This document shows positions 1 to 64,000 of a stretch of 64,000 bases of DNA, piece after piece. Every line of letters begins with the position of its first letter. Position 1 is the first letter of the stretch. Origin of the DNA: Patescibacteria group bacterium. Its GTDB lineage: Bacteria > Patescibacteriota > Dojkabacteria > GCA-002793355. The DNA is taken from positions 2,310 to 66,309 of the forward strand of contig BOKM01000001.1 in assembly GCA_016860985.1 (NCBI GenBank), in the 5' to 3' direction. A program made the position numbers and the translations under genes. The notes below the pieces were generated by a model. The model was not told the origin of the DNA and ran no database searches. It saw nothing but the letters and a program-made list of their open reading frames with translations.

Positions 1-1
1 A

Positions 2-1417
2 TTTTCGTCTACTTCGAATTCAACTGCGCAAACTCAAGGCCCCATTAAAGCAAGGGCAATTGAGTACGATAGAGATGCATTGATTGGGAAATCTTTTACG
101 GTTTCTTTCGGTGGGTTACAAGAACTGCAGAGCTATAAACAAGAAACTACTTCTTCTGGATTTAAGTACACAAAAAAGAGCGAGAAGGAACTAACAACTG
201 AAGAAAAAAACAGGAAAACTGCAATATCAAAATATTGGGATTATGCAAAAATTTCTAAACCACTAACATTTACATTTATTGTTGCTGGAATTTCGGAAGG
301 CACAGATAAAACAACCGCGTTTGTTCCGCAAGAATTCGCAACAATACTTATGAAAGAATACCTGAGTGTTCCAATAAATGCTCGAACAAAAACATCGATG
401 CCTTCAACCGACTACAATGTCACCTACATTGGATTAGTTTACGACGGTGTAACATTACAAGAAGATGCAACAACATCTATTTTTGCTGGAATACGTAATT
501 CTGTAACAGACCAGGTAAAATCTCAATTTAACACGATAAATAAGCAGATTGCTTCACAAAACAGTCGTATTGCCTCAACTAATCAACAAATAGACCAAGC
601 AAACAGAGAGGCAACACGACCACCAGGAATGCCCCCAGGAACAAGGCGGGTTGATATTAGCAAAATTGGGAGCATAGGTTCACTTGATTCCAACGATATA
701 AAGATAAAGTTTCCTGATGCCTCAACTTCTTACTCAATTCCTGGGCTTGTATTTAAAAAAGATAGAACCACTAACGCTCTGTCTGGCGAATACAAGAGTT
801 TCGATTATACAAAACCTCTGCCATTAGTCAGTAATTCAATATTATTGAAATTGAAAAATACAAGCTCAAGAGAAACAGTAGTAGCCAAACTAAACGAAAC
901 TGGCTTCAACTACACCGATTACAGCAAATACAAGCAGTACGAGGTATTAGAAGGTTATATTTCTACAATATTACTTGCTGCATCTGGTTCAGTCGTTGCC
1001 ATTACTGGCTTGTTCGTACTCATAAATATGGCAAAGTTCGTTTCTGAGAGTAAAAAGGAAATCGGAATATTTAGAGCAATTGGAGGAACTAAAGCTGACA
1101 TCAGAAAGCTTATCATGAACCAATCCCTTAACTATATTTCTGCGGCTTTAGTTCTTGGCGGTATCACAGGCGTGCTAATAAATTATACTGCTTCAAATAG
1201 TATGATGACTTCGGCGCAGAAGTTTATTACAAATACACTTGGAAGCAATCTGATACTAAATGGCAACCTAAATGCGGCACAGTTCCAAGCCCTTGATATT
1301 GAAAAAATCGGATTATACGCTGTTGGATTGATTGTGATTTCTCTAATCGTAACACTTATACCAGCGGCTCAGGCAGCGCGAGTTAGCCCTGTCGAAGCTA
1401 TGAGGGGAGCATCCTAA
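2..1417 (+). CDS. ABC transporter permease, FtsX/MacB-like C-terminal domain (5' partial, reading frame is open to the window edge)
   Basis: The frame of ORF 80..1417 has no stop back to nt 2. The C-terminal third has four TM helices ([20 protein letters not shown]..., [32 protein letters not shown]) typical of the FtsX permease domain. Confidence 0.6.
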
Positions 1418-2181
1418 TAATCGCTTTTGGGAGGCAAAGGAATAAACGCACTTGTTCTCATTGCGTAAGCCTTAAAATCTTCTCTGTCTTTATACTTTGC
1501 TTCAAGCATTGGAACACCAGAAACATATCGCAAAAGCCAGTTAATAAGCAGCGGGCTAACAATCAATAGAATGTTTCCCGTCACTGCAGCAACTGATATA
1601 AAGATCCCCCACCACATCGTTGCTTCACCGAAATAATTTGGATGTCGGGTATACCTCCACAATCCTTGGGTCATAAGCTTCCCTTTATTTTCCGGAATAC
1701 TGATAAAGTGGCGTAATTGAGCATCCCCTACAACTTCGAAATAATATCCAACGAGCCAAACTAGAATTCCTAATACAAATAACGGCGAAGTCATGTAAAA
1801 GTCAGACAAGTTAACGGACATTACTGGTAAGGCGATTATGTATATGAATAACCCTTGTAAAAGAAATATCTGCAGGTAACTTCGCACATAGAAGTATTTC
1901 CATGTGTTTCGCCACTCTTGATAACGGTAATCTTCTGGCTTTTTAAGGTTCCTTTTTGCAATATGATACGCAAGTCTTGTTCCCCACAAGGTAACAAGTA
2001 CATTGACTACCAGTGCAATTTCGCTTTGGCCACCAATATAAAACGATACCCAGGCAACTAGCACAAAGCCTAGTCCCCATGCAATATCGGCGAGATCGTT
2101 TCTTTTGAATAACAACGCAATCAAATACCACGTTGTCATATAACCGAGTAAAATGACGGCAAGCAACAGAAAGGGGCTCAT
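1414..2181 (-). CDS. DUF1295 / steroid-5-alpha-reductase-like polytopic membrane protein (putative methyltransferase/reductase fold)
   Basis: Multi-TM protein with the C-terminal RHPNYFGE...WWG motif characteristic of the DUF1295/ICMT-like family. It overlaps the upstream gene by 4 nt. Confidence 0.6.
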
Positions 2182-2597
2182 AGACCTAACTTTTTAGCAA
2201 TAAGATAAGAGACTACCGACACAATTGTAGAGAGTGACGTTCCCCAGATAAGATCAACAACTGTAACCAATAGTGGCCACTCTTTAATTGTTGCAAGATT
2301 CGTTAAGTCGTAAGTCGCATACGTCATTAGGCCAAATAGTGCACCTGCAAAAACTGCATACGTTAAGCTATTCTTTTCTAGCGCAGGTGTTAGCACAAAA
2401 AACACTACGCCCCCGATAAATAGAAAGTAAAACAACAAAGCAGCGACCCAATTTACATTGGTCTTCATTAAGTAGCCAATTTGCTGGCTATAAAAATTCT
2501 TTGCCACAAGTCCTAACCAAACCATGTCGATTGCAAAAAAGACAGGTAAGGCGATGAAATATAGTTTGATAAACATAACAAATGATAACATAGACAC
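2178..2597 (-). CDS. small integral membrane protein (4 TM), co-transcribed with the DUF1295 gene
   Basis: 139-aa hydrophobic ORF with a 4-nt overlap (ATGA) with the downstream DUF1295 gene. Confidence 0.4.
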
Positions 2598-2628
2598 ATC
2601 TGTTTACACAGGTGTACAGTAGTGGCAT

Positions 2629-3378
2629 ATGGTAAAAAATACTGAGCAAAATGGTGTTACTGCGGGAGTCTTAATTATGAGTGCAGGGATAATTGGTATG
2701 GTTACTCCCTCAATGCTCTCATGGGACATGATGAAGGTTGGGTATGGCACAATTGTTTTATCATTTTTCTTTTTTACACTTGGGCTTATAACCTACCTCA
2801 TTTACAATAGTAGAAGAAAGAAATTTGACCTTATCATGAACGGTAAAGATCTTCTTGCACACTGGGTTTATGATAATGGAGACTACGTCAAAAAAATTGA
2901 AAGAACTTACAAGGAAGCTGTTCAACAAAACAAATCTATTTACACCATCATCATTACATTCTTTGCAATTCTCGTTCCATTATTTGCAATATTTGGTTTT
3001 AGTTCAACAGCAGACGACGAACGAAATCTATTTCTACTGCTTATGGGCTTTATCATTACAATTATTAGCCTCGCAGCATTTATTTCGGCACCACTGCAAC
3101 GTCGTGCTGCTTTAAAAAGCCTCCCTGAAGCAATAATCTCAACACATGGACTAATATATCTTGGCAAATTGCATACTTGGGGCTCGCCTTTGTTCTTTCT
3201 AGCAGGAGTAGATTTAGGAAAACGAAACAAGGAAGTAATCTTTGCGATTAAGTATTTTACTCGTGTAGGATGGTATAAATACGAGACGTACCAAGTAGCT
3301 GTAGAAATCCCACAAGGAAGGGTTGACGAAGCAAAAAGTATTGTTAAAGAGTTACAGCCGTATGTTGGTTTACAATAG
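2629..3378 (+). CDS. hypothetical membrane protein
   Basis: 249-aa ORF with several predicted TM segments and no recognisable catalytic motif. Confidence 0.4.
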   Translation: MVKNTEQNGVTAGVLIMSAGIIGMVTPSMLSWDMMKVGYGTIVLSFFFFTLGLITYLIYNSRRKKFDLIMNGKDLLAHWVYDNGDYVKKIERTYKEAVQQNKSIYTIIITFFAILVPLFAIFGFSSTADDERNLFLLLMGFIITIISLAAFISAPLQRRAALKSLPEAIISTHGLIYLGKLHTWGSPLFFLAGVDLGKRNKEVIFAIKYFTRVGWYKYETYQVAVEIPQGRVDEAKSIVKELQPYVGLQ

Positions 3379-4161
3379 CTTCTTAATCATTGGAATCTTT
3401 TCTGACATTGCATTGTAACCAGCTGTTATTACTGCTGCTCTTTGCTGAAAGTTACTAATCCAATCCCTTGATTGGAAGGCAGGCTCAATGACCACGTCAG
3501 CTGCTTTGCAATTTGCCCGCGCAAGTCCCTTTAGTATCAAATTCATGTAGTTTTGCATTACTGCAACGTTACTCTTTTTATTGTAAGGAACATCACTCTC
3601 TGAAAGATTGACCGCAATCACAATATCAGCTCCCATATCCTTAACTATATCAACGGGGACTTGTTGCATCACGCCACCGTCAACCAACTCGCCTAACTCC
3701 TTATGCTTAAAAGGAGAAAATAGAATAGGAATTGAGGAGCTAGCCCTCATGGCATCGGCTAAAGAACCATTGGAAATAAGCACTGCGTCGCCTGATTCCT
3801 TTTCAGCAGCGACAGCGGTAAAAGGTACGTTGCAATCATCTATGTTTAATTCTCCGACTAAGTTTTTTAGAAGCGAAAGAAAACGATCGCCCTTAATAAT
3901 CCCGTCACGCAGGTTAATATCGGAGAAAGACTTTATCATCTCCATATAAGGGAGCGTTTCAATAAAGGATTCCAGTTTACTTAAATCAGATTCAACGGCA
4001 AAGGCTCCACCAACAATCGCACCTGCACTACAACCAGCAATGTAATCAATAGGAATATTATGTGCTTGTAGTGCCTTTATAGCCCCAATATGTGCAAAAC
4101 CTCTTGTACCACCACTACCAAGGGCGAGGCCAACCTTTTTTCTAAAACCAAAGAATCCCAT
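3370..4161 (-). CDS. patatin-like phospholipase
   Basis: GLALGSGGTRGFAHIG oxyanion/Gly-rich loop, GCSAG nucleophile elbow (GxSxG) and a downstream DGG/DGGV Asp motif. The start was trimmed to the Met preceding KKVGLALGSGG (CAT at 4159-4161). Confidence 0.8.
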   Translation of the reverse strand: MGFFGFRKKVGLALGSGGTRGFAHIGAIKALQAHNIPIDYIAGCSAGAIVGGAFAVESDLSKLESFIETLPYMEMIKSFSDINLRDGIIKGDRFLSLLKNLVGELNIDDCNVPFTAVAAEKESGDAVLISNGSLADAMRASSSIPILFSPFKHKELGELVDGGVMQQVPVDIVKDMGADIVIAVNLSESDVPYNKKSNVAVMQNYMNLILKGLARANCKAADVVIEPAFQSRDWISNFQQRAAVITAGYNAMSEKIPMIKKLL

Positions 4162-4483
4162 ATCATCAGTATACACAATAAAGTGAGACAAATAAAAGAC
4201 TTTACCACCATTAAAACCAAGAAGAATGCTAGTCAATACACTTCACACGAGACCTATAGTATGTTATAATTATGTGTTATTGAGTTCACTCATAACATGG
4301 TTCTGAATGTTGGGACCATTACTAGCCCCAATATTTTAGAGCCGGTTCTTTGACAACCGGAAGTCAAATAATTTCCTTGTGAGCATATCAGGTTAAGCTA
4401 TTCAAGTTAGTTTTCTCTTATATGCTCATGAGGTTTCAACCTTTGAAGTTCACTTCACTGATGTTGAGTAAAATCCCATCCTA

Positions 4484-5143
4484 ATGCGCAGAAGAAAGGA
4501 ACGGTTCCCAATGATTAGGCGAATCTCCTTAGTAGTGTTCTTCGTTTCGATGTTCGTGCTTGCATCATGCGGCACCCCGCCCGAGGCTTACACCCCCAAC
4601 ATGCTCGCGGTCGCTTTCAGCGATGGTAACGCGACTGTCTATAAGGGGTCAAACTTCGTGTGGGTTGAGAATGTGGGACTCTCGCAGGTATATGGCAACG
4701 TGCCGGTAGAGGTCATTACGTTCAAAGCAAACGATGTCATCTGCCTCGCAGTCCTCAACCCAGACTCTGGAACAACGACTGGCGCACCCGATTGCCGCAC
4801 CGCTGAACTGCAATCCGCGGAAGTTGGGACTCCCATTGTCGAAACTCCTATGGAGATTTTCGATGCTATGTCGCTGGACATGGTATGGAGTACTGATTTT
4901 ACGGAAAGCGCAAGCGACGCGGGCTTTTTGGCAATTTTCTTTGATGAAGATGGTAACCCCATCGAGAATGAGTCCGTAAGGGCGAAATTCCTCATGCTCA
5001 ACCGCAACAACGGCATGATTATCACTGAAAAAGGCATCCTCTCTGATACCCCTGGGTACAGCACCTCCGTGTGCGTTTACCTAAACGACCTTGTGAACGA
5101 ATATGGGCTCAGAGAGTGCATGAAATTGCCAAACTCCAAGTAG
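4484..5143 (+). CDS. hypothetical lipoprotein (signal peptide plus lipobox Cys) in a GC-rich islet
   Basis: N-terminal basic/hydrophobic leader followed by LASCG (lipobox-like). The local GC is about 52%, versus about 35% in the flanks. Confidence 0.5.
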   Translation: MRRRKERFPMIRRISLVVFFVSMFVLASCGTPPEAYTPNMLAVAFSDGNATVYKGSNFVWVENVGLSQVYGNVPVEVITFKANDVICLAVLNPDSGTTTGAPDCRTAELQSAEVGTPIVETPMEIFDAMSLDMVWSTDFTESASDAGFLAIFFDEDGNPIENESVRAKFLMLNRNNGMIITEKGILSDTPGYSTSVCVYLNDLVNEYGLRECMKLPNSK

Positions 5144-5162
5144 GGATAAGATGACTATGGCA

Positions 5163-5194
5163 GGAGCCTGAGTGAGCGTTTGCTCGGGCTCCTG
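5163..5194 (+). terminator. GC-rich hairpin downstream of the lipoprotein gene (possible terminator, weak U-tract)
   Basis: GGAGCCTGAG-tgagcgtttg-CTCGGGCTCC is a 10-bp stem (one G-U pair) with a 10-nt loop, 20 nt after the stop codon. Confidence 0.35.
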
Positions 5195-5271
5195 TTCGGT
5201 TGAATTGAATATGTCTACTCTGTAGATTAATCACTTCTTCCATCCTGACTTCCGGTTGTCTTTCCCCTTTT

Positions 5272-5703
5272 TTATGATTCAGGTGAGAGAATTGCTTTTG
5301 CCGTTTGATACGCCTTATCAATGACGGATTCCAAAACAGCAGTATTTACGTCACTCAACTTGTTGATATATAAACAAGAGCCACCAGACTTCTTGCATTT
5401 TCCGAGCTGTGGGAGAAATTCATTAACTATCTCGACACTTGGCATAAAATAAAGTGTGAGGTTCTGTTTTCTTGGAGAAAATGCTACTAACGGCCAATCA
5501 CCTTCTTGCCTGCTTCGCTCAGATTTATAGTGATACTTTCCAAAGCCAACAATACTTGTACCCCACATTTTTGCCTTTTGTTTTGTCACTTTTTCAAACA
5601 ATTTGAGTAGTTGTTTCGCATCATCTCTTTTTGATTCATCCATAACAGAATCAAGAAAGGCAGAAACAGAGGCATCGTTCGGTAAAGTTTTTAATGTTGA
5701 CAT
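5272..5703 (-). CDS. DUF1801 (YdhG-like) domain protein
   Basis: Sequence starting MSTLKTLPNDASVSAFLDSV...KQLLKLFEKVT... fits DUF1801. The longer ORF to 5820 would overlap the divergent gene start, so the start is taken at the internal Met (CAT 5701-5703). Confidence 0.55.
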   Translation of the reverse strand: MSTLKTLPNDASVSAFLDSVMDESKRDDAKQLLKLFEKVTKQKAKMWGTSIVGFGKYHYKSERSRQEGDWPLVAFSPRKQNLTLYFMPSVEIVNEFLPQLGKCKKSGGSCLYINKLSDVNTAVLESVIDKAYQTAKAILSPES

Positions 5704-5748
5704 AAGTAGTGTAACACGTTTAACCCCTTGTTGTGATATTATTTTGTA

Positions 5749-6741
5749 ATGGAACAGAACAAAAAATTCGCACTTGGTGTTGAACGACTCATAAACCCAA
5801 TTACCGTTGGTACAATGCACTTTTTACAGGGACTAAACAGTTTGCTTCCCCGTAAAATTCAGAACAAGATGATGAATAGTACTTCCGAAAAAGTACCGTA
5901 CATGGGGTTTGTTGTTGAGCCATATAGTACCTTTCTTTGTTACGAAATTGCAGATGTTGAGGCGGCAAAAGCGCTATTGCCTGATCACTTTGAACTAGTA
6001 AAAACCAGTGTGTTTGATAATGATGAACCAAAGTATTACTGTATTTTCGGCTGTATCAATGTGCACACGAGTGCGTTTTGGGGATCAAGAGTCGAGTTTT
6101 ACATAATTGCCGAAGATACTCGAACAAGATTACTCAGCTGGATTATTGTTGACTACGATACCAATACCATTAGTTATGACAAAAAAAGTGGCTTGCGCGC
6201 ACCAAACAGCCCAACAGCCGTTATTACAACGAACCATAGGGGGCGCCTTTTTGCAGACATTTTAAACACAAAGGACTCACGCCACCTCTCCTTTGATTAC
6301 ACGCTTACAGACGGAATAATGACTCCACTCGCACAGCGATTGTGGCTCGAAGGGAACTTATCAATTGGCTACGGAAAGATACTTTCAGAAAATGAAGCGG
6401 ACATTTTTTCGTTAAAGTTTGAACCCTGCGAGGTCGAAAAAGCACTGTATATTGATCCAGCACAGGTGACAGTTAATGCAAACACGTGGTTCCCAGGATT
6501 ATTTCATGAAAAGCCTGCCGTAGTAGCTTGCTTCCCTTATGCACAACACTTCGTTTCTGATACACCGGGGCACGCAAGTCTACTAAAAGATGAAAAAGAG
6601 TTGGAAGAAGCAGTAAAAAGTATTGATTTTACCAAAATATCGAGCTTCTCTGTTGAATTTCTGCTCCCAATGTTTATCGGAGGAATGATATTGTCATTGC
6701 TGACAACGATTGTGCTTGTCGCATTGCTGATAATTACGTAA
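5749..6741 (+). CDS. hypothetical protein with a C-terminal TM anchor
   Basis: 330-aa ORF. The last 30 residues are hydrophobic (GGMILSLLTTIVLVALLIIT). No recognised motif. Confidence 0.4.
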   Translation: MEQNKKFALGVERLINPITVGTMHFLQGLNSLLPRKIQNKMMNSTSEKVPYMGFVVEPYSTFLCYEIADVEAAKALLPDHFELVKTSVFDNDEPKYYCIFGCINVHTSAFWGSRVEFYIIAEDTRTRLLSWIIVDYDTNTISYDKKSGLRAPNSPTAVITTNHRGRLFADILNTKDSRHLSFDYTLTDGIMTPLAQRLWLEGNLSIGYGKILSENEADIFSLKFEPCEVEKALYIDPAQVTVNANTWFPGLFHEKPAVVACFPYAQHFVSDTPGHASLLKDEKELEEAVKSIDFTKISSFSVEFLLPMFIGGMILSLLTTIVLVALLIIT

Positions 6742-6809
6742 GGTCTTTATACGAAAGCTGTAATGCTCCCATGCTCAGATTCTTTAAAATATCTCGTCAT
6801 ATACTTGGA

Positions 6810-7097
6810 TTATCGAGTATTCTGCGTCTGAACGTACAACCACAAAAAGAAATACGATAAAAGAATTCCAAGAAGTCCCAGCGCAAGTCGACCATACCAT
6901 TTATCTGGCAAAGAATATCGTTTTGCAACGACCTGCAAGATGCTTGTAATAACCACAGAGGCACCACTGATTATCAGCATGAGCATTCCAACAATATCAC
7001 CAAAATACCCCCCTGTTTTCGGTACGAGGTAAAGCATATACAGTCCGTATATTGCAGTAATAAGTGGAAAGAAATAGAGTTGCAGATATTTCATCAC
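6810..7097 (-). CDS. small membrane protein (3 TM)
   Basis: 95-aa hydrophobic ORF. Confidence 0.35.
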   Translation of the reverse strand: MMKYLQLYFFPLITAIYGLYMLYLVPKTGGYFGDIVGMLMLIISGASVVITSILQVVAKRYSLPDKWYGRLALGLLGILLSYFFLWLYVQTQNTR

Positions 7098-7163
7098 TCA
7101 TTGTGCCAAGCTTGTCACCAAAAGGCAAGGTGCGATTCATTGTAAATTAGAGTAAACTCAAGT

Positions 7164-7616
7164 ATGGACACAACACTTATAGAACAATTCTTACTTTCGG
7201 CTCGTACAAAAACCTATGCTGGGGCAACAAGAAAATCTGAGGCACTACTTCCTGGCGCTGTGCAATATGAACACGTTGAAGAAAAACTCTCCTACCGCGA
7301 TACGTACTATTTGGGTAATGGCATTTTTGCAGGCCTCGAAACTGTTTTCCTAGAGGGCAAACCAGTATGGACAATGTCGTACTTTGGAGATTTTTCAAAG
7401 ATGACAGAGGAGCAAGCAGACGGTATGCTTCGCACTGCACTTCAAGATTTATGGCAGACCACGCGAATGTACACAGTTGTCAAGAAATCGTACCCAACAT
7501 TCGAATATTCCTGCGAAGGAGATGGTACATTTGAAAAGGTCTCGGGTACTGAACTTATCAAAGTAGCTGGAAACGTAATTTACAATTTTTACTACGCAGG
7601 TGGCTTTATTGGTTAG
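7164..7616 (+). CDS. hypothetical soluble protein (possibly DUF5680-like)
   Basis: 150-aa ORF with good coding appearance. The family assignment is from memory only. Confidence 0.35.
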   Translation: MDTTLIEQFLLSARTKTYAGATRKSEALLPGAVQYEHVEEKLSYRDTYYLGNGIFAGLETVFLEGKPVWTMSYFGDFSKMTEEQADGMLRTALQDLWQTTRMYTVVKKSYPTFEYSCEGDGTFEKVSGTELIKVAGNVIYNFYYAGGFIG

Positions 7617-7622
7617 GAATTA

Positions 7623-8315
7623 CTACTTATTCTCAACTTTGATTTCTGGTAACCACACGCCTTTAGGTCGTTCAATCAAAAACGAGACTACTTTTGCGAG
7701 TTCTTCGGTAGGAATAAATGTTGCTAGTTTCTCCTCTGCAAAGTTTTCACCAGCTTTATTGAACATTTGTGTGTTAGTTCCGCCTTGGTAAATACCTGCT
7801 ACACGAATTCCGCTATCAAGCAGATCTTCGCGTAATACTTCGGTAAAACCTCGAACGCCGTACTTTGTTGCCGAATACACAGATTGCCCCGCCTGAGCAG
7901 CATATCCGGAGCGTGAAGAAATGTTAACAACAAAACCGTTCTGTGATTTTCGAAGAAGCGGAAGTACCTTTTGCGTCAAGGAAATGAGCCCAGTAAGGTT
8001 TGTTGCAATTACGTTTAATAATTCTGATTCAGGAATTTCATCTAATGGCGACTTCTTTTGCCATATACCAGCGTTATTGATAACACCATCTAGCTCCTTC
8101 AGCTGCTGACAAAAATCCGAGATTTGTTGAGAATCGCGCAAGTCAACACTAAATACAGACGCTGATAAAGCACCTTCTTTTGCACACATATCTTTAACGA
8201 GATTTAATTTTTCGGTATTTCGCGCCAGCAAGAGAAGCTCATGCCCTTTCTTTGCTAATTCGAGTGCGATTGCTTTTCCAATCCCTTCGCTTGCACCGGT
8301 TATTAGTACTTTCAT
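7623..8315 (-). CDS. short-chain dehydrogenase/reductase (SDR) family oxidoreductase
   Basis: N-terminal TGASEGIGKA (TGxxxGxG), NNAG motif, and the catalytic YSATKYGVRGF (YxxxK). Confidence 0.85.
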   Translation of the reverse strand: MKVLITGASEGIGKAIALELAKKGHELLLLARNTEKLNLVKDMCAKEGALSASVFSVDLRDSQQISDFCQQLKELDGVINNAGIWQKKSPLDEIPESELLNVIATNLTGLISLTQKVLPLLRKSQNGFVVNISSRSGYAAQAGQSVYSATKYGVRGFTEVLREDLLDSGIRVAGIYQGGTNTQMFNKAGENFAEEKLATFIPTEELAKVVSFLIERPKGVWLPEIKVENK

Positions 8316-8397
8316 TTTTCAAACTCATTTGACTTATTCTCAATTATACGTCACTTATAAAATTTGTTCTTAAAATAGGAACGGCATATAATCGTAA

Positions 8398-9126
8398 ATG
8401 CCATATCGCGGTCTTTACGATTCTGAAAAGCAGGATTCCTACAAAATTTCTCGTTCAGGTATTGAATACTTTGTCCAGTGCCCACACTGTTTTTATCTTG
8501 AGAAATGCCTTGGTCTTAAACGACCGTCCGGGCCGCCTTTTTCTTTAAACTCTGCGGTAGATCACTTATTAAAAAAGGAATTCGATGCGCATCGAGTAAG
8601 ACAAGAAGCTCACCCTTTAATGAAAGAGTACGGCATTAATGCGATTCCGTTTTCTCACGAGTCTTTGGATACCTGGCGGAGCAATTTTAAAGGAGTGCAA
8701 TTTCTCCATCAACGAACTAACTTATACGTTTATGGTGCAGTCGACGACGTGTGGTTAAGTAATTCCGGAAAATTAATTGTCATTGATTATAAATCTACTG
8801 CAAAGGATACCGAGGTTTCGCTCGATGCAGAGTGGCAGATGGGCTATAAACGGCAAATGGAAGTATATCAATGGCTTTTGAGGCAGAATGATTTCGAAGT
8901 TCAAGATACCGGTTATTTTGTGTACTGTAATGGAAAGAAGGATGCGCAAGCGTTTGATGGTAAACTAGAGTTTTCAATCAAATTAATTCCTTATATCGGA
9001 GACTCGTCGTGGGTCGAAGAAATACTTTATCAGATTAAGGATTGCCTCAACTCAAACGCTGTTCCGAAATACACTGATAATTGTGAATGGTGTGCATATC
9101 AACATTTATATAGCACTCTATCATGA
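8398..9126 (+). CDS. PD-(D/E)XK nuclease, Cas4/RecB-like with Fe-S cysteines
   Basis: N-terminal CPHCFYLEKC, core D...IDYKS (D-x(n)-(D/E)-x-K) and a C-terminal CEWCAY cysteine cluster, the Cas4/DUF83-like arrangement. No CRISPR array is nearby. Confidence 0.5.
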   Translation: MPYRGLYDSEKQDSYKISRSGIEYFVQCPHCFYLEKCLGLKRPSGPPFSLNSAVDHLLKKEFDAHRVRQEAHPLMKEYGINAIPFSHESLDTWRSNFKGVQFLHQRTNLYVYGAVDDVWLSNSGKLIVIDYKSTAKDTEVSLDAEWQMGYKRQMEVYQWLLRQNDFEVQDTGYFVYCNGKKDAQAFDGKLEFSIKLIPYIGDSSWVEEILYQIKDCLNSNAVPKYTDNCEWCAYQHLYSTLS

Positions 9127-10199
9127 AGCCTAATCGTATTGAGGCAATCGATTTGTTAAGAGGGCATTTTTTGGTTGCAATGATTGTAGACCATCTAGCA
9201 TTTATCTTCTCGCCATCGGTGTGGGAATTTTATAACGGAAATGGAAAGCTATGGGTTTCTGCAGCTGAGGGGTTCATCTTCCTTGCTGGATTAATGGTTG
9301 GTTATTTATTTGTAGCTGTACCGAAGTATGACTTTGGGCAGGCAACAAGAAAATTACTTTTCCGATCTGTATCGCTATATGCGGTTACGGTAACGGTGAC
9401 CATAATTACTAGTCTGTTCTTATGGGGAGAAAAACTTCCACTTACCGGAATATTTTCATTGCAACAAACAATGCCCGAAATATTTGAACTAATAGGCGCA
9501 TCTTTACTTCTTCAGCACAGATACGGATGGGTAAATATACTCACGCTTTACGCTTGCTTATTTTTTATTTCTCCAGTTATCGTTTTTCTCTTGCATCGTA
9601 AGCACGTGCTACCCGTTGTAATAATTTCAATCATAATATGGCTCTTATCACAGTTTGGGTTAATACGTGCTTATATGCATGGAATATATGATTTATTTTC
9701 ATGGCAATTGCTATTTGTCTTGGGGGCAGTTCTCGGTACACATCTCGTTAAGGTGAGAGCAACTTTCTTAGGAATTACTTCCAAAAAATTTGCGCGACTT
9801 TCTACGGTAATTCTTACCCTTGTAATCGCCCTACTTAGCGTAAAAATTGGGAACGATATGAATTACTTTGGGATTCAGCCCTTCACGAAAAATGTTCTGG
9901 GTGTAGGCAGGTTATTTCTTTTCCCAATTTGGTTAACTGGTACTTATACTATACTTACAATTGCAACAAAAGTTTTACCTAAACAGGTTAAAACTTTCTA
10001 TCTTTGGTTTGGGCAACATTCACTGCAAATTTACATATTGCACGGTGTAATACTAACAGTTTTGGCAAGTAGTGAGTTACATACTTCTAATTATTGGATA
10101 AATACGTTTGCAATTACTGGTGTGCTGCTAGCAACACTGGGCTTGTCTAATTTGTTATCTAGGTTTAAATATCGTAAAGAATGCGACAGTAGAATATAA
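9123..10199 (+). CDS. polytopic membrane protein, acyltransferase-3/DUF1624-like
   Basis: N-terminal RIEAIDLLRG motif typical of the OpgC/acyltransferase-3/DUF1624 family, followed by about 10 TM segments. Confidence 0.45.
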   Translation: MKPNRIEAIDLLRGHFLVAMIVDHLAFIFSPSVWEFYNGNGKLWVSAAEGFIFLAGLMVGYLFVAVPKYDFGQATRKLLFRSVSLYAVTVTVTIITSLFLWGEKLPLTGIFSLQQTMPEIFELIGASLLLQHRYGWVNILTLYACLFFISPVIVFLLHRKHVLPVVIISIIIWLLSQFGLIRAYMHGIYDLFSWQLLFVLGAVLGTHLVKVRATFLGITSKKFARLSTVILTLVIALLSVKIGNDMNYFGIQPFTKNVLGVGRLFLFPIWLTGTYTILTIATKVLPKQVKTFYLWFGQHSLQIYILHGVILTVLASSELHTSNYWINTFAITGVLLATLGLSNLLSRFKYRKECDSRI

Positions 10200-10205
10200 T
10201 ACATA

Positions 10206-11063
10206 ATGAATTGGTTTATTCTTACCCTTATTTATGTTTTCTTTCTTACCACTGCCTCTGTCATTAACAAGAAATCGTTAAATGCCGAAAAATTAGATGA
10301 AATTGTATTTGGGGCTTCTGTTCAGGTCGCTACAAGTATCGTAAGTTTACTACTCGCACTTGCGACAGGTTGGGCATTTACTTTTAATGCAGCTTCTATA
10401 CCGTTGTTTGTTGGAATGGGTGTTGTTTACTTTTTTGCCGTAAGTATGTATTTTACGGGACTAAGTAAAATTGAACTTTCAACAGTTACCATACTTGAAG
10501 CAACTGGAGCAATTTACTCACTACTACTTGGAATATTTCTTTTAGGTGAGTCTTTTACAGCAATGAAGTTGCTGGGTATTGCACTTATCATCGCAGCGGT
10601 GTTAATCGTTTCGCTCAGTAAAGAGAAGAAATCATTTTCAAAGTATTCTTTAATAATTTTGGCTGCAATATTCTTTTATGCACTTGGAGCGGTACTCGAT
10701 AAGCAGTTAAATGCTTTTGGTAACCCCTTAAGCTATCTTACGTTGTCGTTCGCAACTGCAGGGATTTCGATGTTACTCATCTACTTTAAACGAACAAGGG
10801 CTGCATTGAACGGAACCTTCAAACTCAAAGTTTTTTGGCAGGGAATAATTACAAATGGAATACTGTATTCTCTCGGCTTCTGGTCACTTTTTGAAGCTTA
10901 TAATCGAGGAGGTGAAGTATCTAGAATGTTTCCGATTACGCTTTCAATGTCTGTTCTTATCCCTCTCATGGGGATTTTGTTTTTAAAAGAGCGTAATTAC
11001 CTCCCACGAAAAATAATTGCGATTGTCGTAATGATTGTTGGTCTTTGGATTCTTGGCAACTAA
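10206..11063 (+). CDS. EamA/DMT-family transporter
   Basis: 285 aa, about 10 TM helices in two repeated halves, typical of drug/metabolite transporters. Confidence 0.55.
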   Translation: MNWFILTLIYVFFLTTASVINKKSLNAEKLDEIVFGASVQVATSIVSLLLALATGWAFTFNAASIPLFVGMGVVYFFAVSMYFTGLSKIELSTVTILEATGAIYSLLLGIFLLGESFTAMKLLGIALIIAAVLIVSLSKEKKSFSKYSLIILAAIFFYALGAVLDKQLNAFGNPLSYLTLSFATAGISMLLIYFKRTRAALNGTFKLKVFWQGIITNGILYSLGFWSLFEAYNRGGEVSRMFPITLSMSVLIPLMGILFLKERNYLPRKIIAIVVMIVGLWILGN

Positions 11064-11108
11064 TTGATTGTTGTGCTATACAATAAAAGCTAAATTTCAA
11101 GATACATT

Positions 11109-11930
11109 ATGAAAAAACTAGGCATACTTCTTCTATTAGTACTTATTGTTGGTGGTGGCGCATATTGGTACTTCACAACATACTCCCCCAAAAAGGCAGA
11201 CAAAAATACAACGCAGAATAGTAATCTAGTGAAAGATAACAGAAACACAAATACCGTTATGGACGGCGAACTTCTTGATATAGTTTTCTATAAACAAGTG
11301 TCTCTTAGTTCGAGTAAATTTTTTTATAACGATGACCCCAGTAGTTCCTCCATTTTCGGAGAAAAGCCGTATGCCTACTTTAATGTCGTTTACAAATCGA
11401 GTGGAACCCAAACCGAGGTACTCGAATATTACAAGAACATCTTCACTAAACCGATTGAAAGAGAATATCCTGATTCAGATATGGTAACTGGCTATATCGA
11501 TGAGTATAAAGTATCTGCAACTCGCTACGAAGCTGACAACACCGTTTACCTTCAGATTCATTTCCCCAGCGAAAAGGTTACAAAGGACTCGATATATTTG
11601 AATAAATTTCCCTTAGAACTTAAAGCATCTTCATATCTCGAGGAGCACGAATTGTCCTATGGTGTACTTGAGCAGAACGGTGGCGAAGTTGAGTACACTA
11701 AGTACTATACAATTATCGATTCTGGTGACAAAAACCAAGATGGCAAAGACGATATCGATGAATATGATGAAGTACTTACAGATTACAAGGCCACCTATAA
11801 ATACGAACCTAACTATGTATTTGATGAGAAATTGCAACAGCTAACGTGGGAATATGAAGGCTACAAGGTTACCGTTGCATTTGCTGATTCTCACGATCGC
11901 GTGTACGTAATGATGAGAAAGAAATTATAA
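11109..11930 (+). CDS. hypothetical membrane-anchored/secreted protein
   Basis: N-terminal TM/signal segment (LGILLLLVLIVGGGAYWYF), acidic C-terminus. Confidence 0.4.
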   Translation: MKKLGILLLLVLIVGGGAYWYFTTYSPKKADKNTTQNSNLVKDNRNTNTVMDGELLDIVFYKQVSLSSSKFFYNDDPSSSSIFGEKPYAYFNVVYKSSGTQTEVLEYYKNIFTKPIEREYPDSDMVTGYIDEYKVSATRYEADNTVYLQIHFPSEKVTKDSIYLNKFPLELKASSYLEEHELSYGVLEQNGGEVEYTKYYTIIDSGDKNQDGKDDIDEYDEVLTDYKATYKYEPNYVFDEKLQQLTWEYEGYKVTVAFADSHDRVYVMMRKKL

Positions 11931-11934
11931 ACTT

Positions 11935-12591
11935 CTACACCTTCTGACTATCGATTAATTCTTTCAATACTGCTTTTACTTCACTATAAGAAAAACCGCG
12001 ACCAAGAAGTCGGTTCGTTACTTTTTGTTTTAAGTCGTACGCATCTTTGGCTTTAACTGTTTTTAGCAGTTTTTGGGCAAACACTTTCAATTTCTCGCCT
12101 TGATCAGCCGCATTTGTAGGGTCTTCGCTATGTTTTGAAAGTACGTTTGTAATTATTTTTAAGGATACTCCTTTAGCCAGCAATTCAGATTTGATTTTGT
12201 TATGTCCTTGCGTTCCAGAAGAAAGCTTATACGTCGCATACCATTCTGCAAAACGTTCGTCTGAAAGCATGCCAAGATCAGTTAGTTTCTCGATTACTTG
12301 CTGTGTTTCTTCTTCAGTGTATTTTTTACGATAAACTAAGTAACTTTTTAACTCTGCGATTGATCTCGGGCGCAAGGCAACAAAACGATACGCTCGTTCA
12401 AGTAATTTGCCTGAGGCTGCTACTGCTTCGATTTTCTCTTTCTCTTCTTGAGTTAAGACCTTTTCTTTAATGAGCTTAAGCGCGACCATATCATTTTTCG
12501 AGATGCCAAGCCAAAACGCACCATTTAGAAATACATTAACCCTTTCAGAATTCCGCTTTGCTTGCGAGATGTTGGTGATGACGTACAACAT
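11935..12591 (-). CDS. recX: RecX family regulatory protein
   Basis: Three-helical-repeat architecture and length (218 aa). The sequence (…LERAYRFVALRPRSIAELKSYLVYRKKYTEEE…KLTDLGMLSDERFAEWY…) matches the RecX family pattern. Confidence 0.65.
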   Translation of the reverse strand: MLYVITNISQAKRNSERVNVFLNGAFWLGISKNDMVALKLIKEKVLTQEEKEKIEAVAASGKLLERAYRFVALRPRSIAELKSYLVYRKKYTEEETQQVIEKLTDLGMLSDERFAEWYATYKLSSGTQGHNKIKSELLAKGVSLKIITNVLSKHSEDPTNAADQGEKLKVFAQKLLKTVKAKDAYDLKQKVTNRLLGRGFSYSEVKAVLKELIDSQKV

Positions 12592-12941
12592 TATGGAAAT
12601 ACAAGATACAGCCAGTTTACGATTTGTGCGGCAAATAATAAAACAATATAAGGAATAATATATCCATATATTGCATCAATTACGCGAATAGCTACACGGA
12701 ACAGTTTTGCAAGGATGATCGCCATAACAGGGAAGCATATAAATTCAAGCACAATTGCTCCCATCCAAAAAACGAGCCCCGCCATTGCTACATTTGGGTC
12801 ATTAAGTTCTGGGAAAAAATACAAAACAGGCTTTAAAAATTGAATACTTAAATATCCAGCGCCAAAAACAAACGAAAAAAACAGATACAATATAAAACTT
12901 ATAATACCAATCCAGTGGCCAGTTGTAATTTTACGTTTCAT
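12591..12941 (-). CDS. small membrane protein
   Basis: 116-aa hydrophobic ORF with 4 TM, immediately upstream of recX and overlapping it by 1 nt. Confidence 0.4.
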   Translation of the reverse strand: MKRKITTGHWIGIISFILYLFFSFVFGAGYLSIQFLKPVLYFFPELNDPNVAMAGLVFWMGAIVLEFICFPVMAIILAKLFRVAIRVIDAIYGYIIPYIVLLFAAQIVNWLYLVFP

Positions 12942-12981
12942 ATATTATCGTAGTCCTTTCTTATTATGATGTCTATAAAAT

Positions 12982-13338
12982 CTACTCATTTGCCCTTAAG
13001 ATCTTCTCCATCGGCTTTCCTTTTGCTAGCTCATCAATCAGTTTATCGAGATATCGAATTTGCTGCATCAGTTTGTCTGAAATTTCTTCTACCCGAACGC
13101 CACACACTATTCCTGTAATTTTCGAAGAAAGTGGATTAAAATGCGGTGCTTGGTCAAAAAAGGTTCTGAAATCGACTTCTTTGGTAACTTGTTCTTGCAA
13201 AGATTGCAACGTGTAACCGGTAAGCCAGCAGATAACCTCATCAACTTCTGCCTGGGTACGCCCTTTGCGCTCTGCTTTTTTAACATATAACGGATACACT
13301 CGAGAAAAAGCCATTGAATATATTCTATTTTCTTGCAT
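12982..13338 (-). CDS. DUF2200 family protein
   Basis: [42 protein letters not shown] matches the conserved N-terminus of DUF2200 as recalled. Confidence 0.45.
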
Positions 13339-14059
13339 ACAAAGTATACTATGTCTATGATGAAAAATATCAAAAAGATTCTACTTGCACTCGTTGTTGT
13401 GCTATTGGCCACAACTGGAGGTTTTCTGATTTACGCAACCGACTACTACAAAGCAGACGAAACAGCCCAACAATTACTACAGTCAAATGCAGCAATAAAT
13501 GACAACGGCTCACTCGTTACCATAACCCCCACACAACAAACCGAAACCGCTCTCATTTTTTTACCCAGGGGCAAAAGTCGAACATACTGCGTATCTCCCA
13601 CTTCTTGAAAAGGTGAGCCGAACGTCAAACATCAAGATTTTCCTTGTTCGAATGCCACTTCGCTTTGCAATTTTTAATCAAAACGCTGCAGCACGAATTA
13701 TGTCTCAAAACCCAGACATTACAAAATGGTACCTTGGCGGGCATTCCCTAGGTGGAGCGATGGCAAGTAGCTTTGCCTCAAATAATCAGGATAAAGTTCA
13801 AGGACTCATATTGCTTGGTGCGTATGTGTATGGAAGTTACCCAAAGGAGAAGTCACTGACAATCTATGGAACCTTAAATACTACTGTGTCAGAGAAGGTT
13901 GATTACACTGAAAATGTAGTCGCGATTGAGGGCGGTAATCATGCGCAGTTTGGAAATTATGGAAAGCAAAAGGGTGACCAAGAGGCCACCATAACGTCAG
14001 TACAGCAACAACAAGCAGCAGTTGAGGCAATTAAGGACTTTCTTTCAAAGGCAGAGTAA
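13333..14059 (+). pseudogene. alpha/beta hydrolase (GHSLGG nucleophile elbow) disrupted by a +1 frameshift in a T7 homopolymer
   Basis: ORFs 13333..13608 and 13613..14059 are in adjacent frames. Removing one T from the run at 13556-13562 yields a continuous protein (...ALIFYPGAKVEHTAYLPLLEKVSRTSNIKIF...WYLGGHSLGGAMAS...), the classic fold signature. Confidence 0.6.
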
Positions 14060-14099
14060 CGCTCTTCTAGAAAATTCTAGATTGTGCTACCGTAGAATA

Positions 14100-14366
14100 A
14101 TGAACAAAAAACTTTTTTGTCAAAGTTGCGGGTATCCAATGGAAGCAGGTTCTGAAAAATGCGGAACAAATGCCGACGGATCCAGAAGCGACAAGTACTG
14201 CTCCATGTGCTATATGGATGGAAAGTTTCTCTCTCCTCCAGAAGTCGACACAGCGGAAAAGTTCCAGAAATACTGCATGCAGGAGATGAAAAAAGATGGA
14301 ATGAACGGCTTAATGGCGTGGTTTTTGACCAGGGGTATCCCAAGGTTGGAACGGTGGAGAAAATAG
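14100..14366 (+). CDS. zinc-ribbon domain protein
   Basis: CQSCGYP...C-x16-CSMC: two CxxC pairs. The start is taken at the internal Met MNKKLF. Confidence 0.4.
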   Translation: MNKKLFCQSCGYPMEAGSEKCGTNADGSRSDKYCSMCYMDGKFLSPPEVDTAEKFQKYCMQEMKKDGMNGLMAWFLTRGIPRLERWRK

Positions 14367-14558
14367 TCTACAGTTTATTGATAAATTTTCGATACTGCCC
14401 TTTTGTCAAAAACACCCGATGTACTGATCTATTTTCAGTATTTCCTGTAAGTGTCGCTGTCGGAGATATTCCGTGCGCAACAACTTTCATTGTGCCTAGG
14501 TTAATATCCAAATAGTAGTACTCCTTATTTTTATTCATTCTCGTTTGTATAATCAAAG

Positions 14559-15035
14559 ATGACTTCTATTTTAGTGTACACCTTTTTCGGCTATGCGAAA
14601 GCTACTTCAAGAGGTTTGTACAACTACAATGACCAAACAATGCCTTTTGACAAACTTTTTATACCAAACCGTTTTGGAACCAGCAAGCTAATTGAAAAAC
14701 TGCATCTTTACGATTATGTACTTGGTATTGCAGACCACAATAAGAATGCAACAAAATCAAGATTTGACCCGGTGTATATCAATAAATATTCCAATAGAAT
14801 GTTAAAAGCTGACAGCCCTGAACAAATTTCGGCAAATCTCAACCTTACACTTCCTGAGACCTTTTATACTTTTGCAGGTACTACAAATGGGCCTTGCAAC
14901 AGATCTGCCTATCTTTGTATGAACGAGATCACTTTAAAGTGCTTACACACAACATTTGGATTCTTTCACCTACACAAAAAGAGATGGGAGAGTGACCTTG
15001 CAACGTTACTTCGTTTGATTACGAGTCATTCGTAG
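14559..15035 (+). CDS. hypothetical protein
   Basis: 158-aa ORF with no motif recognised. Confidence 0.3.
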   Translation: MTSILVYTFFGYAKATSRGLYNYNDQTMPFDKLFIPNRFGTSKLIEKLHLYDYVLGIADHNKNATKSRFDPVYINKYSNRMLKADSPEQISANLNLTLPETFYTFAGTTNGPCNRSAYLCMNEITLKCLHTTFGFFHLHKKRWESDLATLLRLITSHS

Positions 15036-15407
15036 TGCAGAATAATAAACAAGATAACAGTAACTCGCCAAGAGAGTGAGTGGCGCAAACATGAACCGTT
15101 CAAAATCTGTTTTCGCAAATACGTTACCGACAGTATTTAGAAGCATTAACAAGGCTAACGAGAAAAAGAGATAGATATAAAACCGGTTTCCAACACCTTT
15201 TTCAATTTTGAAAGAAAGTATAAACCAAAGAAGAAGCATTTGAACCGCAATTGAGATAGCCTCAAAGGTATACATTTGTTCGACTGTTTGTAGCTGGCCG
15301 CCCCACACATTCACAAAATCAACAAATCGAGTAACAATGAGCGCATGGTATACAAGAGCAATCACATTTATTGAAACAAGAATGGATTTTGCAGTTTTTA
15401 GGGTCAT
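15006..15407 (-). CDS. small membrane protein
   Basis: 133 aa, 4 TM. Confidence 0.35.
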   Translation of the reverse strand: MTLKTAKSILVSINVIALVYHALIVTRFVDFVNVWGGQLQTVEQMYTFEAISIAVQMLLLWFILSFKIEKGVGNRFYIYLFFSLALLMLLNTVGNVFAKTDFERFMFAPLTLLASYCYLVYYSALRMTRNQTK

Positions 15408-15521
15408 CTTTATGGTAACCTATGAATTTATTACACGTAGTTAACTTTTTACCAACTCGGTGAATTTCGGTCAAGGATTGAATTTATTGCAGATACCCAG
15501 GAGAAAAGATATAGTGTTTTA

Positions 15522-15914
15522 ATGAAGCGAAAACTAAACGCAAAAGGATATATGGTTATTCTTGCATGTTTTATCTATTCACTAGTCCTTTTCAACGCGC
15601 TGGATTTCCATTCTTTTGCATATGCGACACGAATTGCACCTTTCTATTACATTACAGAGTTGCTTGTAATAGTCTACTATATTACAAATGCCGGGACGAT
15701 GGTTTTCTTAACACCGTTAATTCTTTTACTCGGAGAAAAGGCTTCTGACAAAATTTTCTGCGGAGAGTGTATTGCTCCAATACCTGTAATTACAACTTTT
15801 ACGACTTTCATATTTTTATCGGCATTTTTGCTTGTCCTCTTTAACAAATGTTTATTCACTGAGCGGGCAAAACCAATAAAAAGTAAAACTAGTAAGACTA
15901 AGCGAGTTTCTTAA
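15522..15914 (+). CDS. small membrane protein
   Basis: 130 aa, 3-4 TM. Confidence 0.35.
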   Translation: MKRKLNAKGYMVILACFIYSLVLFNALDFHSFAYATRIAPFYYITELLVIVYYITNAGTMVFLTPLILLLGEKASDKIFCGECIAPIPVITTFTTFIFLSAFLLVLFNKCLFTERAKPIKSKTSKTKRVS

Positions 15915-16365
15915 TAAACCGTTGCGCTTTTGTTTCAAAGCCATACTTTTTGTAGAAGCTGTGTGCACGATCTAGTCCATTTTCTGACTCTAGATTTACT
16001 TTCACAACATTGTTTTCCTTACACCATTCAAAAAAGGCATCCATGAGTTTGATTGCATTTCCTCCACCTCGGTGAGTTTTTTGCAAAAAGAATTCTTCGA
16101 CTTCTGCTCTATTCCCGCCATTTCTGAGCATGGGGCATAAATATCCAGTAACGATTCCAATAACTTCGTTTTCAGGGGTCTCGAGTAAAAAGATTGCGTA
16201 ATCGTCACGAGCGAGTAGCGTTTCAAACACTTTGCTGCCACCGTCTCTGGCGCTTGTTGATTCGCACTGTTCTCCAGTTATCTGTTCCATACAATCCGCT
16301 CTAAAATCATCTAAGATTTTGAGAACTGCAGCTTTGTCTTGAATAGTTGCTTTGCGTGTTTGCAT
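15898..16365 (-). CDS. GNAT family N-acetyltransferase
   Basis: 155 aa with an acetyl-CoA binding segment (…LQKTHRGGGNAIKLMDA…) in the GNAT fold order. Confidence 0.65.
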   Translation of the reverse strand: MQTRKATIQDKAAVLKILDDFRADCMEQITGEQCESTSARDGGSKVFETLLARDDYAIFLLETPENEVIGIVTGYLCPMLRNGGNRAEVEEFFLQKTHRGGGNAIKLMDAFFEWCKENNVVKVNLESENGLDRAHSFYKKYGFETKAQRFIKKLA

Positions 16366-16432
16366 GGGGAATTATAACACTTTAGGTATTTCAGATATTC
16401 AGAACGATAATAATGATCTATAATTTAATACA

Positions 16433-16888
16433 ATGGAAAACATCAGTATCGTTCAAGCAAATCAAGATGATGCCGAATTACTTCTAGAAATCGAGCAAGC
16501 AACCGAATCAATAACATACTCAACGGTTAAGAATATTTCACAGGCGAAATCATATATTAATAGTGCTAAAATTTTATGGCTCTACAAAAACAACGTAGTA
16601 ATAGGCAAGGTATCATACGTTCTTTCGGAAGATAAGACTGTAGAGATCACTGGGCTTATTATCTTGCCTGCTTACAGAAAAAAGGGGTATGGTAAATACC
16701 TTGTTAAGCATGTTATTGCTCTATTTCCCAACGCTAAAATGAAATTAACCGTTCACCCTGAAAATAATTCTGCAATATCTTTATATTACTCACTAGGTTT
16801 TACCTCTCAAGATACACTAACTAACCCATATGGCGATGGAGAGCCACGATTGCTAATGATTAGGAATCCAGCAACACACCAGAAGTAA
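16433..16888 (+). CDS. GNAT family N-acetyltransferase
   Basis: ILPAYRKKGYGKYLVKHVI is the R/Q-x-x-G-x-G/A acetyl-CoA motif. Length 151 aa. Confidence 0.8.
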   Translation: MENISIVQANQDDAELLLEIEQATESITYSTVKNISQAKSYINSAKILWLYKNNVVIGKVSYVLSEDKTVEITGLIILPAYRKKGYGKYLVKHVIALFPNAKMKLTVHPENNSAISLYYSLGFTSQDTLTNPYGDGEPRLLMIRNPATHQK

Positions 16889-18404
16889 CAAGATACTTTT
16901 TTAATGTGTTTGCCTTCTTCAGAATTTTGTTTGCAATTTCAGTATCCAGCCCTCTTTTTGTGTGAATTGGGCCATTTACCGCACAATAACAAATAGTTTC
17001 GATCATTGCAGCCAAAAATGGTTGATAGTCGGAGTGCGTTGCACCTTCTCCATTATATAAATTCAATGATGCTCCATTGCCTAAAATAGTTAATGTTTTC
17101 CCGTTTGAAAGTTTATAAATTCGAGCGAAGTTATCAATGAAATTTAATTCACTTGACTCATCGAATTTGTGGTACGATTGCTTAATCTCATTAGAGGATA
17201 CAGTTGCAATATACGTGTCCCTTTCAATTTTTGACAGATTATCGTACGTTAGTGCATCCAATCCAGTGCATCCAACAACTAAGACAGGCTTAAACTCTTT
17301 TAACAGATAGACCAGATCTTTCGACACGGGGAAACCATCAGATAATGATTCAAAAACTCGGTAGGGTTCAATATCGCAAACATATACCGCCATGCCGTGA
17401 TTCCTCAAATCCTTCGCAATAACTTTGCCTAATGCTCCGTAACCAACAACTACTGCGATTTGGCTCTGTAAACCTATTTGAGGGATGAGTTCATAGATTC
17501 TATTGGTGATGGAGTGACCAATCACGGGGCTCATCAAGTTCTTTATTTCGGAATCGGCTAAGTTTACTACAGTAATGTCCAGATCTTGTCGTGCATTAAT
17601 TGCGTGCATTCCACCTTTTGTTGTTTCTATAAAACCGCTTGTAATATCCCCGTATTTAGCACCGAACAGGTCGATAACCGTTGTAATCATTAACCCTCCG
17701 TCGTCAAAAACGATTACCTTTTTATTCTCTTTTCGGGCTCTCACAAAGTAAGGATTAAGCTCATTAAATACTCTATCTGCTGACTCGGGTAGTATTGTTT
17801 CGTCTTCGGTTTTACCTGTTGGCGACACTGACTCAAATGGGCTCAAGACAAAGACGCCAATACCCAACGCCTTAAATGATTCCTCAATTCGATAAATATT
17901 TTTACATCTGTCACCCTTAGAGTAATAGACTGTGTTTTCAGGTTTAAGTCCAAGTTTAAACAATTCTTTGAAAACATTAAAGACTGATATTAAGCTATGT
18001 TCCCTGAATATTACAATGGCATTGCTTAATACTTGATCGCGGACGTATTCTTCTGAAACCATTTTACTTAGCAAAGGCGTATATTCGTAAAGTTTTTTTT
18101 CCTCTTCAGGAGAAAACACCTTACTCATAGTCTCAACGTAAGTATGGAGTTCCTCTACGCCTTCAGTATCAACAATCACCTCCATTCGTTTCAAGCCAGT
18201 TTGGTAGTACTCAAGAAATCGTTGGGGAGGCAAAAACTGAAATATAACTCTGATGTTATTTTCACAGGAGACGAAGGAAAGTGAGTTTTTATCATCCTTC
18301 TTCGATACTGGTTGTTTTGCAAATGCTTCCATCCACTCCTTTACGGACAAGATGACACGTGCAAAATAATTATCAGATCCGTAAAACTGGTTATGAGTAA
18401 TCAT
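16860..18404 (-). CDS. adenosylhomocysteinase-family protein (divergent, with an extra N-terminal region of about 130 aa)
   Basis: ETTKGGMHAI (compare ETTTGVHRL) and the NAD-binding stretch VVGYGALGKVIAKDLRNHGMAVYVCDIEPYRVFESLSDGFPV (compare GYGDVGKGCA...TEIDPI...EGFxV of SAHH). Confidence 0.5.
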   Translation of the reverse strand: MITHNQFYGSDNYFARVILSVKEWMEAFAKQPVSKKDDKNSLSFVSCENNIRVIFQFLPPQRFLEYYQTGLKRMEVIVDTEGVEELHTYVETMSKVFSPEEEKKLYEYTPLLSKMVSEEYVRDQVLSNAIVIFREHSLISVFNVFKELFKLGLKPENTVYYSKGDRCKNIYRIEESFKALGIGVFVLSPFESVSPTGKTEDETILPESADRVFNELNPYFVRARKENKKVIVFDDGGLMITTVIDLFGAKYGDITSGFIETTKGGMHAINARQDLDITVVNLADSEIKNLMSPVIGHSITNRIYELIPQIGLQSQIAVVVGYGALGKVIAKDLRNHGMAVYVCDIEPYRVFESLSDGFPVSKDLVYLLKEFKPVLVVGCTGLDALTYDNLSKIERDTYIATVSSNEIKQSYHKFDESSELNFIDNFARIYKLSNGKTLTILGNGASLNLYNGEGATHSDYQPFLAAMIETICYCAVNGPIHTKRGLDTEIANKILKKANTLKKYLVTSGVLLDS

Positions 18405-18490
18405 TGGTAAGGATAGAACTAATTAATCGGGAGGTCAAGAGAAAGAATATCTGGAACCTAAAAATTGATACTGAAGACCCTTTGGTTATA

Positions 18491-18577
18491 GATAGGACTG
18501 ACGGGACTTGAAGCAGCCATTACAATAATGCGGAACTGGAAGGTCTGGTACATGGAATGAGACAGTATAAAAAGGAT
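18491..18577 (+). repeat. copy A (short form) of a conserved noncoding element family (GATAGGACTGACGGGACTTGAAG...AATGCGG...GGTCTGG...GAGACAGTATAAAAAGGA)
   Basis: About 80% identity to 24714-24826 and to the split copy at 47538-47600 plus 47830-47866. Same orientation in all three. Confidence 0.6.
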
Positions 18578-18602
18578 GTCTCAGCGTGTCATTATCCAGA
18601 TA

Positions 18603-19253
18603 TTACCCTTCTACCAAACGCTCAGGAATGAACATTTCTGCATAAACTGGACCACCATGGCTCTTCATTAGTTTCCCAAGAAGGTATGGATGCAAATACT
18701 CTGAAGGAACAATTTGACAGAATGCTTTAATCATTTGGGGATCAATCAATTTCGCATACTTAAAAATAGATAAGACTTTCATTTTTTGCTCAATTTGCTC
18801 ATTGCTCCCAAAGAAAAACATCTTTGGAATAAAGTTGGTCGAATAGGGAGATCTAAAGTAAATAAGGTTTTCAGCAGAACGACTTGCAATATTGACACAC
18901 TTTGCAACGACTTCGTGATCAGTATGGTTGTCTTGCGGGAAATGAGTATAGATAGTATCGGGTTTAAACTCTTCAACAAGTTTTTCTAACTCCTTTTTCA
19001 CTTCCGTTGTATATTTTTCAAGTTCAGAGTCTGGATACTCAGAAAAAGAGTAATCTTTAACTCCCATTAATGTCGCAGCATCTAGAGCTTCCTTTGTCCT
19101 GATTTCTTCATATTCTTTTGCTTTTATCCCGCCTCTCGTTACACAGTGAATCTTTACTTTCGCCCCGTTCTTGATTAAATCTTCAATCTTCATTGACATG
19201 CTGATTTCAGCATCGTCTGGGTGCGCAACAATAATTAGAACTCGTTTTATCAT
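18603..19253 (-). CDS. PIG-L/LmbE-family deacetylase
   Basis: N-terminal VLIIVAHPDDAEI (AHPDD zinc-binding motif) and downstream HxDH-type motif (DNHTDHE). Confidence 0.75.
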   Translation of the reverse strand: MIKRVLIIVAHPDDAEISMSMKIEDLIKNGAKVKIHCVTRGGIKAKEYEEIRTKEALDAATLMGVKDYSFSEYPDSELEKYTTEVKKELEKLVEEFKPDTIYTHFPQDNHTDHEVVAKCVNIASRSAENLIYFRSPYSTNFIPKMFFFGSNEQIEQKMKVLSIFKYAKLIDPQMIKAFCQIVPSEYLHPYLLGKLMKSHGGPVYAEMFIPERLVEG

Positions 19254-19255
19254 TT

Positions 19256-20167
19256 TTAGTAGTTAGTAATCATAAGTTCTGATATAGAGCCTCTACTCGT
19301 CCCCTTAGAGTTAATATTCCTATTTGCGCGTACCTTTTTAATAAAGAATTTTTTGTACAGGGATTCAAAAAAGTTATCATTTATATCTGAATTATGTGGG
19401 TCAGAGTTGCTAAGTATAAGATTTGCGCCAAGATTATCCATTCGCTTGTAATAATCAGCTAAACGTTTTTGATCTTCGTCCGTGAATCCCTCTTTCGAGT
19501 AACTTGTAAAACTTGCTGCCTGCTTTAGTGGACGATATGGAGGATCAAGGTAAATCAAAGTGCCCTTTGTCACATAGTCTTCAGATAGCTGAAAATCTCC
19601 ACAAAGGATAACAGTCTTTTTCAATGACTTACTTACCTCAAATAGATTCTCCTTATCACAAATTTTTGGGTTCACATATCTTCCAAAAGGTACGTTGAAT
19701 TCCCCTTTCTTATTTTGTCTAAACAAACCATTAAAGCAAGTTCGATTAAGAAAGATTATCAACACCGTTCTCTCAATCCAATTAGGATTATAATGTGCAT
19801 AATCTATACCTTTTTGGGTCTCGTTATACAACATTCTCTTCAAATAGAAGAACTTTTCTCTCTCTGTTGAGACAAGACTTAAATACTCCTTCTGAATATT
19901 TTCCAATCTCTCGATAACCTCTTTTACATGAAGCTTTATTGTCTTGTACGCTAACACAAGGTCAGGATTAATATCAATTATTACTGACTTACCAATTTCA
20001 TAATTGTTGTTCAGATAGAAGAAGAAGGAACCACCACCAATAAAAGGCTCAATATATGTGGCAATCTTTTTTGTTTTAGTTACACTATTTGGTAGTCGTG
20101 CAATTAGATCATTCATTAACTGCCTTTTGCCACCTGCCCATTTTAGAAAGGGTTTTGAGTTAATCAT
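19256..20167 (-). CDS. Dam-class (D12) N6-adenine DNA methyltransferase, DpnM/MboIA-like
   Basis: N-terminal FLKWAGGKRQL and catalytic DPPY with EPFIGGGSFFF (AdoMet motif I). Last gene of a three-gene R-M operon on the minus strand. Confidence 0.85.
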   Translation of the reverse strand: MINSKPFLKWAGGKRQLMNDLIARLPNSVTKTKKIATYIEPFIGGGSFFFYLNNNYEIGKSVIIDINPDLVLAYKTIKLHVKEVIERLENIQKEYLSLVSTEREKFFYLKRMLYNETQKGIDYAHYNPNWIERTVLIIFLNRTCFNGLFRQNKKGEFNVPFGRYVNPKICDKENLFEVSKSLKKTVILCGDFQLSEDYVTKGTLIYLDPPYRPLKQAASFTSYSKEGFTDEDQKRLADYYKRMDNLGANLILSNSDPHNSDINDNFFESLYKKFFIKKVRANRNINSKGTSRGSISELMITNY

Positions 20168-20925
20168 TTAATTAAATACCTCGCAGAGTTAAGCAATTTA
20201 ATGCCATTGTATTCATACAGGTCTTTAAACCCAAAGTGCCAAAGATAGTACAAATCCCCTCGCTTCTCAAAAAACAATGTTGTTACCTTCTTGTCTGTAT
20301 GTTCCTGCCATTGTCGATATGGATAGTAAAGCTGTCTAATAATTTCGTTCGAGGTACTTGAGTTTTTTGCCTCAACAAGCACTACTGAATCTCTTCCTTC
20401 ATACCCTGCATCGACCTCAGTTTGTACACTTTGAGTTGAAATTGTTTGAGTTCCAACTTTAAATGAAAATTCCGGTGTATATTTGCGTCCTCGAATCGTT
20501 AAAACCAAAGTAGGATCTTTAGTAAAGGTTCTAATAATACTCGAAGCGTACGTAAAATCTAAATGCTGCATCTCAGAATTCCCAACTTTTGTAGTCTCAA
20601 GGGTAAAATCAAGGATTGATTTATGGATTTCTGGTTCTGAGGTAATATCAGGGATGTCAACGTATCCTTCTCCTTTTATTATTGCATATGTTCCATTTTT
20701 TATCGGCAATAAAAACAATCCAAGTTTTCTAAAAATTTGTGGTCTGGAGTCTCTTGTATCCTGTTTACATAGGATCCTAGGCTCAGTAATCCCATCTGAA
20801 ACAAAATCTTTACAACTCTTTTTTATCTGAGTCGCTGTGATAGTCAGTGGCTCTTTTGAAAAATCATGATTGGTAATTCCAACATCTTCTCCAATCTTAT
20901 CCCACGCTCTATCTCTTGCTGTCAT
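20164..20925 (-). CDS. putative type II restriction endonuclease (candidate DpnII/MboI-like GATC cutter)
   Basis: 253-aa ORF sandwiched between two DNA methyltransferases with 1-4 nt overlaps (translational coupling). Gene order and sizes resemble the DpnII/LlaDCHI three-gene systems. No independent motif confirmation. Confidence 0.4.
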   Translation of the reverse strand: MTARDRAWDKIGEDVGITNHDFSKEPLTITATQIKKSCKDFVSDGITEPRILCKQDTRDSRPQIFRKLGLFLLPIKNGTYAIIKGEGYVDIPDITSEPEIHKSILDFTLETTKVGNSEMQHLDFTYASSIIRTFTKDPTLVLTIRGRKYTPEFSFKVGTQTISTQSVQTEVDAGYEGRDSVVLVEAKNSSTSNEIIRQLYYPYRQWQEHTDKKVTTLFFEKRGDLYYLWHFGFKDLYEYNGIKLLNSARYLIK

Positions 20926-21725
20926 TACGTATATTGTAATATTTTATTGATAAGGGCATGATATCGGGCTTTCGATACAGAAAGATATTCCTCTGACGTA
21001 TCTATTCCAATATACTTTCTTTTCAACCTATTTGCAACAATTCCTGTTGTAGAACTACCACAAAACGGGTCTAATACTAAATCGCCTTCGTTAGTGCTTG
21101 CAAGGATTACCCTCTTAAGTAGTTCTTCGGGCTTTTGTGTAGGGTGCTTTCCCTGAGCTTTATCACTCATTTTTGGAGTACCAATTGACCAAACGGAACG
21201 CATTTGTGTGTTCGGCTTTTTGATAGAATCTTCTTTCCAATCGCCATTTTTCATTTCTTGGTAATTAAACGTGTGCTTAGCTTTTTTCTCTTTTCTCACC
21301 CATAAAAGATTCTCATGACTGGCTGTGAAGAATCTGCAGCTAAGGTTTGGTGCTGCATTAGGCTTAAACCATGTAATATCATTTAAAATGTGAAATCCAA
21401 GTCGTTGAATTGCATAACCTATTTGATATATAGAATGGTACGTACTGCTGACCCAGAGTGTTCCATTTGGTTTCAAGACGCGCTTACAGGACTCAAGCCA
21501 TCTCATATGAAAATCGAAATTCTCGCCCAAACTCCTTCCCATATCCCATTCACCTTTTTTGACTGAAACCATTTTTCCATTTTGACAAGTAAAGCTTCCG
21601 TCAGAAAGAAAGTACGGAGGATCGGCAAATATCATATCAAACGTATTCTCTTTGTACTCGTTCAATACGTCATTACAATCTCCGTGATGCAATGTGAACG
21701 AATTATTCGAATAATACGGAGTCAT
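20925..21725 (-). CDS. beta-class N6/N4 DNA methyltransferase (DpnA-like)
   Basis: FADPPYF (motif IV) precedes VLDPFCGSSTTGIVA (motif I), the circular permutation typical of beta-class amino-methyltransferases. Confidence 0.8.
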   Translation of the reverse strand: MTPYYSNNSFTLHHGDCNDVLNEYKENTFDMIFADPPYFLSDGSFTCQNGKMVSVKKGEWDMGRSLGENFDFHMRWLESCKRVLKPNGTLWVSSTYHSIYQIGYAIQRLGFHILNDITWFKPNAAPNLSCRFFTASHENLLWVRKEKKAKHTFNYQEMKNGDWKEDSIKKPNTQMRSVWSIGTPKMSDKAQGKHPTQKPEELLKRVILASTNEGDLVLDPFCGSSTTGIVANRLKRKYIGIDTSEEYLSVSKARYHALINKILQYT

Positions 21726-21770
21726 GAATCCATTTTATAGGATAAATTATGATTTGGGAAATAATTCAAA

Positions 21771-22421
21771 TTAGGAAATATCACTTTTTTTACGTTCCTC
21801 CAACTGAAGCACTTCTTCTATTTTGACATATTTCACTTTGTTTACATATAAGTAGGCTAGAAGTTCTACAAGCGAATACGTGACAATATTGTCGTACTTA
21901 TTAATTCTATCGATTTGTTTTTCATGAGCGGCAATATTTCCAACAATCCTAATACAGTGGGCCAATTTTTTAATTCTTTGTGGCCATTTTGCTAATCCTA
22001 TCCATTTAGAAAGTGACTTGAATTTTGGTATCTGTACCTTTTGGTCTTTCAGTATTTCTTCAACAATTTTCCGTAACCTAACAGAAAACTGTTCCTGAGA
22101 TCGTTGTTTCAACCTGAATGTTTCAAGGACTAAGTCTCTAACGTGATGCGGAACAGCCTCATCAATTACGATTTCGACTGGATACAGTTGAAACCAGTCG
22201 TCCTTCGTCAGTCTGATCGTTTCGTCTTCAATTGCACCAATATATCCGTCATCTATTGTTTTCAAGATATACCGTGAACATGTTGAACATTTAAGAACAC
22301 AGGTATGCATGTAATTCTCCCAATAGTCATTTGACGATTTCGGAAGAAAAACATCAGTTATATCAACTACAGTACAAAGAGTTCTATTCCCACAGTTGCT
22401 ACAAAACGCTAGTTCTTCCAT
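21771..22421 (-). CDS. DUF4145 domain protein with an N-terminal zinc ribbon
   Basis: C-terminal IRIVGNIAAHEK matches the conserved R-x-x-G-N-x-A-A-H-E motif of DUF4145. N-terminal CSNCGN...C...CSTC. Confidence 0.5.
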   Translation of the reverse strand: MEELAFCSNCGNRTLCTVVDITDVFLPKSSNDYWENYMHTCVLKCSTCSRYILKTIDDGYIGAIEDETIRLTKDDWFQLYPVEIVIDEAVPHHVRDLVLETFRLKQRSQEQFSVRLRKIVEEILKDQKVQIPKFKSLSKWIGLAKWPQRIKKLAHCIRIVGNIAAHEKQIDRINKYDNIVTYSLVELLAYLYVNKVKYVKIEEVLQLEERKKSDIS

Positions 22422-22504
22422 TCTTTATTATACTCTCTGAGTTATTTGTAATAATAATTATCTTGGAACTAGACTTACATCAAGATTCGCGGTACTTGTG
22501 GTGT

Positions 22505-23845
22505 ATGGAAAACACAATAAAAGTACCTGACTTGCGCTACTGCCTCTATGCTCGAAAATCCTCCGAGTCGGACGAAAAGCAGGCGATGAGTATAGACAGC
22601 CAACTTCACGAAATGAGTGATCTAGCAAAGCGAGATAATATAAACATTGTCGATATTATTACAGAAAGCCATTCTGCTAAAGAAACTGGCCAACGACCAC
22701 AGTTTAACCTTATGGTTGAAGGAATTAGTAGTGGAAAGTATAACGGCATCATAACGTGGGCTCCAGATAGAATTTCAAGAAATGCAGGCGACCTTGGACG
22801 GATAGTCGATTTAATGGATCAAGGGAAGCTTTCTCTAATCAAAACACATTCTCAAACCTTTACAAACAACCCTAATGAGAAGTTCCTATTAATGATACTC
22901 TGCTCACAAGCAAAACTGGAAAACGACAATAGGGGAATAAACGTAAAGCGTGGACTAAAGAGTAAATGTCAGACAGGGGTAAGACCAACAATGCCACCTC
23001 TCGGATATATTAATATCATGAGAGCAAATAGAATCTCAACTGTAATACTTGATCCCGAAAAATCCCCAATAATTAAACAAATGTTCGTATATGTCGCGGA
23101 CAAAGGACTTTCAGGAAGAACCATCCGAAAATGGCTAAGAAAAATTGGATTCAAATCAAGAACAGGAAAAGACCTCGTTTTAAGTCTAATCTACAAAATG
23201 CTCAGAAATCCCTTTTATTATGGATATTTTAAATACGGTGAGAAAATATACAAAGGTTCACATGAACCTCTCATATCCAAACAAGTATTTGATAAGGTAC
23301 AAATACAGTTGCAAACAACACCACGACAGTGGAATAAACAGCTCTACCCTTTCAAGAAAATTTGCAAATGTGGAAGTTGTGGTAGTAGTATAACTGCAGA
23401 AACTAAGTTTCGAGTAGTTCAGAATGGGGATGTACATCCTCATATCTATTATCACTGCAATAGAATAAATGACTACGATTGTCATGAACCTTATATAACT
23501 GAAGCTGAACTCATACAGCAACTTGTTGCTCTTATGCCGCAAATCAAACTCGACAAAGAATACATTTGGAACCTATTCCAAGACGAAATCAAACGATTAA
23601 ATCATCTACAACAAATAATGAATCTGAAAAACAGCGTAGCTTTTGAAACAACTCCACATAGGAACATGTCCAAATCCATAAGTGCGATTAGTGAAAGAGA
23701 AACAGAAATGATCAAAGATTACTTCTTACACATTCTGCAGTATGGAACACCGGAAGAAAGGCAGAATGTATTAACAGGAGTTAAGTCAATCTTTATCCTA
23801 AAAGAACGGGAGCTTCGTCTTAAAGGTCAGATTAACGCTTTATGA
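22505..23845 (+). CDS. large serine recombinase (resolvase catalytic domain + recombinase domain + zinc ribbon)
   Basis: N-terminal YCLYARKSSESDEKQAMSIDSQ with the catalytic Ser, central recombinase domain, and CKCGSCGSS...YYHCN zinc ribbon. About 97% aa identity to the copy at 44850-46190. The start is set at MENTIK by comparison with the paralog; the longer ORF from 22331 overlaps the divergent gene. Confidence 0.85.
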   Translation: MENTIKVPDLRYCLYARKSSESDEKQAMSIDSQLHEMSDLAKRDNINIVDIITESHSAKETGQRPQFNLMVEGISSGKYNGIITWAPDRISRNAGDLGRIVDLMDQGKLSLIKTHSQTFTNNPNEKFLLMILCSQAKLENDNRGINVKRGLKSKCQTGVRPTMPPLGYINIMRANRISTVILDPEKSPIIKQMFVYVADKGLSGRTIRKWLRKIGFKSRTGKDLVLSLIYKMLRNPFYYGYFKYGEKIYKGSHEPLISKQVFDKVQIQLQTTPRQWNKQLYPFKKICKCGSCGSSITAETKFRVVQNGDVHPHIYYHCNRINDYDCHEPYITEAELIQQLVALMPQIKLDKEYIWNLFQDEIKRLNHLQQIMNLKNSVAFETTPHRNMSKSISAISERETEMIKDYFLHILQYGTPEERQNVLTGVKSIFILKERELRLKGQINAL

Positions 23846-24605
23846 CAATTTGTTGGAACATATCATCAGTATCATCTTTCCATTGCCCCGACCACGATAG
23901 TTTTAGCTCAATTAGCGAAGGACTAGCATTTTTTGCGTAAACACAAATCTTTAATTTGTAATCACCAGGAGTTAAACAATCCTTTTGGGCAAAAACTATA
24001 TCCTTACTTTCCAAAAAAAACATAGTCTTCTCTTTTTCTTCCGAAGAGTATCCCCTGTACTTTGAGGATGGCTTACACGTAGCAGGATTTGCAATCGAAC
24101 CAATATCAACAAAAAACATATTTCCCGACTGAATTGTCAGTACTCGTATCTCTTGATTATACTTTGCCGACCAGTTAAGAATTATTGGGGTAAAATTCTT
24201 TTCTTCAATAAAATCTCCTGAGCTATCTTTTTTAGAAATGCTTTCTAGGTATGTACTGCAATCTTCAGCTGCAAGCTTTCCTTCATTTTTTACCGCGATT
24301 CTGAAGAAATATACATCGATTCCTAAATCTGTTGTAGTTTTATGACAGAAGGGACTACCAAGTTTGAATAGGATTTTATTTTTTGGGGAGCGAAAAGTGT
24401 ATTTGAAATGTTCCGACATAAGTGGGCCGATAAATGCGACGAGTAGCGCAATAAGGCCAATTGCTATCTGTATGTAATCCGAAACAGATAACATTGATAC
24501 TACTGCAGGAACTAATGTTGGTGTCATCATTAATTGTACATTCTTTCCGACATACATACCAGAATTGTACTGGCATGTACTTTGCGTTCCAAAGCTTAGA
24601 ACCAA
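23832..24605 (-). CDS. hypothetical membrane-anchored protein
   Basis: 257-aa ORF with an N-terminal TM segment (IAIGLIALLVAFIGPLM). Confidence 0.4.
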   Translation of the reverse strand: MVLSFGTQSTCQYNSGMYVGKNVQLMMTPTLVPAVVSMLSVSDYIQIAIGLIALLVAFIGPLMSEHFKYTFRSPKNKILFKLGSPFCHKTTTDLGIDVYFFRIAVKNEGKLAAEDCSTYLESISKKDSSGDFIEEKNFTPIILNWSAKYNQEIRVLTIQSGNMFFVDIGSIANPATCKPSSKYRGYSSEEKEKTMFFLESKDIVFAQKDCLTPGDYKLKICVYAKNASPSLIELKLSWSGQWKDDTDDMFQQIVIKR

Positions 24606-24611
24606 GGAGTA

Positions 24612-24826
24612 TTTATTTTTGCAATTTTTAGATGATTTTGCGTATTACAGGACTACGTTGACACTTTTCCAATTTGGGGTATCCGTAAGTAATGGTAAGT
24701 TGGACATTTCCAGATAGGACTGACGGGACTTGAAGCAACCGTTGCAAAAATGCGGAGCATGTGGGTCTGGCACCGTACAATGGCTGGTTGGTAGAAAAAA
24801 TGAGACAAAAGAGACAGTATAAAAAG
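24612..24826 (+). repeat. copy B (long form, about 215 nt) of the conserved noncoding element, ending in an RBS-like AAAGGA just before the ATG of the next operon
   Basis: 24612-24720 matches 47432-47545 (AAGGAGTATT..TTTTAG....CGTATTACAGGACTACGTT.ACAC.TTTCC...GATAGGACTGACGGGACTTGAAG). The core also matches 18491-18577. Confidence 0.6.
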
Positions 24827-24830
24827 GAAA

Positions 24831-25937
24831 ATGATTTGTCTCAATCTAGAAAAATTGCTTATCACTTATCCACACAATCTGATGAATTTCTGTTATAATC
24901 CACAGCAATATGTAACAATACTATTGCACATGATTCAACCTACAAAGTCTTGGAATAATCCAAATCAACATTATAAGGATGCGCTGACTACTCCTTGGTA
25001 TAAAGTCTTGACTGGCCTACAAAGCGATTTCGTTAATGCGACAGTTTCATTTTATAAAGAAATTGGTTATGATTTTACCCTTCTTCCGATAACTACAGGT
25101 GCTATTTCTAGCCCTATGGGGTTAGGAAGTGACTCGTCACCGGTTCAAGTGAATATTGGAGGTGTCGAGACATATCTTGCCGATTCAATGCAATTCATGC
25201 TTGAGTATGCATGCAGAGTTAGAAAAAATGGATGCTATTATTTGGCACCATCGTTTAGAGGAGAACTTGCAGATGCAAGACACTTATGCCAATTTTATCA
25301 TTCAGAAGCAGAAATAGAAGGTACGATTACGGATGTAATGTCACTTGTAGAGAGATACGTAAAGTACCTTGCACAGTGGTATAAAGATCATAGCAAAAAT
25401 GAACTATTAACTGTAACTGATAATATTTCACATCTGGATACACTTATCAATATTGAAAAGATCCCAACAGTCACTTTCGCTGAAGCAGTCGATATCCTTG
25501 AAAACAATAGCGAATACATTCAAAATCATGGTATTTACCGAACAATTAACCATGCAGGCGAAAAGAAATTAATTGAGAAATATGGCGGATTTGTCTGGTT
25601 AACCCATTTTGATCATCTTGCAGTTCCATTCTATCAGAAGAATACTGATGACACATTTACGACTGCAATTAACGCAGATCTGCTTATGGGAATCGGAGAA
25701 ACAGTTGGCTCTGGTGAGCGACACTTCTCAAGAAGAGAAACAGAGAAAGCACTTGATTTTCATAAGGTGAGTAGAGATCATTACGAATGGTATTTAACAA
25801 TGAAGGAACTTGTACCAATGCAAACATCAGGCTTCGGACTTGGAGTTGAAAGATTCTTGTTATGGTTAACTAATCAAAATGATATTAGAGATATGCAATT
25901 AGTACCAAGATTTAATGGAGAAAAGGAGATACTATGA
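24831..25937 (+). CDS. class II aminoacyl-tRNA-synthetase-like catalytic core without an anticodon-binding domain (AsnRS/AsnA-like amino-acid ligase)
   Basis: Motif 2-like YYLAPSFRGELADARHLCQFYHSEAEIE and motif 3-like SGFGLGVERFLLWLT. No N-terminal OB fold, as in archaeal-type asparagine synthetase A paralogs. Confidence 0.55.
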   Translation: MICLNLEKLLITYPHNLMNFCYNPQQYVTILLHMIQPTKSWNNPNQHYKDALTTPWYKVLTGLQSDFVNATVSFYKEIGYDFTLLPITTGAISSPMGLGSDSSPVQVNIGGVETYLADSMQFMLEYACRVRKNGCYYLAPSFRGELADARHLCQFYHSEAEIEGTITDVMSLVERYVKYLAQWYKDHSKNELLTVTDNISHLDTLINIEKIPTVTFAEAVDILENNSEYIQNHGIYRTINHAGEKKLIEKYGGFVWLTHFDHLAVPFYQKNTDDTFTTAINADLLMGIGETVGSGERHFSRRETEKALDFHKVSRDHYEWYLTMKELVPMQTSGFGLGVERFLLWLTNQNDIRDMQLVPRFNGEKEIL

Positions 25938-26770
25938 AAAAATATACAGTAGAAGAAATAACAAAAATTAATTACACAGATTTTATCTCTTTGATTAAGG
26001 AAACGAATCGTTGCCCTGGAGGTAAAGACACAATTCGAAAGATAGTGCAGAATACTTTCATCGACGAAAACAGTAGGGTTCTCGATGTTGGTTCAAATAC
26101 AGGATTCACGTCTTTAGAACTTTCCCACATTTCAAAAGCAAAAATTTCGGGAATTGATGTTTCAGAAGCATGCGTAAATACTGCTAATGCACTGCTGGCA
26201 ACAGATATCGAAGAAGTGAGAAAAAGAGTCGATTTCCAAGTTGGTAGTGCATACGAGATTCCTTTCGAAAATGATACATTCGATCTTGTTGTAACTGGTG
26301 GTGCGACGTCATTTATGGATAAGAAACAACAGGCAATTTCAGAGTATAAACGAGTACTAAAACCATGGGGGTTTTTGAGTGCAACTCAATTATTCTATAC
26401 AACAAAACCACCCCAAGCTGTGGTTGATGCAGTTTCGAATGCAATTGGCGTCACGATAAATCCATGGTTGGAACAAGACTGGAAAAATGTATTCTTAGAA
26501 ACCCAAGAAAGTGGAGTACTTGAGCTGTATTATTATGAAAAGAACGAACTACAATCAAGGCCAGCTGACGTTATTGAAGAATACATGGAATACTTTATGG
26601 CGAAAGATCACCTAAAAGAATATTCTGAGGATGTTCGTAATGCGATTAGGAAAAAGTGGAAAATGTACATTGATGTATTCAATGAAAATCACAAGTATCT
26701 TGGTTACTTTATTTCATTATTCAGAAAAACTCAGTATCCAGAGGAGCCTGAATTATTTATAAGAAAATGA
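25934..26770 (+). CDS. class I SAM-dependent methyltransferase
   Basis: VLDVGSNTGFTSLEL (motif I) and DLVVTGGA (motif II region). Start overlaps the upstream gene by 4 nt. Confidence 0.7.
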   Translation: MKKYTVEEITKINYTDFISLIKETNRCPGGKDTIRKIVQNTFIDENSRVLDVGSNTGFTSLELSHISKAKISGIDVSEACVNTANALLATDIEEVRKRVDFQVGSAYEIPFENDTFDLVVTGGATSFMDKKQQAISEYKRVLKPWGFLSATQLFYTTKPPQAVVDAVSNAIGVTINPWLEQDWKNVFLETQESGVLELYYYEKNELQSRPADVIEEYMEYFMAKDHLKEYSEDVRNAIRKKWKMYIDVFNENHKYLGYFISLFRKTQYPEEPELFIRK

Positions 26771-26774
26771 TTCA

Positions 26775-27839
26775 GTGAAAGACCGTAACCAAAAATCCAA
26801 AAAAGGACAGAGTAAATCGGGAAAGCCCTTAGAGAAAGCAGACACATTGTTTATAGATAAACATGAAAGGGATACATTTTTACCGTTGCTGAGATATCTG
26901 TATGGGATCGAATTCCAAGACAAAATAGAGTTTGTGTCGTCATTATCTCTTACCTCACGAAAGTGTTTAATTTTCGATAATGAAGGGGTTAAGTATTTTC
27001 TTAAGCGTAAACCAGAGTATTCATTACAAGAACCATTGAGAACAAGAGCTATAAGGCTTCAGTCTCTACTTGCGACAAAAGTTCCCTTTATTCCCCAAAT
27101 CATATTTACAAAGACAGATAATCAACCACTGGGTGTTATTAATAGTAGTCATTATCTGCTTACTAAATATGTAGATGGTCAAATATTTGGAGGTCGGATT
27201 GAACAGTCAATTACGGGTGCATCAAAACTAGGGTTGATGCATAAAATTGCGAATCAAAATCTTGCAGAGGAGTCTTCGCCTGTTGACTCAAATGAGTCAG
27301 TTAAAACATTTATCGGTTACGCCGAGAAAATGAGTTTTTCTGATGCAAAATTGCAGAATGAAGTACTTGATAAAATAAGAAAGAAAGTACAGACATTAAA
27401 ATCCGAGAATAAGGGAAAAATGAGTTGGATTCACTCGGATTTCGCTCCATTTAATCTTGTATTTTCCGGTGACGAGGTCGTTGCCGTTAATGATTTTGAC
27501 AATGCAACGTTTGGTAACATATCTAAAGATGTTGCAGAATGCATTATTTCATTTGCAGATATTAACTATAATGGGGCGACGTCGTTTCTTAACAAGGTGA
27601 TCAGAACCTCAATTGATGAACGCTCTATGGCTAGATTGCTTGAGGCATATATGAATACATCTGAAAGTTCAATTAGTGATTTAACAGATTTACCAAATGA
27701 AATGAGTTTAATGTGGTTAAAATTGATGGTCCTAGGATTGCTTAGAGGTGATTTCGCATTAGAGGATGTTAATGTGGTACTGAATCACGCAGATGATCTT
27801 AATGTGGTAGGAAATGAATTACTACACTCTCTAAAATAG
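26775..27839 (+). CDS. aminoglycoside-phosphotransferase-fold (APH/choline-kinase-like) kinase
   Basis: WIHSDFAPFNLVF...VNDFDNATFGN corresponds to the HxDxxxxN catalytic loop plus the DFD/DFG metal-binding motif of the APH fold. GTG start 5 nt after the upstream stop. Confidence 0.55.
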   Translation: MKDRNQKSKKGQSKSGKPLEKADTLFIDKHERDTFLPLLRYLYGIEFQDKIEFVSSLSLTSRKCLIFDNEGVKYFLKRKPEYSLQEPLRTRAIRLQSLLATKVPFIPQIIFTKTDNQPLGVINSSHYLLTKYVDGQIFGGRIEQSITGASKLGLMHKIANQNLAEESSPVDSNESVKTFIGYAEKMSFSDAKLQNEVLDKIRKKVQTLKSENKGKMSWIHSDFAPFNLVFSGDEVVAVNDFDNATFGNISKDVAECIISFADINYNGATSFLNKVIRTSIDERSMARLLEAYMNTSESSISDLTDLPNEMSLMWLKLMVLGLLRGDFALEDVNVVLNHADDLNVVGNELLHSLK

Positions 27840-27840
27840 T

Positions 27841-28836
27841 ATGCGAGAACTTATCTATCCAACGAAGATGAGAGCAGGTCAAAAGCTAGGTGTTTTTGCA
27901 TCTTCAAGTCCCGCCTTATCATTCCCAAATGCAAATGATTCATACAAGTATATTAATGCAAAAGGCGTAAACGTTTTTGAGCACAAACAATGCAGAATAA
28001 AGAACAGACACACTGCAGGAACGGTGGTTGACAGAGTATCGGCAATTAATGACTTACTGCTCGATAATTCAATTGGTATTCTCATGGCTTATTGGGGAGG
28101 TACAAATACCAATGATTTATTAAAGTATCTTGATTATGAGTTATTTGCTAGATATCCCAAAATAATTATTGGATATTCTGATACAACGGCATTACTTCAG
28201 GCAATAACATCAAAGACAGGATTAGTCACTTTTATGGGGCCAGCCGCAATTACGTTTATTAAACCTGAACCCTTTGAGTATTCTTGGAGTTACTTTTATA
28301 AAATGTGTATTGCACCTGAGGATGAGGTTGTTATTGAAGATTCGCCAGTTTTTGCAGATGACGAATACTTTCTTCGAGAAGATAGTAATCACCGAATAAT
28401 TCGACCAAATTCTGGTCGCCAAGTTTTTAAAGATGGAAATTTCAAAGGGGCGTGCATTGCTAGCAATCTCGAGACTTTATTGGCGTTAGCCGGTACTGAA
28501 TATTTTCCAAATCTCGAAGGGAAAGCCCTTTTTATTGAGGAAAGTGAAGAAGAAAATCTATCAACGGTAAATAGAAATTTTAGGCAATTATCGCAGGTCG
28601 ATGGCTTCGATAAGTTGAGTGCTTTGTTGATAGGAAGGTTTTGCGAAAAGAGTGGATTTTCTGATCAAGATTCTGTCGAAATGATGTTAGAAGATACTCT
28701 AGTAAACACAAACTTTCCTGTTATCTATAATCTTGATTTCGGCCATTCTGATCCATTATTCACTATTCCCAATGGTGGTAGCGTTATTATTGATACAAAA
28801 CAGAAAGTTTTACAATTTTCAAAAGCTGTCGTCTAA
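27841..28836 (+). CDS. S66 peptidase (LD-carboxypeptidase LdcA / microcin-C immunity MccF-like)
   Basis: IIGYSDTTALLQAI (catalytic Ser in G-Y-S-D-x-T-A-L) and C-terminal DFGHSD (His). Start is 2 nt after the kinase stop. Confidence 0.7.
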   Translation: MRELIYPTKMRAGQKLGVFASSSPALSFPNANDSYKYINAKGVNVFEHKQCRIKNRHTAGTVVDRVSAINDLLLDNSIGILMAYWGGTNTNDLLKYLDYELFARYPKIIIGYSDTTALLQAITSKTGLVTFMGPAAITFIKPEPFEYSWSYFYKMCIAPEDEVVIEDSPVFADDEYFLREDSNHRIIRPNSGRQVFKDGNFKGACIASNLETLLALAGTEYFPNLEGKALFIEESEEENLSTVNRNFRQLSQVDGFDKLSALLIGRFCEKSGFSDQDSVEMMLEDTLVNTNFPVIYNLDFGHSDPLFTIPNGGSVIIDTKQKVLQFSKAVV

Positions 28837-29828
28837 TAACGATTGTCGACTGGTGTTGCCTCATAAAGATACCAATCTGCGTCAAACTGGTCTGATATCA
28901 ATAAGTCTCCTCTTTCATTCAAAAGATGTACGTTTGAATGTTCTCCATCTACTAATAACCAATGTCCATTAAAGTGTAAACTGTCCTGTAACCAAACAGT
29001 CTTGATTGAGACTTTATTTTCAAGAATAAATTTACCAGACGCAATCTTCCCGTAATATGCTTCACCCCTCGCAGTATCAGAAAAACTTATTCTTTTATCT
29101 GCATATACTCTAACTGAATGTGGCCTTTTAAGATCGCTCATTATTGGAGTAATTTCACCTGTCGTTTTGTTGATAGTATTAAGCGTTCCTTGCATGAATA
29201 AAGTTACTAATATGGTATTGTCGTCGTATTCTGCGGCTGCATTCGGATGTGCTGTATGTAACCACGTATCATATTCTACATACCTGTGATCAATATCCTT
29301 GCTCAAGGTACGATTAATTCCGAAGGCATCAGTCATGAAACCGTGATCCATGGCCCACCATTGCCAAAGTACCTCTTTCCCATTCTCTGATAGTTCAAAT
29401 ATAGCATCAACCCCAGCAGAAGTAAGTAAAAATCCTTTTTTAGTTTTGCGCATAGAGTGTAAAGCATTAAAGGATTTTAGAGATGACAGTTCAGTGCTTT
29501 TAGTAAGATCAAGAGAATGAATTCCAATTGAGTGATGTGATGCGCTCAAAATGCCATTATCGGTAACCATAATTCCATGTAGGAAATCCGATTGCGCAGT
29601 CGCTACAATGGTACCTTCCTTGTTAATCTTTGCTATTAATCCTGCATATGGATTGTCAATTTCTGGTATATTCCACTCTTTTATGCTTGGACGAACTCGT
29701 TCTTGGTTCTTTTCTCTGGCCCAACGTTCCTTTCTTTTTCCAAGATCTCGATATGTAACGGACAAAAAATATTCAGGCATACTAGAAGAACTGTCATATA
29801 CAGTACGAACGAGAGGGAATTTACTCAT
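28833..29828 (-). CDS. hypothetical protein (possible beta-propeller), downstream of the NUDIX gene
   Basis: 331-aa ORF, 2-nt spacing from the upstream NUDIX gene and 4-nt overlap with the convergent peptidase gene. Confidence 0.4.
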   Translation of the reverse strand: MSKFPLVRTVYDSSSSMPEYFLSVTYRDLGKRKERWAREKNQERVRPSIKEWNIPEIDNPYAGLIAKINKEGTIVATAQSDFLHGIMVTDNGILSASHHSIGIHSLDLTKSTELSSLKSFNALHSMRKTKKGFLLTSAGVDAIFELSENGKEVLWQWWAMDHGFMTDAFGINRTLSKDIDHRYVEYDTWLHTAHPNAAAEYDDNTILVTLFMQGTLNTINKTTGEITPIMSDLKRPHSVRVYADKRISFSDTARGEAYYGKIASGKFILENKVSIKTVWLQDSLHFNGHWLLVDGEHSNVHLLNERGDLLISDQFDADWYLYEATPVDNRY

Positions 29829-29829
29829 T

Positions 29830-30276
29830 TTACTTTGTAATCTTTAATCTGATTGCTTCAGCTTTTTCCATACTTGCGAGAATCCAAGGTGGAGTATTTG
29901 GATTTGATTTGATTTCTTCAAATGTCATCCAAGATACTTCATCAACTTCATCCTCTATCATTGCCGATGGATCACCTGATTTGTATTCTGCAATAAAGAC
30001 AATATCAATGACATGGTTGCCTTTAGCACTTACAAACATCTTGCTTTCTACATATTCGAGCTTTTCTTGAACTTGTACGTTAACTTCTTCCAAGATTTCT
30101 CGTTTTACACCAAATTCTAGTGTATCAGTAAGTGCGTCTGAATAATCAACTTTTCCGCCAACCATAGAAAGAGTACCACCTGCATGATCTTCTTTTTTTG
30201 ATCGTAAAATCATGAGCCATTTATTATTTTGAAAAATAGCTGCTTCAACATTTACTATAAATTTTGGAGGTTCCAT
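29830..30276 (-). CDS. NUDIX hydrolase
   Basis: Nudix box GGKVDYSDALTDTLEFGVKREILEEVNV (GX5EX7REUXEEXGU). Confidence 0.8.
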   Translation of the reverse strand: MEPPKFIVNVEAAIFQNNKWLMILRSKKEDHAGGTLSMVGGKVDYSDALTDTLEFGVKREILEEVNVQVQEKLEYVESKMFVSAKGNHVIDIVFIAEYKSGDPSAMIEDEVDEVSWMTFEEIKSNPNTPPWILASMEKAEAIRLKITK

Positions 30277-30349
30277 AGCACTGATTATAGCATAAAATTA
30301 TTGATAAATAGGTTTGGGAGTATAAGGACTTTAGAGTACAATATTCTAT

Positions 30350-30673
30350 ATGATATATTCAAAAGAAGATCAAGAATTGATCCAAAAAGCAATTAGTTTC
30401 TTAGTTGAGAACTTCAATAAATCAGGTAACAACAATAAGCCTGTTATCCTTCATAGCATTCGGCTTGCGATGCGCCTTTACGACAAAGGGAAAAAGGCAT
30501 CAGTAGTTGTTGGAGCTCTTCTGCACGATTTGTTGGAAGATACACAGGTTACATTGTCTAACATTACGTCGAAATTCGGTATTGTACATAGTTCTTTTAA
30601 CGCTTGTAGCTCATTTTCCACTCGTTTTACAAAAACCTCTATCTCCATATATTCATTATACAGTGATTTATAA
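30350..30673 (+). pseudogene. truncated HD-domain (RelA/SpoT-type hydrolase-like) gene fragment
   Basis: HSIRLAMRL...ALLHDLLEDT are HD-domain metal ligands, but the ORF ends after 107 aa in low-complexity sequence where the family normally continues. Probable remnant. Confidence 0.4.
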
Positions 30674-30833
30674 TAGTATTATCCTAAGCTAATCTGAATT
30701 CCAACATGCGCCCAAGTCCTTATTGGTGTAGATGATTGGGATTCAGTAATACAGGCCGATTTAAACCTGACGTTTGACATTGGCAAGCTGCCTAAATTTA
30801 TCTTAGAGTAGCTAGAGTATATTCCCATAGTAA

Positions 30834-33104
30834 TTGTTGTATAATTCTTATATGTGGAAACTTCTTAAGAATTGGCGTGAAGTTCTAATTAAGTCCGACT
30901 TCGAGGTAAACCAAAAACTAAAACACTTGCTAGAAACAACCACAGGTTCGATTCTTGTAAGTGGGGACAGAGGTGTAGGCAAAACACATATTATTCAAAC
31001 CATCTCAAGGGAAAAGTCAGATTCAATGATATTTATTTGGCTAAATACAATAAAGATAAACGCAGTAAGTGAAAAGGGAACCAATTTGCCAGACCAAGTT
31101 GAAAGCCTGAACATTCTATTTATATTGAAATTTCTTATTGAGGAACTTTCCTCTTTAGGCTTGCCGGAACAAAAAATCTTAAAGAGCATAAAAAAAGATT
31201 TATATATTACTGAAAAAGCTATCACCTCAGATTCTAAACTTAGTGTAAACAACTCTGGGGCAGAGGTCGGTTATCGACAGTCAGTAAACGAAAAATGGCA
31301 AGGATACACTACAGCACAACTATCTTCAACACTTGCGAATTACTTAGTTGATGTAAAGGGTCATATAGGTATGACTGGCTTTGAGAAGATTATGCACGCT
31401 TTTGGTTCTGTCGGGATTGGAATCGGAAACGCGTTCCAAAAGTTTTTCAATAAACGAACTGAGCGAATTGTCTTTGTATTCGATGAACTTGATGATATTG
31501 GTGACATTAATTTGCTACTTGACCTAATTAAAAAGTTCAAAAATCTTTTCATGAGATCTGGCATTAGCTTTTTATTTATTACCTCTTCGAATGTATATGA
31601 GACTGTGACAAACCTAGAATCAGCTTTTACCTCAGGACAAGAAGACAAATATCGAACAATATTTTCAGACATAGTTTACATTCGTAGATATACTATATCC
31701 ACGTTGACCAAACATATCAGCAATCTGACTTTAGTTAAGTCAGATAATTTTGATGCTTTGTCCACATATTTAGCAATTGAGGCTAAAGGAAATATCTATA
31801 ATTTGAGACGTACAATAGCAGCAAGAGAAGTTTTTGATGGAGACGAAATAGTACTCAGACATTCAGATATTGATAAGAAATCGGTAAGTGTAGTAAATTA
31901 TGCATTTAGAATCGGAGAATTACTAATAGAAAAGTGTGGATTTGAGCAATATATCGAAGATCTGTTATATATGACGCTTTATGAATATACCTCCGATCTT
32001 CTGCTTTATTTGTCAGGCACAAGGCAAGAAAGTAGAAAGACACGCTTTGAACTGTATCAGAAAAACACTAGTTATACGAAGTCAAAAAAGAATTTAATAG
32101 AAAAATTTATTAACGAATTTTTTGAAACACTATCTGTAATCATTACATCGCAACCAAACGGAATTAACTTTGGTGAGGAATCCCAAACTATTTCGTGGGA
32201 GGATGTAAAAGAAAAAATTGACAGCAATATTGACGTGTTGGATCTTTTATGGTCAATTACTCCAAGCCATCGTCGTTTCTACGAGAAGTACCTAAGTGTC
32301 ACTGAGATGGTAAAAATTGTATTCAAGCAAGATGATATCCTAAAATCTTCTCAATTAAGGGAACACGAAATGATTAATGATGAAACTTCGCTAGAAATCA
32401 AGAATGCACTTGAGCAGGCAACACTTACAGTACGTAAAGGATCTTCTTCTGTGACAGAGAGGGGAACGGCAATTCTCACTGATATTGAAAACAAGATAAA
32501 TAAGTATTGGGATTTTTCAAAAGGTATTCTGCTAAGAAAGGATACAGACGGAATCGAGTATAATCGAACTGAGCATACTGTCAAATTTAATCAGCAAAAT
32601 GCGATTACATCTTCACCAACAACCAGATTGTATACTCACCTACTTGAAGGTTCATATAAAAGCAAATTTGACATAGAATATACGGTGAAGACATCCTACA
32701 ACAAGTCAACTGTTGATGTTCTACTCTATTTTGCTGAGCAATATACCGGGACAGCGTCAGACGCATACTATATTGTAAGAATTACTGCACAAGATCCACC
32801 TTCAGAATTTAATAGAGCTGGAATTTTGCTTAAGGATTCCAATATTGAGTATGATAAAGCTTGGTATCTCATTAACCAACCAGTTAAAGTCAAGGCAATT
32901 GGTTTAAACGAACCCTATACCATAAGAATAAAACTTGATAAAGGAATAATAACATTATATTTAAAGAAACAATCGAAAGAAAAGTACACATCAACTGATA
33001 CTGTAGAATCGTATCAAGTAAATCAAGAAAGTAGTTTTAGTCATATCATCACGACAAGTCAAGGACATCCAATAGAGATTTTAAATATAATAAAGAAGGA
33101 ATAG
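30834..33104 (+). CDS. P-loop NTPase, KAP-family-like (756 aa)
   Basis: Walker A GDRGVGKTH and a distant Walker B RIVFVFDELDDIGD about 170 aa downstream (KAP-like spacing and hhhhDxLD form), with a long non-catalytic C-terminal half. Confidence 0.5.
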   Translation: MLYNSYMWKLLKNWREVLIKSDFEVNQKLKHLLETTTGSILVSGDRGVGKTHIIQTISREKSDSMIFIWLNTIKINAVSEKGTNLPDQVESLNILFILKFLIEELSSLGLPEQKILKSIKKDLYITEKAITSDSKLSVNNSGAEVGYRQSVNEKWQGYTTAQLSSTLANYLVDVKGHIGMTGFEKIMHAFGSVGIGIGNAFQKFFNKRTERIVFVFDELDDIGDINLLLDLIKKFKNLFMRSGISFLFITSSNVYETVTNLESAFTSGQEDKYRTIFSDIVYIRRYTISTLTKHISNLTLVKSDNFDALSTYLAIEAKGNIYNLRRTIAAREVFDGDEIVLRHSDIDKKSVSVVNYAFRIGELLIEKCGFEQYIEDLLYMTLYEYTSDLLLYLSGTRQESRKTRFELYQKNTSYTKSKKNLIEKFINEFFETLSVIITSQPNGINFGEESQTISWEDVKEKIDSNIDVLDLLWSITPSHRRFYEKYLSVTEMVKIVFKQDDILKSSQLREHEMINDETSLEIKNALEQATLTVRKGSSSVTERGTAILTDIENKINKYWDFSKGILLRKDTDGIEYNRTEHTVKFNQQNAITSSPTTRLYTHLLEGSYKSKFDIEYTVKTSYNKSTVDVLLYFAEQYTGTASDAYYIVRITAQDPPSEFNRAGILLKDSNIEYDKAWYLINQPVKVKAIGLNEPYTIRIKLDKGIITLYLKKQSKEKYTSTDTVESYQVNQESSFSHIITTSQGHPIEILNIIKKE

Positions 33105-33190
33105 GACGTCTTCTTCGTGAATATTGCGGTTATCTTAAAGGTAAAATCCTCCATGGTGTATAATAAATGTATTGATGCTTTTCGCATTAA

Positions 33191-33275
33191 TCATATTCAC
33201 GGAAATTCGATATCATTCAAAAAATATTCATAGAAATTTAAGGAAATTCAAAAAAATATTCATGGGCATTCAAAG
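33191..33275 (+). repeat. iteron-like direct repeats (ATTCAAAAAA(A)TATTCAT x2 plus partial copies) upstream of the ParB-methyltransferase gene
   Basis: 33215-33231 and 33246-33263 are near-identical 17/18-mers 14 nt apart. Partial copies at 33191-33210 and 33268-33276. Confidence 0.5.
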
Positions 33276-33278
33276 TGT

Positions 33279-33310
33279 TTGTGTGTAACGCGCAAATACA
33301 ATTGTATAAT
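33279..33310 (+). promoter_or_regulatory. candidate sigma70-type promoter (TG-TATAAT -10 element) for the ParB-methyltransferase operon
   Basis: TGTATAAT at 33303-33310, 18 nt upstream of the ATG at 33328. A weak TTGTGT -35-like hexamer lies 20 nt upstream. Confidence 0.35.
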
Positions 33311-33327
33311 TTTTTACTAACAATTTA

Positions 33328-34656
33328 ATGGACAATTCACTAACCATCGTCAATGTTTTAATTGACGACTTAATTAGTGCCGACTACAATCCTCGCAAGT
33401 GGGATCAGAAGGCTTTAAACGACCTAAGAGCGAGCATTAAGAAGTTCGGTCTGGTTGACCCTGCTCTAGTAAATGGTGCAACCAATCGCAAAAACATTGT
33501 CATTGGTGGCCACATGCGTATTGCAGCAGCAAAATCACTAGGTATTACCGAAATGCCTGTTGTTTATCTAAACATTCCTGATTTAGAGAAGGAAAAGGAG
33601 CTTAATCTTAGACTGAATAAAAATCAGGGAGAGTTTGATTTCAAACTACTTGCACACTTTGCAGAAGATTTTCTTACTGACATTGGTTTCAATTCAGAAG
33701 AGATGGACTCCATCTTTGATTGGGAAGACGATACACCTGAAGTATTCGATCTTCAAAAGGAACTTGAGAAACTCAACATCAGTAAAATTGAGATAGAAAA
33801 GGGAGATGTCTGGCAACTTGGAGAGAATCGATTAATGTGTGGTGACTCCACAATTCAAGAAGATATTCAAAAGCTACTTAATAACGAGAAAGCTGACATG
33901 GTTATGACTGACCCACCGTATATTCTTGATTACTTGCATGGGAAAACTAAGCACGGTAAAGCGACAGAAGGATTCGGTTATAAACGAGACAGAAAGTATT
34001 TAGAAACAGATTCCATACCTGAAAACTTCACAGAACTGTGGATGAAGAATATCTCAGAAGTAGCCAAAGAGAACTTTCATATAATTGTCTATGAAAATTG
34101 GAAAAACATTAGGACTATTTGGGCAGAGATGGAAAAGTACTGGAAAGTTAAGAATATGATTGTCTGGCATCTACCTAACCGCAACCAAAGTTTTGCAGCA
34201 AAGTACAAATTCTTTTCTAAACATGATATTGCTATGGTTGGCTCTTCTTATACCGAAGAGGCCTTTAATCTTGAAATGGAGGAGAAACTCCTACAAAACG
34301 AGTATGAGACTGCACTCTATGCAATATCAGGTAAACCACATTGGGAAGGCTACGAAAAAGGTAAGAAGATTCAGCCAACTGACTTTCTTGAATACAATGC
34401 TTCAGACGAGAAACATTCGGGTCAAGGAATTGTCTTTGGTACAAAACCTATTGAGATCCTAATTCCATATATCAAAGTACTTACTAAGCGTGAAGATTTA
34501 GTAGTAGAACCATTTGGTGGAAGTGGATCTACACTTATTGCGTGTCAAAAACTAAAAAGGAGATGTTTTATCATGGAAAAATCGCCAGTATATGCTGAGG
34601 TCATTCGCAACCGATGGGAGAAACTCACTAAACTTAAAGCTACGAAGATAGTGTGA
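33328..34656 (+). CDS. ParB-like nuclease domain fused to an N6/N4 DNA methyltransferase (phage-type orphan methylase)
   Basis: N-terminal ParB/Srx motif (LVDPALVNG...IVIGGHMRIAAAK), central MTDPPY, and C-terminal EPFGGSGST (motif I). About 78% aa identity to 56133-57479. Confidence 0.85.
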   Translation: MDNSLTIVNVLIDDLISADYNPRKWDQKALNDLRASIKKFGLVDPALVNGATNRKNIVIGGHMRIAAAKSLGITEMPVVYLNIPDLEKEKELNLRLNKNQGEFDFKLLAHFAEDFLTDIGFNSEEMDSIFDWEDDTPEVFDLQKELEKLNISKIEIEKGDVWQLGENRLMCGDSTIQEDIQKLLNNEKADMVMTDPPYILDYLHGKTKHGKATEGFGYKRDRKYLETDSIPENFTELWMKNISEVAKENFHIIVYENWKNIRTIWAEMEKYWKVKNMIVWHLPNRNQSFAAKYKFFSKHDIAMVGSSYTEEAFNLEMEEKLLQNEYETALYAISGKPHWEGYEKGKKIQPTDFLEYNASDEKHSGQGIVFGTKPIEILIPYIKVLTKREDLVVEPFGGSGSTLIACQKLKRRCFIMEKSPVYAEVIRNRWEKLTKLKATKIV

Positions 34657-35036
34657 AAATTTCTTTAAAGAAACAGGTTCTTGAACAACTTAAGAAGACT
34701 CCGATAATTCAAGTAACCTGCGAAAAACTAGGAATAGCACGTGCTACCTTCTATCGATGGAAACAACGTGACCAGAAGTTCTCAACTTCGGTAGACAAGG
34801 CTTTACTTGAAGGCTCACTGCTGATTAACGATATGGCTGAGAGTCAACTCATTACGCAAATCAAGAATGCTAACATGACTGCAATTATCTTCTGGCTTAA
34901 GTACCACCATAGAGGATATACAAAAGAAGTTCTGGCTACTCTACCAAATCAGCCGACAAAAATTAAGGTGGAGATTATAAGAAGTAAATCTGATCTTGAG
35001 AATTCGGATAAGAAGGAAGTTCGTAAAGTAAGTTGA
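34653..35036 (+). CDS. terminase small subunit-like HTH protein
   Basis: GIARATFYRWKQRD (HTH) and AIIFWLKYHH. Paralog of 57476-57874. GTG start overlapping the upstream stop (GTGA). Confidence 0.5.
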   Translation: MKISLKKQVLEQLKKTPIIQVTCEKLGIARATFYRWKQRDQKFSTSVDKALLEGSLLINDMAESQLITQIKNANMTAIIFWLKYHHRGYTKEVLATLPNQPTKIKVEIIRSKSDLENSDKKEVRKVS

Positions 35037-35078
35037 TCTGCTAGATTTCTTGACGCGAAAAGAATAAAATTACATCAC

Positions 35079-38000
35079 ATGAGTGCTATCGAAAAATATA
35101 TTGAAGAAGTAATAAAGACTTATAAGACTGGGCATGCACGCGAGCATGCATATAGACCTGCGCTAGAGACTCTTATTGAAGAGATAAATCCCAATATAAA
35201 TGCAGTAAACGACCCTAAACAGCAAAAGGTGGGTGCCCCTGATTTCGTATTGCTTAAGGGGAAAACACCAATTGGTTACATTGAAGCAAAAGACATTGAT
35301 GTAAATCTGGAGAGCGAATTCAAAACAAAGAATCAATTTAATCGATATAAGTCTTCACTCAACAATATTTGTTTTACTAATTGTCTGGATTTTCATTTCT
35401 ATGTAAATGGAGAAGCAATCTCGAGAGTCAGTGTTGGAAAACTGGAAGCTGGAAAAATATCAATACTCACTGAAAACCTTCCTTTACTTGAAAGCTTGCT
35501 TGTCAATTTTACGACACTGAAGTCAATCTCAATTCGTAGTCCAAAAGAACTAGCATTCTTAATGGCTGAGAAGGCTAAAATGCTCAAAAATGTAGTCTAC
35601 TTATCGCTAAAAGAGGGATCTGAAGTGAAGGGACAGGTAGAACAACAATATGAAGTTTTTAAACAGATGTTAATCCACGACCTTTCATTGGAGCAATATG
35701 CTGATATATATGCCCAAACAGTCGCATATGGGATGTTTGCTGCGCGCTTCCATGATAAATCTCTTGATACATTTACAAGAGATGAGGCAAATAACTTATT
35801 GCCAAAATCAAATCCTTTTCTGAGAAATTTCTTTCAAACGATTGCTGGATACAATATCGATGAGCGTATTGTATGGATAGTTGATGATCTTGCAGAACTT
35901 TTCAATCACGTAAATGTCCGCGAATTGCTTGAAAATTTTGGAAAGGATACGAAAAGGAGCGATGTAATTGTCCATTTTTATGAAACTTTTCTTTCCGAAT
36001 ATGATGCAAAGATGCGCAAAGCCAGAGGTGTCTATTACACACCAGAGCCAGTCGTTGATTTCATTGTGAGAGCCGTTGATGATATTTTAAAAACTGAGTT
36101 TGGCATAACTGATGGCCTTGCTGATACAAGTAAAATTGACGTTGAAAAGGAAGTTCAGGGATTAAAGAAAAAGCAGAAGGTAAAGGAACATCGTGTCCAA
36201 GTACTTGACCCCGCAACTGGAACAGGTACATTTTTAGATCACGTTATCAAACATATCTACAACACAAAATTTAAAGGACAACAAGGTATTTGGCAAGGTT
36301 ATGTTGATGAGCACCTACTACCTAGGCTACATGGATTTGAAATTCTCATGGCAAGTTATTCAATGGCACATCTTAAACTTGATATTACTCTTGCAGAGAC
36401 TGGCTATGATTCATCTAAAGGGCAAGGGAAGCGTTTAGGTGTATACCTCACAAACTCACTCGAAGAGCCCGAAGCACATCAAAAAGACCTGTTTTCTCAA
36501 TGGCTAACGACTGAAAGTATGGAAGCAAACGAGGTGAAGAAGGAAAAGCCAATTATGGTGGTTATGGGAAATCCGCCTTATAGCGGTGAGAGTTCAAACA
36601 AAGGCAAATGGATTATGGATTTAATGGAAGACTACAAATTTGAACCAGGAGGCCAAGAAAAGTTAAACGAACGAAATCCCAAGTGGATCAATGATGATTA
36701 TGTGAAGTTTATTAGATTTGCGCAACATTATATCGAAAAAAATGGCGAGGGAATACTTGCATTTATTAATCCTCATGGCTTTTTAGATAATCCTACGTTC
36801 AGGGGAATGCGATGGAAGTTGTTATCTGTTTTCGACAAGATATATACTATTGATCTACACGGGAATACAAAAAAGAAGGAACTTACGCCCGATGGATCCA
36901 AGGACGAGAATGTGTTTGACATAATGCAAGGAGTAAGCATAAATCTTTTTGTAAAAAAGCGAGATTCAAGAAATAAGTTGGCAAATGTTTATTCTAAGGA
37001 TCTTTACGGTAAAAGAAATATAAAATATGATTTTCTGTCTACTAATAGAATTGGGGATATAAAATGGAACAAACTAGATCCCCATAATGACATGTATTTC
37101 TTTGTTCAGAAAGACTTTGAATTACTTAACGAATACGAACAAGGTATTAAGGTTAACGAGTTATTTCCAGTAAATAACGTTGGCATCGTTACTTCAAAAG
37201 ATGCGATTTTAGTTTCCGAAGATGAGGAGAAGTTACTCAAGAATGTACAAGAACATTATCAGATTAATACTGATAAAAACAAAGTTAAGAGAATTTCTTA
37301 TAGACCTTTTGATGATAGATTTGTCTATTATGATACAAAATTGATAGAGAGAGCAAGATACGAAGTAATGCAGCACTTAATAAAAGGTGCGAATTACGGA
37401 ATAATAATTCCAAGACAAGCAATTACAGACAACTATTCACACGTAAATATAACTCGGTATATGACTGACAATCGGTATCAATACAGCAATAAAGGAGTAA
37501 CAACAGAAGTTCCTCTCTATTTATACAAAGACTCCACACTACTTACAGCGACAAGAGAACCAAATCTTAGCAGAACGCTAATTACAGATATTGCCACAAA
37601 ACTAAAGCTCCAGTTTATGAACGACCATGAGCATGCAGATTCAGGAAAAGCAGGCACATTCAATCCATTAGATATTCTCGATTACATTTACGCAATCTTA
37701 CACTCACCATCATACCGAGAACGCTATAAAGAATTTCTTAAAATTGATTTTCCACGAATCCCGTTTACATCAGATCAAAAGTTATTCTGGTCTTTAGTAG
37801 AAAAAGGGAGAGAAATTCGACGATATCACTTAATGGAGCATACAAACAGCAGTTCATTAATAACACAGTACCCTGTTTCTGGTGAAAATGAAGTTATCAA
37901 CCCTAGATACTCCGATAATAAAGTTTGGATAAATGATACGCAGTATTTTGATGATGTACCTCAAATTGCATGGGGATTTTACATTGGTGGATACCAACCA

Positions 38001-38147
38001 GCACAGAAGTGGCTAAAGGATAGAAAAGGAACGAAGCTAACTTTTGACGATGTGTTACATTATCAACAGATTATTGTTGCCTTGACTAATACAGACAGAA
38101 TTATGCACGAGATTGATAGTTTGGCGATGACTTGGCCTCTAAAATAG
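35079..38147 (+). CDS. Type IIG restriction-modification enzyme (MmeI-like: N-terminal PD-(D/E)XK endonuclease + gamma-class N6-adenine methyltransferase + target-recognition domain)
   Basis: N-terminal GAPDFVLLKGKTPIGYIEAKD (PD...EAK), central LDPATGTGTF (motif I) and VVMGNPPYSGE (NPPY), about 400 aa of C-terminal target-recognition domain. 1022 aa. Confidence 0.75.
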   Translation: MSAIEKYIEEVIKTYKTGHAREHAYRPALETLIEEINPNINAVNDPKQQKVGAPDFVLLKGKTPIGYIEAKDIDVNLESEFKTKNQFNRYKSSLNNICFTNCLDFHFYVNGEAISRVSVGKLEAGKISILTENLPLLESLLVNFTTLKSISIRSPKELAFLMAEKAKMLKNVVYLSLKEGSEVKGQVEQQYEVFKQMLIHDLSLEQYADIYAQTVAYGMFAARFHDKSLDTFTRDEANNLLPKSNPFLRNFFQTIAGYNIDERIVWIVDDLAELFNHVNVRELLENFGKDTKRSDVIVHFYETFLSEYDAKMRKARGVYYTPEPVVDFIVRAVDDILKTEFGITDGLADTSKIDVEKEVQGLKKKQKVKEHRVQVLDPATGTGTFLDHVIKHIYNTKFKGQQGIWQGYVDEHLLPRLHGFEILMASYSMAHLKLDITLAETGYDSSKGQGKRLGVYLTNSLEEPEAHQKDLFSQWLTTESMEANEVKKEKPIMVVMGNPPYSGESSNKGKWIMDLMEDYKFEPGGQEKLNERNPKWINDDYVKFIRFAQHYIEKNGEGILAFINPHGFLDNPTFRGMRWKLLSVFDKIYTIDLHGNTKKKELTPDGSKDENVFDIMQGVSINLFVKKRDSRNKLANVYSKDLYGKRNIKYDFLSTNRIGDIKWNKLDPHNDMYFFVQKDFELLNEYEQGIKVNELFPVNNVGIVTSKDAILVSEDEEKLLKNVQEHYQINTDKNKVKRISYRPFDDRFVYYDTKLIERARYEVMQHLIKGANYGIIIPRQAITDNYSHVNITRYMTDNRYQYSNKGVTTEVPLYLYKDSTLLTATREPNLSRTLITDIATKLKLQFMNDHEHADSGKAGTFNPLDILDYIYAILHSPSYRERYKEFLKIDFPRIPFTSDQKLFWSLVEKGREIRRYHLMEHTNSSSLITQYPVSGENEVINPRYSDNKVWINDTQYFDDVPQIAWGFYIGGYQPAQKWLKDRKGTKLTFDDVLHYQQIIVALTNTDRIMHEIDSLAMTWPLK

Positions 38148-38192
38148 TTAGATTAGGAATAAATGACTTTAATAAGAAAGTTCTAGAAATAT

Positions 38193-38684
38193 ATGGTAAA
38201 CATACCTGATACTAACTTATTCATAGGTTCACGATTTGATCTAAGGTTAACCAATGAATCCGAATGGGCATACGCGCACGTTACAAAAAAGAGTCACCAA
38301 GAAAAACTTGGATATTTTAAAGCATTACCACCGACACATCCCAATTACATATTTTTTGAGGATACAAATCATATGTACGTGAATTGGGTAGATACACCAC
38401 AAGCAAGGTTCTACGATTTCCCAACTGGACAAGGTGTTCCTAATTTTATTCGTGTTTTAGATTTCATAGAAAAGTGGATTAAGAACCGCAAAGTGTTAGT
38501 GCATTGCGACCTTGGGGAATCTCGTAGCCCTACTACAAGCCTAACCTATTTGGCTAAACGTACTGAGATTTTACCAAACACTAGCTTTGAAGATGCTAGA
38601 AAAGAGTTTACTAAAATGTACCCAAGCTATAACCCGAGTGGAATCGCAAACTTTGTCTCAGATAATTGGAATTTGATCATATAA
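38193..38684 (+). CDS. dual-specificity/tyrosine protein phosphatase-like protein
   Basis: VLVHCDLGESRSPT is the CX5R(S/T) P-loop signature of Cys-based phosphatases. Confidence 0.7.
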   Translation: MVNIPDTNLFIGSRFDLRLTNESEWAYAHVTKKSHQEKLGYFKALPPTHPNYIFFEDTNHMYVNWVDTPQARFYDFPTGQGVPNFIRVLDFIEKWIKNRKVLVHCDLGESRSPTTSLTYLAKRTEILPNTSFEDARKEFTKMYPSYNPSGIANFVSDNWNLII

Positions 38685-38686
38685 TT

Positions 38687-40108
38687 ATGTTAACAAAGTC
38701 CGATTTTGTTGCATACATTGATTCCCCAAGGCACCTATGGGCAATCAAACACAATAAACTTACCGAAGTAGAACATAATGCATTTCTCAATCATTTGTTC
38801 GAGCAAGGATATGATGTTGAAGAGTATGGCGAAAAATATATTAGGGAAATATTGGTTCCAGAATACGAAGTTTCTAGCAACAATATCTTATTCCAACCAA
38901 CCGCCAATGATGGAGAGTTTGAAGCTCGGGCTGATGTACTGATCAAAAACCCTAAAACGAACAAATGGGACATGTACGAGATTAAAAGTTCGACAGAAGT
39001 AAAGAGACAGCACAGGTATGATGTTACGTTTCAGTCACTTGTATTTGGGAAGAATTATGAATTAGGCGAGATATTCATACTCCATCTGAACCCTGATTAT
39101 ACAAGAACCGGTGAAATCGATATTGCGAAACTTTTTACGAGAACTAATCTTACAAAAGTTGTCTCTGACTTAATTCATGAAGTCCAAATATTACGATACG
39201 AAGCGCTTGAGGTTATATCTGAAGACGACTATTCATTAGTACAGTCATGTATTCGCCCGAAATTATGCCCTTGCTTGGGAATTTGCCATCAAAACTTACC
39301 AGACTACTCCATATACGATATCAATAATCTGACAGCAAATGAAAAGAAAATTCGCGAACTGGAAAAATTGGGCTTTATTAGCATCGATGACGTTCCACTC
39401 AATTTCGCACTCTCAGAAAAACAAAGGTTTCAAGTTCAGATTGCGCAAAATAATCAAACATACATTAATTCTAATTCTATTGAGAAAAGTTTCGAAAAGT
39501 TACAGTATCCGATTTACTTTGTTGATTATGAATCGTTCAATCCGGCAATACCCATGTTTGATAGTTACAAGCCATACGACCAAATTCCATTCCAGTGGTC
39601 GCTTCACATAAAAGAAGATTTAACATCTGAATTGAAACATTATGAATTTATTGAAACACAACAGATTGATCCTATTGTTAATTTTCTAAGTGCTATGCAG
39701 GCCGTAGTCGGGACAAATGGTTCAATCATAGTATGGAACAAGGCATTCGAAGGCACGCAGAACAAAAGAATGGGGGAAATTCATTCAGAATTTAAAGATT
39801 ATTGTGAAAATATGAATTCGCGGCTATTTGATCTTATGGAAATTTTCAGAGATGGACTATACGCAGATCGAAAATTTAAAGGTAGTTATTCAATTAAAAA
39901 AGTTCTGCCAGTACTTGTACCTTCACTTAGTTACAAAGGTATGAATATTGCAGAGGGTGCGACAGCGATGGCGAGTTGGAATGATATGGTTTTCGGAAAT
40001 ACCGATGACGAACAAAAAGCACAGCTTAGGGCTGATCTTTTAAAGTACTGTGAGCTTGATACTTTGGCGATGGTAAGGATTTTCGAGAAACTCGCCGAAT
40101 TGCTTTAA
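38687..40108 (+). CDS. DUF2779-like protein (PD-(D/E)XK-type N-terminus plus C-terminal RNase-H-like region)
   Basis: EARADVLIK...YEIKSST (D/E-x-K) at the N-terminus, and YFVDYESFNPAIPMFDSYKPYDQIPFQWSLH matches the conserved DUF2779 motif as recalled. Start 2 nt after the phosphatase stop. Confidence 0.5.
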   Translation: MLTKSDFVAYIDSPRHLWAIKHNKLTEVEHNAFLNHLFEQGYDVEEYGEKYIREILVPEYEVSSNNILFQPTANDGEFEARADVLIKNPKTNKWDMYEIKSSTEVKRQHRYDVTFQSLVFGKNYELGEIFILHLNPDYTRTGEIDIAKLFTRTNLTKVVSDLIHEVQILRYEALEVISEDDYSLVQSCIRPKLCPCLGICHQNLPDYSIYDINNLTANEKKIRELEKLGFISIDDVPLNFALSEKQRFQVQIAQNNQTYINSNSIEKSFEKLQYPIYFVDYESFNPAIPMFDSYKPYDQIPFQWSLHIKEDLTSELKHYEFIETQQIDPIVNFLSAMQAVVGTNGSIIVWNKAFEGTQNKRMGEIHSEFKDYCENMNSRLFDLMEIFRDGLYADRKFKGSYSIKKVLPVLVPSLSYKGMNIAEGATAMASWNDMVFGNTDDEQKAQLRADLLKYCELDTLAMVRIFEKLAELL

Positions 40109-40146
40109 ACCCCAGACTTCATCCTTCTTTGCGTTACTTGTTGTGC

Positions 40147-40203
40147 ATGGAACAACCAACCAATACACCACTCACCTACTGCCTCTATACCAGAAAGTCA
40201 TCT
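40147..40203 (+). pseudogene. 5' remnant of a serine recombinase gene (first about 19 codons: MEQPTNTPLTYCLYTRKSS) with the conserved recombinase leader
   Basis: 40113-40146 aligns to the 34 nt upstream of both intact recombinase genes (…CAGACTTC.TCCTTCTTTGCG.TACT.GT.GT..ATGGAA). The coding similarity ends after the KSS codons, then a stop follows at 40222-40224. Confidence 0.55.
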
Positions 40204-40300
40204 ATGTTAAGTTACAAGTTTTAATAAGACCGTATTTATCCCAATTGTTGTTACAGTTCCTTCTTCAGCGTATAATTCAAGATAATGTGTTTTTGTAATC

Positions 40301-43300
40301 ATGAATACAGCCACTAAAGAGTTCATATATTGCAAACGCTGTAACGTCATCCTCCGATTGTCTAGTAATGACATGAAGGAAGAGAGTGTATCTTGTCCAA
40401 AATGTAACACCATAAATGAATTAGTTACTGCTGTATCCCCAGCGTACTCTCCTAGAAAAGTAAATTGTACGAACTGCAATTCAGTATTAATGCTAAATAA
40501 TAAGGAGCGATTACGTGGTGCTTTAATACATTGCCCAGAGTGCAAGATGGACTTCAATAACACCCTCGAGCGACTTAACGAGATTCCGGAAGAATTAACA
40601 GTTGAATCGACAGCGGATAATAATAACGAACAGTCAAATATTTCTAAGTTTTCTACTCCACCTATATACCACAACGATAGTGCTCTTTCTGAGAATACTG
40701 ATAACAACGAAGCTATTCAAAAGTCAGAAGCAAAGGTTTCGCAAATTAAGTTCGACAAAACATTTATTAAACGTTTACTTGACAAACTAAAAGTTGGGAA
40801 TGCGAGATCAATTCATCTCAATGCAGTTCCTGGTAGATCTGCCACGAGACTTGACCTGTATCAACTTTCTGATATTGATAAGGATTTGCCAAAAAACTTC
40901 CTCGACAAGTTGATGACTAACGATTCTTTTTCGTTCACGATTTCGTATGATAAAGTAAATCTCGGAGAAATTGACGATGAAGCGAAAAGAAAACTTGCTT
41001 TGATTACGAAACGATTGAACACAATAGTCATTGAAAATACAGACAGCCTTTTAGAGTATGGATTAGAGAATTTTGGTTTTGGATATCCATTACTAATCAA
41101 GAGAGATCACAATGATCCAAGCAAGGTCGTAAAAGCACCATTATTCATCTGGAATTTGAACTTAGAGAGGTCCACTCAAAATAAAAACACATGGGTTATA
41201 AAAAGAGGCGAAGATTACCCAATAAAAATCAATGAGCTTTTGATCTCTCACATAACAAAGGATGAATCAATTCAGATAGAAAAGATACCTAAAGATATTC
41301 TCGAAGATGGCATCCTGGATGAAAGTGAACTCCTTAAATTAACAAAGGTTATTTTATCCCAATTAAATACCACAAGCATCCCCTCTGAAATTAAGTTAGA
41401 AAAGTGCCCGGACGCAAAGGAGATTGATGATATCGCAAATTCGAAGCCATGGATTCAATGGAGTGGAATATTCGGCATCTATAGGTCTCAGAATGAAACA
41501 ATAATTCACAGTACTGAGGAGTTGCTTTCACGTTTAGATGAGTTTTCAAGTGAAAGTTTGACTTTAGAACCATTTCAAACATCCACAGTAACTTCAGTAG
41601 AAACAGACCCAAGCAAAGAGGAGATCGTAAACACACTAACAAAGGATGAAATAAAGTTGATCCAAGGACCACCAGGTACAGGAAAAAGCCAAAGTATTAC
41701 AGCTATTGTTTCAAATGTTTTATCCAACAATGGGAAATGTTTAATCGTATGCGAGAAGAAGACAGCATTAGATGTTATATACACGATCTTAACTAAAATA
41801 GGGTTAGGGCAATTATCCATACTTATTGACGATGTAAACAAGGATAGAAAGCTAGTAATTGAAAAAGCCAGAACAATACGAGAGAGTCCAGGAGCTCCAT
41901 ATTTCTCCCAGCGAAGTTATAATGACCTTTATGCAAAGTTTTCAGCATTGAAGGAGAAAATAAATTCAAAGTATTCTGAGTCACTAAGAAGCGTGCTCGG
42001 TGATTTAAACTGGAAACAATTAATTGGTTTGTATCTACGATATTCGAAAGAAGTTTGTTTCAACGATATTCTGGGAAGACTAAACTACAATGATTGTAAT
42101 TTCAACTACGATGAGTACTCTCTCTTGGTATCATTCATTGAGGAGGCAAGTCAACTTTATAGTGAATTGGGTAATGATTCTGAATCGGCATTTGAGATTG
42201 TAAACAAGTCGATTTTTTCAACGCGTTATAAATGGACTGAACACGAAAAATTAAAGAGCGTAACATCCGAGTATCTTGATATCATTTCTGCGTTAGAGAA
42301 ATTTACTGCAGGAAAAAAACAAGGCGAGTTTGAGAAATTTGGTGTATCAACTTTTGATGTGGATGCGATTAATAACTCACTGAGCTTAATCAATTTGCTT
42401 ATCGAATCACTCGAAAAAGCCGTCAAATCATTTAGAAAAGGAACAGGGCTCATCGGAAAGGAGTTTTGGTGCCAAAATGCTTTCACAAAATTCATAATGA
42501 GAGCAAAAGCTCTATACACAAATAAGTATAAGACTTCCCTTTTGTTGGAAAAAACCATAATAAAGCACTTTAAAGAAGCGAAGAGCTTAATCTATGGGCT
42601 TCGAAAATATAATATTTCAATTAGTGAATTGGTACAAAGTAGTAAATACGAAAGTACTGAAGAAGAGCTCTCATATATTGGGAATATTATTATTGAGGCA
42701 AACACTATCAGACTTCAGATTGAAGATCTCGCTAAATACCGAGCATTTCTTGAAGACATTGAAACGCGACTATTGAAACTTGAGTCCACAAACGTCGTGA
42801 ACTATAAGAATACTAGGCTCGCCGACATCAAAAGCCTCAGTTCACTAAACAAATTTAAGGATCAACTCAAGCTTTTGTTTGAGCGATTATCATTACATCT
42901 TGACTCATTTGAAAGTTATCATAACTGGAAATACTTTTTAGGAAATATAGATAATTATAAGACTAAACTTGTAACAGCATTTCTTGATATTCCTCCTGAA
43001 AATTGGAGAAATTTATTCATCGCATGGTATTACCGAGGAGCTTTGCATAATTTTGAGAGTAAATCGAGTATCGGATTTAATAATTCCGACACATCTCTGA
43101 ATCAATTAAGTGATTTTTATTCTGAATTGAAAAAACAACAAATTGATCAAATAAAGTTCACATGGAGTACAAATCAATTCAAGCTTTTTGAAAAAACCAC
43201 TTACAATTTCAACCTGCTTTACAATTTAAGAAAGAACCATGTTGGTCCCAAAAACTCTCTTAGGAACCTTATTGAAAAGGACTTTAATCTATTTACGACA

Positions 43301-44719
43301 ATGTTTCCAATAATCTTAACAAACCCTGCGGCGGCTAACGCCATCCTCCCTCTAAAACAAGGCCTTTTTACCGTAGTAATCTTTGATGAAGCGAGTCAGC
43401 TAAAAGTATCTGATACTTTTACGACATTCATTAGGGGCCAGTACAAAATCATTGCAGGAGACGAACACCAAATGCCACCTTCCTCTTATTTTCAAAGTAA
43501 TGCAGATTTACTGGACATTGACGAAGATGATACAAATGATGTCTTCACAGAGACTGACGAGCAAATTGCTTTGTCAGAAAGTGAATCACTGCTTCAATAT
43601 GCGACAGACTTACCACACGTTAATAAATCGTACTTAGATTTTCACTACAGATCCAATCATCAAGCCTTAATTAACTTCTCAAACAACGCTTTCTATGGTG
43701 GCAATTTAGTTACATTCCCTCATTTTGAAGTTTACAGACCAATTGAATTTAGAGCGGTAAATGGGCGCTATGAAACAAGAACAAACCCATCCGAGGTAGC
43801 AGAAATCTTGAAGATTCTTCAGATAGAGATTCACACAAATCAAAATGGGAAATACCCTTCAGTTGGCATAGCAACATTTAATATTAACCAAAGAAACTTA
43901 ATAATTGAAACACTAAACAGGGTTGCCGAAGAAGATCCCACCTTTGGAAGTAAGTTACGTGAACTGAAAGAGAACGGGTTGTTTGTCAAAAATCTAGAAA
44001 ATATTCAAGGTGACGAAAGAGATATTATTATTATTTCAACAACATATGGTATTCAGCCAGACGGAACCTTCTCCCAGAATTTTGCTAGATTAAATAGAAT
44101 CGAGGGGTATAAACTTCTAAATGTATTGATTACCCGAGCAAAACATAAACTATATGTATGCACCTCAATTCCAAAAAACAAGTACATTTCCTACCCTGAA
44201 TTAATTAAAAGTGAGGGCAACAATAAAAGAGGAATTCTTTACGCTTATTTAGCGTATTCAGAAGCAATATCCGCAGGTGATAACGATACTGCAGAAGGAA
44301 TTTTGGAATTACTAAAAACCCAAAGTTATGAAAAACCTAGAATAATGTCTGCGAACGACGGACTATCAGAATCACCCTTTGAAGAAGAAGTATACGACCT
44401 GTTATCAAAACATTTCCCTGCGGAAAAGATCATTCAGCAGCATAAAGTCGGTGGATTCCGCCTTGATTTTATAATTAAGTCCAAAATTAAGGATATCGTA
44501 ATCGAATGTGATGGTAAGGCATACCATTCCACAGAAGAAGCATATGCTTATGATATGTTTAGACAAAAGGAGTTGGAAAAAATGGGATTCATTATATATA
44601 GAATTTGGTCAACCAACTGGTTTAGAGACAAGGAATTAGAAATGAGAAAACTTTTGGGTTTTGTATCAATTACTAACAATGAAAGTCCTGAAGTATTACA
44701 AAAATCATTGCCACTCTAA
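40301..44719 (+). CDS. 1472-aa SF1B (Upf1/DNA2-like) helicase with N-terminal tandem zinc ribbons and a C-terminal DUF559/Vsr-like PD-(D/E)XK endonuclease domain
   Basis: Four CxxC pairs in the first 90 aa. Walker A GPPGTGKSQS, motif II VVIFDEASQL, motif VI VLITRAKHKLYV. C-terminal GFRLDFII...IVIECDGKAYH...FRQKELEKMGFIIYRIW fits DUF559. Confidence 0.7.
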   Translation: MNTATKEFIYCKRCNVILRLSSNDMKEESVSCPKCNTINELVTAVSPAYSPRKVNCTNCNSVLMLNNKERLRGALIHCPECKMDFNNTLERLNEIPEELTVESTADNNNEQSNISKFSTPPIYHNDSALSENTDNNEAIQKSEAKVSQIKFDKTFIKRLLDKLKVGNARSIHLNAVPGRSATRLDLYQLSDIDKDLPKNFLDKLMTNDSFSFTISYDKVNLGEIDDEAKRKLALITKRLNTIVIENTDSLLEYGLENFGFGYPLLIKRDHNDPSKVVKAPLFIWNLNLERSTQNKNTWVIKRGEDYPIKINELLISHITKDESIQIEKIPKDILEDGILDESELLKLTKVILSQLNTTSIPSEIKLEKCPDAKEIDDIANSKPWIQWSGIFGIYRSQNETIIHSTEELLSRLDEFSSESLTLEPFQTSTVTSVETDPSKEEIVNTLTKDEIKLIQGPPGTGKSQSITAIVSNVLSNNGKCLIVCEKKTALDVIYTILTKIGLGQLSILIDDVNKDRKLVIEKARTIRESPGAPYFSQRSYNDLYAKFSALKEKINSKYSESLRSVLGDLNWKQLIGLYLRYSKEVCFNDILGRLNYNDCNFNYDEYSLLVSFIEEASQLYSELGNDSESAFEIVNKSIFSTRYKWTEHEKLKSVTSEYLDIISALEKFTAGKKQGEFEKFGVSTFDVDAINNSLSLINLLIESLEKAVKSFRKGTGLIGKEFWCQNAFTKFIMRAKALYTNKYKTSLLLEKTIIKHFKEAKSLIYGLRKYNISISELVQSSKYESTEEELSYIGNIIIEANTIRLQIEDLAKYRAFLEDIETRLLKLESTNVVNYKNTRLADIKSLSSLNKFKDQLKLLFERLSLHLDSFESYHNWKYFLGNIDNYKTKLVTAFLDIPPENWRNLFIAWYYRGALHNFESKSSIGFNNSDTSLNQLSDFYSELKKQQIDQIKFTWSTNQFKLFEKTTYNFNLLYNLRKNHVGPKNSLRNLIEKDFNLFTTMFPIILTNPAAANAILPLKQGLFTVVIFDEASQLKVSDTFTTFIRGQYKIIAGDEHQMPPSSYFQSNADLLDIDEDDTNDVFTETDEQIALSESESLLQYATDLPHVNKSYLDFHYRSNHQALINFSNNAFYGGNLVTFPHFEVYRPIEFRAVNGRYETRTNPSEVAEILKILQIEIHTNQNGKYPSVGIATFNINQRNLIIETLNRVAEEDPTFGSKLRELKENGLFVKNLENIQGDERDIIIISTTYGIQPDGTFSQNFARLNRIEGYKLLNVLITRAKHKLYVCTSIPKNKYISYPELIKSEGNNKRGILYAYLAYSEAISAGDNDTAEGILELLKTQSYEKPRIMSANDGLSESPFEEEVYDLLSKHFPAEKIIQQHKVGGFRLDFIIKSKIKDIVIECDGKAYHSTEEAYAYDMFRQKELEKMGFIIYRIWSTNWFRDKELEMRKLLGFVSITNNESPEVLQKSLPL

Positions 44720-44849
44720 ATCCTTCAACGTTACTAATGTTTGGTAACTTTATTCAAGAAATTGAATCTAATAACTGCTATCCATAACTCATCGCAGTTT
44801 TGTTATATACCTACTAGACTTCCTCCCTTCTTTGCGGTACTAGTGTTGT

Positions 44850-46190
44850 ATGGAAAACACAATAAAAGTACCTGAATTACGCTACTGTCTCTATGCTCGG
44901 AAATCCTCAGAGTCTGACGAGAAGCAAGCAATGAGTATTGATAGCCAGCTTCACGAAATGAGTGATTTGGCAAAGCGAGATAATATCAACATCGTCGACA
45001 TCATTACAGAAAGCCATTCTGCTAAAGAAACTGGGCAACGACCACAGTTTAACCTTATGGTTGAAGGAATTAGTAGCGGAAAGTATAACGGCATTATAAC
45101 GTGGGCTCCAGATAGAATTTCGAGAAATGCTGGTGACTTAGGTCGAATAGTCGACTTAATGGATCAAGGCAAACTCTCACTTATTAAGACGCATTCCCAA
45201 ACATTTACCAACAACCCAAACGAGAAGTTCCTCCTCATGATTCTCTGCTCCCAAGCAAAACTAGAAAACGACAATAGAGGAATTAATGTAAAGCGTGGTC
45301 TAAAGAGTAAATGTCAGACAGGAGTAAGGCCAACAATGCCACCTCTCGGATATATTAACATCATGCGAGCAAATAGAATCTCAACAGTAATCATAGACCC
45401 AGAAAAGGCTCCAATTATTAAACAGATGTTCACGTACGTTGCTGACAAAGGACTTTCAGGAAGAACCATCCGAAAATGGCTAAGAAAAATTGGATTCAAA
45501 TCAAGAACAGGAAAAGACCTCGTTTTAAGTCTAATCTACAAAATGCTCAAAAATCCCTTTTATTATGGATATTTTAAATACGGTGAGAAAATATACAAAG
45601 GTTCACATGAACCTCTCATATCCAAACAAGTATTTGATAAAGTACAAATACAGTTGCAAACAACACCACGACAGTGGAATAAACAGCTCTACCCTTTTAA
45701 GAAGATTTGCAAATGTGGAAGTTGTGGCAGTAGTATAACTGCAGAAACGAAGTTTCGAGTAGTTCAGAATGGAGACGTTCATCCTCATATCTATTATCAC
45801 TGCAATAGGATAAATGACTATGATTGTCATGAACCCTATATAACGGAAGCTGAACTCATACAGCAACTTGTTGCTCTTATGCCACAAATCAAACTCGACA
45901 AAGAATACATTTGGAACCTATTCCAAGACGAAATCAAACGACTGAATCATCTACAACAAATAATGAATCTGAAAAATAGTGTAGCTTTTGAGACAACTCC
46001 ACATAGGAACAAGTCCAAATCCATAAAGGCGATTAGTGGAAAGGAAACCGAAATGATCAGAGATTATTTCCTACACATTCTTCAGTATGGAACACCGGAA
46101 GAAAGGCAGAACATATTAAGGGGCGTTAAGACGATATTCAAATTGAGAGATCGAGAACTAATGATCAAAAAAACGTCATTGATTACCTAA
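44850..46190 (+). CDS. large serine recombinase, paralog of 22505-23845
   Basis: Same domain signature (YCLYARKSSESDEKQ, CKCGSCGSS zinc ribbon). Identity to copy 1 is mosaic at the DNA level: about 88% in the 5' third, about 99% in the middle. Confidence 0.85.
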   Translation: MENTIKVPELRYCLYARKSSESDEKQAMSIDSQLHEMSDLAKRDNINIVDIITESHSAKETGQRPQFNLMVEGISSGKYNGIITWAPDRISRNAGDLGRIVDLMDQGKLSLIKTHSQTFTNNPNEKFLLMILCSQAKLENDNRGINVKRGLKSKCQTGVRPTMPPLGYINIMRANRISTVIIDPEKAPIIKQMFTYVADKGLSGRTIRKWLRKIGFKSRTGKDLVLSLIYKMLKNPFYYGYFKYGEKIYKGSHEPLISKQVFDKVQIQLQTTPRQWNKQLYPFKKICKCGSCGSSITAETKFRVVQNGDVHPHIYYHCNRINDYDCHEPYITEAELIQQLVALMPQIKLDKEYIWNLFQDEIKRLNHLQQIMNLKNSVAFETTPHRNKSKSIKAISGKETEMIRDYFLHILQYGTPEERQNILRGVKTIFKLRDRELMIKKTSLIT

Positions 46191-46215
46191 AATGAGTTAC
46201 TACGTATCTTCAGAG

Positions 46216-46644
46216 TTACAACTTTTTATAGTAAGCTAGTCCCAAAAAAATGAACCCAGCGAAAGACATAAAAGCGAAACCGATGATCTGGGTTATAACT
46301 CCAATATAATCAAACGATGAATCTATTAATGATGACGAATCGGCAATCCTGTAAGTTGAAAGAGAGGAGGATTGTGTAGTTGGAGTGTAAGTGGAGCTTG
46401 TATCTTGCCGTTTCTTAGTTCCTTCTACACCAGTATATGGATTGGTGTTTCCTTCTACACTCCAATTATTATTTACAATTCCGTCTGGGTCACTTCGATA
46501 ATATCCCTCGACTCGTGTTCCATCTTTCTTTGTATAGCCATTAACCCATACATCTGCATAAGCTGGAGAACTAGTAATGGCCACTGTTGCGAAAGAAAAG
46601 ACGATGAGAATTAGCACCAAAAGAAATTTGAATGCAGAAAACAT
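46216..46644 (-). CDS. hypothetical secreted/membrane protein (signal peptide, Ser/Thr-rich, C-terminal TM)
   Basis: N-terminal FKFLLVLILIVFSFATVAITSSPAYA and C-terminal hydrophobic segment. Confidence 0.4.
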   Translation of the reverse strand: MFSAFKFLLVLILIVFSFATVAITSSPAYADVWVNGYTKKDGTRVEGYYRSDPDGIVNNNWSVEGNTNPYTGVEGTKKRQDTSSTYTPTTQSSSLSTYRIADSSSLIDSSFDYIGVITQIIGFAFMSFAGFIFLGLAYYKKL

Positions 46645-46733
46645 TTACAATTATACTAAATTTATAGTAACAATTATATAAACAGCAATGGAGACAATAT
46701 TGACTTATAGAAGTGTCAAATATATATTGAGTC

Positions 46734-47375
46734 ATGCCGAATCAAATTTCAAATACACTAAAAGGATACTGCCCACATTGTTTTACAAGTAGAAATTTCA
46801 ACCTTGACGAAAGGAGAGGGGCAATTATTAATTGTGCGAATTGCGAGAAGAACTTTACTGTACTCGATTCAGAAAAGATTATACTATCTGAAATAACTGA
46901 AGGTATGTGCCCACATTGTGGATCTGGTGTTCATTTTACATTACAACAACGTGCCGGAAGTCCCGTACTTTGTGTAAAATGCAAAAATGACTTTCTTCTT
47001 TCCGACATACACATTCTGCCCAAATATTCAGAGATAAACTATGTAAAAAAACTTGAAGAGTTGATGTCCCCAAATGGTAAAGTTGGAAGGAAAGAGTTTC
47101 TTTATAGCTACTTTGGAATCGCCTTAGGGAATTTCGTATTTATAACATTTCTGGTAGCGATTTTTGGTAATACTAATGAATACATGCTGTCGTCTATTCT
47201 AACTCTGATTGTCTTCCTCGCTTGGGGAATATCGGCGTGGGCTGTAATTTGTTTAGGAATTAGAAGATTGAGGGATATTAACGAACCTCCCGCAACAATT
47301 ATAGTCGCGTTTATTCCCATTCTTAATATTATTCTACTTTTGTGGCTTCTTTTAACTCCTTCAAAGAACAAATAG
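46734..47375 (+). CDS. zinc-ribbon + DUF805 family inner-membrane protein
   Basis: Two CxxC...CxxC ribbons at the N-terminus. C-terminal GRKEFLYSY...RRLRDINEPPA with 3 TM matches the DUF805 (YhaI-like) pattern. Confidence 0.55.
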   Translation: MPNQISNTLKGYCPHCFTSRNFNLDERRGAIINCANCEKNFTVLDSEKIILSEITEGMCPHCGSGVHFTLQQRAGSPVLCVKCKNDFLLSDIHILPKYSEINYVKKLEELMSPNGKVGRKEFLYSYFGIALGNFVFITFLVAIFGNTNEYMLSSILTLIVFLAWGISAWAVICLGIRRLRDINEPPATIIVAFIPILNIILLLWLLLTPSKNK

Positions 47376-47404
47376 AATTTTTTTGAACTACTAATGTAGA
47401 CACA

Positions 47405-47458
47405 TTCGGTTCCGAAGCTTCGAACAAAGGAGTATTATATTTTCTGATTTTTAGTGGT
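47405..47458 (+). terminator. possible intrinsic terminator after the DUF805 gene (imperfect palindrome TTCGGTTCCGAAGCTTCGAAC followed by a T-rich tract), coinciding with the start of conserved-element copy C
   Basis: GTTCCGAAG/CTTCGAAC near-palindrome at 47409-47425, then TATATTTTCTGATTTTTAGTGGTTTTT. Confidence 0.3.
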
Positions 47459-47600
47459 TTTTACGTATTACAGGACTACGTTTACACATTTCCGAAAGTA
47501 CCTCTCAAAACAATCGGAGACTTGGTCACTAATTGATAGGACTGACGGGACTTGAAGGAATTCAATGCAAAATGCGGGACATGTGAGTCTGGAACATAAA
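47432..47600 (+). repeat. copy C (5' part) of the conserved noncoding element. Its 3' part (GAGACA...GACAGTATAAAAAAGAG) lies at 47830-47866 after an inserted micro-ORF.
   Basis: 47432-47545 aligns with 24612-24720. The core GATAGGACTGACGGGACTTGAAG is at 47538-47560. Confidence 0.55.
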
Positions 47601-47646
47601 AGCACTTAATATTGACTACGCTGGCATTTATATTGTACAAAAATAA

Positions 47647-47811
47647 ATGAAAGACAATTCTGTAAAAAAATTTTTAATACTAGTTGGTGTAGGCGCAGTG
47701 ATTGGATATGGAGTATTAGGTGACTTTGAAGGTGCATTCAGGGGAGGATGCGGTGGTGCTGTATTTGGCTTTTTCGCTGCATTAATTGATGACCAGTTAA
47801 AAAATTCTTAG
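47647..47811 (+). CDS. 54-aa glycine-zipper membrane micro-protein (not in the ORF track because it is under 60 aa)
   Basis: MKDNSVKKFLILVGVGAVIGYGVLGDFEGAFRGGCGGAVFGFFAALIDDQLKNS is one TM helix with GxxxG repeats, sitting between the two halves of element copy C. No clear Shine-Dalgarno sequence. Confidence 0.25.
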   Translation: MKDNSVKKFLILVGVGAVIGYGVLGDFEGAFRGGCGGAVFGFFAALIDDQLKNS

Positions 47812-47884
47812 GTCTGTTATTTTTTTATCGATATTAAACGAGACAAATGGGACAGTATAAAAAAGAGAAATATTGAATTGCTAA

Positions 47885-48607
47885 TCAGTTATTCTTCTCA
47901 CTTGCAATCTCATTTAATGCTTCTCTCGTAAAATCATTAATATTATTAAGAATACTTTTCCTGACCAGATAATCAGTTAGATCATTAGTATCAGATTGAA
48001 ATTGACTCAATTGATACTTCATCTCTGCAGTGATTACCATTTTTACATACTCAAAAGTCGAATCGTTATTGATTGGATTATGCTTTTCTTTATTAAAGTA
48101 GAAATCATTACCATCGTAAGACCAGCCAGACCTTGCTTTAATCGCGTTGACCAGAGAATTAATCAATTCTGAATTTTGATAACGTGAATAAGTGCGAGCA
48201 CTGCGTAACAACATTTGAATCGAGTACTTCACATCTTCAGTAATAACCCATTGTGTTAAAGTTTCTTGCTTTCTTAGATTTTCTATATTCTCATTCGACC
48301 ACTCGCAGTTTTGAAGAATTAAAGCAGTGACGTGAATAGGGTTTGATGTTCTCTTCACGGTCTCAAATATTCTTTTTGCATCAACATCAGTAAGTTGGTT
48401 AAAAGGCTCACGATATCTTAACCAATTAACTATATAATTTAATGCTTCCTCGTGTGATTTACCTGTCTGAGTAAGAGTCTTGTAAGACGCCATAGACTGG
48501 GTATAGACTGACCATTTTAACGAAAAAGTGATTCGAGGAATAAGGTATATGGCCGTGATGAGTACTAATAGGAATATAAACCACCCCCACATGCAGTATT
48601 CAAGCAA
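47885..48607 (-). CDS. hypothetical protein with an N-terminal TM anchor
   Basis: 240-aa ORF. N-terminal WGWFIFLLVLITAIYLIP. Confidence 0.4.
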   Translation of the reverse strand: MLEYCMWGWFIFLLVLITAIYLIPRITFSLKWSVYTQSMASYKTLTQTGKSHEEALNYIVNWLRYREPFNQLTDVDAKRIFETVKRTSNPIHVTALILQNCEWSNENIENLRKQETLTQWVITEDVKYSIQMLLRSARTYSRYQNSELINSLVNAIKARSGWSYDGNDFYFNKEKHNPINNDSTFEYVKMVITAEMKYQLSQFQSDTNDLTDYLVRKSILNNINDFTREALNEIASEKNN

Positions 48608-48700
48608 TTTAATTATAACTTTTATACTTAATTAGTAATCGCGTCAATACAACGACGTTTTGGTTTATCAATAATGCAGCTGGGGGTATATAATTGAATC

Positions 48701-49423
48701 GTGTCATTGCAGAAAACAACGATAATAGATACCAAGTACAACTTCCAAGCAGAGACTGAACCTCTCGACGCTGACAAATACAGCAAAACACTTCAAGAAT
48801 ACCATCGATTACTCTGGAGCAAACCACTTCCAAGGGGAAAGATGTTTGAGCTATCAAAGATTGGTCAAAACAGGCTTTATCATAAATCTGAGTTAGGTGA
48901 AGTTACTCTATCAAGTGACAGAGCAATTGCGACTTTTTCCCGATGGAAGAAAATGAGCCGTATAGTTAATATGATTCCCAGAGAGAAGATTACGGAATTC
49001 GTTAATACAACCGAGACAATCGGAGCTATTATGATTTGGCCGAGTAATAGAATCGGACAAATGACAACAATCAATGGAGAACGTGGATTTAACAGAAAAA
49101 TTAGTGACCGTTTAGACTTAACTATTGAATGCATTAGGCGCTACTATTTGGGGATTCCAAGTCCGCTTTATGTAGTATTTAAAAGATACGCTAGCTTCTT
49201 TTCTTTGTTTGGTGACTTTCGCGGATACATTGATTTCTTTCTACTCCAAGATGCAGTTTCTACTGATTATTTGAATGTAAATACTTCGCAACCATTCGAT
49301 AATTTCGAATCACAACCACTACCAAAGAATGTTGATGAGTATATTGAATATATGGAGAATACAATTGAGTTTGTTAAAGCAAGAAATCGAAGGATTGAGC
49401 AATATTCGATAAATTTGCAATAA
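48701..49423 (+). CDS. hypothetical protein (first gene of a two-gene unknown operon)
   Basis: 240-aa ORF. The next gene starts 10 nt after its stop. Confidence 0.4.
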   Translation: MSLQKTTIIDTKYNFQAETEPLDADKYSKTLQEYHRLLWSKPLPRGKMFELSKIGQNRLYHKSELGEVTLSSDRAIATFSRWKKMSRIVNMIPREKITEFVNTTETIGAIMIWPSNRIGQMTTINGERGFNRKISDRLDLTIECIRRYYLGIPSPLYVVFKRYASFFSLFGDFRGYIDFFLLQDAVSTDYLNVNTSQPFDNFESQPLPKNVDEYIEYMENTIEFVKARNRRIEQYSINLQ

Positions 49424-49432
49424 TATATCTAC

Positions 49433-50194
49433 ATGAATTACTGGAACAAGCTATACGACGAAATCTTAGGTTACTATTTCTGGGAACCCCAGCATCTAGG
49501 AAGGCAGAAAGGTGACAAGAACATCTTTAAAATATCAGATTACAAGAAACTTATTGAGCACTCAAAAAAACTAGAAGTTTCTCTGAATCATCAACTTTCG
49601 CTTTTCTTTAGCCTTGCTCCGAATGAGTTTATTGAAAAATTTTTTAACCAATCGTTTTCCAGACAATTCAATGATTCATTTGTATTTGATATTGCCGAGA
49701 TAAATGATTTTGTTGTCGGATTAAAGGATTTTTCACAACCTGACTTCTGGTTTGTTGGAGAAAAGCATATCATTGCGGTCGAAATGAAACTGGAGGCTCA
49801 ATCATCGGTACTTCAGTTTTTAAAATATTTAACTCTAAACATTCTTTATCAAGAAAGCAAGAAGACCAACAAAGAGTTTCACTTGCTTTACTTAACAAGA
49901 AACGGTATTGACCAATTGTGGGACAAAAGAGATGTCAATTTTGAGAACCTATATGACAAGGTACATGATATCGATCTAAACGCATTCAAGGGGAAAGGTT
50001 CTATAAAGCTTGAGTCATACAGACAACAAGTACTATCTTTAGTGCAAAATACGGAACAACTTGTTGCACATACCAATTACAAATCGTTTGGCGATTTACT
50101 GAAGCAGGAATTAGATACTACTGAAAATGAGATATTTAAGAAACTTCTATTAGGGACTATTGATGAGTTAAAAGACCGGAACTTGATCAATTAG
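49433..50194 (+). CDS. hypothetical protein, possible PD-(D/E)XK fold
   Basis: DFWFVGEKHIIAVEMKLEA resembles a D...E-x-K nuclease core. Weak. Confidence 0.35.
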   Translation: MNYWNKLYDEILGYYFWEPQHLGRQKGDKNIFKISDYKKLIEHSKKLEVSLNHQLSLFFSLAPNEFIEKFFNQSFSRQFNDSFVFDIAEINDFVVGLKDFSQPDFWFVGEKHIIAVEMKLEAQSSVLQFLKYLTLNILYQESKKTNKEFHLLYLTRNGIDQLWDKRDVNFENLYDKVHDIDLNAFKGKGSIKLESYRQQVLSLVQNTEQLVAHTNYKSFGDLLKQELDTTENEIFKKLLLGTIDELKDRNLIN

Positions 50195-50292
50195 TTGTGA
50201 TAGCTCCAAATTTATTCTAAAAAACATTTAGTGAACAGACATTAGATTTAGGTGTTTTAATAAAACCAAGAATGTTGAATTTATACAACAAT

Positions 50293-51114
50293 TTACTTAT
50301 GTAAATTCCAAATAAGTATTGATGTATGGAGAACAAATATTGCCTCATCTTTTGTAGGTTGCCTTCCTTTGCCTTCAGTATGTTGACCACGAATATTGCT
50401 TACTTCTTTTAGTAAATTCGTTAGTAAATTCTTAGGTGTTACAATTGTATCTCCCTTATATGCGAGCACCACTGGATTTTCTTCAAAGGAATGAATAAAT
50501 TTCTTGAGTTGTGGTTTAGGATCATTCGGGAAATAGATTTTCCCTAAAAAGCTTTCGAGGAAGTCGCATACTCTTGTTACAGTTTTCTCATAATCAGGGG
50601 ATCGTGAATAGCAATATTTCCATGCATCACTTAACAAAGAACTACTTTCTAAGGCAGTTTTTGAAACTTCATTGACTATCTTATCCACCCTTTCAATTAA
50701 AATGTATGCACCTTTGTCATACTCAGAAGCGTCTTTCTCTGATTTAAATACATCATATGCTGATCCAGACACTTCAAGTATTTTCGATAAGTTTTGGGCA
50801 TCACGTTCATCAGCGAAATTCTGAAGGAGTAAGGTAAGAACGTTGGCAGTTCTGTCGGAATCTTCAAGAGCAAAACTTATAAAATCATGAAGCTTATTTG
50901 GTACTTTTTCCCTTAGGATGAGCTGGAAATTATTATGAACAGACGAAACAATATATCGATAATTGTAGTAACTATCAATTTCCACAACACCGTTTGTTGT
51001 ATTCAACACATCTGCAATCCAATCCGACAAAGGATTATGCATGAATACCGGAAAATCTCTAACTAATACACTATTGTCAAAGTCGTATTTTTTCCCAAAA
51101 GGTTTGAATTTCAT
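50293..51114 (-). CDS. hypothetical protein (third gene of a three-gene unknown operon)
   Basis: 273-aa ORF, 9 nt downstream of the zinc-ribbon gene. Confidence 0.4.
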   Translation of the reverse strand: MKFKPFGKKYDFDNSVLVRDFPVFMHNPLSDWIADVLNTTNGVVEIDSYYNYRYIVSSVHNNFQLILREKVPNKLHDFISFALEDSDRTANVLTLLLQNFADERDAQNLSKILEVSGSAYDVFKSEKDASEYDKGAYILIERVDKIVNEVSKTALESSSLLSDAWKYCYSRSPDYEKTVTRVCDFLESFLGKIYFPNDPKPQLKKFIHSFEENPVVLAYKGDTIVTPKNLLTNLLKEVSNIRGQHTEGKGRQPTKDEAIFVLHTSILIWNLHK

Positions 51115-51123
51115 ATCAAATAA

Positions 51124-51603
51124 TTAAGGAAAAAGTATTTTCTTGGCAGTTTCAGACAATACGTCGACCACTAAAGAGCGGATTGCACTGATTCCTGATT
51201 CGCCTATTTTTTTGAAATTCTGCTTAAGCTTTACTGCCGCGACATCTCCTGCTGGTGATGCATTAACAAGTGCGGGGACTGATGACTTTATTTCTGCTTT
51301 TTCGGTATCATTCAGCCCTTCTGACATGCTAATAATTTCCTCGACACCTTTAATTATATTAGATGTCCAAGGATACGCGCCACCACATTCATAACAGTAA
51401 AGTGGTAATGACATTGTCCCATTCGAGATTACGGAAGGAATAACATATGCTCCTCTAATATTTGCACTACACAAATTGCATTTTGTAATTGTTTGAGCAC
51501 CACACTTGGAACAATATTTTTTATTACGTTCAGGTGAACCACTAGCATTGGAATTAATAATATGTCCGTTCTGGCAAATCTGCGCTGTGTTGTAATACCC
51601 CAT
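51124..51603 (-). CDS. zinc-ribbon protein (DUF2321-like)
   Basis: CQNGH...C-x2-C...C-x2-C...CYECG cysteine pairs within the first 85 aa. The N-terminal YNTAQICQNGHIIN resembles DUF2321 as recalled. Confidence 0.4.
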   Translation of the reverse strand: MGYYNTAQICQNGHIINSNASGSPERNKKYCSKCGAQTITKCNLCSANIRGAYVIPSVISNGTMSLPLYCYECGGAYPWTSNIIKGVEEIISMSEGLNDTEKAEIKSSVPALVNASPAGDVAAVKLKQNFKKIGESGISAIRSLVVDVLSETAKKILFP

Positions 51604-51635
51604 TCTAAATATGAATTATAACTGAACCCTTGGTA

Positions 51636-53261
51636 TTATAACCTAATTTCCCATCCTTGTTCATCTCTGTAAGTGACTGGAATACTGAACTCTTTCTCAG
51701 GATACCTTTCTAAAAACCACTCATTGTCCTTCTTCAGAAATACCGTTAAGTAGGGCTTTCCATCTCTATCCTTCAACTCGATACCCTTTAATTCACCCAA
51801 TCTGATTAACTTCCTCATTGTGGAAGCAACAATTCCGTACCTATACCGAATATCATCACTGCTGAACCAGCGCTTCTTATACTTACAAAGCTTGGCTGAA
51901 ATAACGCCATTTTTGATATTCATCTGGCAAACATCACATCGCATACCGTATTTGTCATACCAAGTATCTCTTCCTCGGTGCCATTGGTCACAGATACTGC
52001 ACTTAAAGCTATTATCATCCTCTGATTCTAAAAAGTACCTCTCAGAAAATTCATTAAGCTTCCGCTTTCTCAAGAGCTCTTTACCGTGGAATTGCGCTAA
52101 GGTTATAGAAAGTCGCACAAGGTTTGAATAACCATACTTATCCTGCCTTATTGGATCGAGTTCCTTAATTTTTCGTTTCTTCTTACCCTCGAACAACTTC
52201 GTAATGTCTTCTTCTCGTTCGTAACCCTTAAATCTGCCAGATAAATAACCGAGACGGAACGAGATGCTATCTTCTTTCATCAATCGCCAATTTGTATTCT
52301 CCAAGAGGTCGTTTACTGTCGCTGTGAAGCATTGAATACTTCTCTCAGCTGTTCTATCGCTTCCCGTATCTTGAATAGAGAAGGGGACAATTACAAATTT
52401 TTCTATCACTACTCTACCAAAATTCAGTTTCCTATAGCCTTCTAGTAACAACTTCGAATTAAGTAACCGTTCCAATGCACTAATGTTTAGCTTCTTTACT
52501 TGAAAGGATTTCTCCCGTGCGGGATCACTGTACTTACTAAGCTCATAAGTATAGACCTCGTTGGCAAATTTCATCTGCTCGAGAACATCCACCGCTACTT
52601 TTCCTTCTTCTTCATTCAAGCAAAACTGCTCTCGAAATTGCTGAAGAAGTTCACCATCCTTTTTCCTCTCTGCTTCAAGTTCGCGTGTGAACTGTTTATG
52701 GTCATGAACACCCTTTTCTCGGTGCCCACACTTCGTGCACCTGTAGAAATAAGTAGTAACGTCGTCTGAAAATGTACACTCGCTTTTCACAATTGCTTTA
52801 CACTTCGAGCACCGTTCTAGCGTTGGGACAATTTCATCTCCATTTTCGTAAACATGCTTTACGATACGGCAGTCCTCGCAAATCAGAGTGAACGTTATTC
52901 TTGACTTCAAATAGTCGATTCCATCAAAATCACGGGACAATTCTTTGAATTTTCTGCCGCACTGCTCACATCTAATGTTCGGTGAAATTGCAGAATCATA
53001 CCGTTTCTGTATTTTCTTATCGTCTTCCACCCATTTTTTGATGGTTTCCTCCTTCTTTTGGTATTCGTGAGTCTTGAGAAAATACAGTTGTTGATGAATA
53101 ATCTTATCAATCTCATGTTTGTTCTTACCGTTCGGGTATTTCTTCTGCAACTTCTTGTCAGCGTACATCTTATCTCTGACATCGAGAGCCATCAGGCATA
53201 GTTTGATAGTGCTAACGTCGTAACGATCCAGATAAAACTGACGTTTGTGGAGATACTGCAT
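51636..53261 (-). CDS. 541-aa multi-zinc-ribbon protein of unknown function
   Basis: At least six CxxC pairs (CEQCGRKF, CEDCRIV, CSKCKAIV, CTKCGHRE, CSICDQW, CDVCQMN) and a basic, Lys/Arg-rich composition. Confidence 0.4.
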   Translation of the reverse strand: MQYLHKRQFYLDRYDVSTIKLCLMALDVRDKMYADKKLQKKYPNGKNKHEIDKIIHQQLYFLKTHEYQKKEETIKKWVEDDKKIQKRYDSAISPNIRCEQCGRKFKELSRDFDGIDYLKSRITFTLICEDCRIVKHVYENGDEIVPTLERCSKCKAIVKSECTFSDDVTTYFYRCTKCGHREKGVHDHKQFTRELEAERKKDGELLQQFREQFCLNEEEGKVAVDVLEQMKFANEVYTYELSKYSDPAREKSFQVKKLNISALERLLNSKLLLEGYRKLNFGRVVIEKFVIVPFSIQDTGSDRTAERSIQCFTATVNDLLENTNWRLMKEDSISFRLGYLSGRFKGYEREEDITKLFEGKKKRKIKELDPIRQDKYGYSNLVRLSITLAQFHGKELLRKRKLNEFSERYFLESEDDNSFKCSICDQWHRGRDTWYDKYGMRCDVCQMNIKNGVISAKLCKYKKRWFSSDDIRYRYGIVASTMRKLIRLGELKGIELKDRDGKPYLTVFLKKDNEWFLERYPEKEFSIPVTYRDEQGWEIRL

Positions 53262-53280
53262 TCGCAGAAAATAAAATTTA

Positions 53281-53967
53281 TTGGGGAGTTATTTGAGTGT
53301 ACAATATCCAATGCCAGATATTAATATTCAGCTTGAGAATTTGGAAAAGCTTAAACGACTACTTCTTGACAAGTATCTTGAAGCAGACAATAAGTGGAGA
53401 GATTTTTTAGATTTAATCGGTGGTGACGTCCTTTCTGATAAAAAGCTATTAATTCATAAACAACTAATCGAAGAACTCTCTGGAAGAAAATATATCTACG
53501 ACACGTTTAATAGAAATTCTTTTGCTATTGAAAACTTGGTGCATGCATTGAAGGATCTTTATGAAAATGATGAGAACTTAATAAATCAAAGCGGACAAGA
53601 GAGAGCGATTTCCTCAGCTCTCGCGCATCGTATGGGAATGTATTTTGAGAATACATACGATATCGATTGCGAATACAATAAGCATTTGAACGAACAAAAA
53701 TTAATTACTCAAGATGCGAAACGATCTGAACGTCCAGATATAATTGTTCACATGAGAGGAACAGATGCAAAAAACTTACTCGCCCTCGAAATAAAACAAA
53801 ATGAAATAAGTAAAGCTGATAAAGATAAACTTTCTGCGTTATCACTCGCTAACGGCCAGTATATATACAAATTCGCGATTGGCATTGAGATTAATGATAT
53901 TTTTGCACATATTTATATATATATTGATGGTGAATGCATAAATATTAGCAAGATTATTACTAGGTAG
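53281..53967 (+). CDS. hypothetical PD-(D/E)XK-like nuclease-fold protein
   Basis: DIDCEYN...RPDIIVH...LLALEIK follows the D/E...PD...(D/E)xK order. Confidence 0.4.
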   Translation: MGSYLSVQYPMPDINIQLENLEKLKRLLLDKYLEADNKWRDFLDLIGGDVLSDKKLLIHKQLIEELSGRKYIYDTFNRNSFAIENLVHALKDLYENDENLINQSGQERAISSALAHRMGMYFENTYDIDCEYNKHLNEQKLITQDAKRSERPDIIVHMRGTDAKNLLALEIKQNEISKADKDKLSALSLANGQYIYKFAIGIEINDIFAHIYIYIDGECINISKIITR

Positions 53968-55960
53968 TTTTGGATTCTCCGTTGAATACCGCGTTCAAAA
54001 ATGACTCAATTTCATCAGTCTGGAAGATTGCTGAAATATTTCTCGTCTTATTCTTGTTAACTATCTCACTAATTTCATATATTGAGTCATTGCTCAATTT
54101 TCTACTTTTTGGAGAAACCAATTTACTGTCGAGAGAAAGATCTTCGACTTCTCCATCAAGGATGCATATTCCATGCTTTCTAAGTGTTTCAAAGAATGCG
54201 ACTGCATTTTCTTTTACTTTAGGTAACTCGTCTATATTTGAAGCAAGATAGAACTCTCTTTCGTAACTGACCTTAAGCTGTGATCTTGTTCTTTGTATTT
54301 TTTTGAATATTTCTTCACCTTCAAGACCAAAAGTACATGATTGAGTAAAGAACTTGAGTCCAAGACTTTGTACCGACTCACTAGGTTTTGAACTATATTC
54401 AGCACATTTCTCGGTATCTTTATCTCTTAAATAATAATCAAAATCAGCTACCAAATAACATTCTAGGCCAAGCATTCTAACTAACTCAGCGTACTTGTGG
54501 ATATTATTCTTACCACCACAATTTAGAATTGTTGTATTATTCGCATTTAGTTGCATTGGGAACTTTTCGTCAGCAATCCATTTAATAATATGGCTATCCA
54601 GTCCCTCACAGAGAATAACTTTATCTGCGAAAAATATCTCATTATGATTATCGTCAAGAAGTAGAGACTGAAATTCCCTAATTTCAATAGGTGTTATAAC
54701 GGTTTTTTTGTTGATTCTTTTGACAAGAATAATATTCAATTCAGTTCCTGTAGTTTTTATGAACTCCGGACTATGTGTAGTCATAATTACCTGATTCTTT
54801 CCATTCTCAAGAAACTCATCGAACCTGTCGCTAATAACCCTTCGAGCATGTGGATGTAAATATAATTCTGGTTCTTCTACACATAACAAGGCACTTGCTT
54901 TTGAATTATATTGTCTTACATAATAACTAAACAGGCCAATTATAGTTGCACTTTGTATTCCAGCCCCCTTATCTGACAAGGGTGATTTAACACCGTCATC
55001 AATATAAATTTTAGAATCCTTATAGGTTTCTGTACTCTTATCTTCATTTAATTGAAACGATATGTCTGCACCAGGGAATGCAACATTTATAGTACTAGTC
55101 TGAATTTTTTCTCTTGCTACAGTAAATATTTTATCTGTTACTGACTTGACCTGACTATATGCAGTCTCTAACTCCTCGAAGTATGGGTGATCTTGAGTAA
55201 TATGTTTAAGTAGCTTGCCATACCAAGTATAACTTGTCGCACGCAATTGGATAACTGGATCCCTGAAACTACTAATTACAGCGCTCTGCAATAATTCTCC
55301 TCTTATAGGTGAGTTGAGAGCCAATATCCAACCTTTTTCAGGGCTTTCTCTATAAAGAAACCGCATATATTTTTCAACTCTGTGATTAATAACCTTTGCC
55401 CGAAAAACATACATAAACTCAAACTTGTTGTTCAGTTCATCTTCAAATTTGACAACATTACTGAGTTTCCCATCTACCCATCTCTTTCCTACGATATATC
55501 CACCTGCGGTTGGGTCGTCGACATCCTTGTCAAGAGTAAAAATCGAATCGAATTCGTCTGTAGTATAAGTATCAAAATGAAATCTTTTTTCAATATCCGC
55601 TTTTGGCCCTAGTTTAAAATCTGGTTTTGCAGAAAGAACTTTGTAAAATCCAGTAGTTTCGTTTATTGCAGCAAAATTAAGTTCTTCCTCGTTTTCTCTT
55701 TTTAGTATACAGGCTATTGTAAGTTCCGTTGCTGACTCTACAATGGCTTCATTCCTAAACGAGTGGAAATCTAACTCAGTTACATTGTCTGACTTGGCAT
55801 ATGTTGGGGACGATTCACCTAATAAAATATCAATCGCTTTTAGAATATTGCTTTTACCAGCATTGTTTCTTCCTACAATGACATTCTTGCCTTTACCAAA
55901 TGTTAGGTCTGCTTCATTGATAGATCTGAAGTTTTTAATAACTAGCCTTGATAAATACAT
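53960..55960 (-). CDS. OLD-family ATP-dependent endonuclease-like protein (ABC/AAA-type ATPase N-domain + Toprim-like C-domain)
   Basis: N-terminal LSRLVIKNFRSI...VIVGRNNAGKSNILKAI (Walker A). C-terminal region with DKVILCEGLDS (Toprim Glu) and LVADFDYYLRDKD (DxD). Confidence 0.6.
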   Translation of the reverse strand: MYLSRLVIKNFRSINEADLTFGKGKNVIVGRNNAGKSNILKAIDILLGESSPTYAKSDNVTELDFHSFRNEAIVESATELTIACILKRENEEELNFAAINETTGFYKVLSAKPDFKLGPKADIEKRFHFDTYTTDEFDSIFTLDKDVDDPTAGGYIVGKRWVDGKLSNVVKFEDELNNKFEFMYVFRAKVINHRVEKYMRFLYRESPEKGWILALNSPIRGELLQSAVISSFRDPVIQLRATSYTWYGKLLKHITQDHPYFEELETAYSQVKSVTDKIFTVAREKIQTSTINVAFPGADISFQLNEDKSTETYKDSKIYIDDGVKSPLSDKGAGIQSATIIGLFSYYVRQYNSKASALLCVEEPELYLHPHARRVISDRFDEFLENGKNQVIMTTHSPEFIKTTGTELNIILVKRINKKTVITPIEIREFQSLLLDDNHNEIFFADKVILCEGLDSHIIKWIADEKFPMQLNANNTTILNCGGKNNIHKYAELVRMLGLECYLVADFDYYLRDKDTEKCAEYSSKPSESVQSLGLKFFTQSCTFGLEGEEIFKKIQRTRSQLKVSYEREFYLASNIDELPKVKENAVAFFETLRKHGICILDGEVEDLSLDSKLVSPKSRKLSNDSIYEISEIVNKNKTRNISAIFQTDEIESFLNAVFNGESKTT

Positions 55961-56023
55961 GTTGTATTATATTCTTTTGTCTTTTTCTGTGCCAATCTTG
56001 GCGTAACTTTAGATATGTACAGG

Positions 56024-56041
56024 AGTTCTTGCGAAAGAACT
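56024..56041 (+). promoter_or_regulatory. perfect inverted repeat AGTTCTT-GCGA-AAGAACT (candidate operator) immediately upstream of the promoter of the second ParB-methyltransferase gene
   Basis: 7-bp arms with a 4-nt spacer. Located 15 nt upstream of the -35 hexamer. Confidence 0.4.
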
Positions 56042-56055
56042 TTCTTCCCATCATA

Positions 56056-56084
56056 TTGACACTTTCGATGTGTAGTGTTATTAT
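56056..56084 (+). promoter_or_regulatory. near-consensus sigma70 promoter (TTGACA - 17 nt - TATTAT)
   Basis: TTGACA at 56056-56061 and TATTAT at 56079-56084, 48 nt upstream of the ATG at 56133. Confidence 0.45.
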
Positions 56085-56132
56085 AAATCACCTAAACGAC
56101 GAGTAGGTAAATATAATTTATTCTATTCGTTT

Positions 56133-57479
56133 ATGGGAAACTCAATCCCCACATCTAACAAACTGGAAACGGTCTACGTTTCAATAGATCAGCTGAATCC
56201 AGCTGGCTACAATCCACGCAAGTGGGATAAAAAGGCTCTTGATGATCTCAGGAAGAGCATTAAGAAGTTTGGTCTAGTCGACCCTGCTATCGTAAATGGA
56301 GCCTCTAACAGAATGAACGTTGTTATTGGTGGTCATATGCGAATTGCAGCAGCCAAAGAGCTCGGTATTACTGAAATACCAGTAATTTACCTCAATATTC
56401 CCGATGTTGAAAAAGAAAAGGAACTGAATATTCGACTGAATAAGAATCATGGAGAATTCGACTTTAAGCTTCTTGCAAACTTTGCTGAGGAATTTCTAAC
56501 AGATATAGGCTTTAATTCTGAAGAACTAGACTCGATCTTTGACTGGGATGACGACACTCCCGAGGAATTTGATCTCAAGAAAGAATTAGAGAAACTTGAT
56601 ATACAAAACATCGAAACAAAGAAGGGAGACGTTTGGCAGTTAGGAGAGAATCGACTCATGTGTGGCGACTCTACCATTCAAGCTAACATGCTTGAACTTC
56701 TCTCTGGAGATAAGGCAGATATGGTAATGACTGACCCGCCTTACCGCTTGGACTACCTCCATGGTAAGAAAAAGAACGGTAAACCAACAGAAGGGTTCGG
56801 ATACAAACGAGATAGAAAATATCTTGAGACCGATACTCTACCTGATGATTTTACGGAACTCTGGATGAAAAACATCAAAGTGATTTCAAAAGCAGACTTC
56901 CATATTATTGTCTATGAAGCGTGGAAAAATTTGCGTGAAATTTGGGGCGAGCTCGAGAAGCACTGGAAGGTAAAGAATATGATTGTATGGCATCTGCCGA
57001 ACAGGAATCAAAGTTTTGCTGCGAAGTATAAATTTTTCAGCAAATATGACATTGCTATGGTCGGTTCTTCACACAGTGAAGAAAATCTAAACACTGAATC
57101 CGAGGAGCAATTACTCCAGGAAGAATACGAAACTGCACTGTACGCTATTTCAGGAAAACCGCATTGGGAAGGCTACCAAAAAGGTAAAAAGATACAGCCA
57201 ACAGACTTCATTGAGTTCAACGCTTCAGACGAGAAGCATTCAGGACAAGGAATAATCTTTGGTACAAAACCAATCGAGATACTTATTCCCTACATCAAAG
57301 TACTCACGAAACGAGGAGATTTGGTCGTAGAACCGTTCGGAGGAAGTGGATCGACTCTTATTGCCTGTCAGAAAATGAGGCGGAAATGTTACATCATGGA
57401 AAAGTCTCCTGTGTATGCCGAGGTTATCAAGAAGCGATGGGAAAAATTGACTGGATTAATAGGAGTAAAGATAACATGA
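56133..57479 (+). CDS. ParB-like nuclease domain fused to an N6/N4 DNA methyltransferase (second copy)
   Basis: Same architecture as 33328-34656 (LVDPAIVNG...GGHMRIAAAK, MTDPPY, EPFGGSGST). Confidence 0.85.
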   Translation: MGNSIPTSNKLETVYVSIDQLNPAGYNPRKWDKKALDDLRKSIKKFGLVDPAIVNGASNRMNVVIGGHMRIAAAKELGITEIPVIYLNIPDVEKEKELNIRLNKNHGEFDFKLLANFAEEFLTDIGFNSEELDSIFDWDDDTPEEFDLKKELEKLDIQNIETKKGDVWQLGENRLMCGDSTIQANMLELLSGDKADMVMTDPPYRLDYLHGKKKNGKPTEGFGYKRDRKYLETDTLPDDFTELWMKNIKVISKADFHIIVYEAWKNLREIWGELEKHWKVKNMIVWHLPNRNQSFAAKYKFFSKYDIAMVGSSHSEENLNTESEEQLLQEEYETALYAISGKPHWEGYQKGKKIQPTDFIEFNASDEKHSGQGIIFGTKPIEILIPYIKVLTKRGDLVVEPFGGSGSTLIACQKMRRKCYIMEKSPVYAEVIKKRWEKLTGLIGVKIT

Positions 57480-57874
57480 AAAAGGCCAACAAACCCGAGC
57501 TGATCGAACAGCTCAAAAAAACTCCGATAATACAAGTTGCTTGTGAAAAGGTAGGTGTAGCGAGAGCCACTTTCTACCGATGGCGAAAAGAAGATACTGA
57601 CTTTGCCGAAAAAGTTGAAGAAGCTGTAAACGCTGGATCACAACTCATTAACGATATGGCAGAAAGTGTTCTAATCACAGCAATAAAGAATGGAAACATT
57701 ACCGCCATAATCTTTTGGCTAAAGAATCATCACAAGATGTATTCCCCAAAAATGGAAGTAACAACAAAGAATGGCGATATTCCTTTAACTGACGAGCAAA
57801 AGGAACTCATACGAAAGTCACTCGACTTAGCCTTTGCAGATCAGTTAACAGATATCAAGCATGGAGAACAGTGA
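57476..57874 (+). CDS. terminase small subunit-like HTH protein (second copy)
   Basis: ATGA overlap with the upstream gene. GVARATFYRWRKED and AIIFWLKNHH, paralogous to 34653-35036. Confidence 0.5.
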   Translation: MKKANKPELIEQLKKTPIIQVACEKVGVARATFYRWRKEDTDFAEKVEEAVNAGSQLINDMAESVLITAIKNGNITAIIFWLKNHHKMYSPKMEVTTKNGDIPLTDEQKELIRKSLDLAFADQLTDIKHGEQ

Positions 57875-59312
57875 GATTTTTGAATATACGCCACAACTAC
57901 GGGATAAGATTGTAGAAAACCAGCCTCTCAGAAGAGCTCTTGCGAAAGAAAGCCACTTCTGGTTCTTTCATATCTACTTTCCTGATTATATTCATTTTTC
58001 ACCTGCGCTATTCCACAGAGAGCTCTTCTCCATAACAGAGGATAGCAGCATACAATTGGCTTCAATCGTTGCATTTCGAGGTAGTGCAAAATCAACAATA
58101 ATTACCATGTCTTCAGTAATCTGGTCTGTGATCGGCAAACTGCAGAAGAAATTCATCGTTATCATGTCGTTAACGCAAAGTCAGGCAAAACAACACTTAC
58201 GTAACGTTAAGATTGAATTTGAGTCGAATTTACTCCTTAGAAAAGACTTTGGTGAGATACAAGAAATTACTGATGAATGGGGATCGTTTTCACTATTCCT
58301 TCCAAAGTATAACGCTAAAATAATTGCCGTATCTACCGAACAAAGTATTCGAGGTATTCGTCATATGTCGTACCGCCCCGATTACATAATCGGTGACGAT
58401 ATTGAAGACCAGAACGCCGTAAAGACAAGAGACTCAAGAGATAACACCTACAACTGGTTCAAAGGTGAAATAATCTCATTAGGTGACGAGAATACCAAGA
58501 TTATCCTTATTGGGAACCTCCTACACGAAGACTCGCTTCTTATGCGAATAAAGAAAGAGATTCAGGAAGGTGCATTGTCAGGAATTGTTAGAGAATACCC
58601 TTTTATGGATGAACATGGAGTTCCTCTATGGAAAAGCAGATATCCCGATGAAGAATCAATTCAGAAAGTCAAAAGTAAGTTGGGTGATGAAAAGACTTGG
58701 CAACGTGAATTCATGTTAAAAATCATTCCCGATGCAGATCAGATTATAAAGAAGGAATGGATTCACTATTGGGATACTTTACCCTTAGACCGGAAAGACT
58801 TTCGATATTCAGTATTGTCAGTTGATCCAGCCATATCGGAACAAGGAGACTACACAGCAATGGTAATAATGCACGTTTTTGGACGCAGAGGTAGTCTAAA
58901 GATATACGTTGACGCACAGATTGTTAACAAACGCCTAAATTTTCCAGACTCAATAAATCAAATCAAGAATTTTGCAGTAAACAATAAGCTGAAGAAATAC
59001 CGACTAAGAATATGTGTTGAAAGCGTCGCATTTCAGAAATCAATAGTGCAAATTCTTGAGAAAGATAATTTCAAGGCTAATGCAATTTCAGTTGCTGGGA
59101 TGAGTAAGCGTGAACGACTGGCATCCGTGTCAATGCTCTTTTCGCAAGGTAAAATCTTCTTCCCAAACAAAGGTGCAGAACAGCTTATTCAACAAATACT
59201 CTACCTTGGAGTCGAAAAACACGATGACCTCTGTGATGCAATGACTTTAGGGCTAAATTACATACTGAGTCAAGATACAAATGAAGAAGACTTGTTGTTA
59301 AGTTGGGTGTAG
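57861..59312 (+). CDS. phage terminase large subunit-like protein
   Basis: N-terminal ATPase (deviant Walker A AFRGSAKST; Walker B YIIGDDIED) and a C-terminal RNase-H-like nuclease region (VLSVDPAISEQGDYTAMVIMHVF). 483 aa. Overlaps the small-subunit gene. Confidence 0.55.
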   Translation: MENSEIFEYTPQLRDKIVENQPLRRALAKESHFWFFHIYFPDYIHFSPALFHRELFSITEDSSIQLASIVAFRGSAKSTIITMSSVIWSVIGKLQKKFIVIMSLTQSQAKQHLRNVKIEFESNLLLRKDFGEIQEITDEWGSFSLFLPKYNAKIIAVSTEQSIRGIRHMSYRPDYIIGDDIEDQNAVKTRDSRDNTYNWFKGEIISLGDENTKIILIGNLLHEDSLLMRIKKEIQEGALSGIVREYPFMDEHGVPLWKSRYPDEESIQKVKSKLGDEKTWQREFMLKIIPDADQIIKKEWIHYWDTLPLDRKDFRYSVLSVDPAISEQGDYTAMVIMHVFGRRGSLKIYVDAQIVNKRLNFPDSINQIKNFAVNNKLKKYRLRICVESVAFQKSIVQILEKDNFKANAISVAGMSKRERLASVSMLFSQGKIFFPNKGAEQLIQQILYLGVEKHDDLCDAMTLGLNYILSQDTNEEDLLLSWV

Positions 59313-59376
59313 ATAAAAAGTGGACTTGTTGCAGGAAAACGAATAAAATATCATATTAAAAGGACATGCTATTTGT

Positions 59377-62300
59377 ATGAATTTCGATCAAATACTCAAC
59401 AAGCACCGCGAGCTCGCATTTTCCGAAAGAAATAAAGGTGATCGTTTCGAAAGATTAATACAACTCTATCTTCGTACCGATCCAACTTATGCTACAAAGT
59501 TTACAAAAATTTGGTTATGGAACGAGTTCCCATTCAGAGGAGATTTTGGAGGGAAAGATACTGGCATTGACTTGGTTGCGTTGACTACTGAAGGAACGTA
59601 TTGGGCGATTCAATGTAAATGCTATCAAGAAGATTCGCTAATTGATAAAGCTGAAGTTGATACCTTTCTTTCGACATCAGGGAAAAGTTTTGTTGACGGA
59701 ACAGGTGAACGTGTGAGTTTTATACAAAGACTTTGGATCTCTACTACGAACAATTGGTCTTCAAATGCTACTGAATCACTTCACAATCAGCAACCTCCAG
59801 TTAATAGGCTTAACCTCTCAGATTTACAGTCATCACCAGTTGATTGGGGAAAAATAGATGACGGGGTATTTGGTGACGATGCAAGAAGTTCAAAGAAGGA
59901 TCTTAGACCTCATCAAAGCGAGGCATTAACTAAGACTTTGGAGTATTTTAAAACGAACGATCGAGGTAAGCTAATAATGGCATGTGGAACTGGAAAAACG
60001 TTCACCTCGTTAAGAATTGCCGAAGGAGTCGTTGGTAACAATGGTATTGTATTGTTCTTGGTTCCATCAATTGCACTTCTCGGTCAGACGTTACGTGAGT
60101 GGTCAGCGGATGCTCTCGAGGAAATTAACCCTATTTGTATTTGTTCGGATGCTGAAGTATCAAGAAAAAAAGTATTAAATGATGACACAGACACCTATAG
60201 CGTTATTGACCTAGCACTTCCAGCCTCAACAAGTGTCACCCAAATATTGAAGCAGTTTGAATCGATAGAAACTTCAAATAAAAAGGGACTGACAGTAGTT
60301 TTTTCAACGTACCAATCTATTGATGTAATTGCTAAAACGCAGAAACGACTCGAAAGTATCGGCAGTAAATTTAAAAATTTTGACCTTATAATTTGTGATG
60401 AAGCACATCGTACCACCGGTGTTACCCTTTCTGGAGCAGAAGATGCAGCTTTTGTTAAGGTTCATAAGAATGAAATTATACAGGCGAGTAAAAGACTGTA
60501 TATGACGGCAACTCCTCGACTTTATGGAGAAGAGTCTAAGAGTAAGGCAGCTCAAGCAGACGCGGTCCTATGTTCAATGGATGATGTAAAACTATATGGA
60601 GAGGAAATCTATAGAATTGGTTTTGGAGAAGCTGTAGAAAAAGATCTTCTAACTGACTATAAAGTTCTAATACTTACACTGTCAGAAAGTGATGTTACGC
60701 CAGAAGTTCAAAAGTTATTTAAAGGGGAATCTGACGAAGTTAATACTGATGATTTATCAAAACTTATTGGTTGTATTAACGCAATGTCAAAACAGATTGT
60801 TGGTGATAAAAACCTGCTTGATGCCAATGATCCAGAGCCTATGAGAAGAGCTGTTGCATTCTGTTCAAGTATTAAAGTGTCAAAACAAATAACAGATACC
60901 TTCAATACAATTAGCGGTACTTACAAAGCTTCAGTCAATGAATTAAAGCAAAGAACTATGGTCAACCTAAAATCAGACCACATTGACGGGACAATGAGTG
61001 CTACAGATAGAGATAGACTAATGTCTTGGTTAAAAGAAGATCCTAAAGACCCCCTCGAATCTAGAATTTTAACGAATGTTAGGTGCTTGAGTGAAGGAGT
61101 CGATGTGCCATCACTTGATTCAGTTATGTTCCTTTCAGCAAAAAACTCGCAGATTGATGTCGTTCAATCGGTTGGTCGAGTTATGCGACGAAGCCCTGGG
61201 AAGAAATACGGTTATATTGTCATTCCTATTGTTATTCCTTCAGACATAAAGCCAGAAGATGCATTGAATGATAACGCAAGATACAAAGTTGTTTGGACTG
61301 TATTAAACGCACTTCGAGCCCATGATGACCGGTTTAACGCTACAGTCAACAAAATAGAACTAAACAAAAGTAGACCTGCCCATATTTTGGTAGGAAGAGT
61401 TGACCCAGATGGAGACAGCAACGAACAAAACGACGATGTTGATGCAAAGAAAAAAAGGAAGGAAGCATCAGAACAAATTACCATGCATTTTGAAAAACTT
61501 TCGACTGTTATTTATGCAAAACTCGTAGAAAAAGTTGGAGACAGACATTATTGGGAAACATGGGCAAAGGGCGTTGCGGAGATTGCTGAAAAACAAATCA
61601 AACGTATTCATAAAATTGTCTCACAAGGTGGTTCACATCGTGAACAATTCAACGACTTTTTACGAGGTCTTCAGAAAAATATTAACCCTTCAATTACGGA
61701 AGAACAAGCTATTGAGATGCTCTCACAGCATATAATTACTAAACCAATCTTTGATGCACTTTTTGAAAAATACTCTTTCGTAAAAAACAATGCAGTTTCT
61801 GTGTCTATGCAAGAAGTACTTGATGTAATTGAAGCAAGCGCGCTTGAAAAAGAAGATGAACAATTACTCGCTGAATTCTATGCTTCGGTTAAACGAAGAG
61901 TTGAAGGAATTGATAATGCTGAAGGAAAGCAACGCATAATTGTTGAACTTTACGACAAGTTCTTTAAGGTGGCATTCCCAAAAATGGTCGAACGACTGGG
62001 AATTGTATACACTCCAGTTGAAGTCGTTGATTTCATTATCCATTCGGTAAACGATGTATTAAAGAAGGAATTCGGGAAAACGTTATCAGACGAAAACGTA
62101 AACATATTAGACCCATTTACAGGAACAGGCACTTTCATTACGAGATTGTTACAAAGTGGTCTTATTAGTCGAGAGGATTTACCTCGCAAGTATAAACAAG
62201 AGATATTTGCTAATGAAATTGTACTTTTAGCTTATTATATTGCAGCAGTAAACATCGAAAATACATATCACGATATTGTTGGAAGTGAATCATATGAAAG

Positions 62301-64000
62301 CTTTGATGGAATTGCGCTTACCGATACGTTCCAAATTAACGAGAACGATGATCCAAGACTAATATCAAATTCACTTGCAGAAAACTCCGAGCGTGTGAAG
62401 AAGCAAAAAGAAGTTCCAATTCAGGTCATTGTCGGTAATCCGCCATATTCAATCGGGCAAAAGTCTGCAAATGATGATGCTCAAAATCAGAAATATCCAA
62501 AGTTGGATGAACGAATATCTTGTACTTACGCAAAGCAATCTTCAGCAGGTCTCAGTAAATCTCTTTATGATGCTTATATAAAAGCCTTTAGATGGAGTAC
62601 AGATAGATTAGACTCAAAATCGGGTGGAGTAATTGCATTTATTTCAAACTCAGGTTGGTTGAATGGGAACGGATTGGATGGTTTTAGAATTGCAATTGAA
62701 AAAGAATTTAGTTCTATCTATGTAGTTGATTTGCGAGGTGCAATTAGAGGGCGATCTGGAGATATTGCACGCAAAGAAGGCAAGGGGGTATTCGATATCA
62801 TGACGGGGGTAGCTATAACAATTCTAATTAAAAGAACTCCCCCAGATAATAAAATGACTGAAATTCGTTATTTTGATATTGGAGATTACCTAAATAAAAA
62901 CGAAAAACTCGAAAAACTAATTGGTCTTAAGTCATTATTTAATGATCAAATTAATTGGACTTTATTAAAACCGAATAAAAGCGGAGATTGGCTAGACCAA
63001 AGAAGTGAGAAATATTCAGATTTATTTTCTTTAGCACCCGAAAAGAAGCAAAACCCGCTATCCGAATCAGTATTTATCACGTATTCGCTTGGTACAGCTA
63101 CAAATCGGGATAACTGGGTTTATAATTTTTCAAAAGCTAAGCTCGCAGGCAATGTTAAATTGACAATTGGACATTACAATCACGAAAGACTCAGAATTCT
63201 GAGAGAGAAAGCAATAAACCCAGTAAGAGATTCCAAAAAAGGTAATTGGTCGAGAGACTGGTTGAATCTATTGAAACGAAACAAGGAAATAACCATTAAT
63301 AGTAAGGAATTCCGTTTCTCGATTCATCGTCCATTTACGAAGATTAATAGTTATTTTGATGACGATTTGAATCAAGAGAGATACCAATTACCAAAGCTTT
63401 TTCCTAATGCAGATAATGAAAATATTGCAATAATAATTCCAGGAATCGGAGAAAGAAGAGGTTTTGCTAGTTTAATGATAAAGGATATACCTGATCTCAA
63501 CAATTTTGATGGTGGAACACAATGTTTCCCACTGTACTACTATGAGAAGCATGAAAGTTTACAGCAAGGAATGTTTACAGAGGAAAATAGCGGTTACAAA
63601 AGACATGAAGGAATTACTGATTTCATACTTGAACACGCACAAAGACAGTATTCTGCCAAAAACATTAGTAAAGAAGATATTTTCTACTATGTATACGGTA
63701 TACTTCACAGCACCGACTACAGAACCACATTTGCTAATGATCTCAAGAAAATGCTTCCAAAAATCCTATTAGTCGCTGATGTTCGGGACTTCTGGGCATT
63801 CAGCAAAGCAGGAAGAAAATTAGGTGAACTTCACGTTAATTATGAAAAAGTGCCACCTTACGAAGGATTGAAGGTAAGTGGAACACAACATGCAAAATAC
63901 GGAATTACAAAGATAAAGTTTCTTGCTAAGGATAGAAAAGACACAATTATCTACAATGATTACATTAAAATTGAAAACATACCTGCGAAAGTATATGAAT
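59377..64000 (+). CDS. Type ISP-like restriction-modification enzyme (Mrr-like nuclease + SF2 helicase-like ATPase + gamma N6-adenine methyltransferase), 3' partial at the window edge
   Basis: N-terminal GIDLVAL...YWAIQCKCY (PD-(D/E)XK), helicase motifs MACGTGKTFTS (I), LIICDEAHRTTG (II, DEAH), YMTATPRLY (III). Downstream methyltransferase motif I LDPFTGTGTF (about 62130) and VGNPPYSIG (about 62440). No long minus-strand ORFs in the track and the frame stays open to nt 64000. Confidence 0.7.
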   Translation, partial: MNFDQILNKHRELAFSERNKGDRFERLIQLYLRTDPTYATKFTKIWLWNEFPFRGDFGGKDTGIDLVALTTEGTYWAIQCKCYQEDSLIDKAEVDTFLSTSGKSFVDGTGERVSFIQRLWISTTNNWSSNATESLHNQQPPVNRLNLSDLQSSPVDWGKIDDGVFGDDARSSKKDLRPHQSEALTKTLEYFKTNDRGKLIMACGTGKTFTSLRIAEGVVGNNGIVLFLVPSIALLGQTLREWSADALEEINPICICSDAEVSRKKVLNDDTDTYSVIDLALPASTSVTQILKQFESIETSNKKGLTVVFSTYQSIDVIAKTQKRLESIGSKFKNFDLIICDEAHRTTGVTLSGAEDAAFVKVHKNEIIQASKRLYMTATPRLYGEESKSKAAQADAVLCSMDDVKLYGEEIYRIGFGEAVEKDLLTDYKVLILTLSESDVTPEVQKLFKGESDEVNTDDLSKLIGCINAMSKQIVGDKNLLDANDPEPMRRAVAFCSSIKVSKQITDTFNTISGTYKASVNELKQRTMVNLKSDHIDGTMSATDRDRLMSWLKEDPKDPLESRILTNVRCLSEGVDVPSLDSVMFLSAKNSQIDVVQSVGRVMRRSPGKKYGYIVIPIVIPSDIKPEDALNDNARYKVVWTVLNALRAHDDRFNATVNKIELNKSRPAHILVGRVDPDGDSNEQNDDVDAKKKRKEASEQITMHFEKLSTVIYAKLVEKVGDRHYWETWAKGVAEIAEKQIKRIHKIVSQGGSHREQFNDFLRGLQKNINPSITEEQAIEMLSQHIITKPIFDALFEKYSFVKNNAVSVSMQEVLDVIEASALEKEDEQLLAEFYASVKRRVEGIDNAEGKQRIIVELYDKFFKVAFPKMVERLGIVYTPVEVVDFIIHSVNDVLKKEFGKTLSDENVNILDPFTGTGTFITRLLQSGLISREDLPRKYKQEIFANEIVLLAYYIAAVNIENTYHDIVGSESYESFDGIALTDTFQINENDDPRLISNSLAENSERVKKQKEVPIQVIVGNPPYSIGQKSANDDAQNQKYPKLDERISCTYAKQSSAGLSKSLYDAYIKAFRWSTDRLDSKSGGVIAFISNSGWLNGNGLDGFRIAIEKEFSSIYVVDLRGAIRGRSGDIARKEGKGVFDIMTGVAITILIKRTPPDNKMTEIRYFDIGDYLNKNEKLEKLIGLKSLFNDQINWTLLKPNKSGDWLDQRSEKYSDLFSLAPEKKQNPLSESVFITYSLGTATNRDNWVYNFSKAKLAGNVKLTIGHYNHERLRILREKAINPVRDSKKGNWSRDWLNLLKRNKEITINSKEFRFSIHRPFTKINSYFDDDLNQERYQLPKLFPNADNENIAIIIPGIGERRGFASLMIKDIPDLNNFDGGTQCFPLYYYEKHESLQQGMFTEENSGYKRHEGITDFILEHAQRQYSAKNISKEDIFYYVYGILHSTDYRTTFANDLKKMLPKILLVADVRDFWAFSKAGRKLGELHVNYEKVPPYEGLKVSGTQHAKYGITKIKFLAKDRKDTIIYNDYIKIENIPAKVYE

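Follow-up and report, generated by a model that had tools for sequence, protein, structure and literature searches.

The DNA analyzed here (the window) is a stretch of 64,000 nucleotides, and at 24.9 to 30.3 kb it carries a six-gene cassette, the cargo of a serine-recombinase island. Judged from sequence, this cassette appears to be a reduced relative of the clusters for agrocin 84 and microcin C, and because of that relationship the most likely task of its enzymes is to produce and handle an amino-acid-nucleotide mimic toxic to translation. Four genes lie on the forward strand and encode an AgnA-type ligase (24831-25937, 368 aa), a methyltransferase (25934-26770, 278 aa), an APH-fold kinase (26775-27839, 354 aa, GTG start), and an S66 peptidase (27841-28836, 331 aa); the first pair overlaps by 4 nt, and the next two junctions leave gaps of 4 nt and 1 nt. 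Our ORF calls and profile searches reproduced the reading frames, junctions, and domains described in the initial annotation, with the tRNA-synt_2, Methyltransf_11/25, APH, and Peptidase_S66 models all matched. The unit is not limited to these four genes, however. Two reverse-strand genes that converge on them, encoding a beta-propeller protein (28833-29828, 331 aa) and a NUDIX hydrolase (29830-30276; Pfam NUDIX, E = 1.2e-13), belong to it as well, and all six recur in relatives whose ligases are 94% and 81% identical. This recurrence, along with ligase-S66 and ligase-methyltransferase links that hold across phyla in shuffled gene orders, makes the arrangement far more than a product of chance. 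Spacing and conserved synteny suggest that the genes are co-transcribed; promoter and terminator scans support neither the presence nor the absence of a single transcript, a point that we count against our preferred reading. The host is a Dojkabacteria-like CPR bacterium with a tiny genome.

The first protein contains a class II synthetase core (Pfam tRNA-synt_2, E = 3.7e-32, residues 58-360), and a Pfam domain search found no anticodon-binding domain. Motif 2 (FRGE) and motif 3 (GFGLGVER) are both present and invariant in the family, so that Pfam and the family alignment agree with the earlier description of a core that keeps these motifs and lacks the anticodon-binding domain. Conservation starts at M34 (nt 24930): homologs are 334-340 aa long, and in the relative with 94% identity the open frame ahead of this start extends over just 19 codons. 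Over its full length the ligase shares 38.6% identity with AgnA, annotated as "agrocin 84 synthetase" (E = 9e-76). Among structures in the PDB, AsnRS is the closer match (E = 3e-21) relative to archaeal AsnA, which aligns only partially (E = 1e-11), and the PDB search returned no match to E. coli-type AsnA structures. Its scores also fall below both NCBIfam AsnA cut-offs (266 versus 322 bits and 254 versus 389 bits). On these scores and structure matches we rejected a conventional AsnA, an identity that the initial annotation had weighed against its own proposal. The protein instead appears to be an AgnA-type class II aaRS core derived from AsnRS and devoid of an anticodon-binding domain. Across 90 distinct family members, 65 alignment columns that include motifs 2 and 3 are at least 97% conserved, and no cluster type deviates in the pocket, active-site residues, or ATP motifs (90 sequences). 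The family is patchy and often resides on plasmids and islands, with 465 loci among 185,579 species genomes (GTDB species representatives) and, among 1.84 billion proteins, ≈135 representative clusters. The ligase also occurs fused to methyltransferase, GNAT, HIT, and Asparaginase_2 domains. The searchable literature yielded no biochemically characterized member, which counts against our preferred reading, so that both the making of a P-N bond and the Asn or Asp substrate are inferred.

The methyltransferase (Pfam Methyltransf_11/25, E ≈ 3e-16) has MccD (5FCD) as its best PDB relative, aligned over residues 4-265 at E = 6e-24, whereas generic methyltransferases in the PDB match only its core (E = 1e-12 or weaker). 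It is 32% identical to AgnB1 (E = 2e-53) and 30.5% identical to E. coli MccD (E = 4e-28; tblastn E = 3e-21), and it matches the gene next to agnA at E = 6e-44. We predict a SAM-dependent transferase of the MccD/AgnB1 family with the class I methyltransferase fold, which would transfer either a methyl or a 3-amino-3-carboxypropyl group to the phosphate of the phosphoramidate. The kinase (Pfam APH, E = 6e-12) belongs to a rare family, with only 7 relatives in a word-indexed search, and retains the invariant residues K77, H220-x-D222-x4-N227, and D240-F-D242. No PDB sequence match was found for it; the folds nearest to its AF2 model (pLDDT 84) are homoserine kinase II, NahK, AmiN, APH(9), and Mph. 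When used as an independent query, the kinase led to ligase/methyltransferase/S66/NUDIX clusters in 17 of 22 metagenomic loci, and the five loci without one are contigs of 4.5 kb or less. It would phosphorylate a hydroxyl of the product, either as tailoring or as reversible self-inactivation.

The S66 protein matches both the N- and C-domains of Pfam Peptidase_S66 (E ≈ 1e-25 each). Its best PDB match is the MccF-like BA_5613 (5.5e-48), followed by full-length matches to Lmo1638 and to the B. anthracis and E. coli MccF structures (1e-42 to 1e-46). Identity is 30.7% to MccF and 29.8% to AgnC5, with E-values from 1e-40 to 1e-48. The match to an LdcA structure, in contrast, is partial (2e-13), and the NCBIfam LdcA score of 92 bits lies far below the cut-off of 378. 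These results place the protein in the MccF/AgnC5 group, as first suggested, and we rejected a housekeeping LdcA, the other identity the initial annotation had considered, on the same scores and on the synteny of the S66 gene with the ligase across phyla. The Ser-Glu-His triad is invariant in 52 S66 sequences, and an MccF-type loop is present, with Tyr-Phe at the place of MccF Trp186. Asn220 and Lys247 are the MccF determinants for an acidic side chain; these positions are not conserved in the cluster-linked S66 proteins, which counts against our preferred reading. We propose that the S66 protein would cleave the product of the ligase at its Asx-N(P) amide. Self-immunity, the role originally assigned to it, stays a live option alongside a second one, the biosynthetic release of a nucleoside phosphoramidate, and the ligase-hydrolase fusions (Asparaginase_2, HIT) fit poorly with pure immunity.

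The convergent genes would extend this chemistry. The beta-propeller has six blades, its closest enzymatic folds are arylsulfate sulfotransferases, and we regard it as a candidate for group transfer or tailoring in APH-type clusters. The NUDIX protein gives a 164-bit match to a NUDIX gene inside a sibling cluster (L106), and its homologs lie between the methyltransferase and ligase genes in L117, L120-L123, and L128; it may be a nucleotide-derivative pyrophosphohydrolase serving either processing or detoxification.

The agrocin 84 plasmid pAgK84 combines agnA with genes for a methyltransferase, a resistant LeuRS, and the MccF-like AgnC5, and two NUDIX genes flank its agn cluster. The view that the gene set is not a described system was incorrect in kind, for the agn cluster has counterparts of three of the four forward-strand genes and the mcc operon of two (PMC8323819). 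Although placed in the agrocin 84/microcin C class, the cassette uses no precursor peptide, MccB, or resistant aaRS: the window holds no MccB homolog, and no short Asn-terminated ORF of the precursor-peptide type was found. It also holds no exporter, resistant aaRS, or uptake (Trojan-horse) module, which leaves no evident route for a toxin out of the producer and into its target and weighs against our reading. AgnA has been proposed to join the acyl moiety to AMP through a phosphoramide bond in a pathway that is otherwise unknown (PMC8323819).

Linkage was counted at the species level in the best 80 of the 465 ligase loci, over a neighborhood of about 8 kb. Of these 80 loci, 50 have a nearby S66 gene (35 if only the 54 loci with full flanks are counted). 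It shares the strand of the ligase in 47 of the 50 (binomial p = 4e-11), and the median distance between the two is 2.1 kb. An MccD-type methyltransferase accompanies the ligase in 32 of the 80; its strand is always that of the ligase, and the median spacing is 31 nt. Both links persist across phyla despite reordered genes. Extra LeuRS copies, which resemble agrocin 84 immunity, are present in 12 of these best 80 loci, and the accessory genes of ligase loci also include AcmF-like AlaRS cores, MccE1-like PLP decarboxylases or AdoMet decarboxylases, MFS exporters, and PNP_UDP_1-family nucleoside phosphorylases. MccE2-type GNAT and HIT proteins each occur as neighbors or fusion partners of the ligase. 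Processed microcin C is a substrate of S66, GNAT, and HIT proteins alike, although these are unrelated to one another (PMC8323819), so three types of immunity enzyme converge on this ligase. Together with the agn and mcc homology, this linkage gives good support to the central idea of the initial annotation, an aminoacyl-nucleotide toxin pathway built on a synthetase core that cannot charge tRNA, with an MccF-type S66 protein that acts on the product.

The mobile setting of the cassette was also borne out. The island begins with a large serine recombinase (22331-23845, forward strand; Pfam Resolvase, Recombinase, and Zn_ribbon_recom) that belongs to the context and not to the pathway. A paralogous recombinase lies at 44850-46190, the two have paralogous cargo ≈22.8 kb apart, and restriction-modification, OLD nuclease, and helicase-nuclease genes lie in the flanks. 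The recombinase-cassette arrangement is shared with the 94% relative (L002) and absent in L004 and L007. Directly upstream of the ligase, as described, is a conserved non-coding element at 24579..24773 (no strand assigned) with blocks at 24579-24670 and 24712-24773; it recurs at 47402-47595 and partially at 18490-18551. The copies are 80-84% identical to each other and share the invariant core GATAGGACTGACGGGACTTGAAG...AATGCGG...GTCTGG. The element has no Rfam match and folds into only a weak hairpin without covariation; it may act in regulation or as a site for the recombinase. One public contig with this sequence breaks off exactly at the element.

We put a probability of roughly 60% on the cassette being a peptide-independent system of the agrocin/microcin-C type that makes an Asx-phosphoramidate nucleotide, cleaved by the S66 protein for immunity or maturation. 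The ligase, unable to bind tRNA, would convert ATP and free Asn or Asp into an Asx-nucleotide in which the amide nitrogen is bonded to the 5'-phosphate, an N-acyl phosphoramidate like processed microcin C. The MccD/AgnB1-type enzyme would then alkylate the phosphate. Hydrolysis of the Asx-N bond by the S66 protein might protect the producer, as with MccF, or release a nucleoside phosphoramidate for later use. The kinase, NUDIX, and ASST-like propeller proteins may add or remove phosphate-type groups, as tailoring or to keep the compound inactive in the producer. The product would probably be toxic, with AspRS or AsnRS as the obvious candidate targets.

A different use of the same enzymes is somewhat unlikely in our estimation and concerns the donation of nitrogen. 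In Campylobacter, O-methyl-phosphoramidate synthesis begins with phosphorylation of the Gln amide nitrogen, which is nucleotidylated before glutamate is hydrolyzed off and a kinase and methyltransferases act. By analogy, the ligase could adenylylate the amide nitrogen of Asn, with removal of aspartate by the S66 protein as an obligatory step toward a nucleoside 5'-phosphoramidate (H2N-P). In the window this would be O-alkylated by the MccD-type enzyme, phosphorylated by the kinase, and passed on or trimmed by the propeller and NUDIX proteins; in sibling clusters, N-acylation by an AcmF-like AlaRS core, AgnC1, a tRNA-synt_2b protein, or an ATP-grasp enzyme would yield warheads directed at different aaRSs. 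The pocket of the ligase does not vary with the apparent target or the accessory enzymes of the cluster. Agrocin 84 contains no Asp or Asn, yet AgnA has this same pocket, so a generic step such as nitrogen donation fits better than installation of the final acyl group. The S66 protein is the commonest partner, same-strand in operons, even beside a resistant LeuRS; a candidate second acyl-transfer enzyme is found in 43 of the best 80 of 465 loci, and AcmF sets a precedent as an AlaRS-like enzyme that acylates a nucleoside-bound -NH2. Fusion partners of the ligase include Asparaginase_2 and HIT, families of Asn/beta-aspartyl amide hydrolases and nucleoside phosphoramidases, respectively, and the enzymatic folds nearest to the propeller move a sulfuryl group, isosteric with phosphoramidate. 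However, the S66 gene is missing from 30 of the same 80 loci and minimal ligase(+GNAT)+MFS loci exist, so the hydrolase is apparently dispensable for use of the ligase product. The simplest reading of the GNAT and HIT partners is microcin-C-type immunity, and the window has no second acylating enzyme.

The remaining explanations change the purpose of the cassette or deny it a product. Anti-phage defense or abortive infection, in which the same chemistry would halt translation in the cell itself or its host during infection instead of killing competitors, would account for the absent exporter and for a place among defense genes, as the island is packed with restriction-modification, helicase-nuclease, OLD-family nuclease, and DUF4145/DUF6994-6997 genes and an AbiJ/Abi_C gene follows the NUDIX gene in 94% relatives. 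We think it improbable: PADLOC models match none of the six proteins beyond generic methyltransferase and NUDIX hits, no close ligase homolog was found on viral contigs, the 81% relative lies outside a defense context, and the wider family is found in settings typical of antibiotic clusters, alongside exporters and extra resistant aaRSs, on plasmids from Agrobacterium, Xenorhabdus, Bacillus, and Pantoea. An MccF homolog on its own confers resistance to microcin C (PMC8323819), and the kinase fold includes the antibiotic-inactivating AmiN, APH(9), and Mph, but a cassette that only detoxifies incoming microcin-C- or agrocin-like compounds (through the S66 protein, kinase, methylation, and NUDIX protein) and synthesizes nothing is very hard to credit, given that MccD-type enzymes are biosynthetic and that the intact ATP-dependent adenylation site of the ligase has no obvious part in detoxification. 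As for housekeeping genes placed together by chance (an archaeal-type asparagine synthetase A, a murein LD-carboxypeptidase, and an unrelated methyltransferase and kinase), public annotations do name homologs "asparagine synthetase A," AsnA models are the best NCBIfam matches of the ligase, and CPR genomes are so gene-dense that short intergenic distances alone prove little. The comparative data effectively refute this explanation through the sub-threshold AsnA and LdcA scores, the patchy distribution of the ligase, the cross-phylum linkage of the S66 and MccD-type methyltransferase genes to it, and the mobile island itself. Under our preferred reading of an agrocin/microcin-C-type pathway, the cassette offers a compact test system for the chemistry of AgnA.

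The ligase, methyltransferase, kinase, and S66 genes of the cassette lie on one strand, as the initial annotation had described from the sequence, and the ORF listing and Pfam searches bear out the junctions and domains that it gave. A 368-residue ligase (24831-25937, + strand; Pfam tRNA-synt_2, E 3.7e-32, without an anticodon-binding domain) is followed by a 278-residue class I SAM methyltransferase (25934-26770, +; Methyltransf_11/25, E ~3e-16), a 354-residue APH-fold kinase with a GTG start (26775-27839, +; E 6e-12), and a 331-residue protein with both domains of peptidase family S66 (27841-28836, +; E ~1e-25 each), separated successively by a 4-nt overlap, a 4-nt gap, and a 1-nt gap. Although the ATG at 24831 has a better Shine-Dalgarno-like sequence than the start at nt 24930, we place the start of the conserved ligase at nt 24930, because its homologs are 334-340 aa long and align from Met34, and because the upstream frame is open for just 19 codons in a 94%-identical relative. 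Scans for promoters and terminators returned counts equal to the shuffled expectation and were uninformative.

The ligase is tied to the synthetase of agrocin 84. In a translated plasmid search it aligns over residues 1-331 with agnA of pAgK84, annotated "Agrocin84-synthetase" (38.6% identity, E 9e-76), and BLASTP against AgnA gives an E of 7e-88. The top-ranking curated NCBI models for this protein are those of "asparagine synthetase A", yet its scores stay under the cut-offs (265.9 versus 322 bits and 254.5 versus 389 bits, the PRK06462 equivalogs being among the families). The nearest solved sequences are asparaginyl-tRNA synthetases, which match across the core (E 3e-21); an archaeal asparagine synthetase A aligns over just ~120 residues, and E. 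coli-type AsnA is absent among the PDB sequence matches. The protein resembles AsnRS and AS-AR in its class IIb core with motifs 2 and 3, and the anticodon-binding domain is missing, as in AS-AR. Unlike AsnA and AS-AR, however, it is patchily distributed on mobile DNA and embedded in toxin-type clusters. On viral contigs, its only matches are distant aaRS genes of giant viruses.

The best solved relative of the methyltransferase is MccD (5FCD; E 6e-24, residues 4-265), whereas generic methyltransferases match only over the Rossmann core. It is 32% identical to AgnB1 (E 6e-44), the product of the gene immediately downstream of agnA, and the MccD gene from an authentic mcc operon of E. coli is a further match; this operon encodes a ThiF-like MccB, the MFS protein MccC, MccD, MccE, and a convergent S66 MccF. 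By sequence it belongs to the MccD family, and it would transfer either methyl or aminocarboxypropyl. The S66 protein aligns over its full length with MccF and MccF-like structures (E 5e-48 to 1e-42), but with E. coli LdcA structures over the C-domain only (E 2e-13), and it scores 92 bits in the LdcA model versus a cut-off of 378. It is 30% identical to AgnC5, which is itself annotated as "MccF-like." Among 52 cluster-linked S66 proteins, none has lost the Ser-Glu-His triad or the extra MccF loop, and the adenine-stacking position (Trp186 in MccF) is Trp in most of them and Tyr-Phe in the subgroup of the window protein. With both the triad and the extra nucleotide-binding loop in place, the window protein is predicted to have MccF-type activity. 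We also considered reading its substrate from N220 and K247 of MccF, which we take to be substrate determinants, and dropped this approach because the corresponding columns are variable among the 52 proteins. Pairwise BLAST confirms the agn and mcc relations of the ligase, methyltransferase, and S66 protein alike.

These genes travel together well beyond the window. A scan of one genome per species yielded 465 ligase loci, and a scripted census of the best 80 of these spans CPR lineages, Clostridia, Bacilli, Streptomyces and other actinomycetes, Providencia, Rahnella, Vibrio, and others. Among these best 80, 50 have an S66 gene within ~8.5 kb of the ligase (35 of the 54 whose flanks are complete); the median distance is 2.1 kb, and the S66 gene shares the strand of the ligase in 47 of the 50 cases (binomial p 4e-11). 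An MccD/AgnB1-type gene occurs in 32 of the 80, in every case on the ligase strand and with a median gap of 31 nt. The complete arrangement recurs at 94% and 81% ligase identity. In the 73% and 64% relatives, from Dojkabacteria and kin, a ~400-aa AlaRS-core-like protein replaces the kinase while the ligase, methyltransferase, and S66 genes stay, and a 61% relative has the order S66, unknown gene, ligase. Accessory genes in the 80 loci include AlaRS-like genes (15 loci), ATP-grasp ligases (12), and a second LeuRS (12), along with AgnC1-C7 homologs, radical SAM enzymes, and a tRNA-synt_2b-type protein; MFS exporters, decarboxylases of the PLP or AdoMet type, and a PNP_UDP_1-family nucleoside phosphorylase also occur. 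A candidate second acyl-transfer enzyme is present in 43 of the 80. MccE2-type GNAT genes adjoin the S66 gene or the ligase in several loci, and other proteins combine a GNAT domain and the ligase in a single chain; HIT genes likewise occur beside the ligase (directly downstream of it in a second Dojkabacteria genome, for example) as well as fused to it. Some loci hold the ligase with just a GNAT gene and an exporter.

In Xenorhabdus, Providencia, and Rahnella, the gene order is MFS, ligase, methyltransferase, S66, nucleoside phosphorylase, VOC proteins, leuS, and an aaRS-related protein, which looks like an mcc operon in which the ligase replaces MccA and MccB, plus LeuRS immunity in the style of agrocin. 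An extra LeuRS is found on a Xenorhabdus bovienii megaplasmid (locus L095), in Providencia burhodogranariea (L064) and Rahnella (L073), and in five loci of gut Clostridia (L029, L038, L060, L068, and L090). The clusters with this gene also hold the methyltransferase, S66, and AgnC2/C3/C4-like genes, and the Xenorhabdus LeuRS is 41.6% identical to AgnB2. We predict that their products, in the enterobacteria and the gut anaerobes alike, are agrocin-84-like inhibitors of LeuRS that have yet to be described. A two-gene version, the ligase followed by an MFS transporter, is found on Pantoea agglomerans plasmids (L100, six records), where the 427-aa ligase carries a partial GNAT domain at its N terminus and a metallophosphoesterase lies on the opposite strand; this may be the simplest producer of the ligase product.

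The extent first given to the unit, four genes, needs to be widened: those four are present, but the convergent 331-aa propeller (28833-29828, − strand) and NUDIX (29830-30276, −) genes belong to it as well. The kinase scores 46.3 bits in the Pfam APH family against a cut-off of 23.2 and keeps the invariant catalytic Lys, the HxDxxxxN loop, and the DFD metal site. A PDB sequence search with it returned no match, and a word-indexed protein search found only seven relatives; its confident structural model (pLDDT 84) confirms the fold and resembles small-molecule hydroxyl kinases, several of which modify antibiotics. A locus with a 46%-identical kinase has the order ligase, AdoMet decarboxylase, S66, methyltransferase, APH, HD, and a Robertmurraya locus has ligase, ATP-grasp, methyltransferase, APH, ParA-like, PLP decarboxylase, NUDIX. 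A 43% propeller homolog ends a same-strand cluster of methyltransferase, PLP decarboxylase, ligase, JmjC, APH, ParA-like, and NUDIX genes, the last of which matches the window NUDIX at 164 bits. When the kinase family alone was used as bait in metagenomes, 22 loci were recovered, with the ligase visible in 12, the methyltransferase in 14, S66 in 12, and NUDIX in six; the only loci with no partner at all were contigs of 4.5 kb or less. Gene context of this kind places the kinase, NUDIX, and propeller genes in the cassette. The propeller is modeled confidently with six blades (pLDDT 92), and among enzymatic folds the arylsulfate sulfotransferases come closest and align over the greatest length, Cpz4 of a nucleoside-antibiotic pathway being one of them; we treat a possible arylsulfate sulfotransferase-like activity as a lead rather than an assignment. 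More distant relatives of the kinase (40%) and propeller (36%) sit in unrelated contexts and so carry no information on the cassette. In two metagenomic loci (L096 and L097), such 40% kinase relatives lie beside a DegT-type aminotransferase, GFO_IDH_MocA and Ldh_2 oxidoreductases, and an 830-850-aa protein with a methyltransferase domain. This context looks like a sugar or cyclitol pathway, a hint that sugar-like hydroxyls may be what the kinase family phosphorylates.

The accessory genes vary from locus to locus. We aligned 90 distinct ligase sequences of 34-100% identity, including AgnA and every cluster type, and found 65 columns conserved at 97% or more. They include motif 2 (R110 and E112), motif 3 (R308), and residues that line the amino-acid pocket by alignment with AsnRS and AspRS, and the FRGE (motif 2) and GFGLGVER (motif 3) sequences are invariant in the family. 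The conservation of these active-site columns across all cluster types suggests that the ligase performs the same reaction everywhere. Its pocket is, we presume, AsnRS-like, since E126 and R264 are kept and a Leu takes the place of the AspRS lysine. The domains fused to the ligase are an MccD-type domain, a carrier-protein domain, GNAT, HIT, and Asparaginase_2, the last being the Asn/beta-aspartyl amidohydrolase family. In six proteins of our representative library (P0153, P0154, P0158, P0163, P0170, and P0190), the ligase domain is C-terminal within 700-1570 residues, with Asparaginase_2, HIT, and carnitine-acyltransferase-like domains as fusion partners. One of these proteins, KAJ3415921.1, is from a chytrid fungus, and a chytrid protein is among the Asparaginase_2 fusions; the family thus reaches eukaryotes in the form of a multi-enzyme.

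The initial annotation held that this gene set is not a described system, which is too strong, because the kind is known from agrocin 84 and microcin C. The agrocin 84 cluster of Rhizobium rhizogenes K84 (plasmid pAgK84) has homologs of three of the four operon genes as well as NUDIX genes: the AgnA, AgnB1, and AgnC5 homologs co-located in the window correspond to the same trio on pAgK84, whose annotated record also carries agnB2 (an agrocin-resistant LeuRS) and two NUDIX genes. The agn cluster, too, is mobile, being plasmid-borne with an adjoining resolvase. It comprises 17 genes in a rhizobium, however, whereas the cassette has six genes in ~5.5 kb in a CPR host, and the APH kinase and ASST-like propeller of the window are not found in pAgK84. 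Conversely, the window lacks the AgnB2 LeuRS (no LeuRS or other aaRS homolog occurs anywhere in the 64 kb), the genes behind the sugar-phosphate moiety used for uptake, and the exporter of agn, and AgnC1-C4, C6, and C7, which synthesize the Leu-like acyl group, are absent in and near the cassette; the sole match to these six in the window is a weak AgnC2-like SDR (7626-8318), 16 kb away. As a nucleotide that bears an N-acyl phosphoramidate, agrocin 84 mimics an aminoacyl-adenylate (PMC8323819). Its pathway was unknown as of the 2021 review by Travin, Severinov, and Dubiley, in which AgnA is proposed to join the acyl moiety to AMP via a phosphoramide bond and agrocin-like clusters are recognized only in one Ensifer strain and some actinobacteria (PMC8323819). 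We found no later description of the pathway or of such clusters in the searchable literature, although work in subscription journals may exist.

With the E. coli mcc operon, the window has in common the MccD-type SAM transferase and the MccF-type S66 protein, and sibling clusters add MccE1-type decarboxylases, MccE2-type GNATs, HIT proteins (the MccH-type family), and MFS exporters. In microcin C biosynthesis, MccD transfers the 3-amino-3-carboxypropyl group of SAM to the phosphate of the peptidyl-nucleotide and MccE1 then decarboxylates it, and MccF cleaves aspartate or peptide off processed or mature microcin C (PMC8323819). The operon also has the MccA precursor peptide and the ThiF-like MccB, and the window has neither: the 64 kb hold no MccB homolog, and neither the window nor any of five relatives has a short, Asn-terminated, MccA-like ORF upstream of the ligase. 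No decarboxylase is found in the window, though sibling clusters carry one. With an AsnRS paralog replacing MccB as the nucleotidylating enzyme, the compound would be made independently of the ribosome and would lack the peptide by which microcin C enters target cells. The AlaRS-core-like protein that fills the kinase slot in, for example, two Dojkabacteria loci (L007 and L013; 73% ligase identity) resembles, by description, AcmF of ascamycin, a truncated, AlaRS-like, aminoacyl-tRNA-dependent transferase. AcmF can acylate a nucleoside-bound -NH2 to give an aminoacyl-adenylate mimic (PMC12945691). The window has no AlaRS-like gene, however, and ascamycin is a sulfamate rather than a phosphoramidate.

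Three unrelated families that act on processed microcin C recur around the ligase, namely, an Asp-N cleaver, an alpha-amine acetylator, and a member of a P-N-cleaving family, as do two enzymes that decorate the microcin C phosphate; together, they suggest that the ligase product resembles processed microcin C. By this analogy, the simplest inference is that the product is Asx joined through N to a nucleoside 5'-phosphate, and an Asx-phosphoramidate nucleotide, as in microcin C, is the product class that would be expected. We favor, with a probability of roughly 0.6, a peptide-independent cassette of the agrocin/microcin C type. The ligase would form the Asx-phosphoramidate nucleotide, the MccD-type enzyme would alkylate its phosphate, the kinase, NUDIX hydrolase, and propeller would add or remove phosphate-type groups, and the S66 protein would hydrolyze the Asx-N bond. 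The parallel with MccF, GNAT, and HIT, together with the loci that hold only a ligase, a GNAT, and an exporter, favors immunity as the role of the S66 step. These same loci speak against a biosynthetic S66 step, in which a nucleoside phosphoramidate is released and then acylated by a second enzyme, a reading that we consider possible but distinctly less likely. It is favored by the invariance of the ligase pocket, which extends to AgnA although agrocin 84 lacks Asx, by the retention of the S66 gene in clusters that already hold a resistant LeuRS, by the hydrolase-ligase fusions, by the candidate second acyl-transfer enzyme in 43 of the best 80 loci, and by the precedent of AcmF. The O-methyl-phosphoramidate of the Campylobacter jejuni capsule offers an analogous logic from unrelated enzyme families: the amide N of an amino acid is bound to phosphate, an amidohydrolase frees the acidic amino acid and leaves P-NH2 on the nucleotide, and a kinase and SAM methyltransferases then act. 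That pathway uses Gln and CTP for glycan decoration, whereas the cassette would presumably use Asn and ATP for a toxin.

The remaining readings concern how, or whether, such a product is used. The window has no exporter, resistant aaRS, or uptake module, and the cassette lies among defense genes, next to an Abi gene in the case of close relatives, so that an intracellular use of the abortive-infection type can be entertained. It nevertheless appears improbable, as no defense model matches; among ten proteins, PADLOC 2.0 recognized only a generic methyltransferase (mad2) and a NUDIX protein (PDC-S07), and nothing for the ligase, kinase, S66 protein, or propeller. A cassette that serves resistance only is poorly supported and more improbable still. 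The idea of housekeeping genes, with the ligase as AsnA and the S66 protein as LdcA, finds equally little support and is the most remote of all; that pairing was ruled out by the curated cut-offs, the patchy distribution, and the conserved linkage.

The mobile-island setting and the conserved element that had been placed before the operon are both real. A large serine recombinase (22331-23845 and 44850-46190, respectively) stands at the head of each of two paralogous stretches that lie ~22.8 kb apart and span positions 22331-45112 and 44813-64000. The pairing is evident in a recombinase repeat (22468-22767 versus 44813-45112; 90% DNA identity), in ParB_N+N6_N4 methyltransferase genes (33349 versus 56172; 75%), and in the element itself (24579-24773 versus 47402-47595). 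The blocks of the latter (24579-24670 and 24712-24773) recur at 47402-47595, with a partial copy at 18490-18551. Rfam found no match in the whole window or, with permissive settings, in the element, and alignment folding of the three copies gave a weak hairpin with zero covariation. In a public assembly of this sequence, a break falls exactly at the element, which could be either an att site or a regulatory element. The assignment to CPR/Dojkabacteria draws on the names given to the closest homologs, on the 1.05-Mb size of the source contig, and on a GC content of roughly 36-38%.

The island neighbors of the cassette include DNA methyltransferases and other defense and mobile genes, which are dense in two segments. 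The first (33328-44719) holds a ParB_N-N6_N4 methyltransferase, a Type ISP restriction-modification enzyme (35079-38147), DUF2779, and a 1472-aa helicase with an MTES_1575 nuclease domain (40301-44719), and the second (53960-59312) an OLD-family AAA_15/TOPRIM nuclease (53960-55960), DUF6994, and a terminase large-subunit-like gene (57861-59312) that suggests a phage-derived element. Between the recombinase and the cassette lies a gene for a 257-aa protein (23832-24605, −), whose only family match is a weak one to a PADLOC "2TM effector" (E 0.0027); the 94% relative (L002) keeps a gene, of 320 aa, in this place. Beyond the NUDIX gene, a 107-aa ORF (30350-30673, +) resembles the RelA/SpoT HD hydrolase domain, but only the N-terminal part of that domain (TIGR00691, E 4e-9; HD_4, weak), and looks like a truncated or frameshifted small alarmone-hydrolase-like gene; similarity between it and the HD genes that follow the kinase in four other loci (L098, L107, L108, and L118) was not detected. 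A 514-aa protein with the NAD-binding domain of S-adenosyl-L-homocysteine hydrolase (16860-18404, −; E 8e-12) adjoins the third copy of the element, ~6.5 kb upstream of the cassette. Agrocin 84 production requires SAH hydrolase (PMC8323819), and on a Bacillus pseudomycoides plasmid the ligase has ahcY nearby; a link between this gene and the cassette is speculative.

Within the searchable literature, what is new is the breadth of the AgnA-centered family and its modular accessory repertoire, the APH/NUDIX/propeller subtype without a peptide or an aaRS, and the presence of an AgnA-type cassette on a recombinase island in a CPR genome. Agrocin 84 is a commercial biocontrol antibiotic. How its phosphoramidate bond forms has been unknown since the cluster was sequenced (PMC8323819); AgnA is the prime suspect for the P-N bond, yet it sits within a 17-gene cluster. 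The cassette and its relatives offer a minimal system for how an agrocin-type P-N bond is made, as four to six small genes and an invariant ligase active site make the enzymology directly testable in vitro. AgnA-type clusters are also far more widespread than the Ensifer and actinobacterial cases of the 2021 review, extending to 465 species genomes that include gut Clostridia, Providencia, Xenorhabdus, Rahnella, Bacillus, Streptomyces, and several CPR lineages, and their interchangeable accessory genes predict different aaRS targets and hence an unexplored family of translation inhibitors and resistance enzymes. Taken jointly, these observations allow a broader reading that we hold only tentatively and think unlikely as a whole: the AsnRS paralog would be a new P-N-bond-forming enzyme acting on free Asn or Asp and, with an Asp-releasing amidohydrolase (S66 here, Asparaginase_2 in the fused eukaryotic versions), would constitute a widespread, ribosome-independent machine for nucleoside phosphoramidates, the warhead scaffold common to agrocin 84, microcin-C-like compounds, and undescribed aaRS inhibitors of gut Clostridia, enterobacteria, actinomycetes, and CPR bacteria. 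The minimal APH/NUDIX/propeller version on a CPR defense island may then serve an episymbiont as a contact-dependent weapon or for abortive infection. Overall, natural-product-type weaponry on a mobile island in a ~1-Mb genome of a likely episymbiont bears on the relations of CPR bacteria with their hosts, competitors, and phages.

Follow-up and report, generated by a model that had tools for sequence, protein, structure and literature searches.

SaPI and PICI satellites carry a small terminase subunit (TerS) of their own, with which they redirect the packaging of a helper phage. The islands that we describe here resemble them in being small and integrated, in possessing an integrase, their own TerS and often a repressor, in frequently carrying defence or accessory cargo, and in lacking virion structural genes, and they too would make use of helper capsids. 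They differ in having a large serine recombinase instead of a tyrosine integrase, in encoding their own large terminase subunit (TerL) in about two thirds of cases, in having a ParB-methyltransferase as their most conserved gene, in lacking any recognised primase/rep-ori module or capsid-size remodelling genes, and in being hosted by CPR bacteria. Capsid-forming PICIs (cf-PICI) encode both TerS and TerL, as do the full-form islands, but they go further, having genes for capsid, portal, protease and head-tail connectors as well, so that tails are all that they steal. Our islands have none of those genes, and we rejected a capsid-forming PICI for lack of satellite-encoded capsid, portal or connector genes. 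The ssrA genomic islands of Dehalococcoides are reportedly moved by serine recombinases and accumulate in tandem, leaving short direct repeats behind, but their cargo is metabolic (dehalogenase) and, unlike the islands here, they have no phage packaging genes. Their integration at a small-RNA gene is described in PMC3146451. Tycheposons of Prochlorococcus are tRNA-associated, tandem elements with modular cargo in streamlined genomes, and they include a PICI-like subset with terS or a capsid gene and a minority that use large serine recombinases (bioRxiv 10.1101/2020.12.28.424599). They share tRNA association and tandem accretion with our islands, but mostly employ tyrosine recombinases and replication modules, their PICI-like members are reported without extra cargo (bioRxiv 10.1101/2020.12.28.424599), and they are without the ParB-methyltransferase/TerL core; a tycheposon identity was set aside given a serine-type recombinase and no recognised replication module.

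The window (the whole 64-kb stretch of DNA analysed, from a CPR-type genome of ~1 Mb) contains three adjacent islands associated with serine recombinases, E0, E1 and E2, two of which belong to one conserved integrative-element family. The core of this family comprises a ParB-methyltransferase, a translationally coupled TerS, usually a TerL, and a large serine recombinase that closes the element on the right. Exchangeable cargo, mostly restriction-modification (R-M) or anti-phage, occupies the slot between terminase and recombinase and the left arm. Two pairs of ParB-methyltransferase and TerS genes are present in the window, as a preliminary description had claimed, and all lie on the forward strand. 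The methyltransferases (ParB_N + N6_N4_Mtase by Pfam, with PHROG matches, phrog_498 for copy 1) occupy 33328-34656 and 56133-57479 and are 80% identical across 440 aa; hundreds of relatives of copy 1 have 75-83% identity. The small HTH proteins at 34653-35036 (phrog_309 and other TerS PHROGs) and 57476-57874 (seven TerS PHROGs, and Pfam HTH_Tnp_1_2 above cutoff) are 54% identical in amino acids, and the DNA of the two modules aligns at 73% (33384-34909 with 56207-57732). The start of TerS copy 1 overlaps the methylase stop by 4 nt; copy 2 probably begins at the ATG at 57476 rather than at 57386, with an identical overlap. Each module had also been credited with its own promoter and an operator-like repeat. 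There is a good promoter-like match upstream of copy 2 (TTGACA-17-TATTAT, 56056-56084), but consensus scans gave no signal above chance and the promoters are not upheld. The repeat holds for copy 1, where three phased direct repeats of ~31 nt (33193-33285, forward strand; repeat families D1/D2) are candidate operator or pac/cos-type binding sites, but not for copy 2, which has no repeat of at least 9 nt; such phased repeats are not general among related loci.

A TerL accompanies copy 2 only, as had been proposed. The gene at 57861-59312 (forward strand), whose start is overlapped by 14 nt of TerS copy 2, matches phrog_38 (E=4e-83) and Pfam Terminase_6C and is a large terminase with an N-terminal Walker A/B ATPase and a C-terminal RNase H-like nuclease. 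Among 16 homologues K77/S78/T79, D179/D180/E182, D322 and D455/D456/D459 are invariant, and these are the Walker A/B ATPase residues and acidic residues of the nuclease; comparison with PDB sequences gave weak matches to 8dgc (a large-terminase ATPase domain) and 4bij ('DNA maturase B'). The small protein is a predicted small terminase on its PHROG matches, its coupling to TerL and its position in phages, the fold match by itself being weak: an AF2 model of copy 2 (pLDDT 77) has small terminases as its top Foldseek matches, weakly, the first being Sf6 TerS (probability 0.96, E=0.23). We rejected the possibility that it is an HTH fragment of an IS transposase, because a homologue occupies the TerS position in the phage locus L134, which also has portal and capsid genes, and because some relatives contain Pfam GP3_package (PF16677).

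A fused R-M enzyme with an NPPY motif follows each module, again as first described, and both are encoded on the forward strand. Behind copy 1 lies a Type IIG enzyme (35079-38147; Pfam N6_Mtase/Eco57I/Type_ISP_C; PADLOC REase_MTase_IIG, E=0), with fused nuclease, NPPY methylase and specificity domain and without a helicase. Behind copy 2, Pfam and PADLOC indicate a Type ISP enzyme (59377-64000 and past the window end), in the domain order Mrr_cat_2, ResIII, Helicase_C, ISP_coupler, N6_Mtase, Type_ISP_C, so that one polypeptide joins an Mrr-like nuclease to an SF2 helicase, a coupler, a gamma-class NPPY methylase and a domain for target recognition. Its homologue in the related locus L252 has 1620 aa, and the last ~80 residues of the window enzyme lie past 64000. 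The methylase-TRD parts of the two enzymes are only 25% identical. The Type IIG gene forms a three-gene cassette with a DSPc-like phosphatase (38193-38684) and a DUF2779 protein (38666-40108), both identified by Pfam on the forward strand, and this cassette recurs in L001 and L164; 35044-40199 is 92.7% identical in nucleotides to that of L001, where it begins 5 bp past the TerL stop. On the same strand at 40110-40203 is a remnant comprising a serine-recombinase leader and the first ~60 nt of the coding sequence, 89% identical to the 5' end of the recombinase in L012 and alignable with those of both recombinases in the window; we read it as a scar of cassette insertion. Further downstream, a 1472-aa helicase-nuclease (40301-44719, forward strand; Pfam DUF4011, AAA_11/12 and MTES_1575 REase; PADLOC PDC-S37/Hhe-like) is a candidate defence gene.

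The unit recognised in the preliminary description was real but drawn too small, for it also holds a serine integrase, left-arm genes and ends marked by repeats. Two large serine recombinases, absent from that description, are part of the same units as the modules. Recombinase A (about 22505-23845, forward strand; Pfam) lies in E0 and recombinase B (44850-46190, forward strand; phrog_95 integrase) is the integrase of E1; they are 91% identical in nucleotides and both have Resolvase, Recombinase and zinc-ribbon (Zn_ribbon_recom in B) domains. E0 (19256-23845) is without ParB-methyltransferase, TerS or TerL, and Pfam identifies on its reverse strand a Dam-like MTase (19256-20167), a Type II REase-like DUF6996/6997 protein (20164-20925; PADLOC REase_II), an N4/N6 MTase (20925-21725) and a DUF4145 protein (21771-22421). 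The left arm of E2 (48701-53261) keeps the gene order of L252 and L001, including DUF6994 (48701-49423, forward; Pfam), a 253-aa ORF (49433-50194, forward) and a 541-aa zinc-ribbon protein (51636-53261, reverse) whose family recurs upstream of the module in 39 loci, and it also holds variable genes; the defence cargo of this arm includes an OLD-family ATPase-nuclease (53960-55960, reverse; Pfam AAA_15 + OLD-like_TOPRIM; PADLOC Old). Island boundaries in the window are placed by repeats alone, because no tRNA gene was found in its 64 kb. A 62-bp motif, which has no tRNA or Rfam match, occurs at 18490-18551 and as direct repeats at 24712-24773 (84%) and 47535-47595, and its first copy may be an att remnant at the left edge of the first island segment. 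The other two copies form the end (the last 62 bp in the first case) of a longer repeat, R190 (24586-24773 and 47409-47595, 76% identical), the first copy lying 0.7 kb downstream of recombinase A; these two are candidate E0/E1 and E1/E2 junctions respectively. Its left half is also conserved behind the recombinases of L012 (in two copies), L164, L167 and L168.

The modules had been described as duplicated and diverged, which the comparison with other genomes does not sustain. The copies differ from each other to saturation at synonymous sites (pN 0.125), and each matches elements of other genomes as closely as it does its partner; the two are independent acquisitions and not an in-situ duplication. 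The backbones are 73-77% identical to L001 and L012, against 92.7% for the cargo cassette, and the junction between the tail of TerS copy 1 and the Type IIG gene is found also at the start of L164, a contig from another sample. Copy 1 represents a TerL-less lineage that gained its Type IIG cassette by recombination, and copy 2 the full form. The closest relative of copy 2 is L252 (TerS 96% identical), in which TerL is followed by a Type ISP gene, a PIF1 helicase, DUF2779 and one further ORF, with no structural genes for 8.5 kb past TerL.

The same architecture recurs well beyond this genome, its core being found with intact catalytic motifs in genomes numbering in the hundreds. Across 80 species-representative genomes, almost all of which carry a Patescibacteria label, the relatives of TerL share the order ParB-methyltransferase, TerS, TerL, variable cargo (mostly R-M or defence) and large serine recombinase. 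The methyltransferase is upstream of TerL in every evaluable locus (70/70), and a recombinase lies downstream on the same strand in 59/80, directly adjacent in 32; R-M families dominate the cargo between the two, and the recurring adjacency of module and R-M genes first suggested by the window is in this way borne out. Of 61 loci, 29 (48%) have an S24 (LexA/CI-type) repressor homologue no further than 3 kb upstream, divergently oriented in 25 of those; the window copies have none. The annotated neighbourhoods yielded no primase or replication-initiator family, but many of their ORFs, including the 541-aa zinc-ribbon family, have no match. The elements measure 6-23 kb and can be present in multiple copies (two or three in the window genome, two on one 39-kb IMG/VR contig). 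Relatives have a site-specific integrase and defined attachment sites, while the ends in the window are repeats only: many loci have a tRNA gene beyond the recombinase, and the first such gene lies on the strand opposite to it, with its 3' end towards the element, in 25/25 cases; direct repeats of the tRNA 3' end flank islands of 13.6 and 17.2 kb, and a 99.9% identical element lies beside two different tRNA-Ser genes.

The packaging genes of the islands are the first three late-operon genes of a group of tailed phages, with all structural genes absent. Four IMG/VR phage loci (L112, L127, L134 and L137) have a late operon with homologous genes in the same order, ParB/MTase, TerS and TerL, which continues into portal (phrog_2662/12), protease (phrog_80, in L127) and major capsid protein (phrog_10), but they are without a serine recombinase in the locus, unlike the islands. 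No locus combines portal/capsid genes with a serine recombinase, and TerL proteins beside portal and capsid form a separate clade (31-40% identical, against 41-79% for those beside recombinases). On gene order and homology such phages are the likely ancestors of the island packaging genes, and they are also candidate helpers. There is no portal or capsid gene in the window, the part behind TerL included, or in the Pfam-annotated neighbourhoods of relatives, and BLAST of the related phages' portal and capsid proteins against the recombinase-type loci gave no match. This agrees with the original view of the modules as phage-derived packaging genes without structural genes; an intact tailed prophage (Caudoviricetes) was rejected, since neither the window nor the neighbourhoods of relatives contain portal, capsid or tail genes.

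Our essential proposal, which we hold with moderate confidence, is that these are inducible satellite-like islands that package themselves into helper-phage capsids. The satellite-like lifestyle originally suggested is the best available reading. The element would lie integrated and repressed in its host until it was induced or a related helper phage infected the cell, and the serine recombinase would then excise it. Its TerS would recognise a pac site on the element, and helper procapsids would be filled with the DNA by the element's own TerL or, in variants that have none, copy 1 among them, by that of the helper. The ParB-methyltransferase may mark or protect element DNA, and the recombinase would re-integrate the element in the recipient. 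In phage P1, pac cleavage needs adenine methylation by the phage Dam, a precedent for a functional link between methylase and terminase. A pac site was looked for and none was found. As a counterpoint, elements of 6-23 kb would underfill a head of ~40 kb unless concatemers or flanking DNA were packaged with them. The conserved function may also centre on the methylase and the HTH protein and not on packaging, since the methylase is conserved above TerL (75-83% vs 45-53%) and a third of loci do without TerL.

This last consideration leads to an alternative that we judge unlikely, a capsid-independent integrative defence island, in which the pair of ParB-methyltransferase and HTH protein would serve as an excision factor, or else as a regulated module for epigenetic or anti-restriction purposes, complete with its regulator. 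Such an island would move by excision and natural transformation or another route, and TerL would be an optional phage leftover. The far better conservation of the methylase fits this, as do the absence of TerL from 17/46 loci seeded on the ParB-methyltransferase, with no fragments or pseudogenes found in those 17, the occurrence of methyltransferase, TerS and recombinase alone in L236 and L242, and the weakness of the HTH fold match. CPR bacteria are generally thought to import DNA through competence machinery, which also counts in its favour. However, those TerL proteins that do occur have invariant ATPase and nuclease residues and are coupled in translation to TerS, which points to selection for packaging; homology and position both link the small protein to the TerS of real phages; and TerS-only satellites that use a helper's TerL, the SaPIs, are already known.

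It is less probable still that packaging occurs in situ, resembling lateral transduction, starting at an integrated pac and running rightwards with no need of excision, so that downstream cargo and host DNA would be transduced at high frequency. This would explain why defence genes are piled directly downstream of TerL, the cargo lying in the usual headful direction from terS/terL, and the islands are small beside a phage head. Lateral transduction is a demonstrated route by which phages and PICIs mobilise chromosomal defence genes (PMC12829572), which offers a precedent. But defence cargo is found upstream of the module too (OLD, nSTAND and Type I R-M in left arms), the elements are bounded at both ends and travel whole from one tRNA gene to another, and helper capsids would still be needed, which makes in-situ packaging a variant of our main explanation and not an alternative to it.

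We give little credence to a decoy role, in which TerS and TerL would mis-package or cut the DNA of related invading phages and be retained alongside other defence genes. The constant association with defence cargo is consistent with it, and satellites and prophages are known to block helper packaging, for instance by inhibiting virion assembly (PMC10884400), but it leaves the integrase, tRNA targeting, repressor and universal methylase unexplained and could be accommodated in the satellite model as a side effect. Scarcely tenable is the view of orphaned, decayed prophage remnants with a second copy made by local duplication, for although the genes are phage-derived, one copy is without TerL and related loci are listed as viral contigs in IMG/VR, this is largely refuted by a core with intact motifs at 448 loci in species-representative genomes, purifying selection on both copies with synonymous sites saturated, a clean, recurrent and precise TerL loss whose junction is common to a contig from another sample, and a lack of pseudogene fragments, and of structural-gene remnants in any neighbourhood examined.

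The identity of these islands as a conserved mobile family is well supported, while the proposed satellite mechanism is one that we infer, with transfer probably by way of the capsids of other phages. They form a family of small integrating elements that is widespread among the ultra-small CPR/Patescibacteria and has apparently not been described before, and in which defence cargo would pay for the upkeep of the element in its host.

The two modules of the window proved to be paired as the preliminary description had it. The ORFs at 33328-34656 and 56133-57479 each join a ParB N-terminal domain to an N6/N4 DNA methylase (ParB-MT1 and ParB-MT2) and are 80% identical; the small ORFs that follow (34653-35036 and 57476-57874) are 54% identical, overlap the methylase stop codons by 4 nt and match several small-terminase (TerS) PHROG families. 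A large terminase (TerL) is present in copy 2 only (57861-59312; phrog_38, E=4e-83), with Walker A, Walker B and nuclease acidic residues that do not vary among 16 aligned homologues, and among PDB sequences a profile search yielded only weak matches, one with a large terminase and another with a 'DNA maturase B'. A fused restriction-modification (R-M) enzyme does follow each copy, Type IIG after copy 1 and a complete Type ISP architecture after copy 2, and their methylase-specificity parts are only 25% identical. The promoters that had been assigned to the modules could not be upheld, since consensus scans performed no better than chance or shuffled expectation, and the operator-like repeats stood for copy 1 (three phased ~31-nt direct repeats, 33193-33285) and not for copy 2, which has no comparable repeat. 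A terminator scan of the window found no excess over shuffled expectation. Two candidate features of the wider family were rejected: phased repeats 5' of ParB-MT as a pac or operator signature (27 of 172 loci, against 16 of 172 shuffles), and a ~200-aa ORF just 5' of ParB-MT as a fifth core gene, where several families occur that are unrelated by BLAST.

A profile of TerL homologues identified 448 loci in species-representative genomes, of which the best 80 were analysed; surveys covered at most 80 loci each and are seed-biased, with ORFs defined by a longest-ORF heuristic (code 11) and labelled by BLAST to window proteins. Nearly all of these 80 belong to Patescibacteria, from many classes, and relatives of the window proteins carry names such as Dojkabacteria, Saccharibacteria and Patescibacteria, from which a CPR host is very probable for the window. 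Among the best 80, ParB-MT lies 5' of TerL in every one of the 70 evaluable loci, and a large serine recombinase is found on the same strand within 10 kb 3' of TerL in 59; it adjoins TerL in 32 of these, and one to nine ORFs intervene in the others. This slot holds 46 larger ORFs, mostly Type I, IIG and III-like R-M components, along with PLD-SNF2 pairs, a KAP NTPase and one reverse transcriptase, and none belongs to a portal or capsid family. Eight further relatives with Pfam-annotated neighbourhoods show the same picture between housekeeping flanks, and plus-strand gene runs after TerL in three loci turned out to be housekeeping. We are highly confident that the window modules belong to a conserved family of mobile islands that couple a phage-derived packaging module to defence cargo.

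The relationship to true phages emerges from the IMG/VR relatives of TerL. Those of at least 42% identity follow the island pattern, while in those of 41% or less TerL is followed by a ~700-aa portal protein (phrog_2662/12) and a major capsid protein (phrog_10); a protease (phrog_80) was confirmed in one of these loci, L127. Another viral locus, L134, has the order ParB-MT-like gene, small-protein homologue, TerL, portal and capsid, which indicates that the ParB-MT/TerS/TerL trio opens a phage late operon at its 5' end and that the small protein is a true TerS, contrary to the possibility raised earlier that it was an HTH fragment of an IS transposase. Pfam GP3_package is found on some TerS relatives, and the top Foldseek matches of the AF2 model of TerS (pLDDT 77) include the small terminases of Sf6, phBC6A51 and NV1, with non-significant E-values. 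In a neighbour-joining tree of TerL, the 27 sequences with portal or capsid neighbours all fall within one clade of 32, and the 85 that are recombinase-associated are among the other 106; no locus in the tree set has both portal/capsid genes and a recombinase. TerL identity to isolated phages is 30% or less.

What the data, all of them computational, contain directly is gene content, conservation, modular cargo exchange, differing insertion sites, tRNA association and repressor layout. From these we infer a mechanism in which the elements would be satellites packaged with helper capsids, a reading to which we give slightly less than an even chance. The element's TerS would select its DNA, which would be loaded into the procapsids of related phages by the element's own TerL or, in forms lacking one, by that of the helper; protection of the DNA, or the licensing of pac recognition, would fall to the methylase, and the serine recombinase would integrate the element. 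SaPIs use a helper TerL, and pac cleavage in phage P1 is methylation-dependent, a precedent for linking methylase and packaging. More tentative still is the broader proposal of a Patescibacteria-wide class of minimal satellites, comprising methylase, TerS, optional TerL, serine integrase and exchangeable cargo slot but no capsid, that might be a principal vehicle of defence and R-M genes among these bacteria and whose ParB-MT might license or mark DNA for packaging.

The form without TerL is a regular variant. In a survey seeded with ParB-MT, the 46 evaluable metagenome loci among the matches listed comprised 29 with methylase, TerS and TerL and 17 with methylase and TerS only; a recombinase lies immediately 3' of TerS in some of the latter, and no TerL fragment was found in the 17 or in window positions 1-57000. 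The junction of copy 1 also occurs in another sample, where L164, read from the TerS1 tail onward, starts within that tail and continues directly into the Type IIG gene. An unlikely alternative is that the elements are capsid-independent islands, the conserved function being that of the methylase and an HTH protein. ParB-MT (33328-34656, 56133-57479) is far better conserved across the family than TerL or TerS: its matches number more than 6,200 proteins at E<=1e-50, with hundreds at 75-83% identity, and the TerLs of the same kind of loci are 45-53% identical. Seven loci (L031, L047, L060, L083, L100, L103, L104) have tandem TerL paralogues, ~43-45% identical to the window TerL, and a second class of element combines a diverged ParB-MT (27-41%) with an extra methylase of ~255 aa.

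Several observations bear on mobility. The same element (99.9% identity across 12.9 kb) is found in two contigs beside different tRNA genes, tRNA-Ser(UGA) and tRNA-Ser(GGA), with its junction ~160 bp past the recombinase stop. In all 25 loci with a tRNA gene after the recombinase, that gene lies on the opposite strand and has its 3' end toward the element (Ser 10, Gln 10, Met 3, Glu 1, Asp 1), and in two loci the tRNA 3' end is directly repeated 13.6 and 17.2 kb upstream. Of 61 evaluable species-representative loci, 29 have a homologue of LexA/CI-type S24 repressors within 3 kb 5' of the methylase, in 25 cases divergently oriented, which is the layout of a temperate-phage switch; none was found at the window copies. 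It is also conceivable, if rather improbable, that the islands package DNA in situ, as platforms resembling those of lateral transduction. A 17.3-kb Falkowbacteria contig (L032:1-17334) has 44-bp identical ends and no housekeeping matches. Besides a core of two methylases, TerS and TerL it carries a tandem pair of serine recombinases and a protein with an Ntox44 toxin domain, its remaining ORFs being unannotated; on slender grounds, the contig may be a circular or excised form. On one 39-kb IMG/VR contig two element copies, each with a recombinase (L098 and L099), parallel the tandem arrangement of the window.

Cargo exchange is evident in copy 1, whose cassette of Type IIG, DSPc and DUF2779 genes (35044-40199) is 92.7% identical to that of L001, a related locus where the cassette starts 5 bp past the TerL stop. 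Since the backbone modules of the two are only 73% identical, cargo has evidently been swapped between diverged backbones. A remnant of the recombinase leader and first codons persists at 40110-40203, which shows that the helicase-nuclease cassette went in at the 5' boundary of the recombinase. That the terminase pair is itself a defence, acting as a packaging decoy, we consider very improbable. The closest relative of copy 2 among the loci compared, L252, has a TerS that is 96% identical and a matching left arm (DUF6994, a 253-aa ORF and a member of the 540-aa family); after its TerL come a Type ISP enzyme of 1620 aa, then a PIF1 helicase, DUF2779 and a further ORF, none of them a structural gene. 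Of the evidence at hand, this bears most closely on the possibility, raised earlier, that structural phage genes lie just past the window, and it speaks against it.

The preliminary description regarded the modules as duplicates, but duplication in situ is contradicted by their divergence. Between ParB-MT1 and ParB-MT2 pS is 0.80 (saturated) and pN 0.125, and the TerS pair is similar, which makes both copies old and subject to purifying selection; each is also as near to L001 as to its partner, the DNA of copy 1 sharing 73% identity with copy 2 and with the L001 module, and that of copy 2 sharing 77% with L001 and L012. A decayed prophage with local duplication is largely refuted and the least probable of the alternatives.

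Self-comparison of the window revealed a second repeated pair, overlooked in the preliminary description: large serine recombinases at ~22505-23845 and 44850-46190 (91% nt identical), each with a non-coding repeat of ~190 bp on its 3' side (24586-24773 and 47409-47595), the last 62 bp of which (24712-24773, 47535-47595) occur a third time at 18490-18551. These repeats divide the region into three segments. The first (18.6-24.7 kb) carries two methylases, a Type II REase-like protein, DUF4145 and the first recombinase; the second (24.8-47.5 kb) has a left arm of assorted enzymes, ParB-MT1, TerS1 and Type IIG, then DSPc, DUF2779, a 1472-aa helicase-nuclease and the second recombinase; the third, from 47.6 kb to past the window end, contains DUF6994, DUF2321, a 541-aa zinc-ribbon protein, OLD, ParB-MT2, TerS2, TerL and Type ISP. 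We infer a tandem accretion of three islands because the left half of the 190-bp repeat recurs 3' of the recombinase in relatives (L012, L164, L167, L168); the exact motif is absent from L001-L163. Searches of the window and of the 62-bp and 190-bp motifs for tRNA, tmRNA and Rfam families gave no match, and a reading of the motifs as att remnants of tRNA origin is hypothetical.

The non-coding element 3' of the recombinases, seen also at L012:16225-16455 and 17298-17514, is conserved and combines a near-palindrome (GTTCCNAAGCTTNGAAC) with a block (CGTATTACAGGACTACGTTGACAC) and a 62-bp tail starting GATAGGACTGACGGGACTTGAAG; it could represent an att site, the end of an element or a small RNA. 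The two 190-bp repeats and the module matches 33384-34909 and 56207-57732 have an identical offset (22,823 bp), so that the ~8.6-kb spacers from repeat to ParB-MT in the second and third segments are equal in length within 1 bp; neither tblastx nor blastn detected homology between them, and the equality is possibly coincidence. A bipartite motif, CTAGACTT-N12-GCGGTAC, lies just 5' of the recombinase starts (22468-22504, 44813-44849) and in the same position in at least 20 loci (e.g., L002, L004, L012, L014, L016, L018, L092), including where recombinases share just 42-66% identity; it looks like a dedicated promoter or operator and coincides with the right edge of the cargo slot.

Some of the island genes deserve mention in their own right. 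The 541-aa protein (51636-53261, minus strand) has several CxxC zinc-ribbon motifs and no Pfam, PHROG or PADLOC match; members of its family lie 5' of the module in 39 loci and might serve an unrecognised core or replication function. DUF6994 (48701-49423), DUF2321 (51124-51603) and DUF2779 (38666-40108), the last adjoining R-M genes in several relatives, recur within islands and may be uncharacterised defence or accessory components. The left arm of the second segment (24831-33104) encodes non-defence-looking proteins, among them a truncated class II aminoacyl-tRNA-synthetase-like protein (368 aa), a SAM methyltransferase, an APH-type kinase, an LD-carboxypeptidase, a Nudix hydrolase and a 756-aa AAA_16 ATPase, which may be either cargo or trapped host genes. 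Typical elements also occur in 'MAG TPA_asm' records labelled Gammaproteobacteria, Bdellovibrionales, Flavobacteriaceae, Pseudomonadales or Eubacteriales (L033, L035, L043, L044, L049, L051, L054, L063, L065, L067, L070, L085); either these names are unreliable or the element exists outside CPR as well.

The known systems nearest in their working are PICI and SaPI, from which the elements are set apart by integrase type and host phylum, and also by often having their own TerL, by a universal ParB-methylase and by the lack of a recognised replication module. They are not cf-PICI, because they have no capsid genes, nor tycheposons, because the recombinase type differs. A full-text literature search of incomplete coverage found no published description, and the elements appear to be undescribed, though an earlier description may exist.

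CPR/Patescibacteria are a large share of bacterial diversity and have genomes of ~1 Mb; to our knowledge, gene exchange among them is poorly understood and few plasmids or conjugative elements are recognised. If our interpretation is correct, the satellite concept would be widened to a form with its own terminase and without a capsid, attention would be drawn to a ParB-methyltransferase of very high conservation with a putative link to packaging, and the labelling of such chromosomal regions as 'viral' by virus-detection pipelines would be accounted for. A family of elements in many CPR lineages would then represent a concrete route of gene exchange, one in which phage packaging genes and an integrase come together with a lysogeny-type switch and a slot into which defence systems can be swapped.

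Follow-up and report, generated by a model that had tools for sequence, protein, structure and literature searches.

A dual-specificity phosphatase and a DUF2779 nuclease as candidate immunity components on a patescibacterial serine-recombinase element

The window (the whole 64-kb stretch of patescibacterial DNA that was analysed) carries an integrative element whose genes discussed here are all read from the forward strand. The upstream part of this element (30834..35036) encodes an AAA/STAND-like ATPase of 756 aa, a ParB-N6/N4 DNA methylase of 442 aa and a small-terminase-like HTH protein of 127 aa, and yields PHROG matches to phrog_309 (terminase small subunit) and phrog_498 (methyltransferase). 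Next comes a Type IIG gene (35079..38147) whose 1022-aa product is a single-chain restriction enzyme and N6-adenine methylase with a Type ISP-like C-terminal specificity domain (PADLOC REase_MTase_IIG, 1060.6 bits; Pfam Type_ISP_C, 266.5 bits, plus N6_Mtase, Eco57I and HSDR_N). Downstream of this enzyme, as a preliminary description of the locus had placed them, lie a gene for a Cys-based phosphatase (38193..38684, ATG start, 163 aa) and a DUF2779 gene (38687..40108, stop codon included), and the three genes, with the IIG gene first, form a co-directional and tightly spaced block of 5.2 kb. Two bases, ‘TT’, separate the phosphatase stop codon TAA (38682-38684) from the ATG of the DUF2779 gene at 38687. 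The phosphatase reading frame and its length, the 2-nt gap and the CX5R motif given earlier were all verified in the sequence. The position of the second reading frame also stands, but its product is 473 aa long rather than 474, a figure that includes the stop codon.

The recombinase scar reported earlier is real. The first 19 codons of a serine-recombinase gene (MEQPTNTPLTYCLYTRKSS) are found at 40147..40203, where the gene breaks off, and this scar marks the insertion point of a helicase and recombinase module. The first gene of the module (40301..44719), with a promoter-like site upstream at 40248-40276, encodes a 1472-aa SF1 helicase of the Hhe/ProA/PDC-S37-like type with a C-terminal MTES_1575/DUF559 nuclease (PADLOC PDC-S37, 434.6 bits, and Hhe, 230 bits; NCBIfam ProA and Hhe, both under the cut-off). 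It is a defence gene in its own right that was inserted between the DUF2779 gene and the recombinase and is missing from a related locus (L002) in which an intact recombinase lies directly 3′ of DUF2779. The large serine recombinase of the window (44850..46190; 446 aa; Pfam Resolvase, Recombinase and Zn_ribbon_recom) is full-length and intact rather than a scar, lies at the 3′ end of the element, and recurs in a copy at 22505-23845 with 96% identity.

Variants of the element reveal how its cargo is exchanged. Positions 35044-40203 of the window (28193-45032 of which is our locus L001) share 92.6% identity with L002, the flanks are unlike, and homology stops at 40203; the IIG-phosphatase-DUF2779 block has been swapped as one unit between element variants. 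The large terminase of relatives is absent from the window element, whereas L002 has a Terminase_6C gene between its TerS-like and IIG genes. Another locus (L038) takes in the 3′ end of the window and continues with TerL, a Type ISP enzyme, Pif1, a DUF2779 paralogue (67%) and a serine recombinase. In a third (L069) the backbone is that of the window, with an IIG C-terminus, a HARE-HTH protein, a phosphatase, DUF2779 (62%) and a recombinase, although its phosphatase is just 49% identical to that of the window and belongs to another subclade. The locus thus illustrates the exchange of defence cargo in tandem serine-recombinase elements, and does so in patescibacteria, whose phage defence has been little studied.

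The phosphatase has an intact active site and fold of the VHR type of dual-specificity phosphatase (DSP). Its P-loop (38502-38528) reads V-H104-C105-D-L-G-E-S-R111-S112, an HCX5R signature with the Cys codon at 38505-38507, and C105, G108, S110 and R111 each occur in at least 90% of 60 family members. Equally conserved (at least 90% in the same 60 members) is D67 of the NWVD motif (38391-38393), which lies 38 residues N-terminal of C105 and which, judged from its position only, is the putative general acid. The Pfam DSPc model (PF00782) scores 31.8 bits on the window protein, below its gathering score of 33.5, which is exceeded by some other members of the family (P0145, 38.2; P0249, 41.4; P0273, 40.2). 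The protein shows the central beta-sheet of the DSP fold, with the P-loop opening the next helix, and its best fold matches are protein phosphatases (VHR/DUSP3, DUSP12 and MKPs). With these atypical DSPs it shares a minimal single domain of ~160 aa; unlike them it is bacterial, lacks docking or regulatory domains, has 14-24% identity to solved DUSPs, and resides in defence islands instead of a kinase cascade, with no cognate kinase nearby. Neither sequence nor fold reveals the substrate; phosphatases of RNA, lipids, glucans and inositol phosphates are also built on the DSP fold. We consider protein dephosphorylation the likeliest chemistry, at a little under an even chance, and removal of terminal phosphates from nucleic-acid ends the main alternative, albeit a somewhat unlikely one.

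The second protein is, as had been described, a DUF2779 protein with PD-(D/E)XK and RNase H-like parts, and it has two intact nuclease centres. The N-terminal domain (38687..39226; ~aa 1-180) is a Cas4/RecB-like PD-(D/E)xK nuclease with the D...D/ExK core and Q motif of Cas4, AddB and RecB nucleases; D83, D95, E98, K100 and Q116 are invariant in an alignment of 62 sequences, and Foldseek returns Cas4 (4R5Q and 4IC1) and MGME1. The Pfam Cas_Cas4 model (PF01930) has no match to the window protein at E<=0.01, and it matches only a distant homologue (in L018) with 29.1 bits. A cysteine cluster follows at 39248..39289 (C188-x5-C194-x-C196-x3-C200-H201), in which, across the 62 sequences, C188, C194, C200 and H201 never vary and C196 is kept in at least 90%; it is likely to form a metal or Fe-S site. 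The C-terminal domain (39507..40108) is a DEDDy-type 3′-5′ exonuclease with an RNase H-like fold, and its residues D280, E282, E355, Y454 and D458 are likewise invariant in that alignment. We read the exonuclease motifs from our alignment as D280-x-E282 (putative ExoI), N351-x2-F354-E355 (putative ExoII) and Y454-x3-D458 (putative ExoIII). The Pfam DUF2779 model (PF11074) is covered over its whole length (1-126) by aa 277-402 with 127.8 bits against a cut-off of 23.3, RNase_H_2 at aa 331-469 stays below its threshold of 22 with 20.5 bits, and the AF2 model has a pLDDT of 95.2.

Parts of this architecture have been recognised before. PF11074 has been assigned to a 3′-5′ exonuclease clade (PMC3985635), the DUF2779 family has been reported as Cas4-like (PMC13621843), and the family of MMSYN1_0389 (JCVI-syn3.0) and UU173 combines a Cas4-like PD-(D/E)xK nuclease with a DEDD exonuclease in which Tyr replaces His (PMC13621843; PMC3985635). 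The window protein differs from MMSYN1_0389, which keeps two cysteines (PMC13621843), in its four clustered ones (C188, C194, C196 and C200), and from both relatives in that its gene lies next to restriction enzymes on a mobile element and exists in two paralogous copies; its score of 75.7 bits with the NCBIfam UU173 model falls well short of the cut-off of 225. It differs from Cas4 in the arrangement of the cysteine cluster and in the additional DEDDy exonuclease domain. No CRISPR setting was found, since the 64-kb window contains no tandem repeats and no cas families occur among the Pfam matches of the eight proteins encoded at 30.8-46.2 kb. At E<=0.01 the DUF2779 protein matches none of the families in PADLOC-DB v2.0.0, in contrast to the strong matches of the IIG enzyme and the helicase on either side.

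The phosphatase family is a small one with a sporadic distribution. We obtained 266 cluster representatives at E<=1e-10, only six relatives at least 43% identical among 5.8 billion proteins, and 100 loci spread over many phyla and located within variable regions, which argues that the gene is not a conserved housekeeping gene. Because the locus scan rested on a 7-sequence alignment, the 60-sequence family alignment being too divergent, the locus sets lean towards closer relatives. It is also important to note that neighbouring genes were called with a crude ORF finder and that phylum labels given to short MAG contigs cannot be relied on. The gene upstream shares the orientation of the phosphatase gene in 81 of 89 loci (median gap 36 nt) and the gene downstream does so in 56 of 84 (median gap 133 nt). 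The phosphatase is nearly always the terminal gene, 3′ of varied defence genes. Restriction-modification (R-M) and nuclease neighbours comprise Eco57I-like IIG enzymes, Type I S/R/M subunits, Type III systems with STAND, OLD, PDDEXK_1 (three times) and UvrD-PDDEXK; others are HEPN_LA2681, SMODS with SLATT_4, ThsB_TIR, DUF4238 (three times) and Abi_C. The closest relatives of the window phosphatase (72-75% identity) come after a PD-ExK-like protein or a SMODS-SLATT pair, and in other phyla the gene sits within chromosomal R-M operons. Some loci have neighbours without a defence annotation (GNAT, hydrolases and unknowns). PADLOC output on the upstream neighbours is dominated by redundant Type I specificity models. 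There is no kinase among the immediate neighbours, and we attribute to coincidence the APH-fold kinases close to the island, which occur in the window and in another locus (L006) and are not orthologues.

DUF2779 genes keep similar company. Their restriction neighbours are Type ISP enzymes, GmrSD (three times), Type III Res and HsdR, and they also adjoin Pif1 (twice), STAND and SMC-like ATPases, a C5 methylase, a PD-(D/E)XK protein with WYL, and a DEAD helicase with PLD. In the same genome as the window, ~20 kb away, Pif1 helicase occupies the phosphatase slot beside the DUF2779 paralogue. Both the phosphatase and DUF2779 families therefore recurrently adjoin restriction or other defence genes in unrelated genomes from many phyla, a recurrence seen as raw counts over the loci gathered here. 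However, the role of the DUF2779 family might be one of housekeeping repair, borrowed by mobile elements, because it is quasi-essential in JCVI-syn3.0 (PMC13621843) and because no R-M genes were seen beside it in two Dojkabacteria loci (L043 and L044).

The co-occurrence of the two families outside the window is borne out. Adjacency was observed in five independent lineages out of the ~60 that the phosphatase family comprises, and DUF2779 is the commonest neighbour family, with five of 132 adjacent genes against none of 461 non-adjacent genes (p=5e-4). The adjacency goes beyond chance and concerns a minority of lineages. Phosphatases linked to DUF2779 are not mutual nearest relatives, and three arrangements occur, with the phosphatase first in three cases, DUF2779 first in one and a convergent pair in another (L095). 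Among 17 DUF2779 loci that had not been obtained via the phosphatase query (L030-L044 and L126-L128), none has a phosphatase beside the DUF2779 gene. Given the few adjacent lineages and the variety of arrangements, we regard the pairing as recurrent yet not obligate, and we do not take the phosphatase to be one half of an obligate phosphatase-nuclease system.

Although the functional case is one of guilt by association, we believe that both genes are credible candidates for previously unrecognised components of bacterial immunity. We propose that they are defence-island cargo of a large-serine-recombinase integrative element in a patescibacterial genome of ~1.05 Mb, and we give this explanation, taken as a whole, an even chance of being correct. 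The DUF2779 protein would be a DNA-end-processing effector that degrades both strands at the linear DNA ends made by the neighbouring restriction enzyme, much as RecBCD or AddAB do after restriction, and in other elements Pif1 helicase could assist it. The recurrence of DUF2779 with restriction enzymes and with Pif1, an SF1 helicase, suggests a resemblance to end-clearing helicase-nuclease complexes, even though DUF2779 lacks the Chi-recognition machinery and the obligate helicase subunit of RecBCD and AddAB. If this is true, a widespread and uncharacterised dual nuclease might play a RecBCD-like end-degrading role in small genomes. The phosphatase, for its part, may be a portable accessory that joins the 3′ end of many mostly DNA-targeting defence operons and keeps neighbouring defence proteins active and unphosphorylated, or restores them to that state, for example after attack by a phage kinase. 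Some of its partners, namely the SLATT pore and TIR, are not DNA-binding enzymes and argue against the DNA-targeting part of this proposal.

Cys-based dual-specificity phosphatases are not among the described anti-phage components. The family has no match in PADLOC-DB v2.0.0 (E<=0.01), NCBIfam or PHROGs, and our literature searches on DSPs in defence islands brought up no relevant work. Phosphatases of other kinds are known in this setting. TerY-P is a defence system composed of a PP2C phosphatase and a kinase. DS-8 and DS-9 are metallophosphatase or HAD defence systems (PMC13092281). What the window phosphatase shares with all three is that a phosphatase whose substrate is mostly not known is encoded within a defence locus. 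In contrast to their PP2C, metallophosphatase or HAD enzymes, it is a Cys-based DSP that has no partner kinase and appears as a promiscuous add-on to many systems rather than as a fixed part of one.

One specific version of the accessory proposal draws on the phage kinase T7K. According to a report from 2026 (PMC13645617), the kinase T7K has dual specificity, is hyperpromiscuous with a bias towards nucleic-acid-binding proteins, and disables DNA-targeting defences by phosphorylation; no mention of phosphatases like ours was found in the passages of it that were consulted. By analogy, the window family would represent the mirror-image activity, a dual-specificity phosphatase beside DNA-targeting defences. 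It might act as an ‘anti-kinase guard’ on operons for restriction enzymes, OLD and Cas4-like or DUF2779 nucleases, where it would remove the inactivating phosphates set by kinases of the T7K type. We consider this idea a long shot, but if it were correct, hosts would possess an answer to a broad counter-defence of phages, and the arms race would have a new layer. The family is compact and easy to clone, and it would, if its role is real, be a general accessory rather than another effector. It allows one to ask whether bacteria counter the kinase-based counter-defence of phages described in that report.

Other explanations of the locus must be weighed against the cargo proposal. The most serious, although we judge it unlikely, is that the phosphatase acts against repair as a polynucleotide-end phosphatase that dephosphorylates the 5′ (or 3′) termini of DNA or RNA cut by the neighbouring nuclease. 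Host or phage ligases could then not re-ligate the ends, phage genomes could not circularise, and the DUF2779 exonucleases would be offered suitable ends. The predominance of nucleases among the phosphatase neighbours (IIG enzymes, Type I and III R-M, OLD, three PD-(D/E)xK proteins, UvrD-PDDEXK, DUF2779 five times and a HEPN RNase) is consistent with such a role, as is the lack of a kinase gene nearby. However, the SLATT and TIR partners produce no nucleic-acid ends, and the phosphatase has the P-loop (HCxxGxSRSP) of protein DUSPs, which also give its best fold matches. RNA phosphatases of the DSP fold carry HCTHGxNRT-type loops, which may be a further argument against this explanation.

We hold it to be decidedly unlikely that neither gene is anti-phage, with DUF2779 serving the element as its recombination, replication or end-processing nuclease and the phosphatase being an unrelated passenger. 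The immediate 5′ proximity of DUF2779 to the serine recombinase in three variants (L002, L038 and L069) favours this possibility, as do its occurrence on 29 plasmids and 8 IMG/VR contigs and its quasi-essentiality in the minimal cell. A passenger phosphatase is also suggested by one cluster of the family (at least 90% identity) that behaves as a self-contained cassette in unrelated contexts, where homology is confined to the gene, ~40-90 nt upstream and ~150 nt downstream, with the conserved ~150-nt 3′ flank bounding the homologous unit in 16 loci. In a search of these cassettes for integron attC sites, no clear R″/R′ core sites were recognised, and the predicted folding of the 3′ flank does not stand out from that of shuffled sequence (z -0.3). 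Against this possibility, outside this family of elements DUF2779 is again found beside restriction enzymes (GmrSD three times, Type III and HsdR) with no recombinase near, and the defence neighbours and last-gene position of the phosphatase are too regular for random landing.

Slightly less probable still is a dedicated two-gene system in which the phosphatase toggles DUF2779 and the two proteins function only jointly. The 2-nt gap suggests translational coupling, the adjacency recurs as described above, and L069 retains the slot before DUF2779 despite the different subclade of its phosphatase. However, ~55 of 60 phosphatase lineages lack a DUF2779 gene nearby and the closest relatives stand behind other genes, while the phosphatase is missing beside most DUF2779 genes, among them the paralogue 20 kb away; order and orientation also vary. 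The preliminary description had offered the two genes as an uncharacterised defence pair, and of this the defence association survives, given the neighbours of both families, whereas the dedicated unit does not, with ~90% of phosphatase lineages lacking DUF2779. Its further suggestion of anti-defence, in which phage or satellite genes would shield the element from host immunity, is very improbable despite the terminase-like genes upstream and the few phages that encode distant DSPs, because the families are nearly absent from viral collections (in 50,697 phage genomes only three weak phosphatase matches, at 29-31% identity, and six partial DUF2779 matches; no PHROG matches; no phosphatase relatives found in IMG/VR) and because the phosphatase occurs in chromosomal R-M operons of other phyla; a phage origin of the phosphatase was rejected on the same viral data.

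Finally, the phosphatase domain is sometimes part of a larger protein. Neither the 968-aa member P0145 nor a common N-terminal extension of ~150 aa has a Pfam or PDB match. Among nine longer members of the family, the sole informative fusion is to one GT1 glycosyltransferase.

The genes for the Type IIG restriction-modification enzyme (IIG), the phosphatase and the DUF2779 protein make up a single compact block that is inherited together on a mobile element. Every gene between 30.8 and 46.2 kb of the window lies on the + strand. The order is an AAA/STAND-like ATPase of 756 aa as first gene of the island (30834-33104), a ParB-N6/N4 methylase (33328-34656), a small-terminase-like HTH protein (TerS; 34653-35036), the IIG enzyme (35079-38147; PADLOC 1060 bits), the phosphatase (38193-38684), the DUF2779 protein (38687-40108), a 19-codon serine-recombinase gene remnant (40147-40203, region to 40224; translation MEQPTNTPLTYCLYTRKSS) broken at the catalytic-Ser region, a Hhe/ProA/PDC-S37-like helicase-nuclease (40301-44719) and an intact large serine recombinase (44850-46190). 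The IIG and phosphatase genes are 45 nt apart, and the phosphatase and DUF2779 genes, as described earlier, only 2 nt apart, these two bases being all that separates the stop codon from the ATG at 38687. No convincing terminator was found in the intergenic spaces of these three genes, and a promoter-like site lies 5′ of the helicase gene. The ATPase has a weak P-loop/STAND-like N-terminus (AAA_16, 27 bits) and zero matches in PADLOC or NCBIfam; a 1316+-aa nSTAND_NTPase5 protein occupies its position in L002 (L numbers are handles for homologous loci retrieved for comparison).

Whereas L001 matches window positions 28193-45032 at 100% identity, the homology of L002 is confined to 35044-40203 (92.6%), which is the three-gene block up to the recombinase scar. 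Genes for an nSTAND NTPase, a ParB-methylase, TerS and a large terminase precede the block in L002. Because its recombinase follows directly 3′ of DUF2779, the helicase must have entered the 5′ end of a recombinase gene later, and the helicase and recombinase module is inserted at the 19-codon remnant. Elements of this type may thus insert into one another's recombinase genes.

The phosphatase reading frame was placed correctly in the preliminary description (38193-38684, +, 163 aa). Its active-site stretch reads VLV-H104-C105-DLGES-R111-S-P, with the Cys codon at 38505-38507 and D67 (motif NWVD) 38 residues before C105. The Pfam DSPc model matches at E=1.4e-7 and 31.8 bits, just under the gathering score of 33.5 bits. 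When a profile of seven relatives was compared with the PDB, DUSP16, MKP-4 and DUSP3/VHR were matched at ~1e-7 with the P-loop aligned residue for residue, and the same-fold polynucleotide 5′-phosphatases ranked below these protein DUSPs (BVP 9.7, PIR1 8.7, Mce1 8.2). The protein resembles protein DUSPs in both its P-loop and its nearest structures.

The second reading frame stands at 38687-40108 (+), although it encodes 473 rather than 474 aa, the stop codon having been counted before. The DUF2779 family call holds (Pfam 127.8 bits), with a sub-threshold match to RNase_H_2. Among 62 homologues of 47-86% identity, residues D83, D95, E98, K100 and Q116 of a PD-(D/E)xK core are invariant, as are C188, C194, C200 and H201 of a four-Cys cluster in which C196 is at least 90% conserved. 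D280, E282, E355, Y454 and D458 are also invariant, and we read D280/E282, E355 and Y454/D458 as the putative ExoI, ExoII and ExoIII motifs of a DEDDy 3′-5′ exonuclease. In the predicted model (pLDDT 95.2), the N-terminal half matches Cas4 (4R5Q, 4IC1) and MGME1, and the C-terminal half weakly matches ERI2 and 3′hExo. Judged from sequence, the predicted catalytic residues are intact in both the phosphatase and the DUF2779 protein. The two-nuclease reading of the DUF2779 family is already published: the family has been placed in an exonuclease clade with a DUF83-like domain (PMC3985635), and has been described as a Cas4-like plus DEDD(y) architecture that is quasi-essential in JCVI-syn3.0 (PMC13621843). 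Its named relatives are from Patescibacteria and Dojkabacteria.

What is new here is a mobile, defence-island family of dual-specificity (DSP) phosphatases and its recurrent link to this uncharacterised dual nuclease; our literature search found no description of such a phosphatase family. A word-indexed search of 5.8 billion proteins returned six relatives of at least 43% identity, and exhaustive HMMER searching of 1.84 billion cluster representatives returned 266 at E<=1e-10, nearly all of them stand-alone proteins of ~160 aa. The family has zero matches in PADLOC, PHROGs and NCBIfam and no relatives in IMG/VR, with three weak matches in 50,697 phage genomes and two in 72,556 plasmids. A pattern scan, with ORFs called by a simple finder, gave 80 metagenome loci and 18 loci from a one-genome-per-species collection, the latter labelled Anaerolineae, WOR-3, Bacteroidota, Clostridia, Omnitrophota, Planctomycetota, Elusimicrobia, Saccharibacteria, Cloacimonadota and Endomicrobiales. 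In 81 of 89 cases the gene upstream runs in the same direction as the phosphatase (median gap 36 nt), compared with 56 of 84 for the gene downstream (133 nt); therefore, the phosphatase is typically the final gene of its cluster.

Its partners are diverse, and defence genes make up most of those that are annotated. They include SMODS/AGS_C with SLATT_4 (L005), Eco57I-like Type IIG enzymes (L019, L014), OLD nucleases (L022, L073), an SMC-like ATPase (L023), TPR-HEPN_LA2681 (L016), Bro-N with HsdS downstream (L026), Type III Mod/Res with HSDR_N-STAND (L095/96), HsdR downstream (L117), UvrD-PDDEXK (L121), PDDEXK_1 and DUF4238 (three loci each), RhuM (two loci), and ThsB_TIR and Abi_C (one locus each). 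The closest relatives of the window's phosphatase, at 75% and 72% identity, stand behind a PD-ExK-like protein (L003/L004) and a SMODS-SLATT pair (L005), and DNA homology of these loci to the window is limited to the phosphatase gene. In L005 (8124-10489), the SMODS/AGS_C nucleotidyltransferase, the SLATT_4 effector and the phosphatase overlap as one operon, which is CBASS-like with a DSP as third gene; a serine recombinase adjoins.

Eighteen phosphatases of at least 90% amino acid identity occur in unrelated contexts, their homology covering only the gene, ~40-90 nt upstream and ~150 nt downstream. The phosphatase genes of L056 (7985-8642) and of L014, L016, L017, L045, L049, L051, L052, L054, L057, L058, L060-L063 and L065 are 82-94% identical in nucleotides, on contigs binned to different phyla and in surroundings that are unrelated beyond a short conserved 5′ flank and a 3′ flank of roughly 150 nt. 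This pattern suggests cassette-like mobility. No clear attC site was recognised in the flanks, and the 3′ flank is not unusually structured (fold z-score -0.3).

Of all Pfam families, DUF2779 is the one most often encoded immediately beside the phosphatase. Besides the window lineage, in which DUF2779 follows after 2 nt, the genes adjoin in L018 (labelled Clostridia; PD-(D/E)XK, phosphatase, DUF2779, HTH-M78 peptidase), L069 (HARE-HTH, phosphatase, DUF2779, serine recombinase), L095/96 (convergent, behind the Type III system) and L110 (DUF2779 first). With redundancy removed, DUF2779 accounts for 5 of 132 adjacent gene clusters and 0 of 461 non-adjacent ones in the same loci (Fisher p=5e-4), so the two families do co-occur elsewhere, in five lineages. 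Since the linked phosphatases are not mutual closest relatives (their DUF2779 partners are 27-62% identical), the link was formed or kept several times. L069 shares a common backbone with the window element (IIG C-terminus 71% in nucleotides, DUF2779 62% in amino acids, recombinase present), and its phosphatase, from another subclade, is only 49% identical to the window's; the slot is conserved, and its allele has been exchanged. DUF2779 is lacking from about 55 of 60 phosphatase lineages, and the phosphatase from all 17 DUF2779 loci that were reached by queries other than a phosphatase (L030-L044 and the three plasmid loci L126-L128). The pairing is more frequent than chance but not a rule. 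The gene pair noticed in the preliminary description is real, and of the defence or anti-defence unit proposed there, the defence-island setting and recurrent pairing stand; an obligate pair and an anti-defence role do not.

Restriction or defence genes again neighbour DUF2779, so that each family is defence-associated in its own right. These contexts comprise Type ISP with Pif1 (L038), Type III Res with Pif1 (L034), immediately adjacent GmrSD-type Type IV enzymes in three of eight viral-collection (IMG/VR) contigs (L031, L033, L035), HsdR nearby (L030), a STAND NTPase (L036), SWI2/SNF2, SMC-like, HARE-HTH and N6/N4 methylase genes (L039), a C5 methylase cluster (L041), PD-(D/E)XK and WYL near an OLD-type endonuclease on Aliarcobacter butzleri plasmid NZ_CP104379.1 (L126 4905-8334), and a DEAD helicase, ATPase and PLD protein on a Planktothrix plasmid. 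In L018 (6986-11612) and L126, DUF2779 has a PD-(D/E)XK gene directly 5′ of it and a transcription-factor-like gene (HTH-M78 peptidase or WYL) on its other side, with the phosphatase inserted between the nucleases in L018. Three patescibacterial-type loci (L039 5752-10812; L069 285-1016; L038 9820-10548) have a HARE-HTH gene no more than two genes away from DUF2779, and a PNPOx_N-like 171-aa gene fills the slot just 5′ of DUF2779 in L039. No restriction-modification genes were seen beside DUF2779 in the Dojkabacteria loci L043/L044; because of this and the minimal-cell quasi-essentiality, a housekeeping repair role is possible for part of the family.

We consider the chances of our main explanation of the locus to be about even, its functional claims resting on association. 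DUF2779 would combine a 5′-end nuclease with a 3′-5′ exonuclease, so both strands could be degraded at a DNA end. Behind a restriction enzyme, and often with a Pif1 helicase, it would most plausibly clear restricted DNA, a role we liken to that of RecBCD/AddAB, which clear such DNA in other bacteria. For the phosphatase, our confidence in any specific mechanism is low. It is read most economically as a generic accessory that would act on proteins, because its P-loop and nearest structures are of the DUSP type, no protein kinase is among its immediate neighbours in loci with called ORFs, and the systems ahead of it are mostly DNA-targeting. The chief alternative would be a phosphatase of polynucleotide ends, making nuclease breaks unligatable or preparing ends for DUF2779; the many nucleases nearby agree with this reading, but the active-site signature suits it less well. 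With regard to the protein-directed reading, a 2026 report (PMC13645617) shows a phage T7 dual-specificity kinase that disables DNA-targeting defences via stoichiometric phosphorylation of nucleic-acid-binding proteins. We hypothesize that a DSP attached to such defences could be a natural counter to a T7-type kinase.

We infer that related integrative elements stand in tandem here; each would end in DUF2779 and a recombinase, and the cargo between its terminase and DUF2779 would be exchangeable. Three pairs of segments in the window are spaced by a constant 22.3-22.8 kb: the serine recombinase (22468-23793/44813-46138; 91% nt, 96% aa), a non-coding stretch after it (24586-24773/47409-47595) and ParB-methylase/TerS (33384-34909/56207-57732). 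The last 5.3 kb of the window recur unchanged in L038, which extends beyond the window's end and encodes, in this order, a large terminase, a Type ISP enzyme (1614 aa), a Pif1 helicase, a paralogue of DUF2779 at 67% identity, a serine recombinase and a HARE-HTH protein. In both the window (26775-27839) and L006 (1801-2823), a relative with a different flank, an APH-fold (kinase-like) gene lies a few kb 5′ of the island; at 25% identity over 97 aa, their orthology is ruled out. A second related element begins at ~56 kb (ParB-methylase, TerS and TerL at 56133-59312) and runs past the window edge, its 58655-64000 portion continuing in L038 (1-10690), and it repeats the architecture of the first with Pif1 in the phosphatase's slot.
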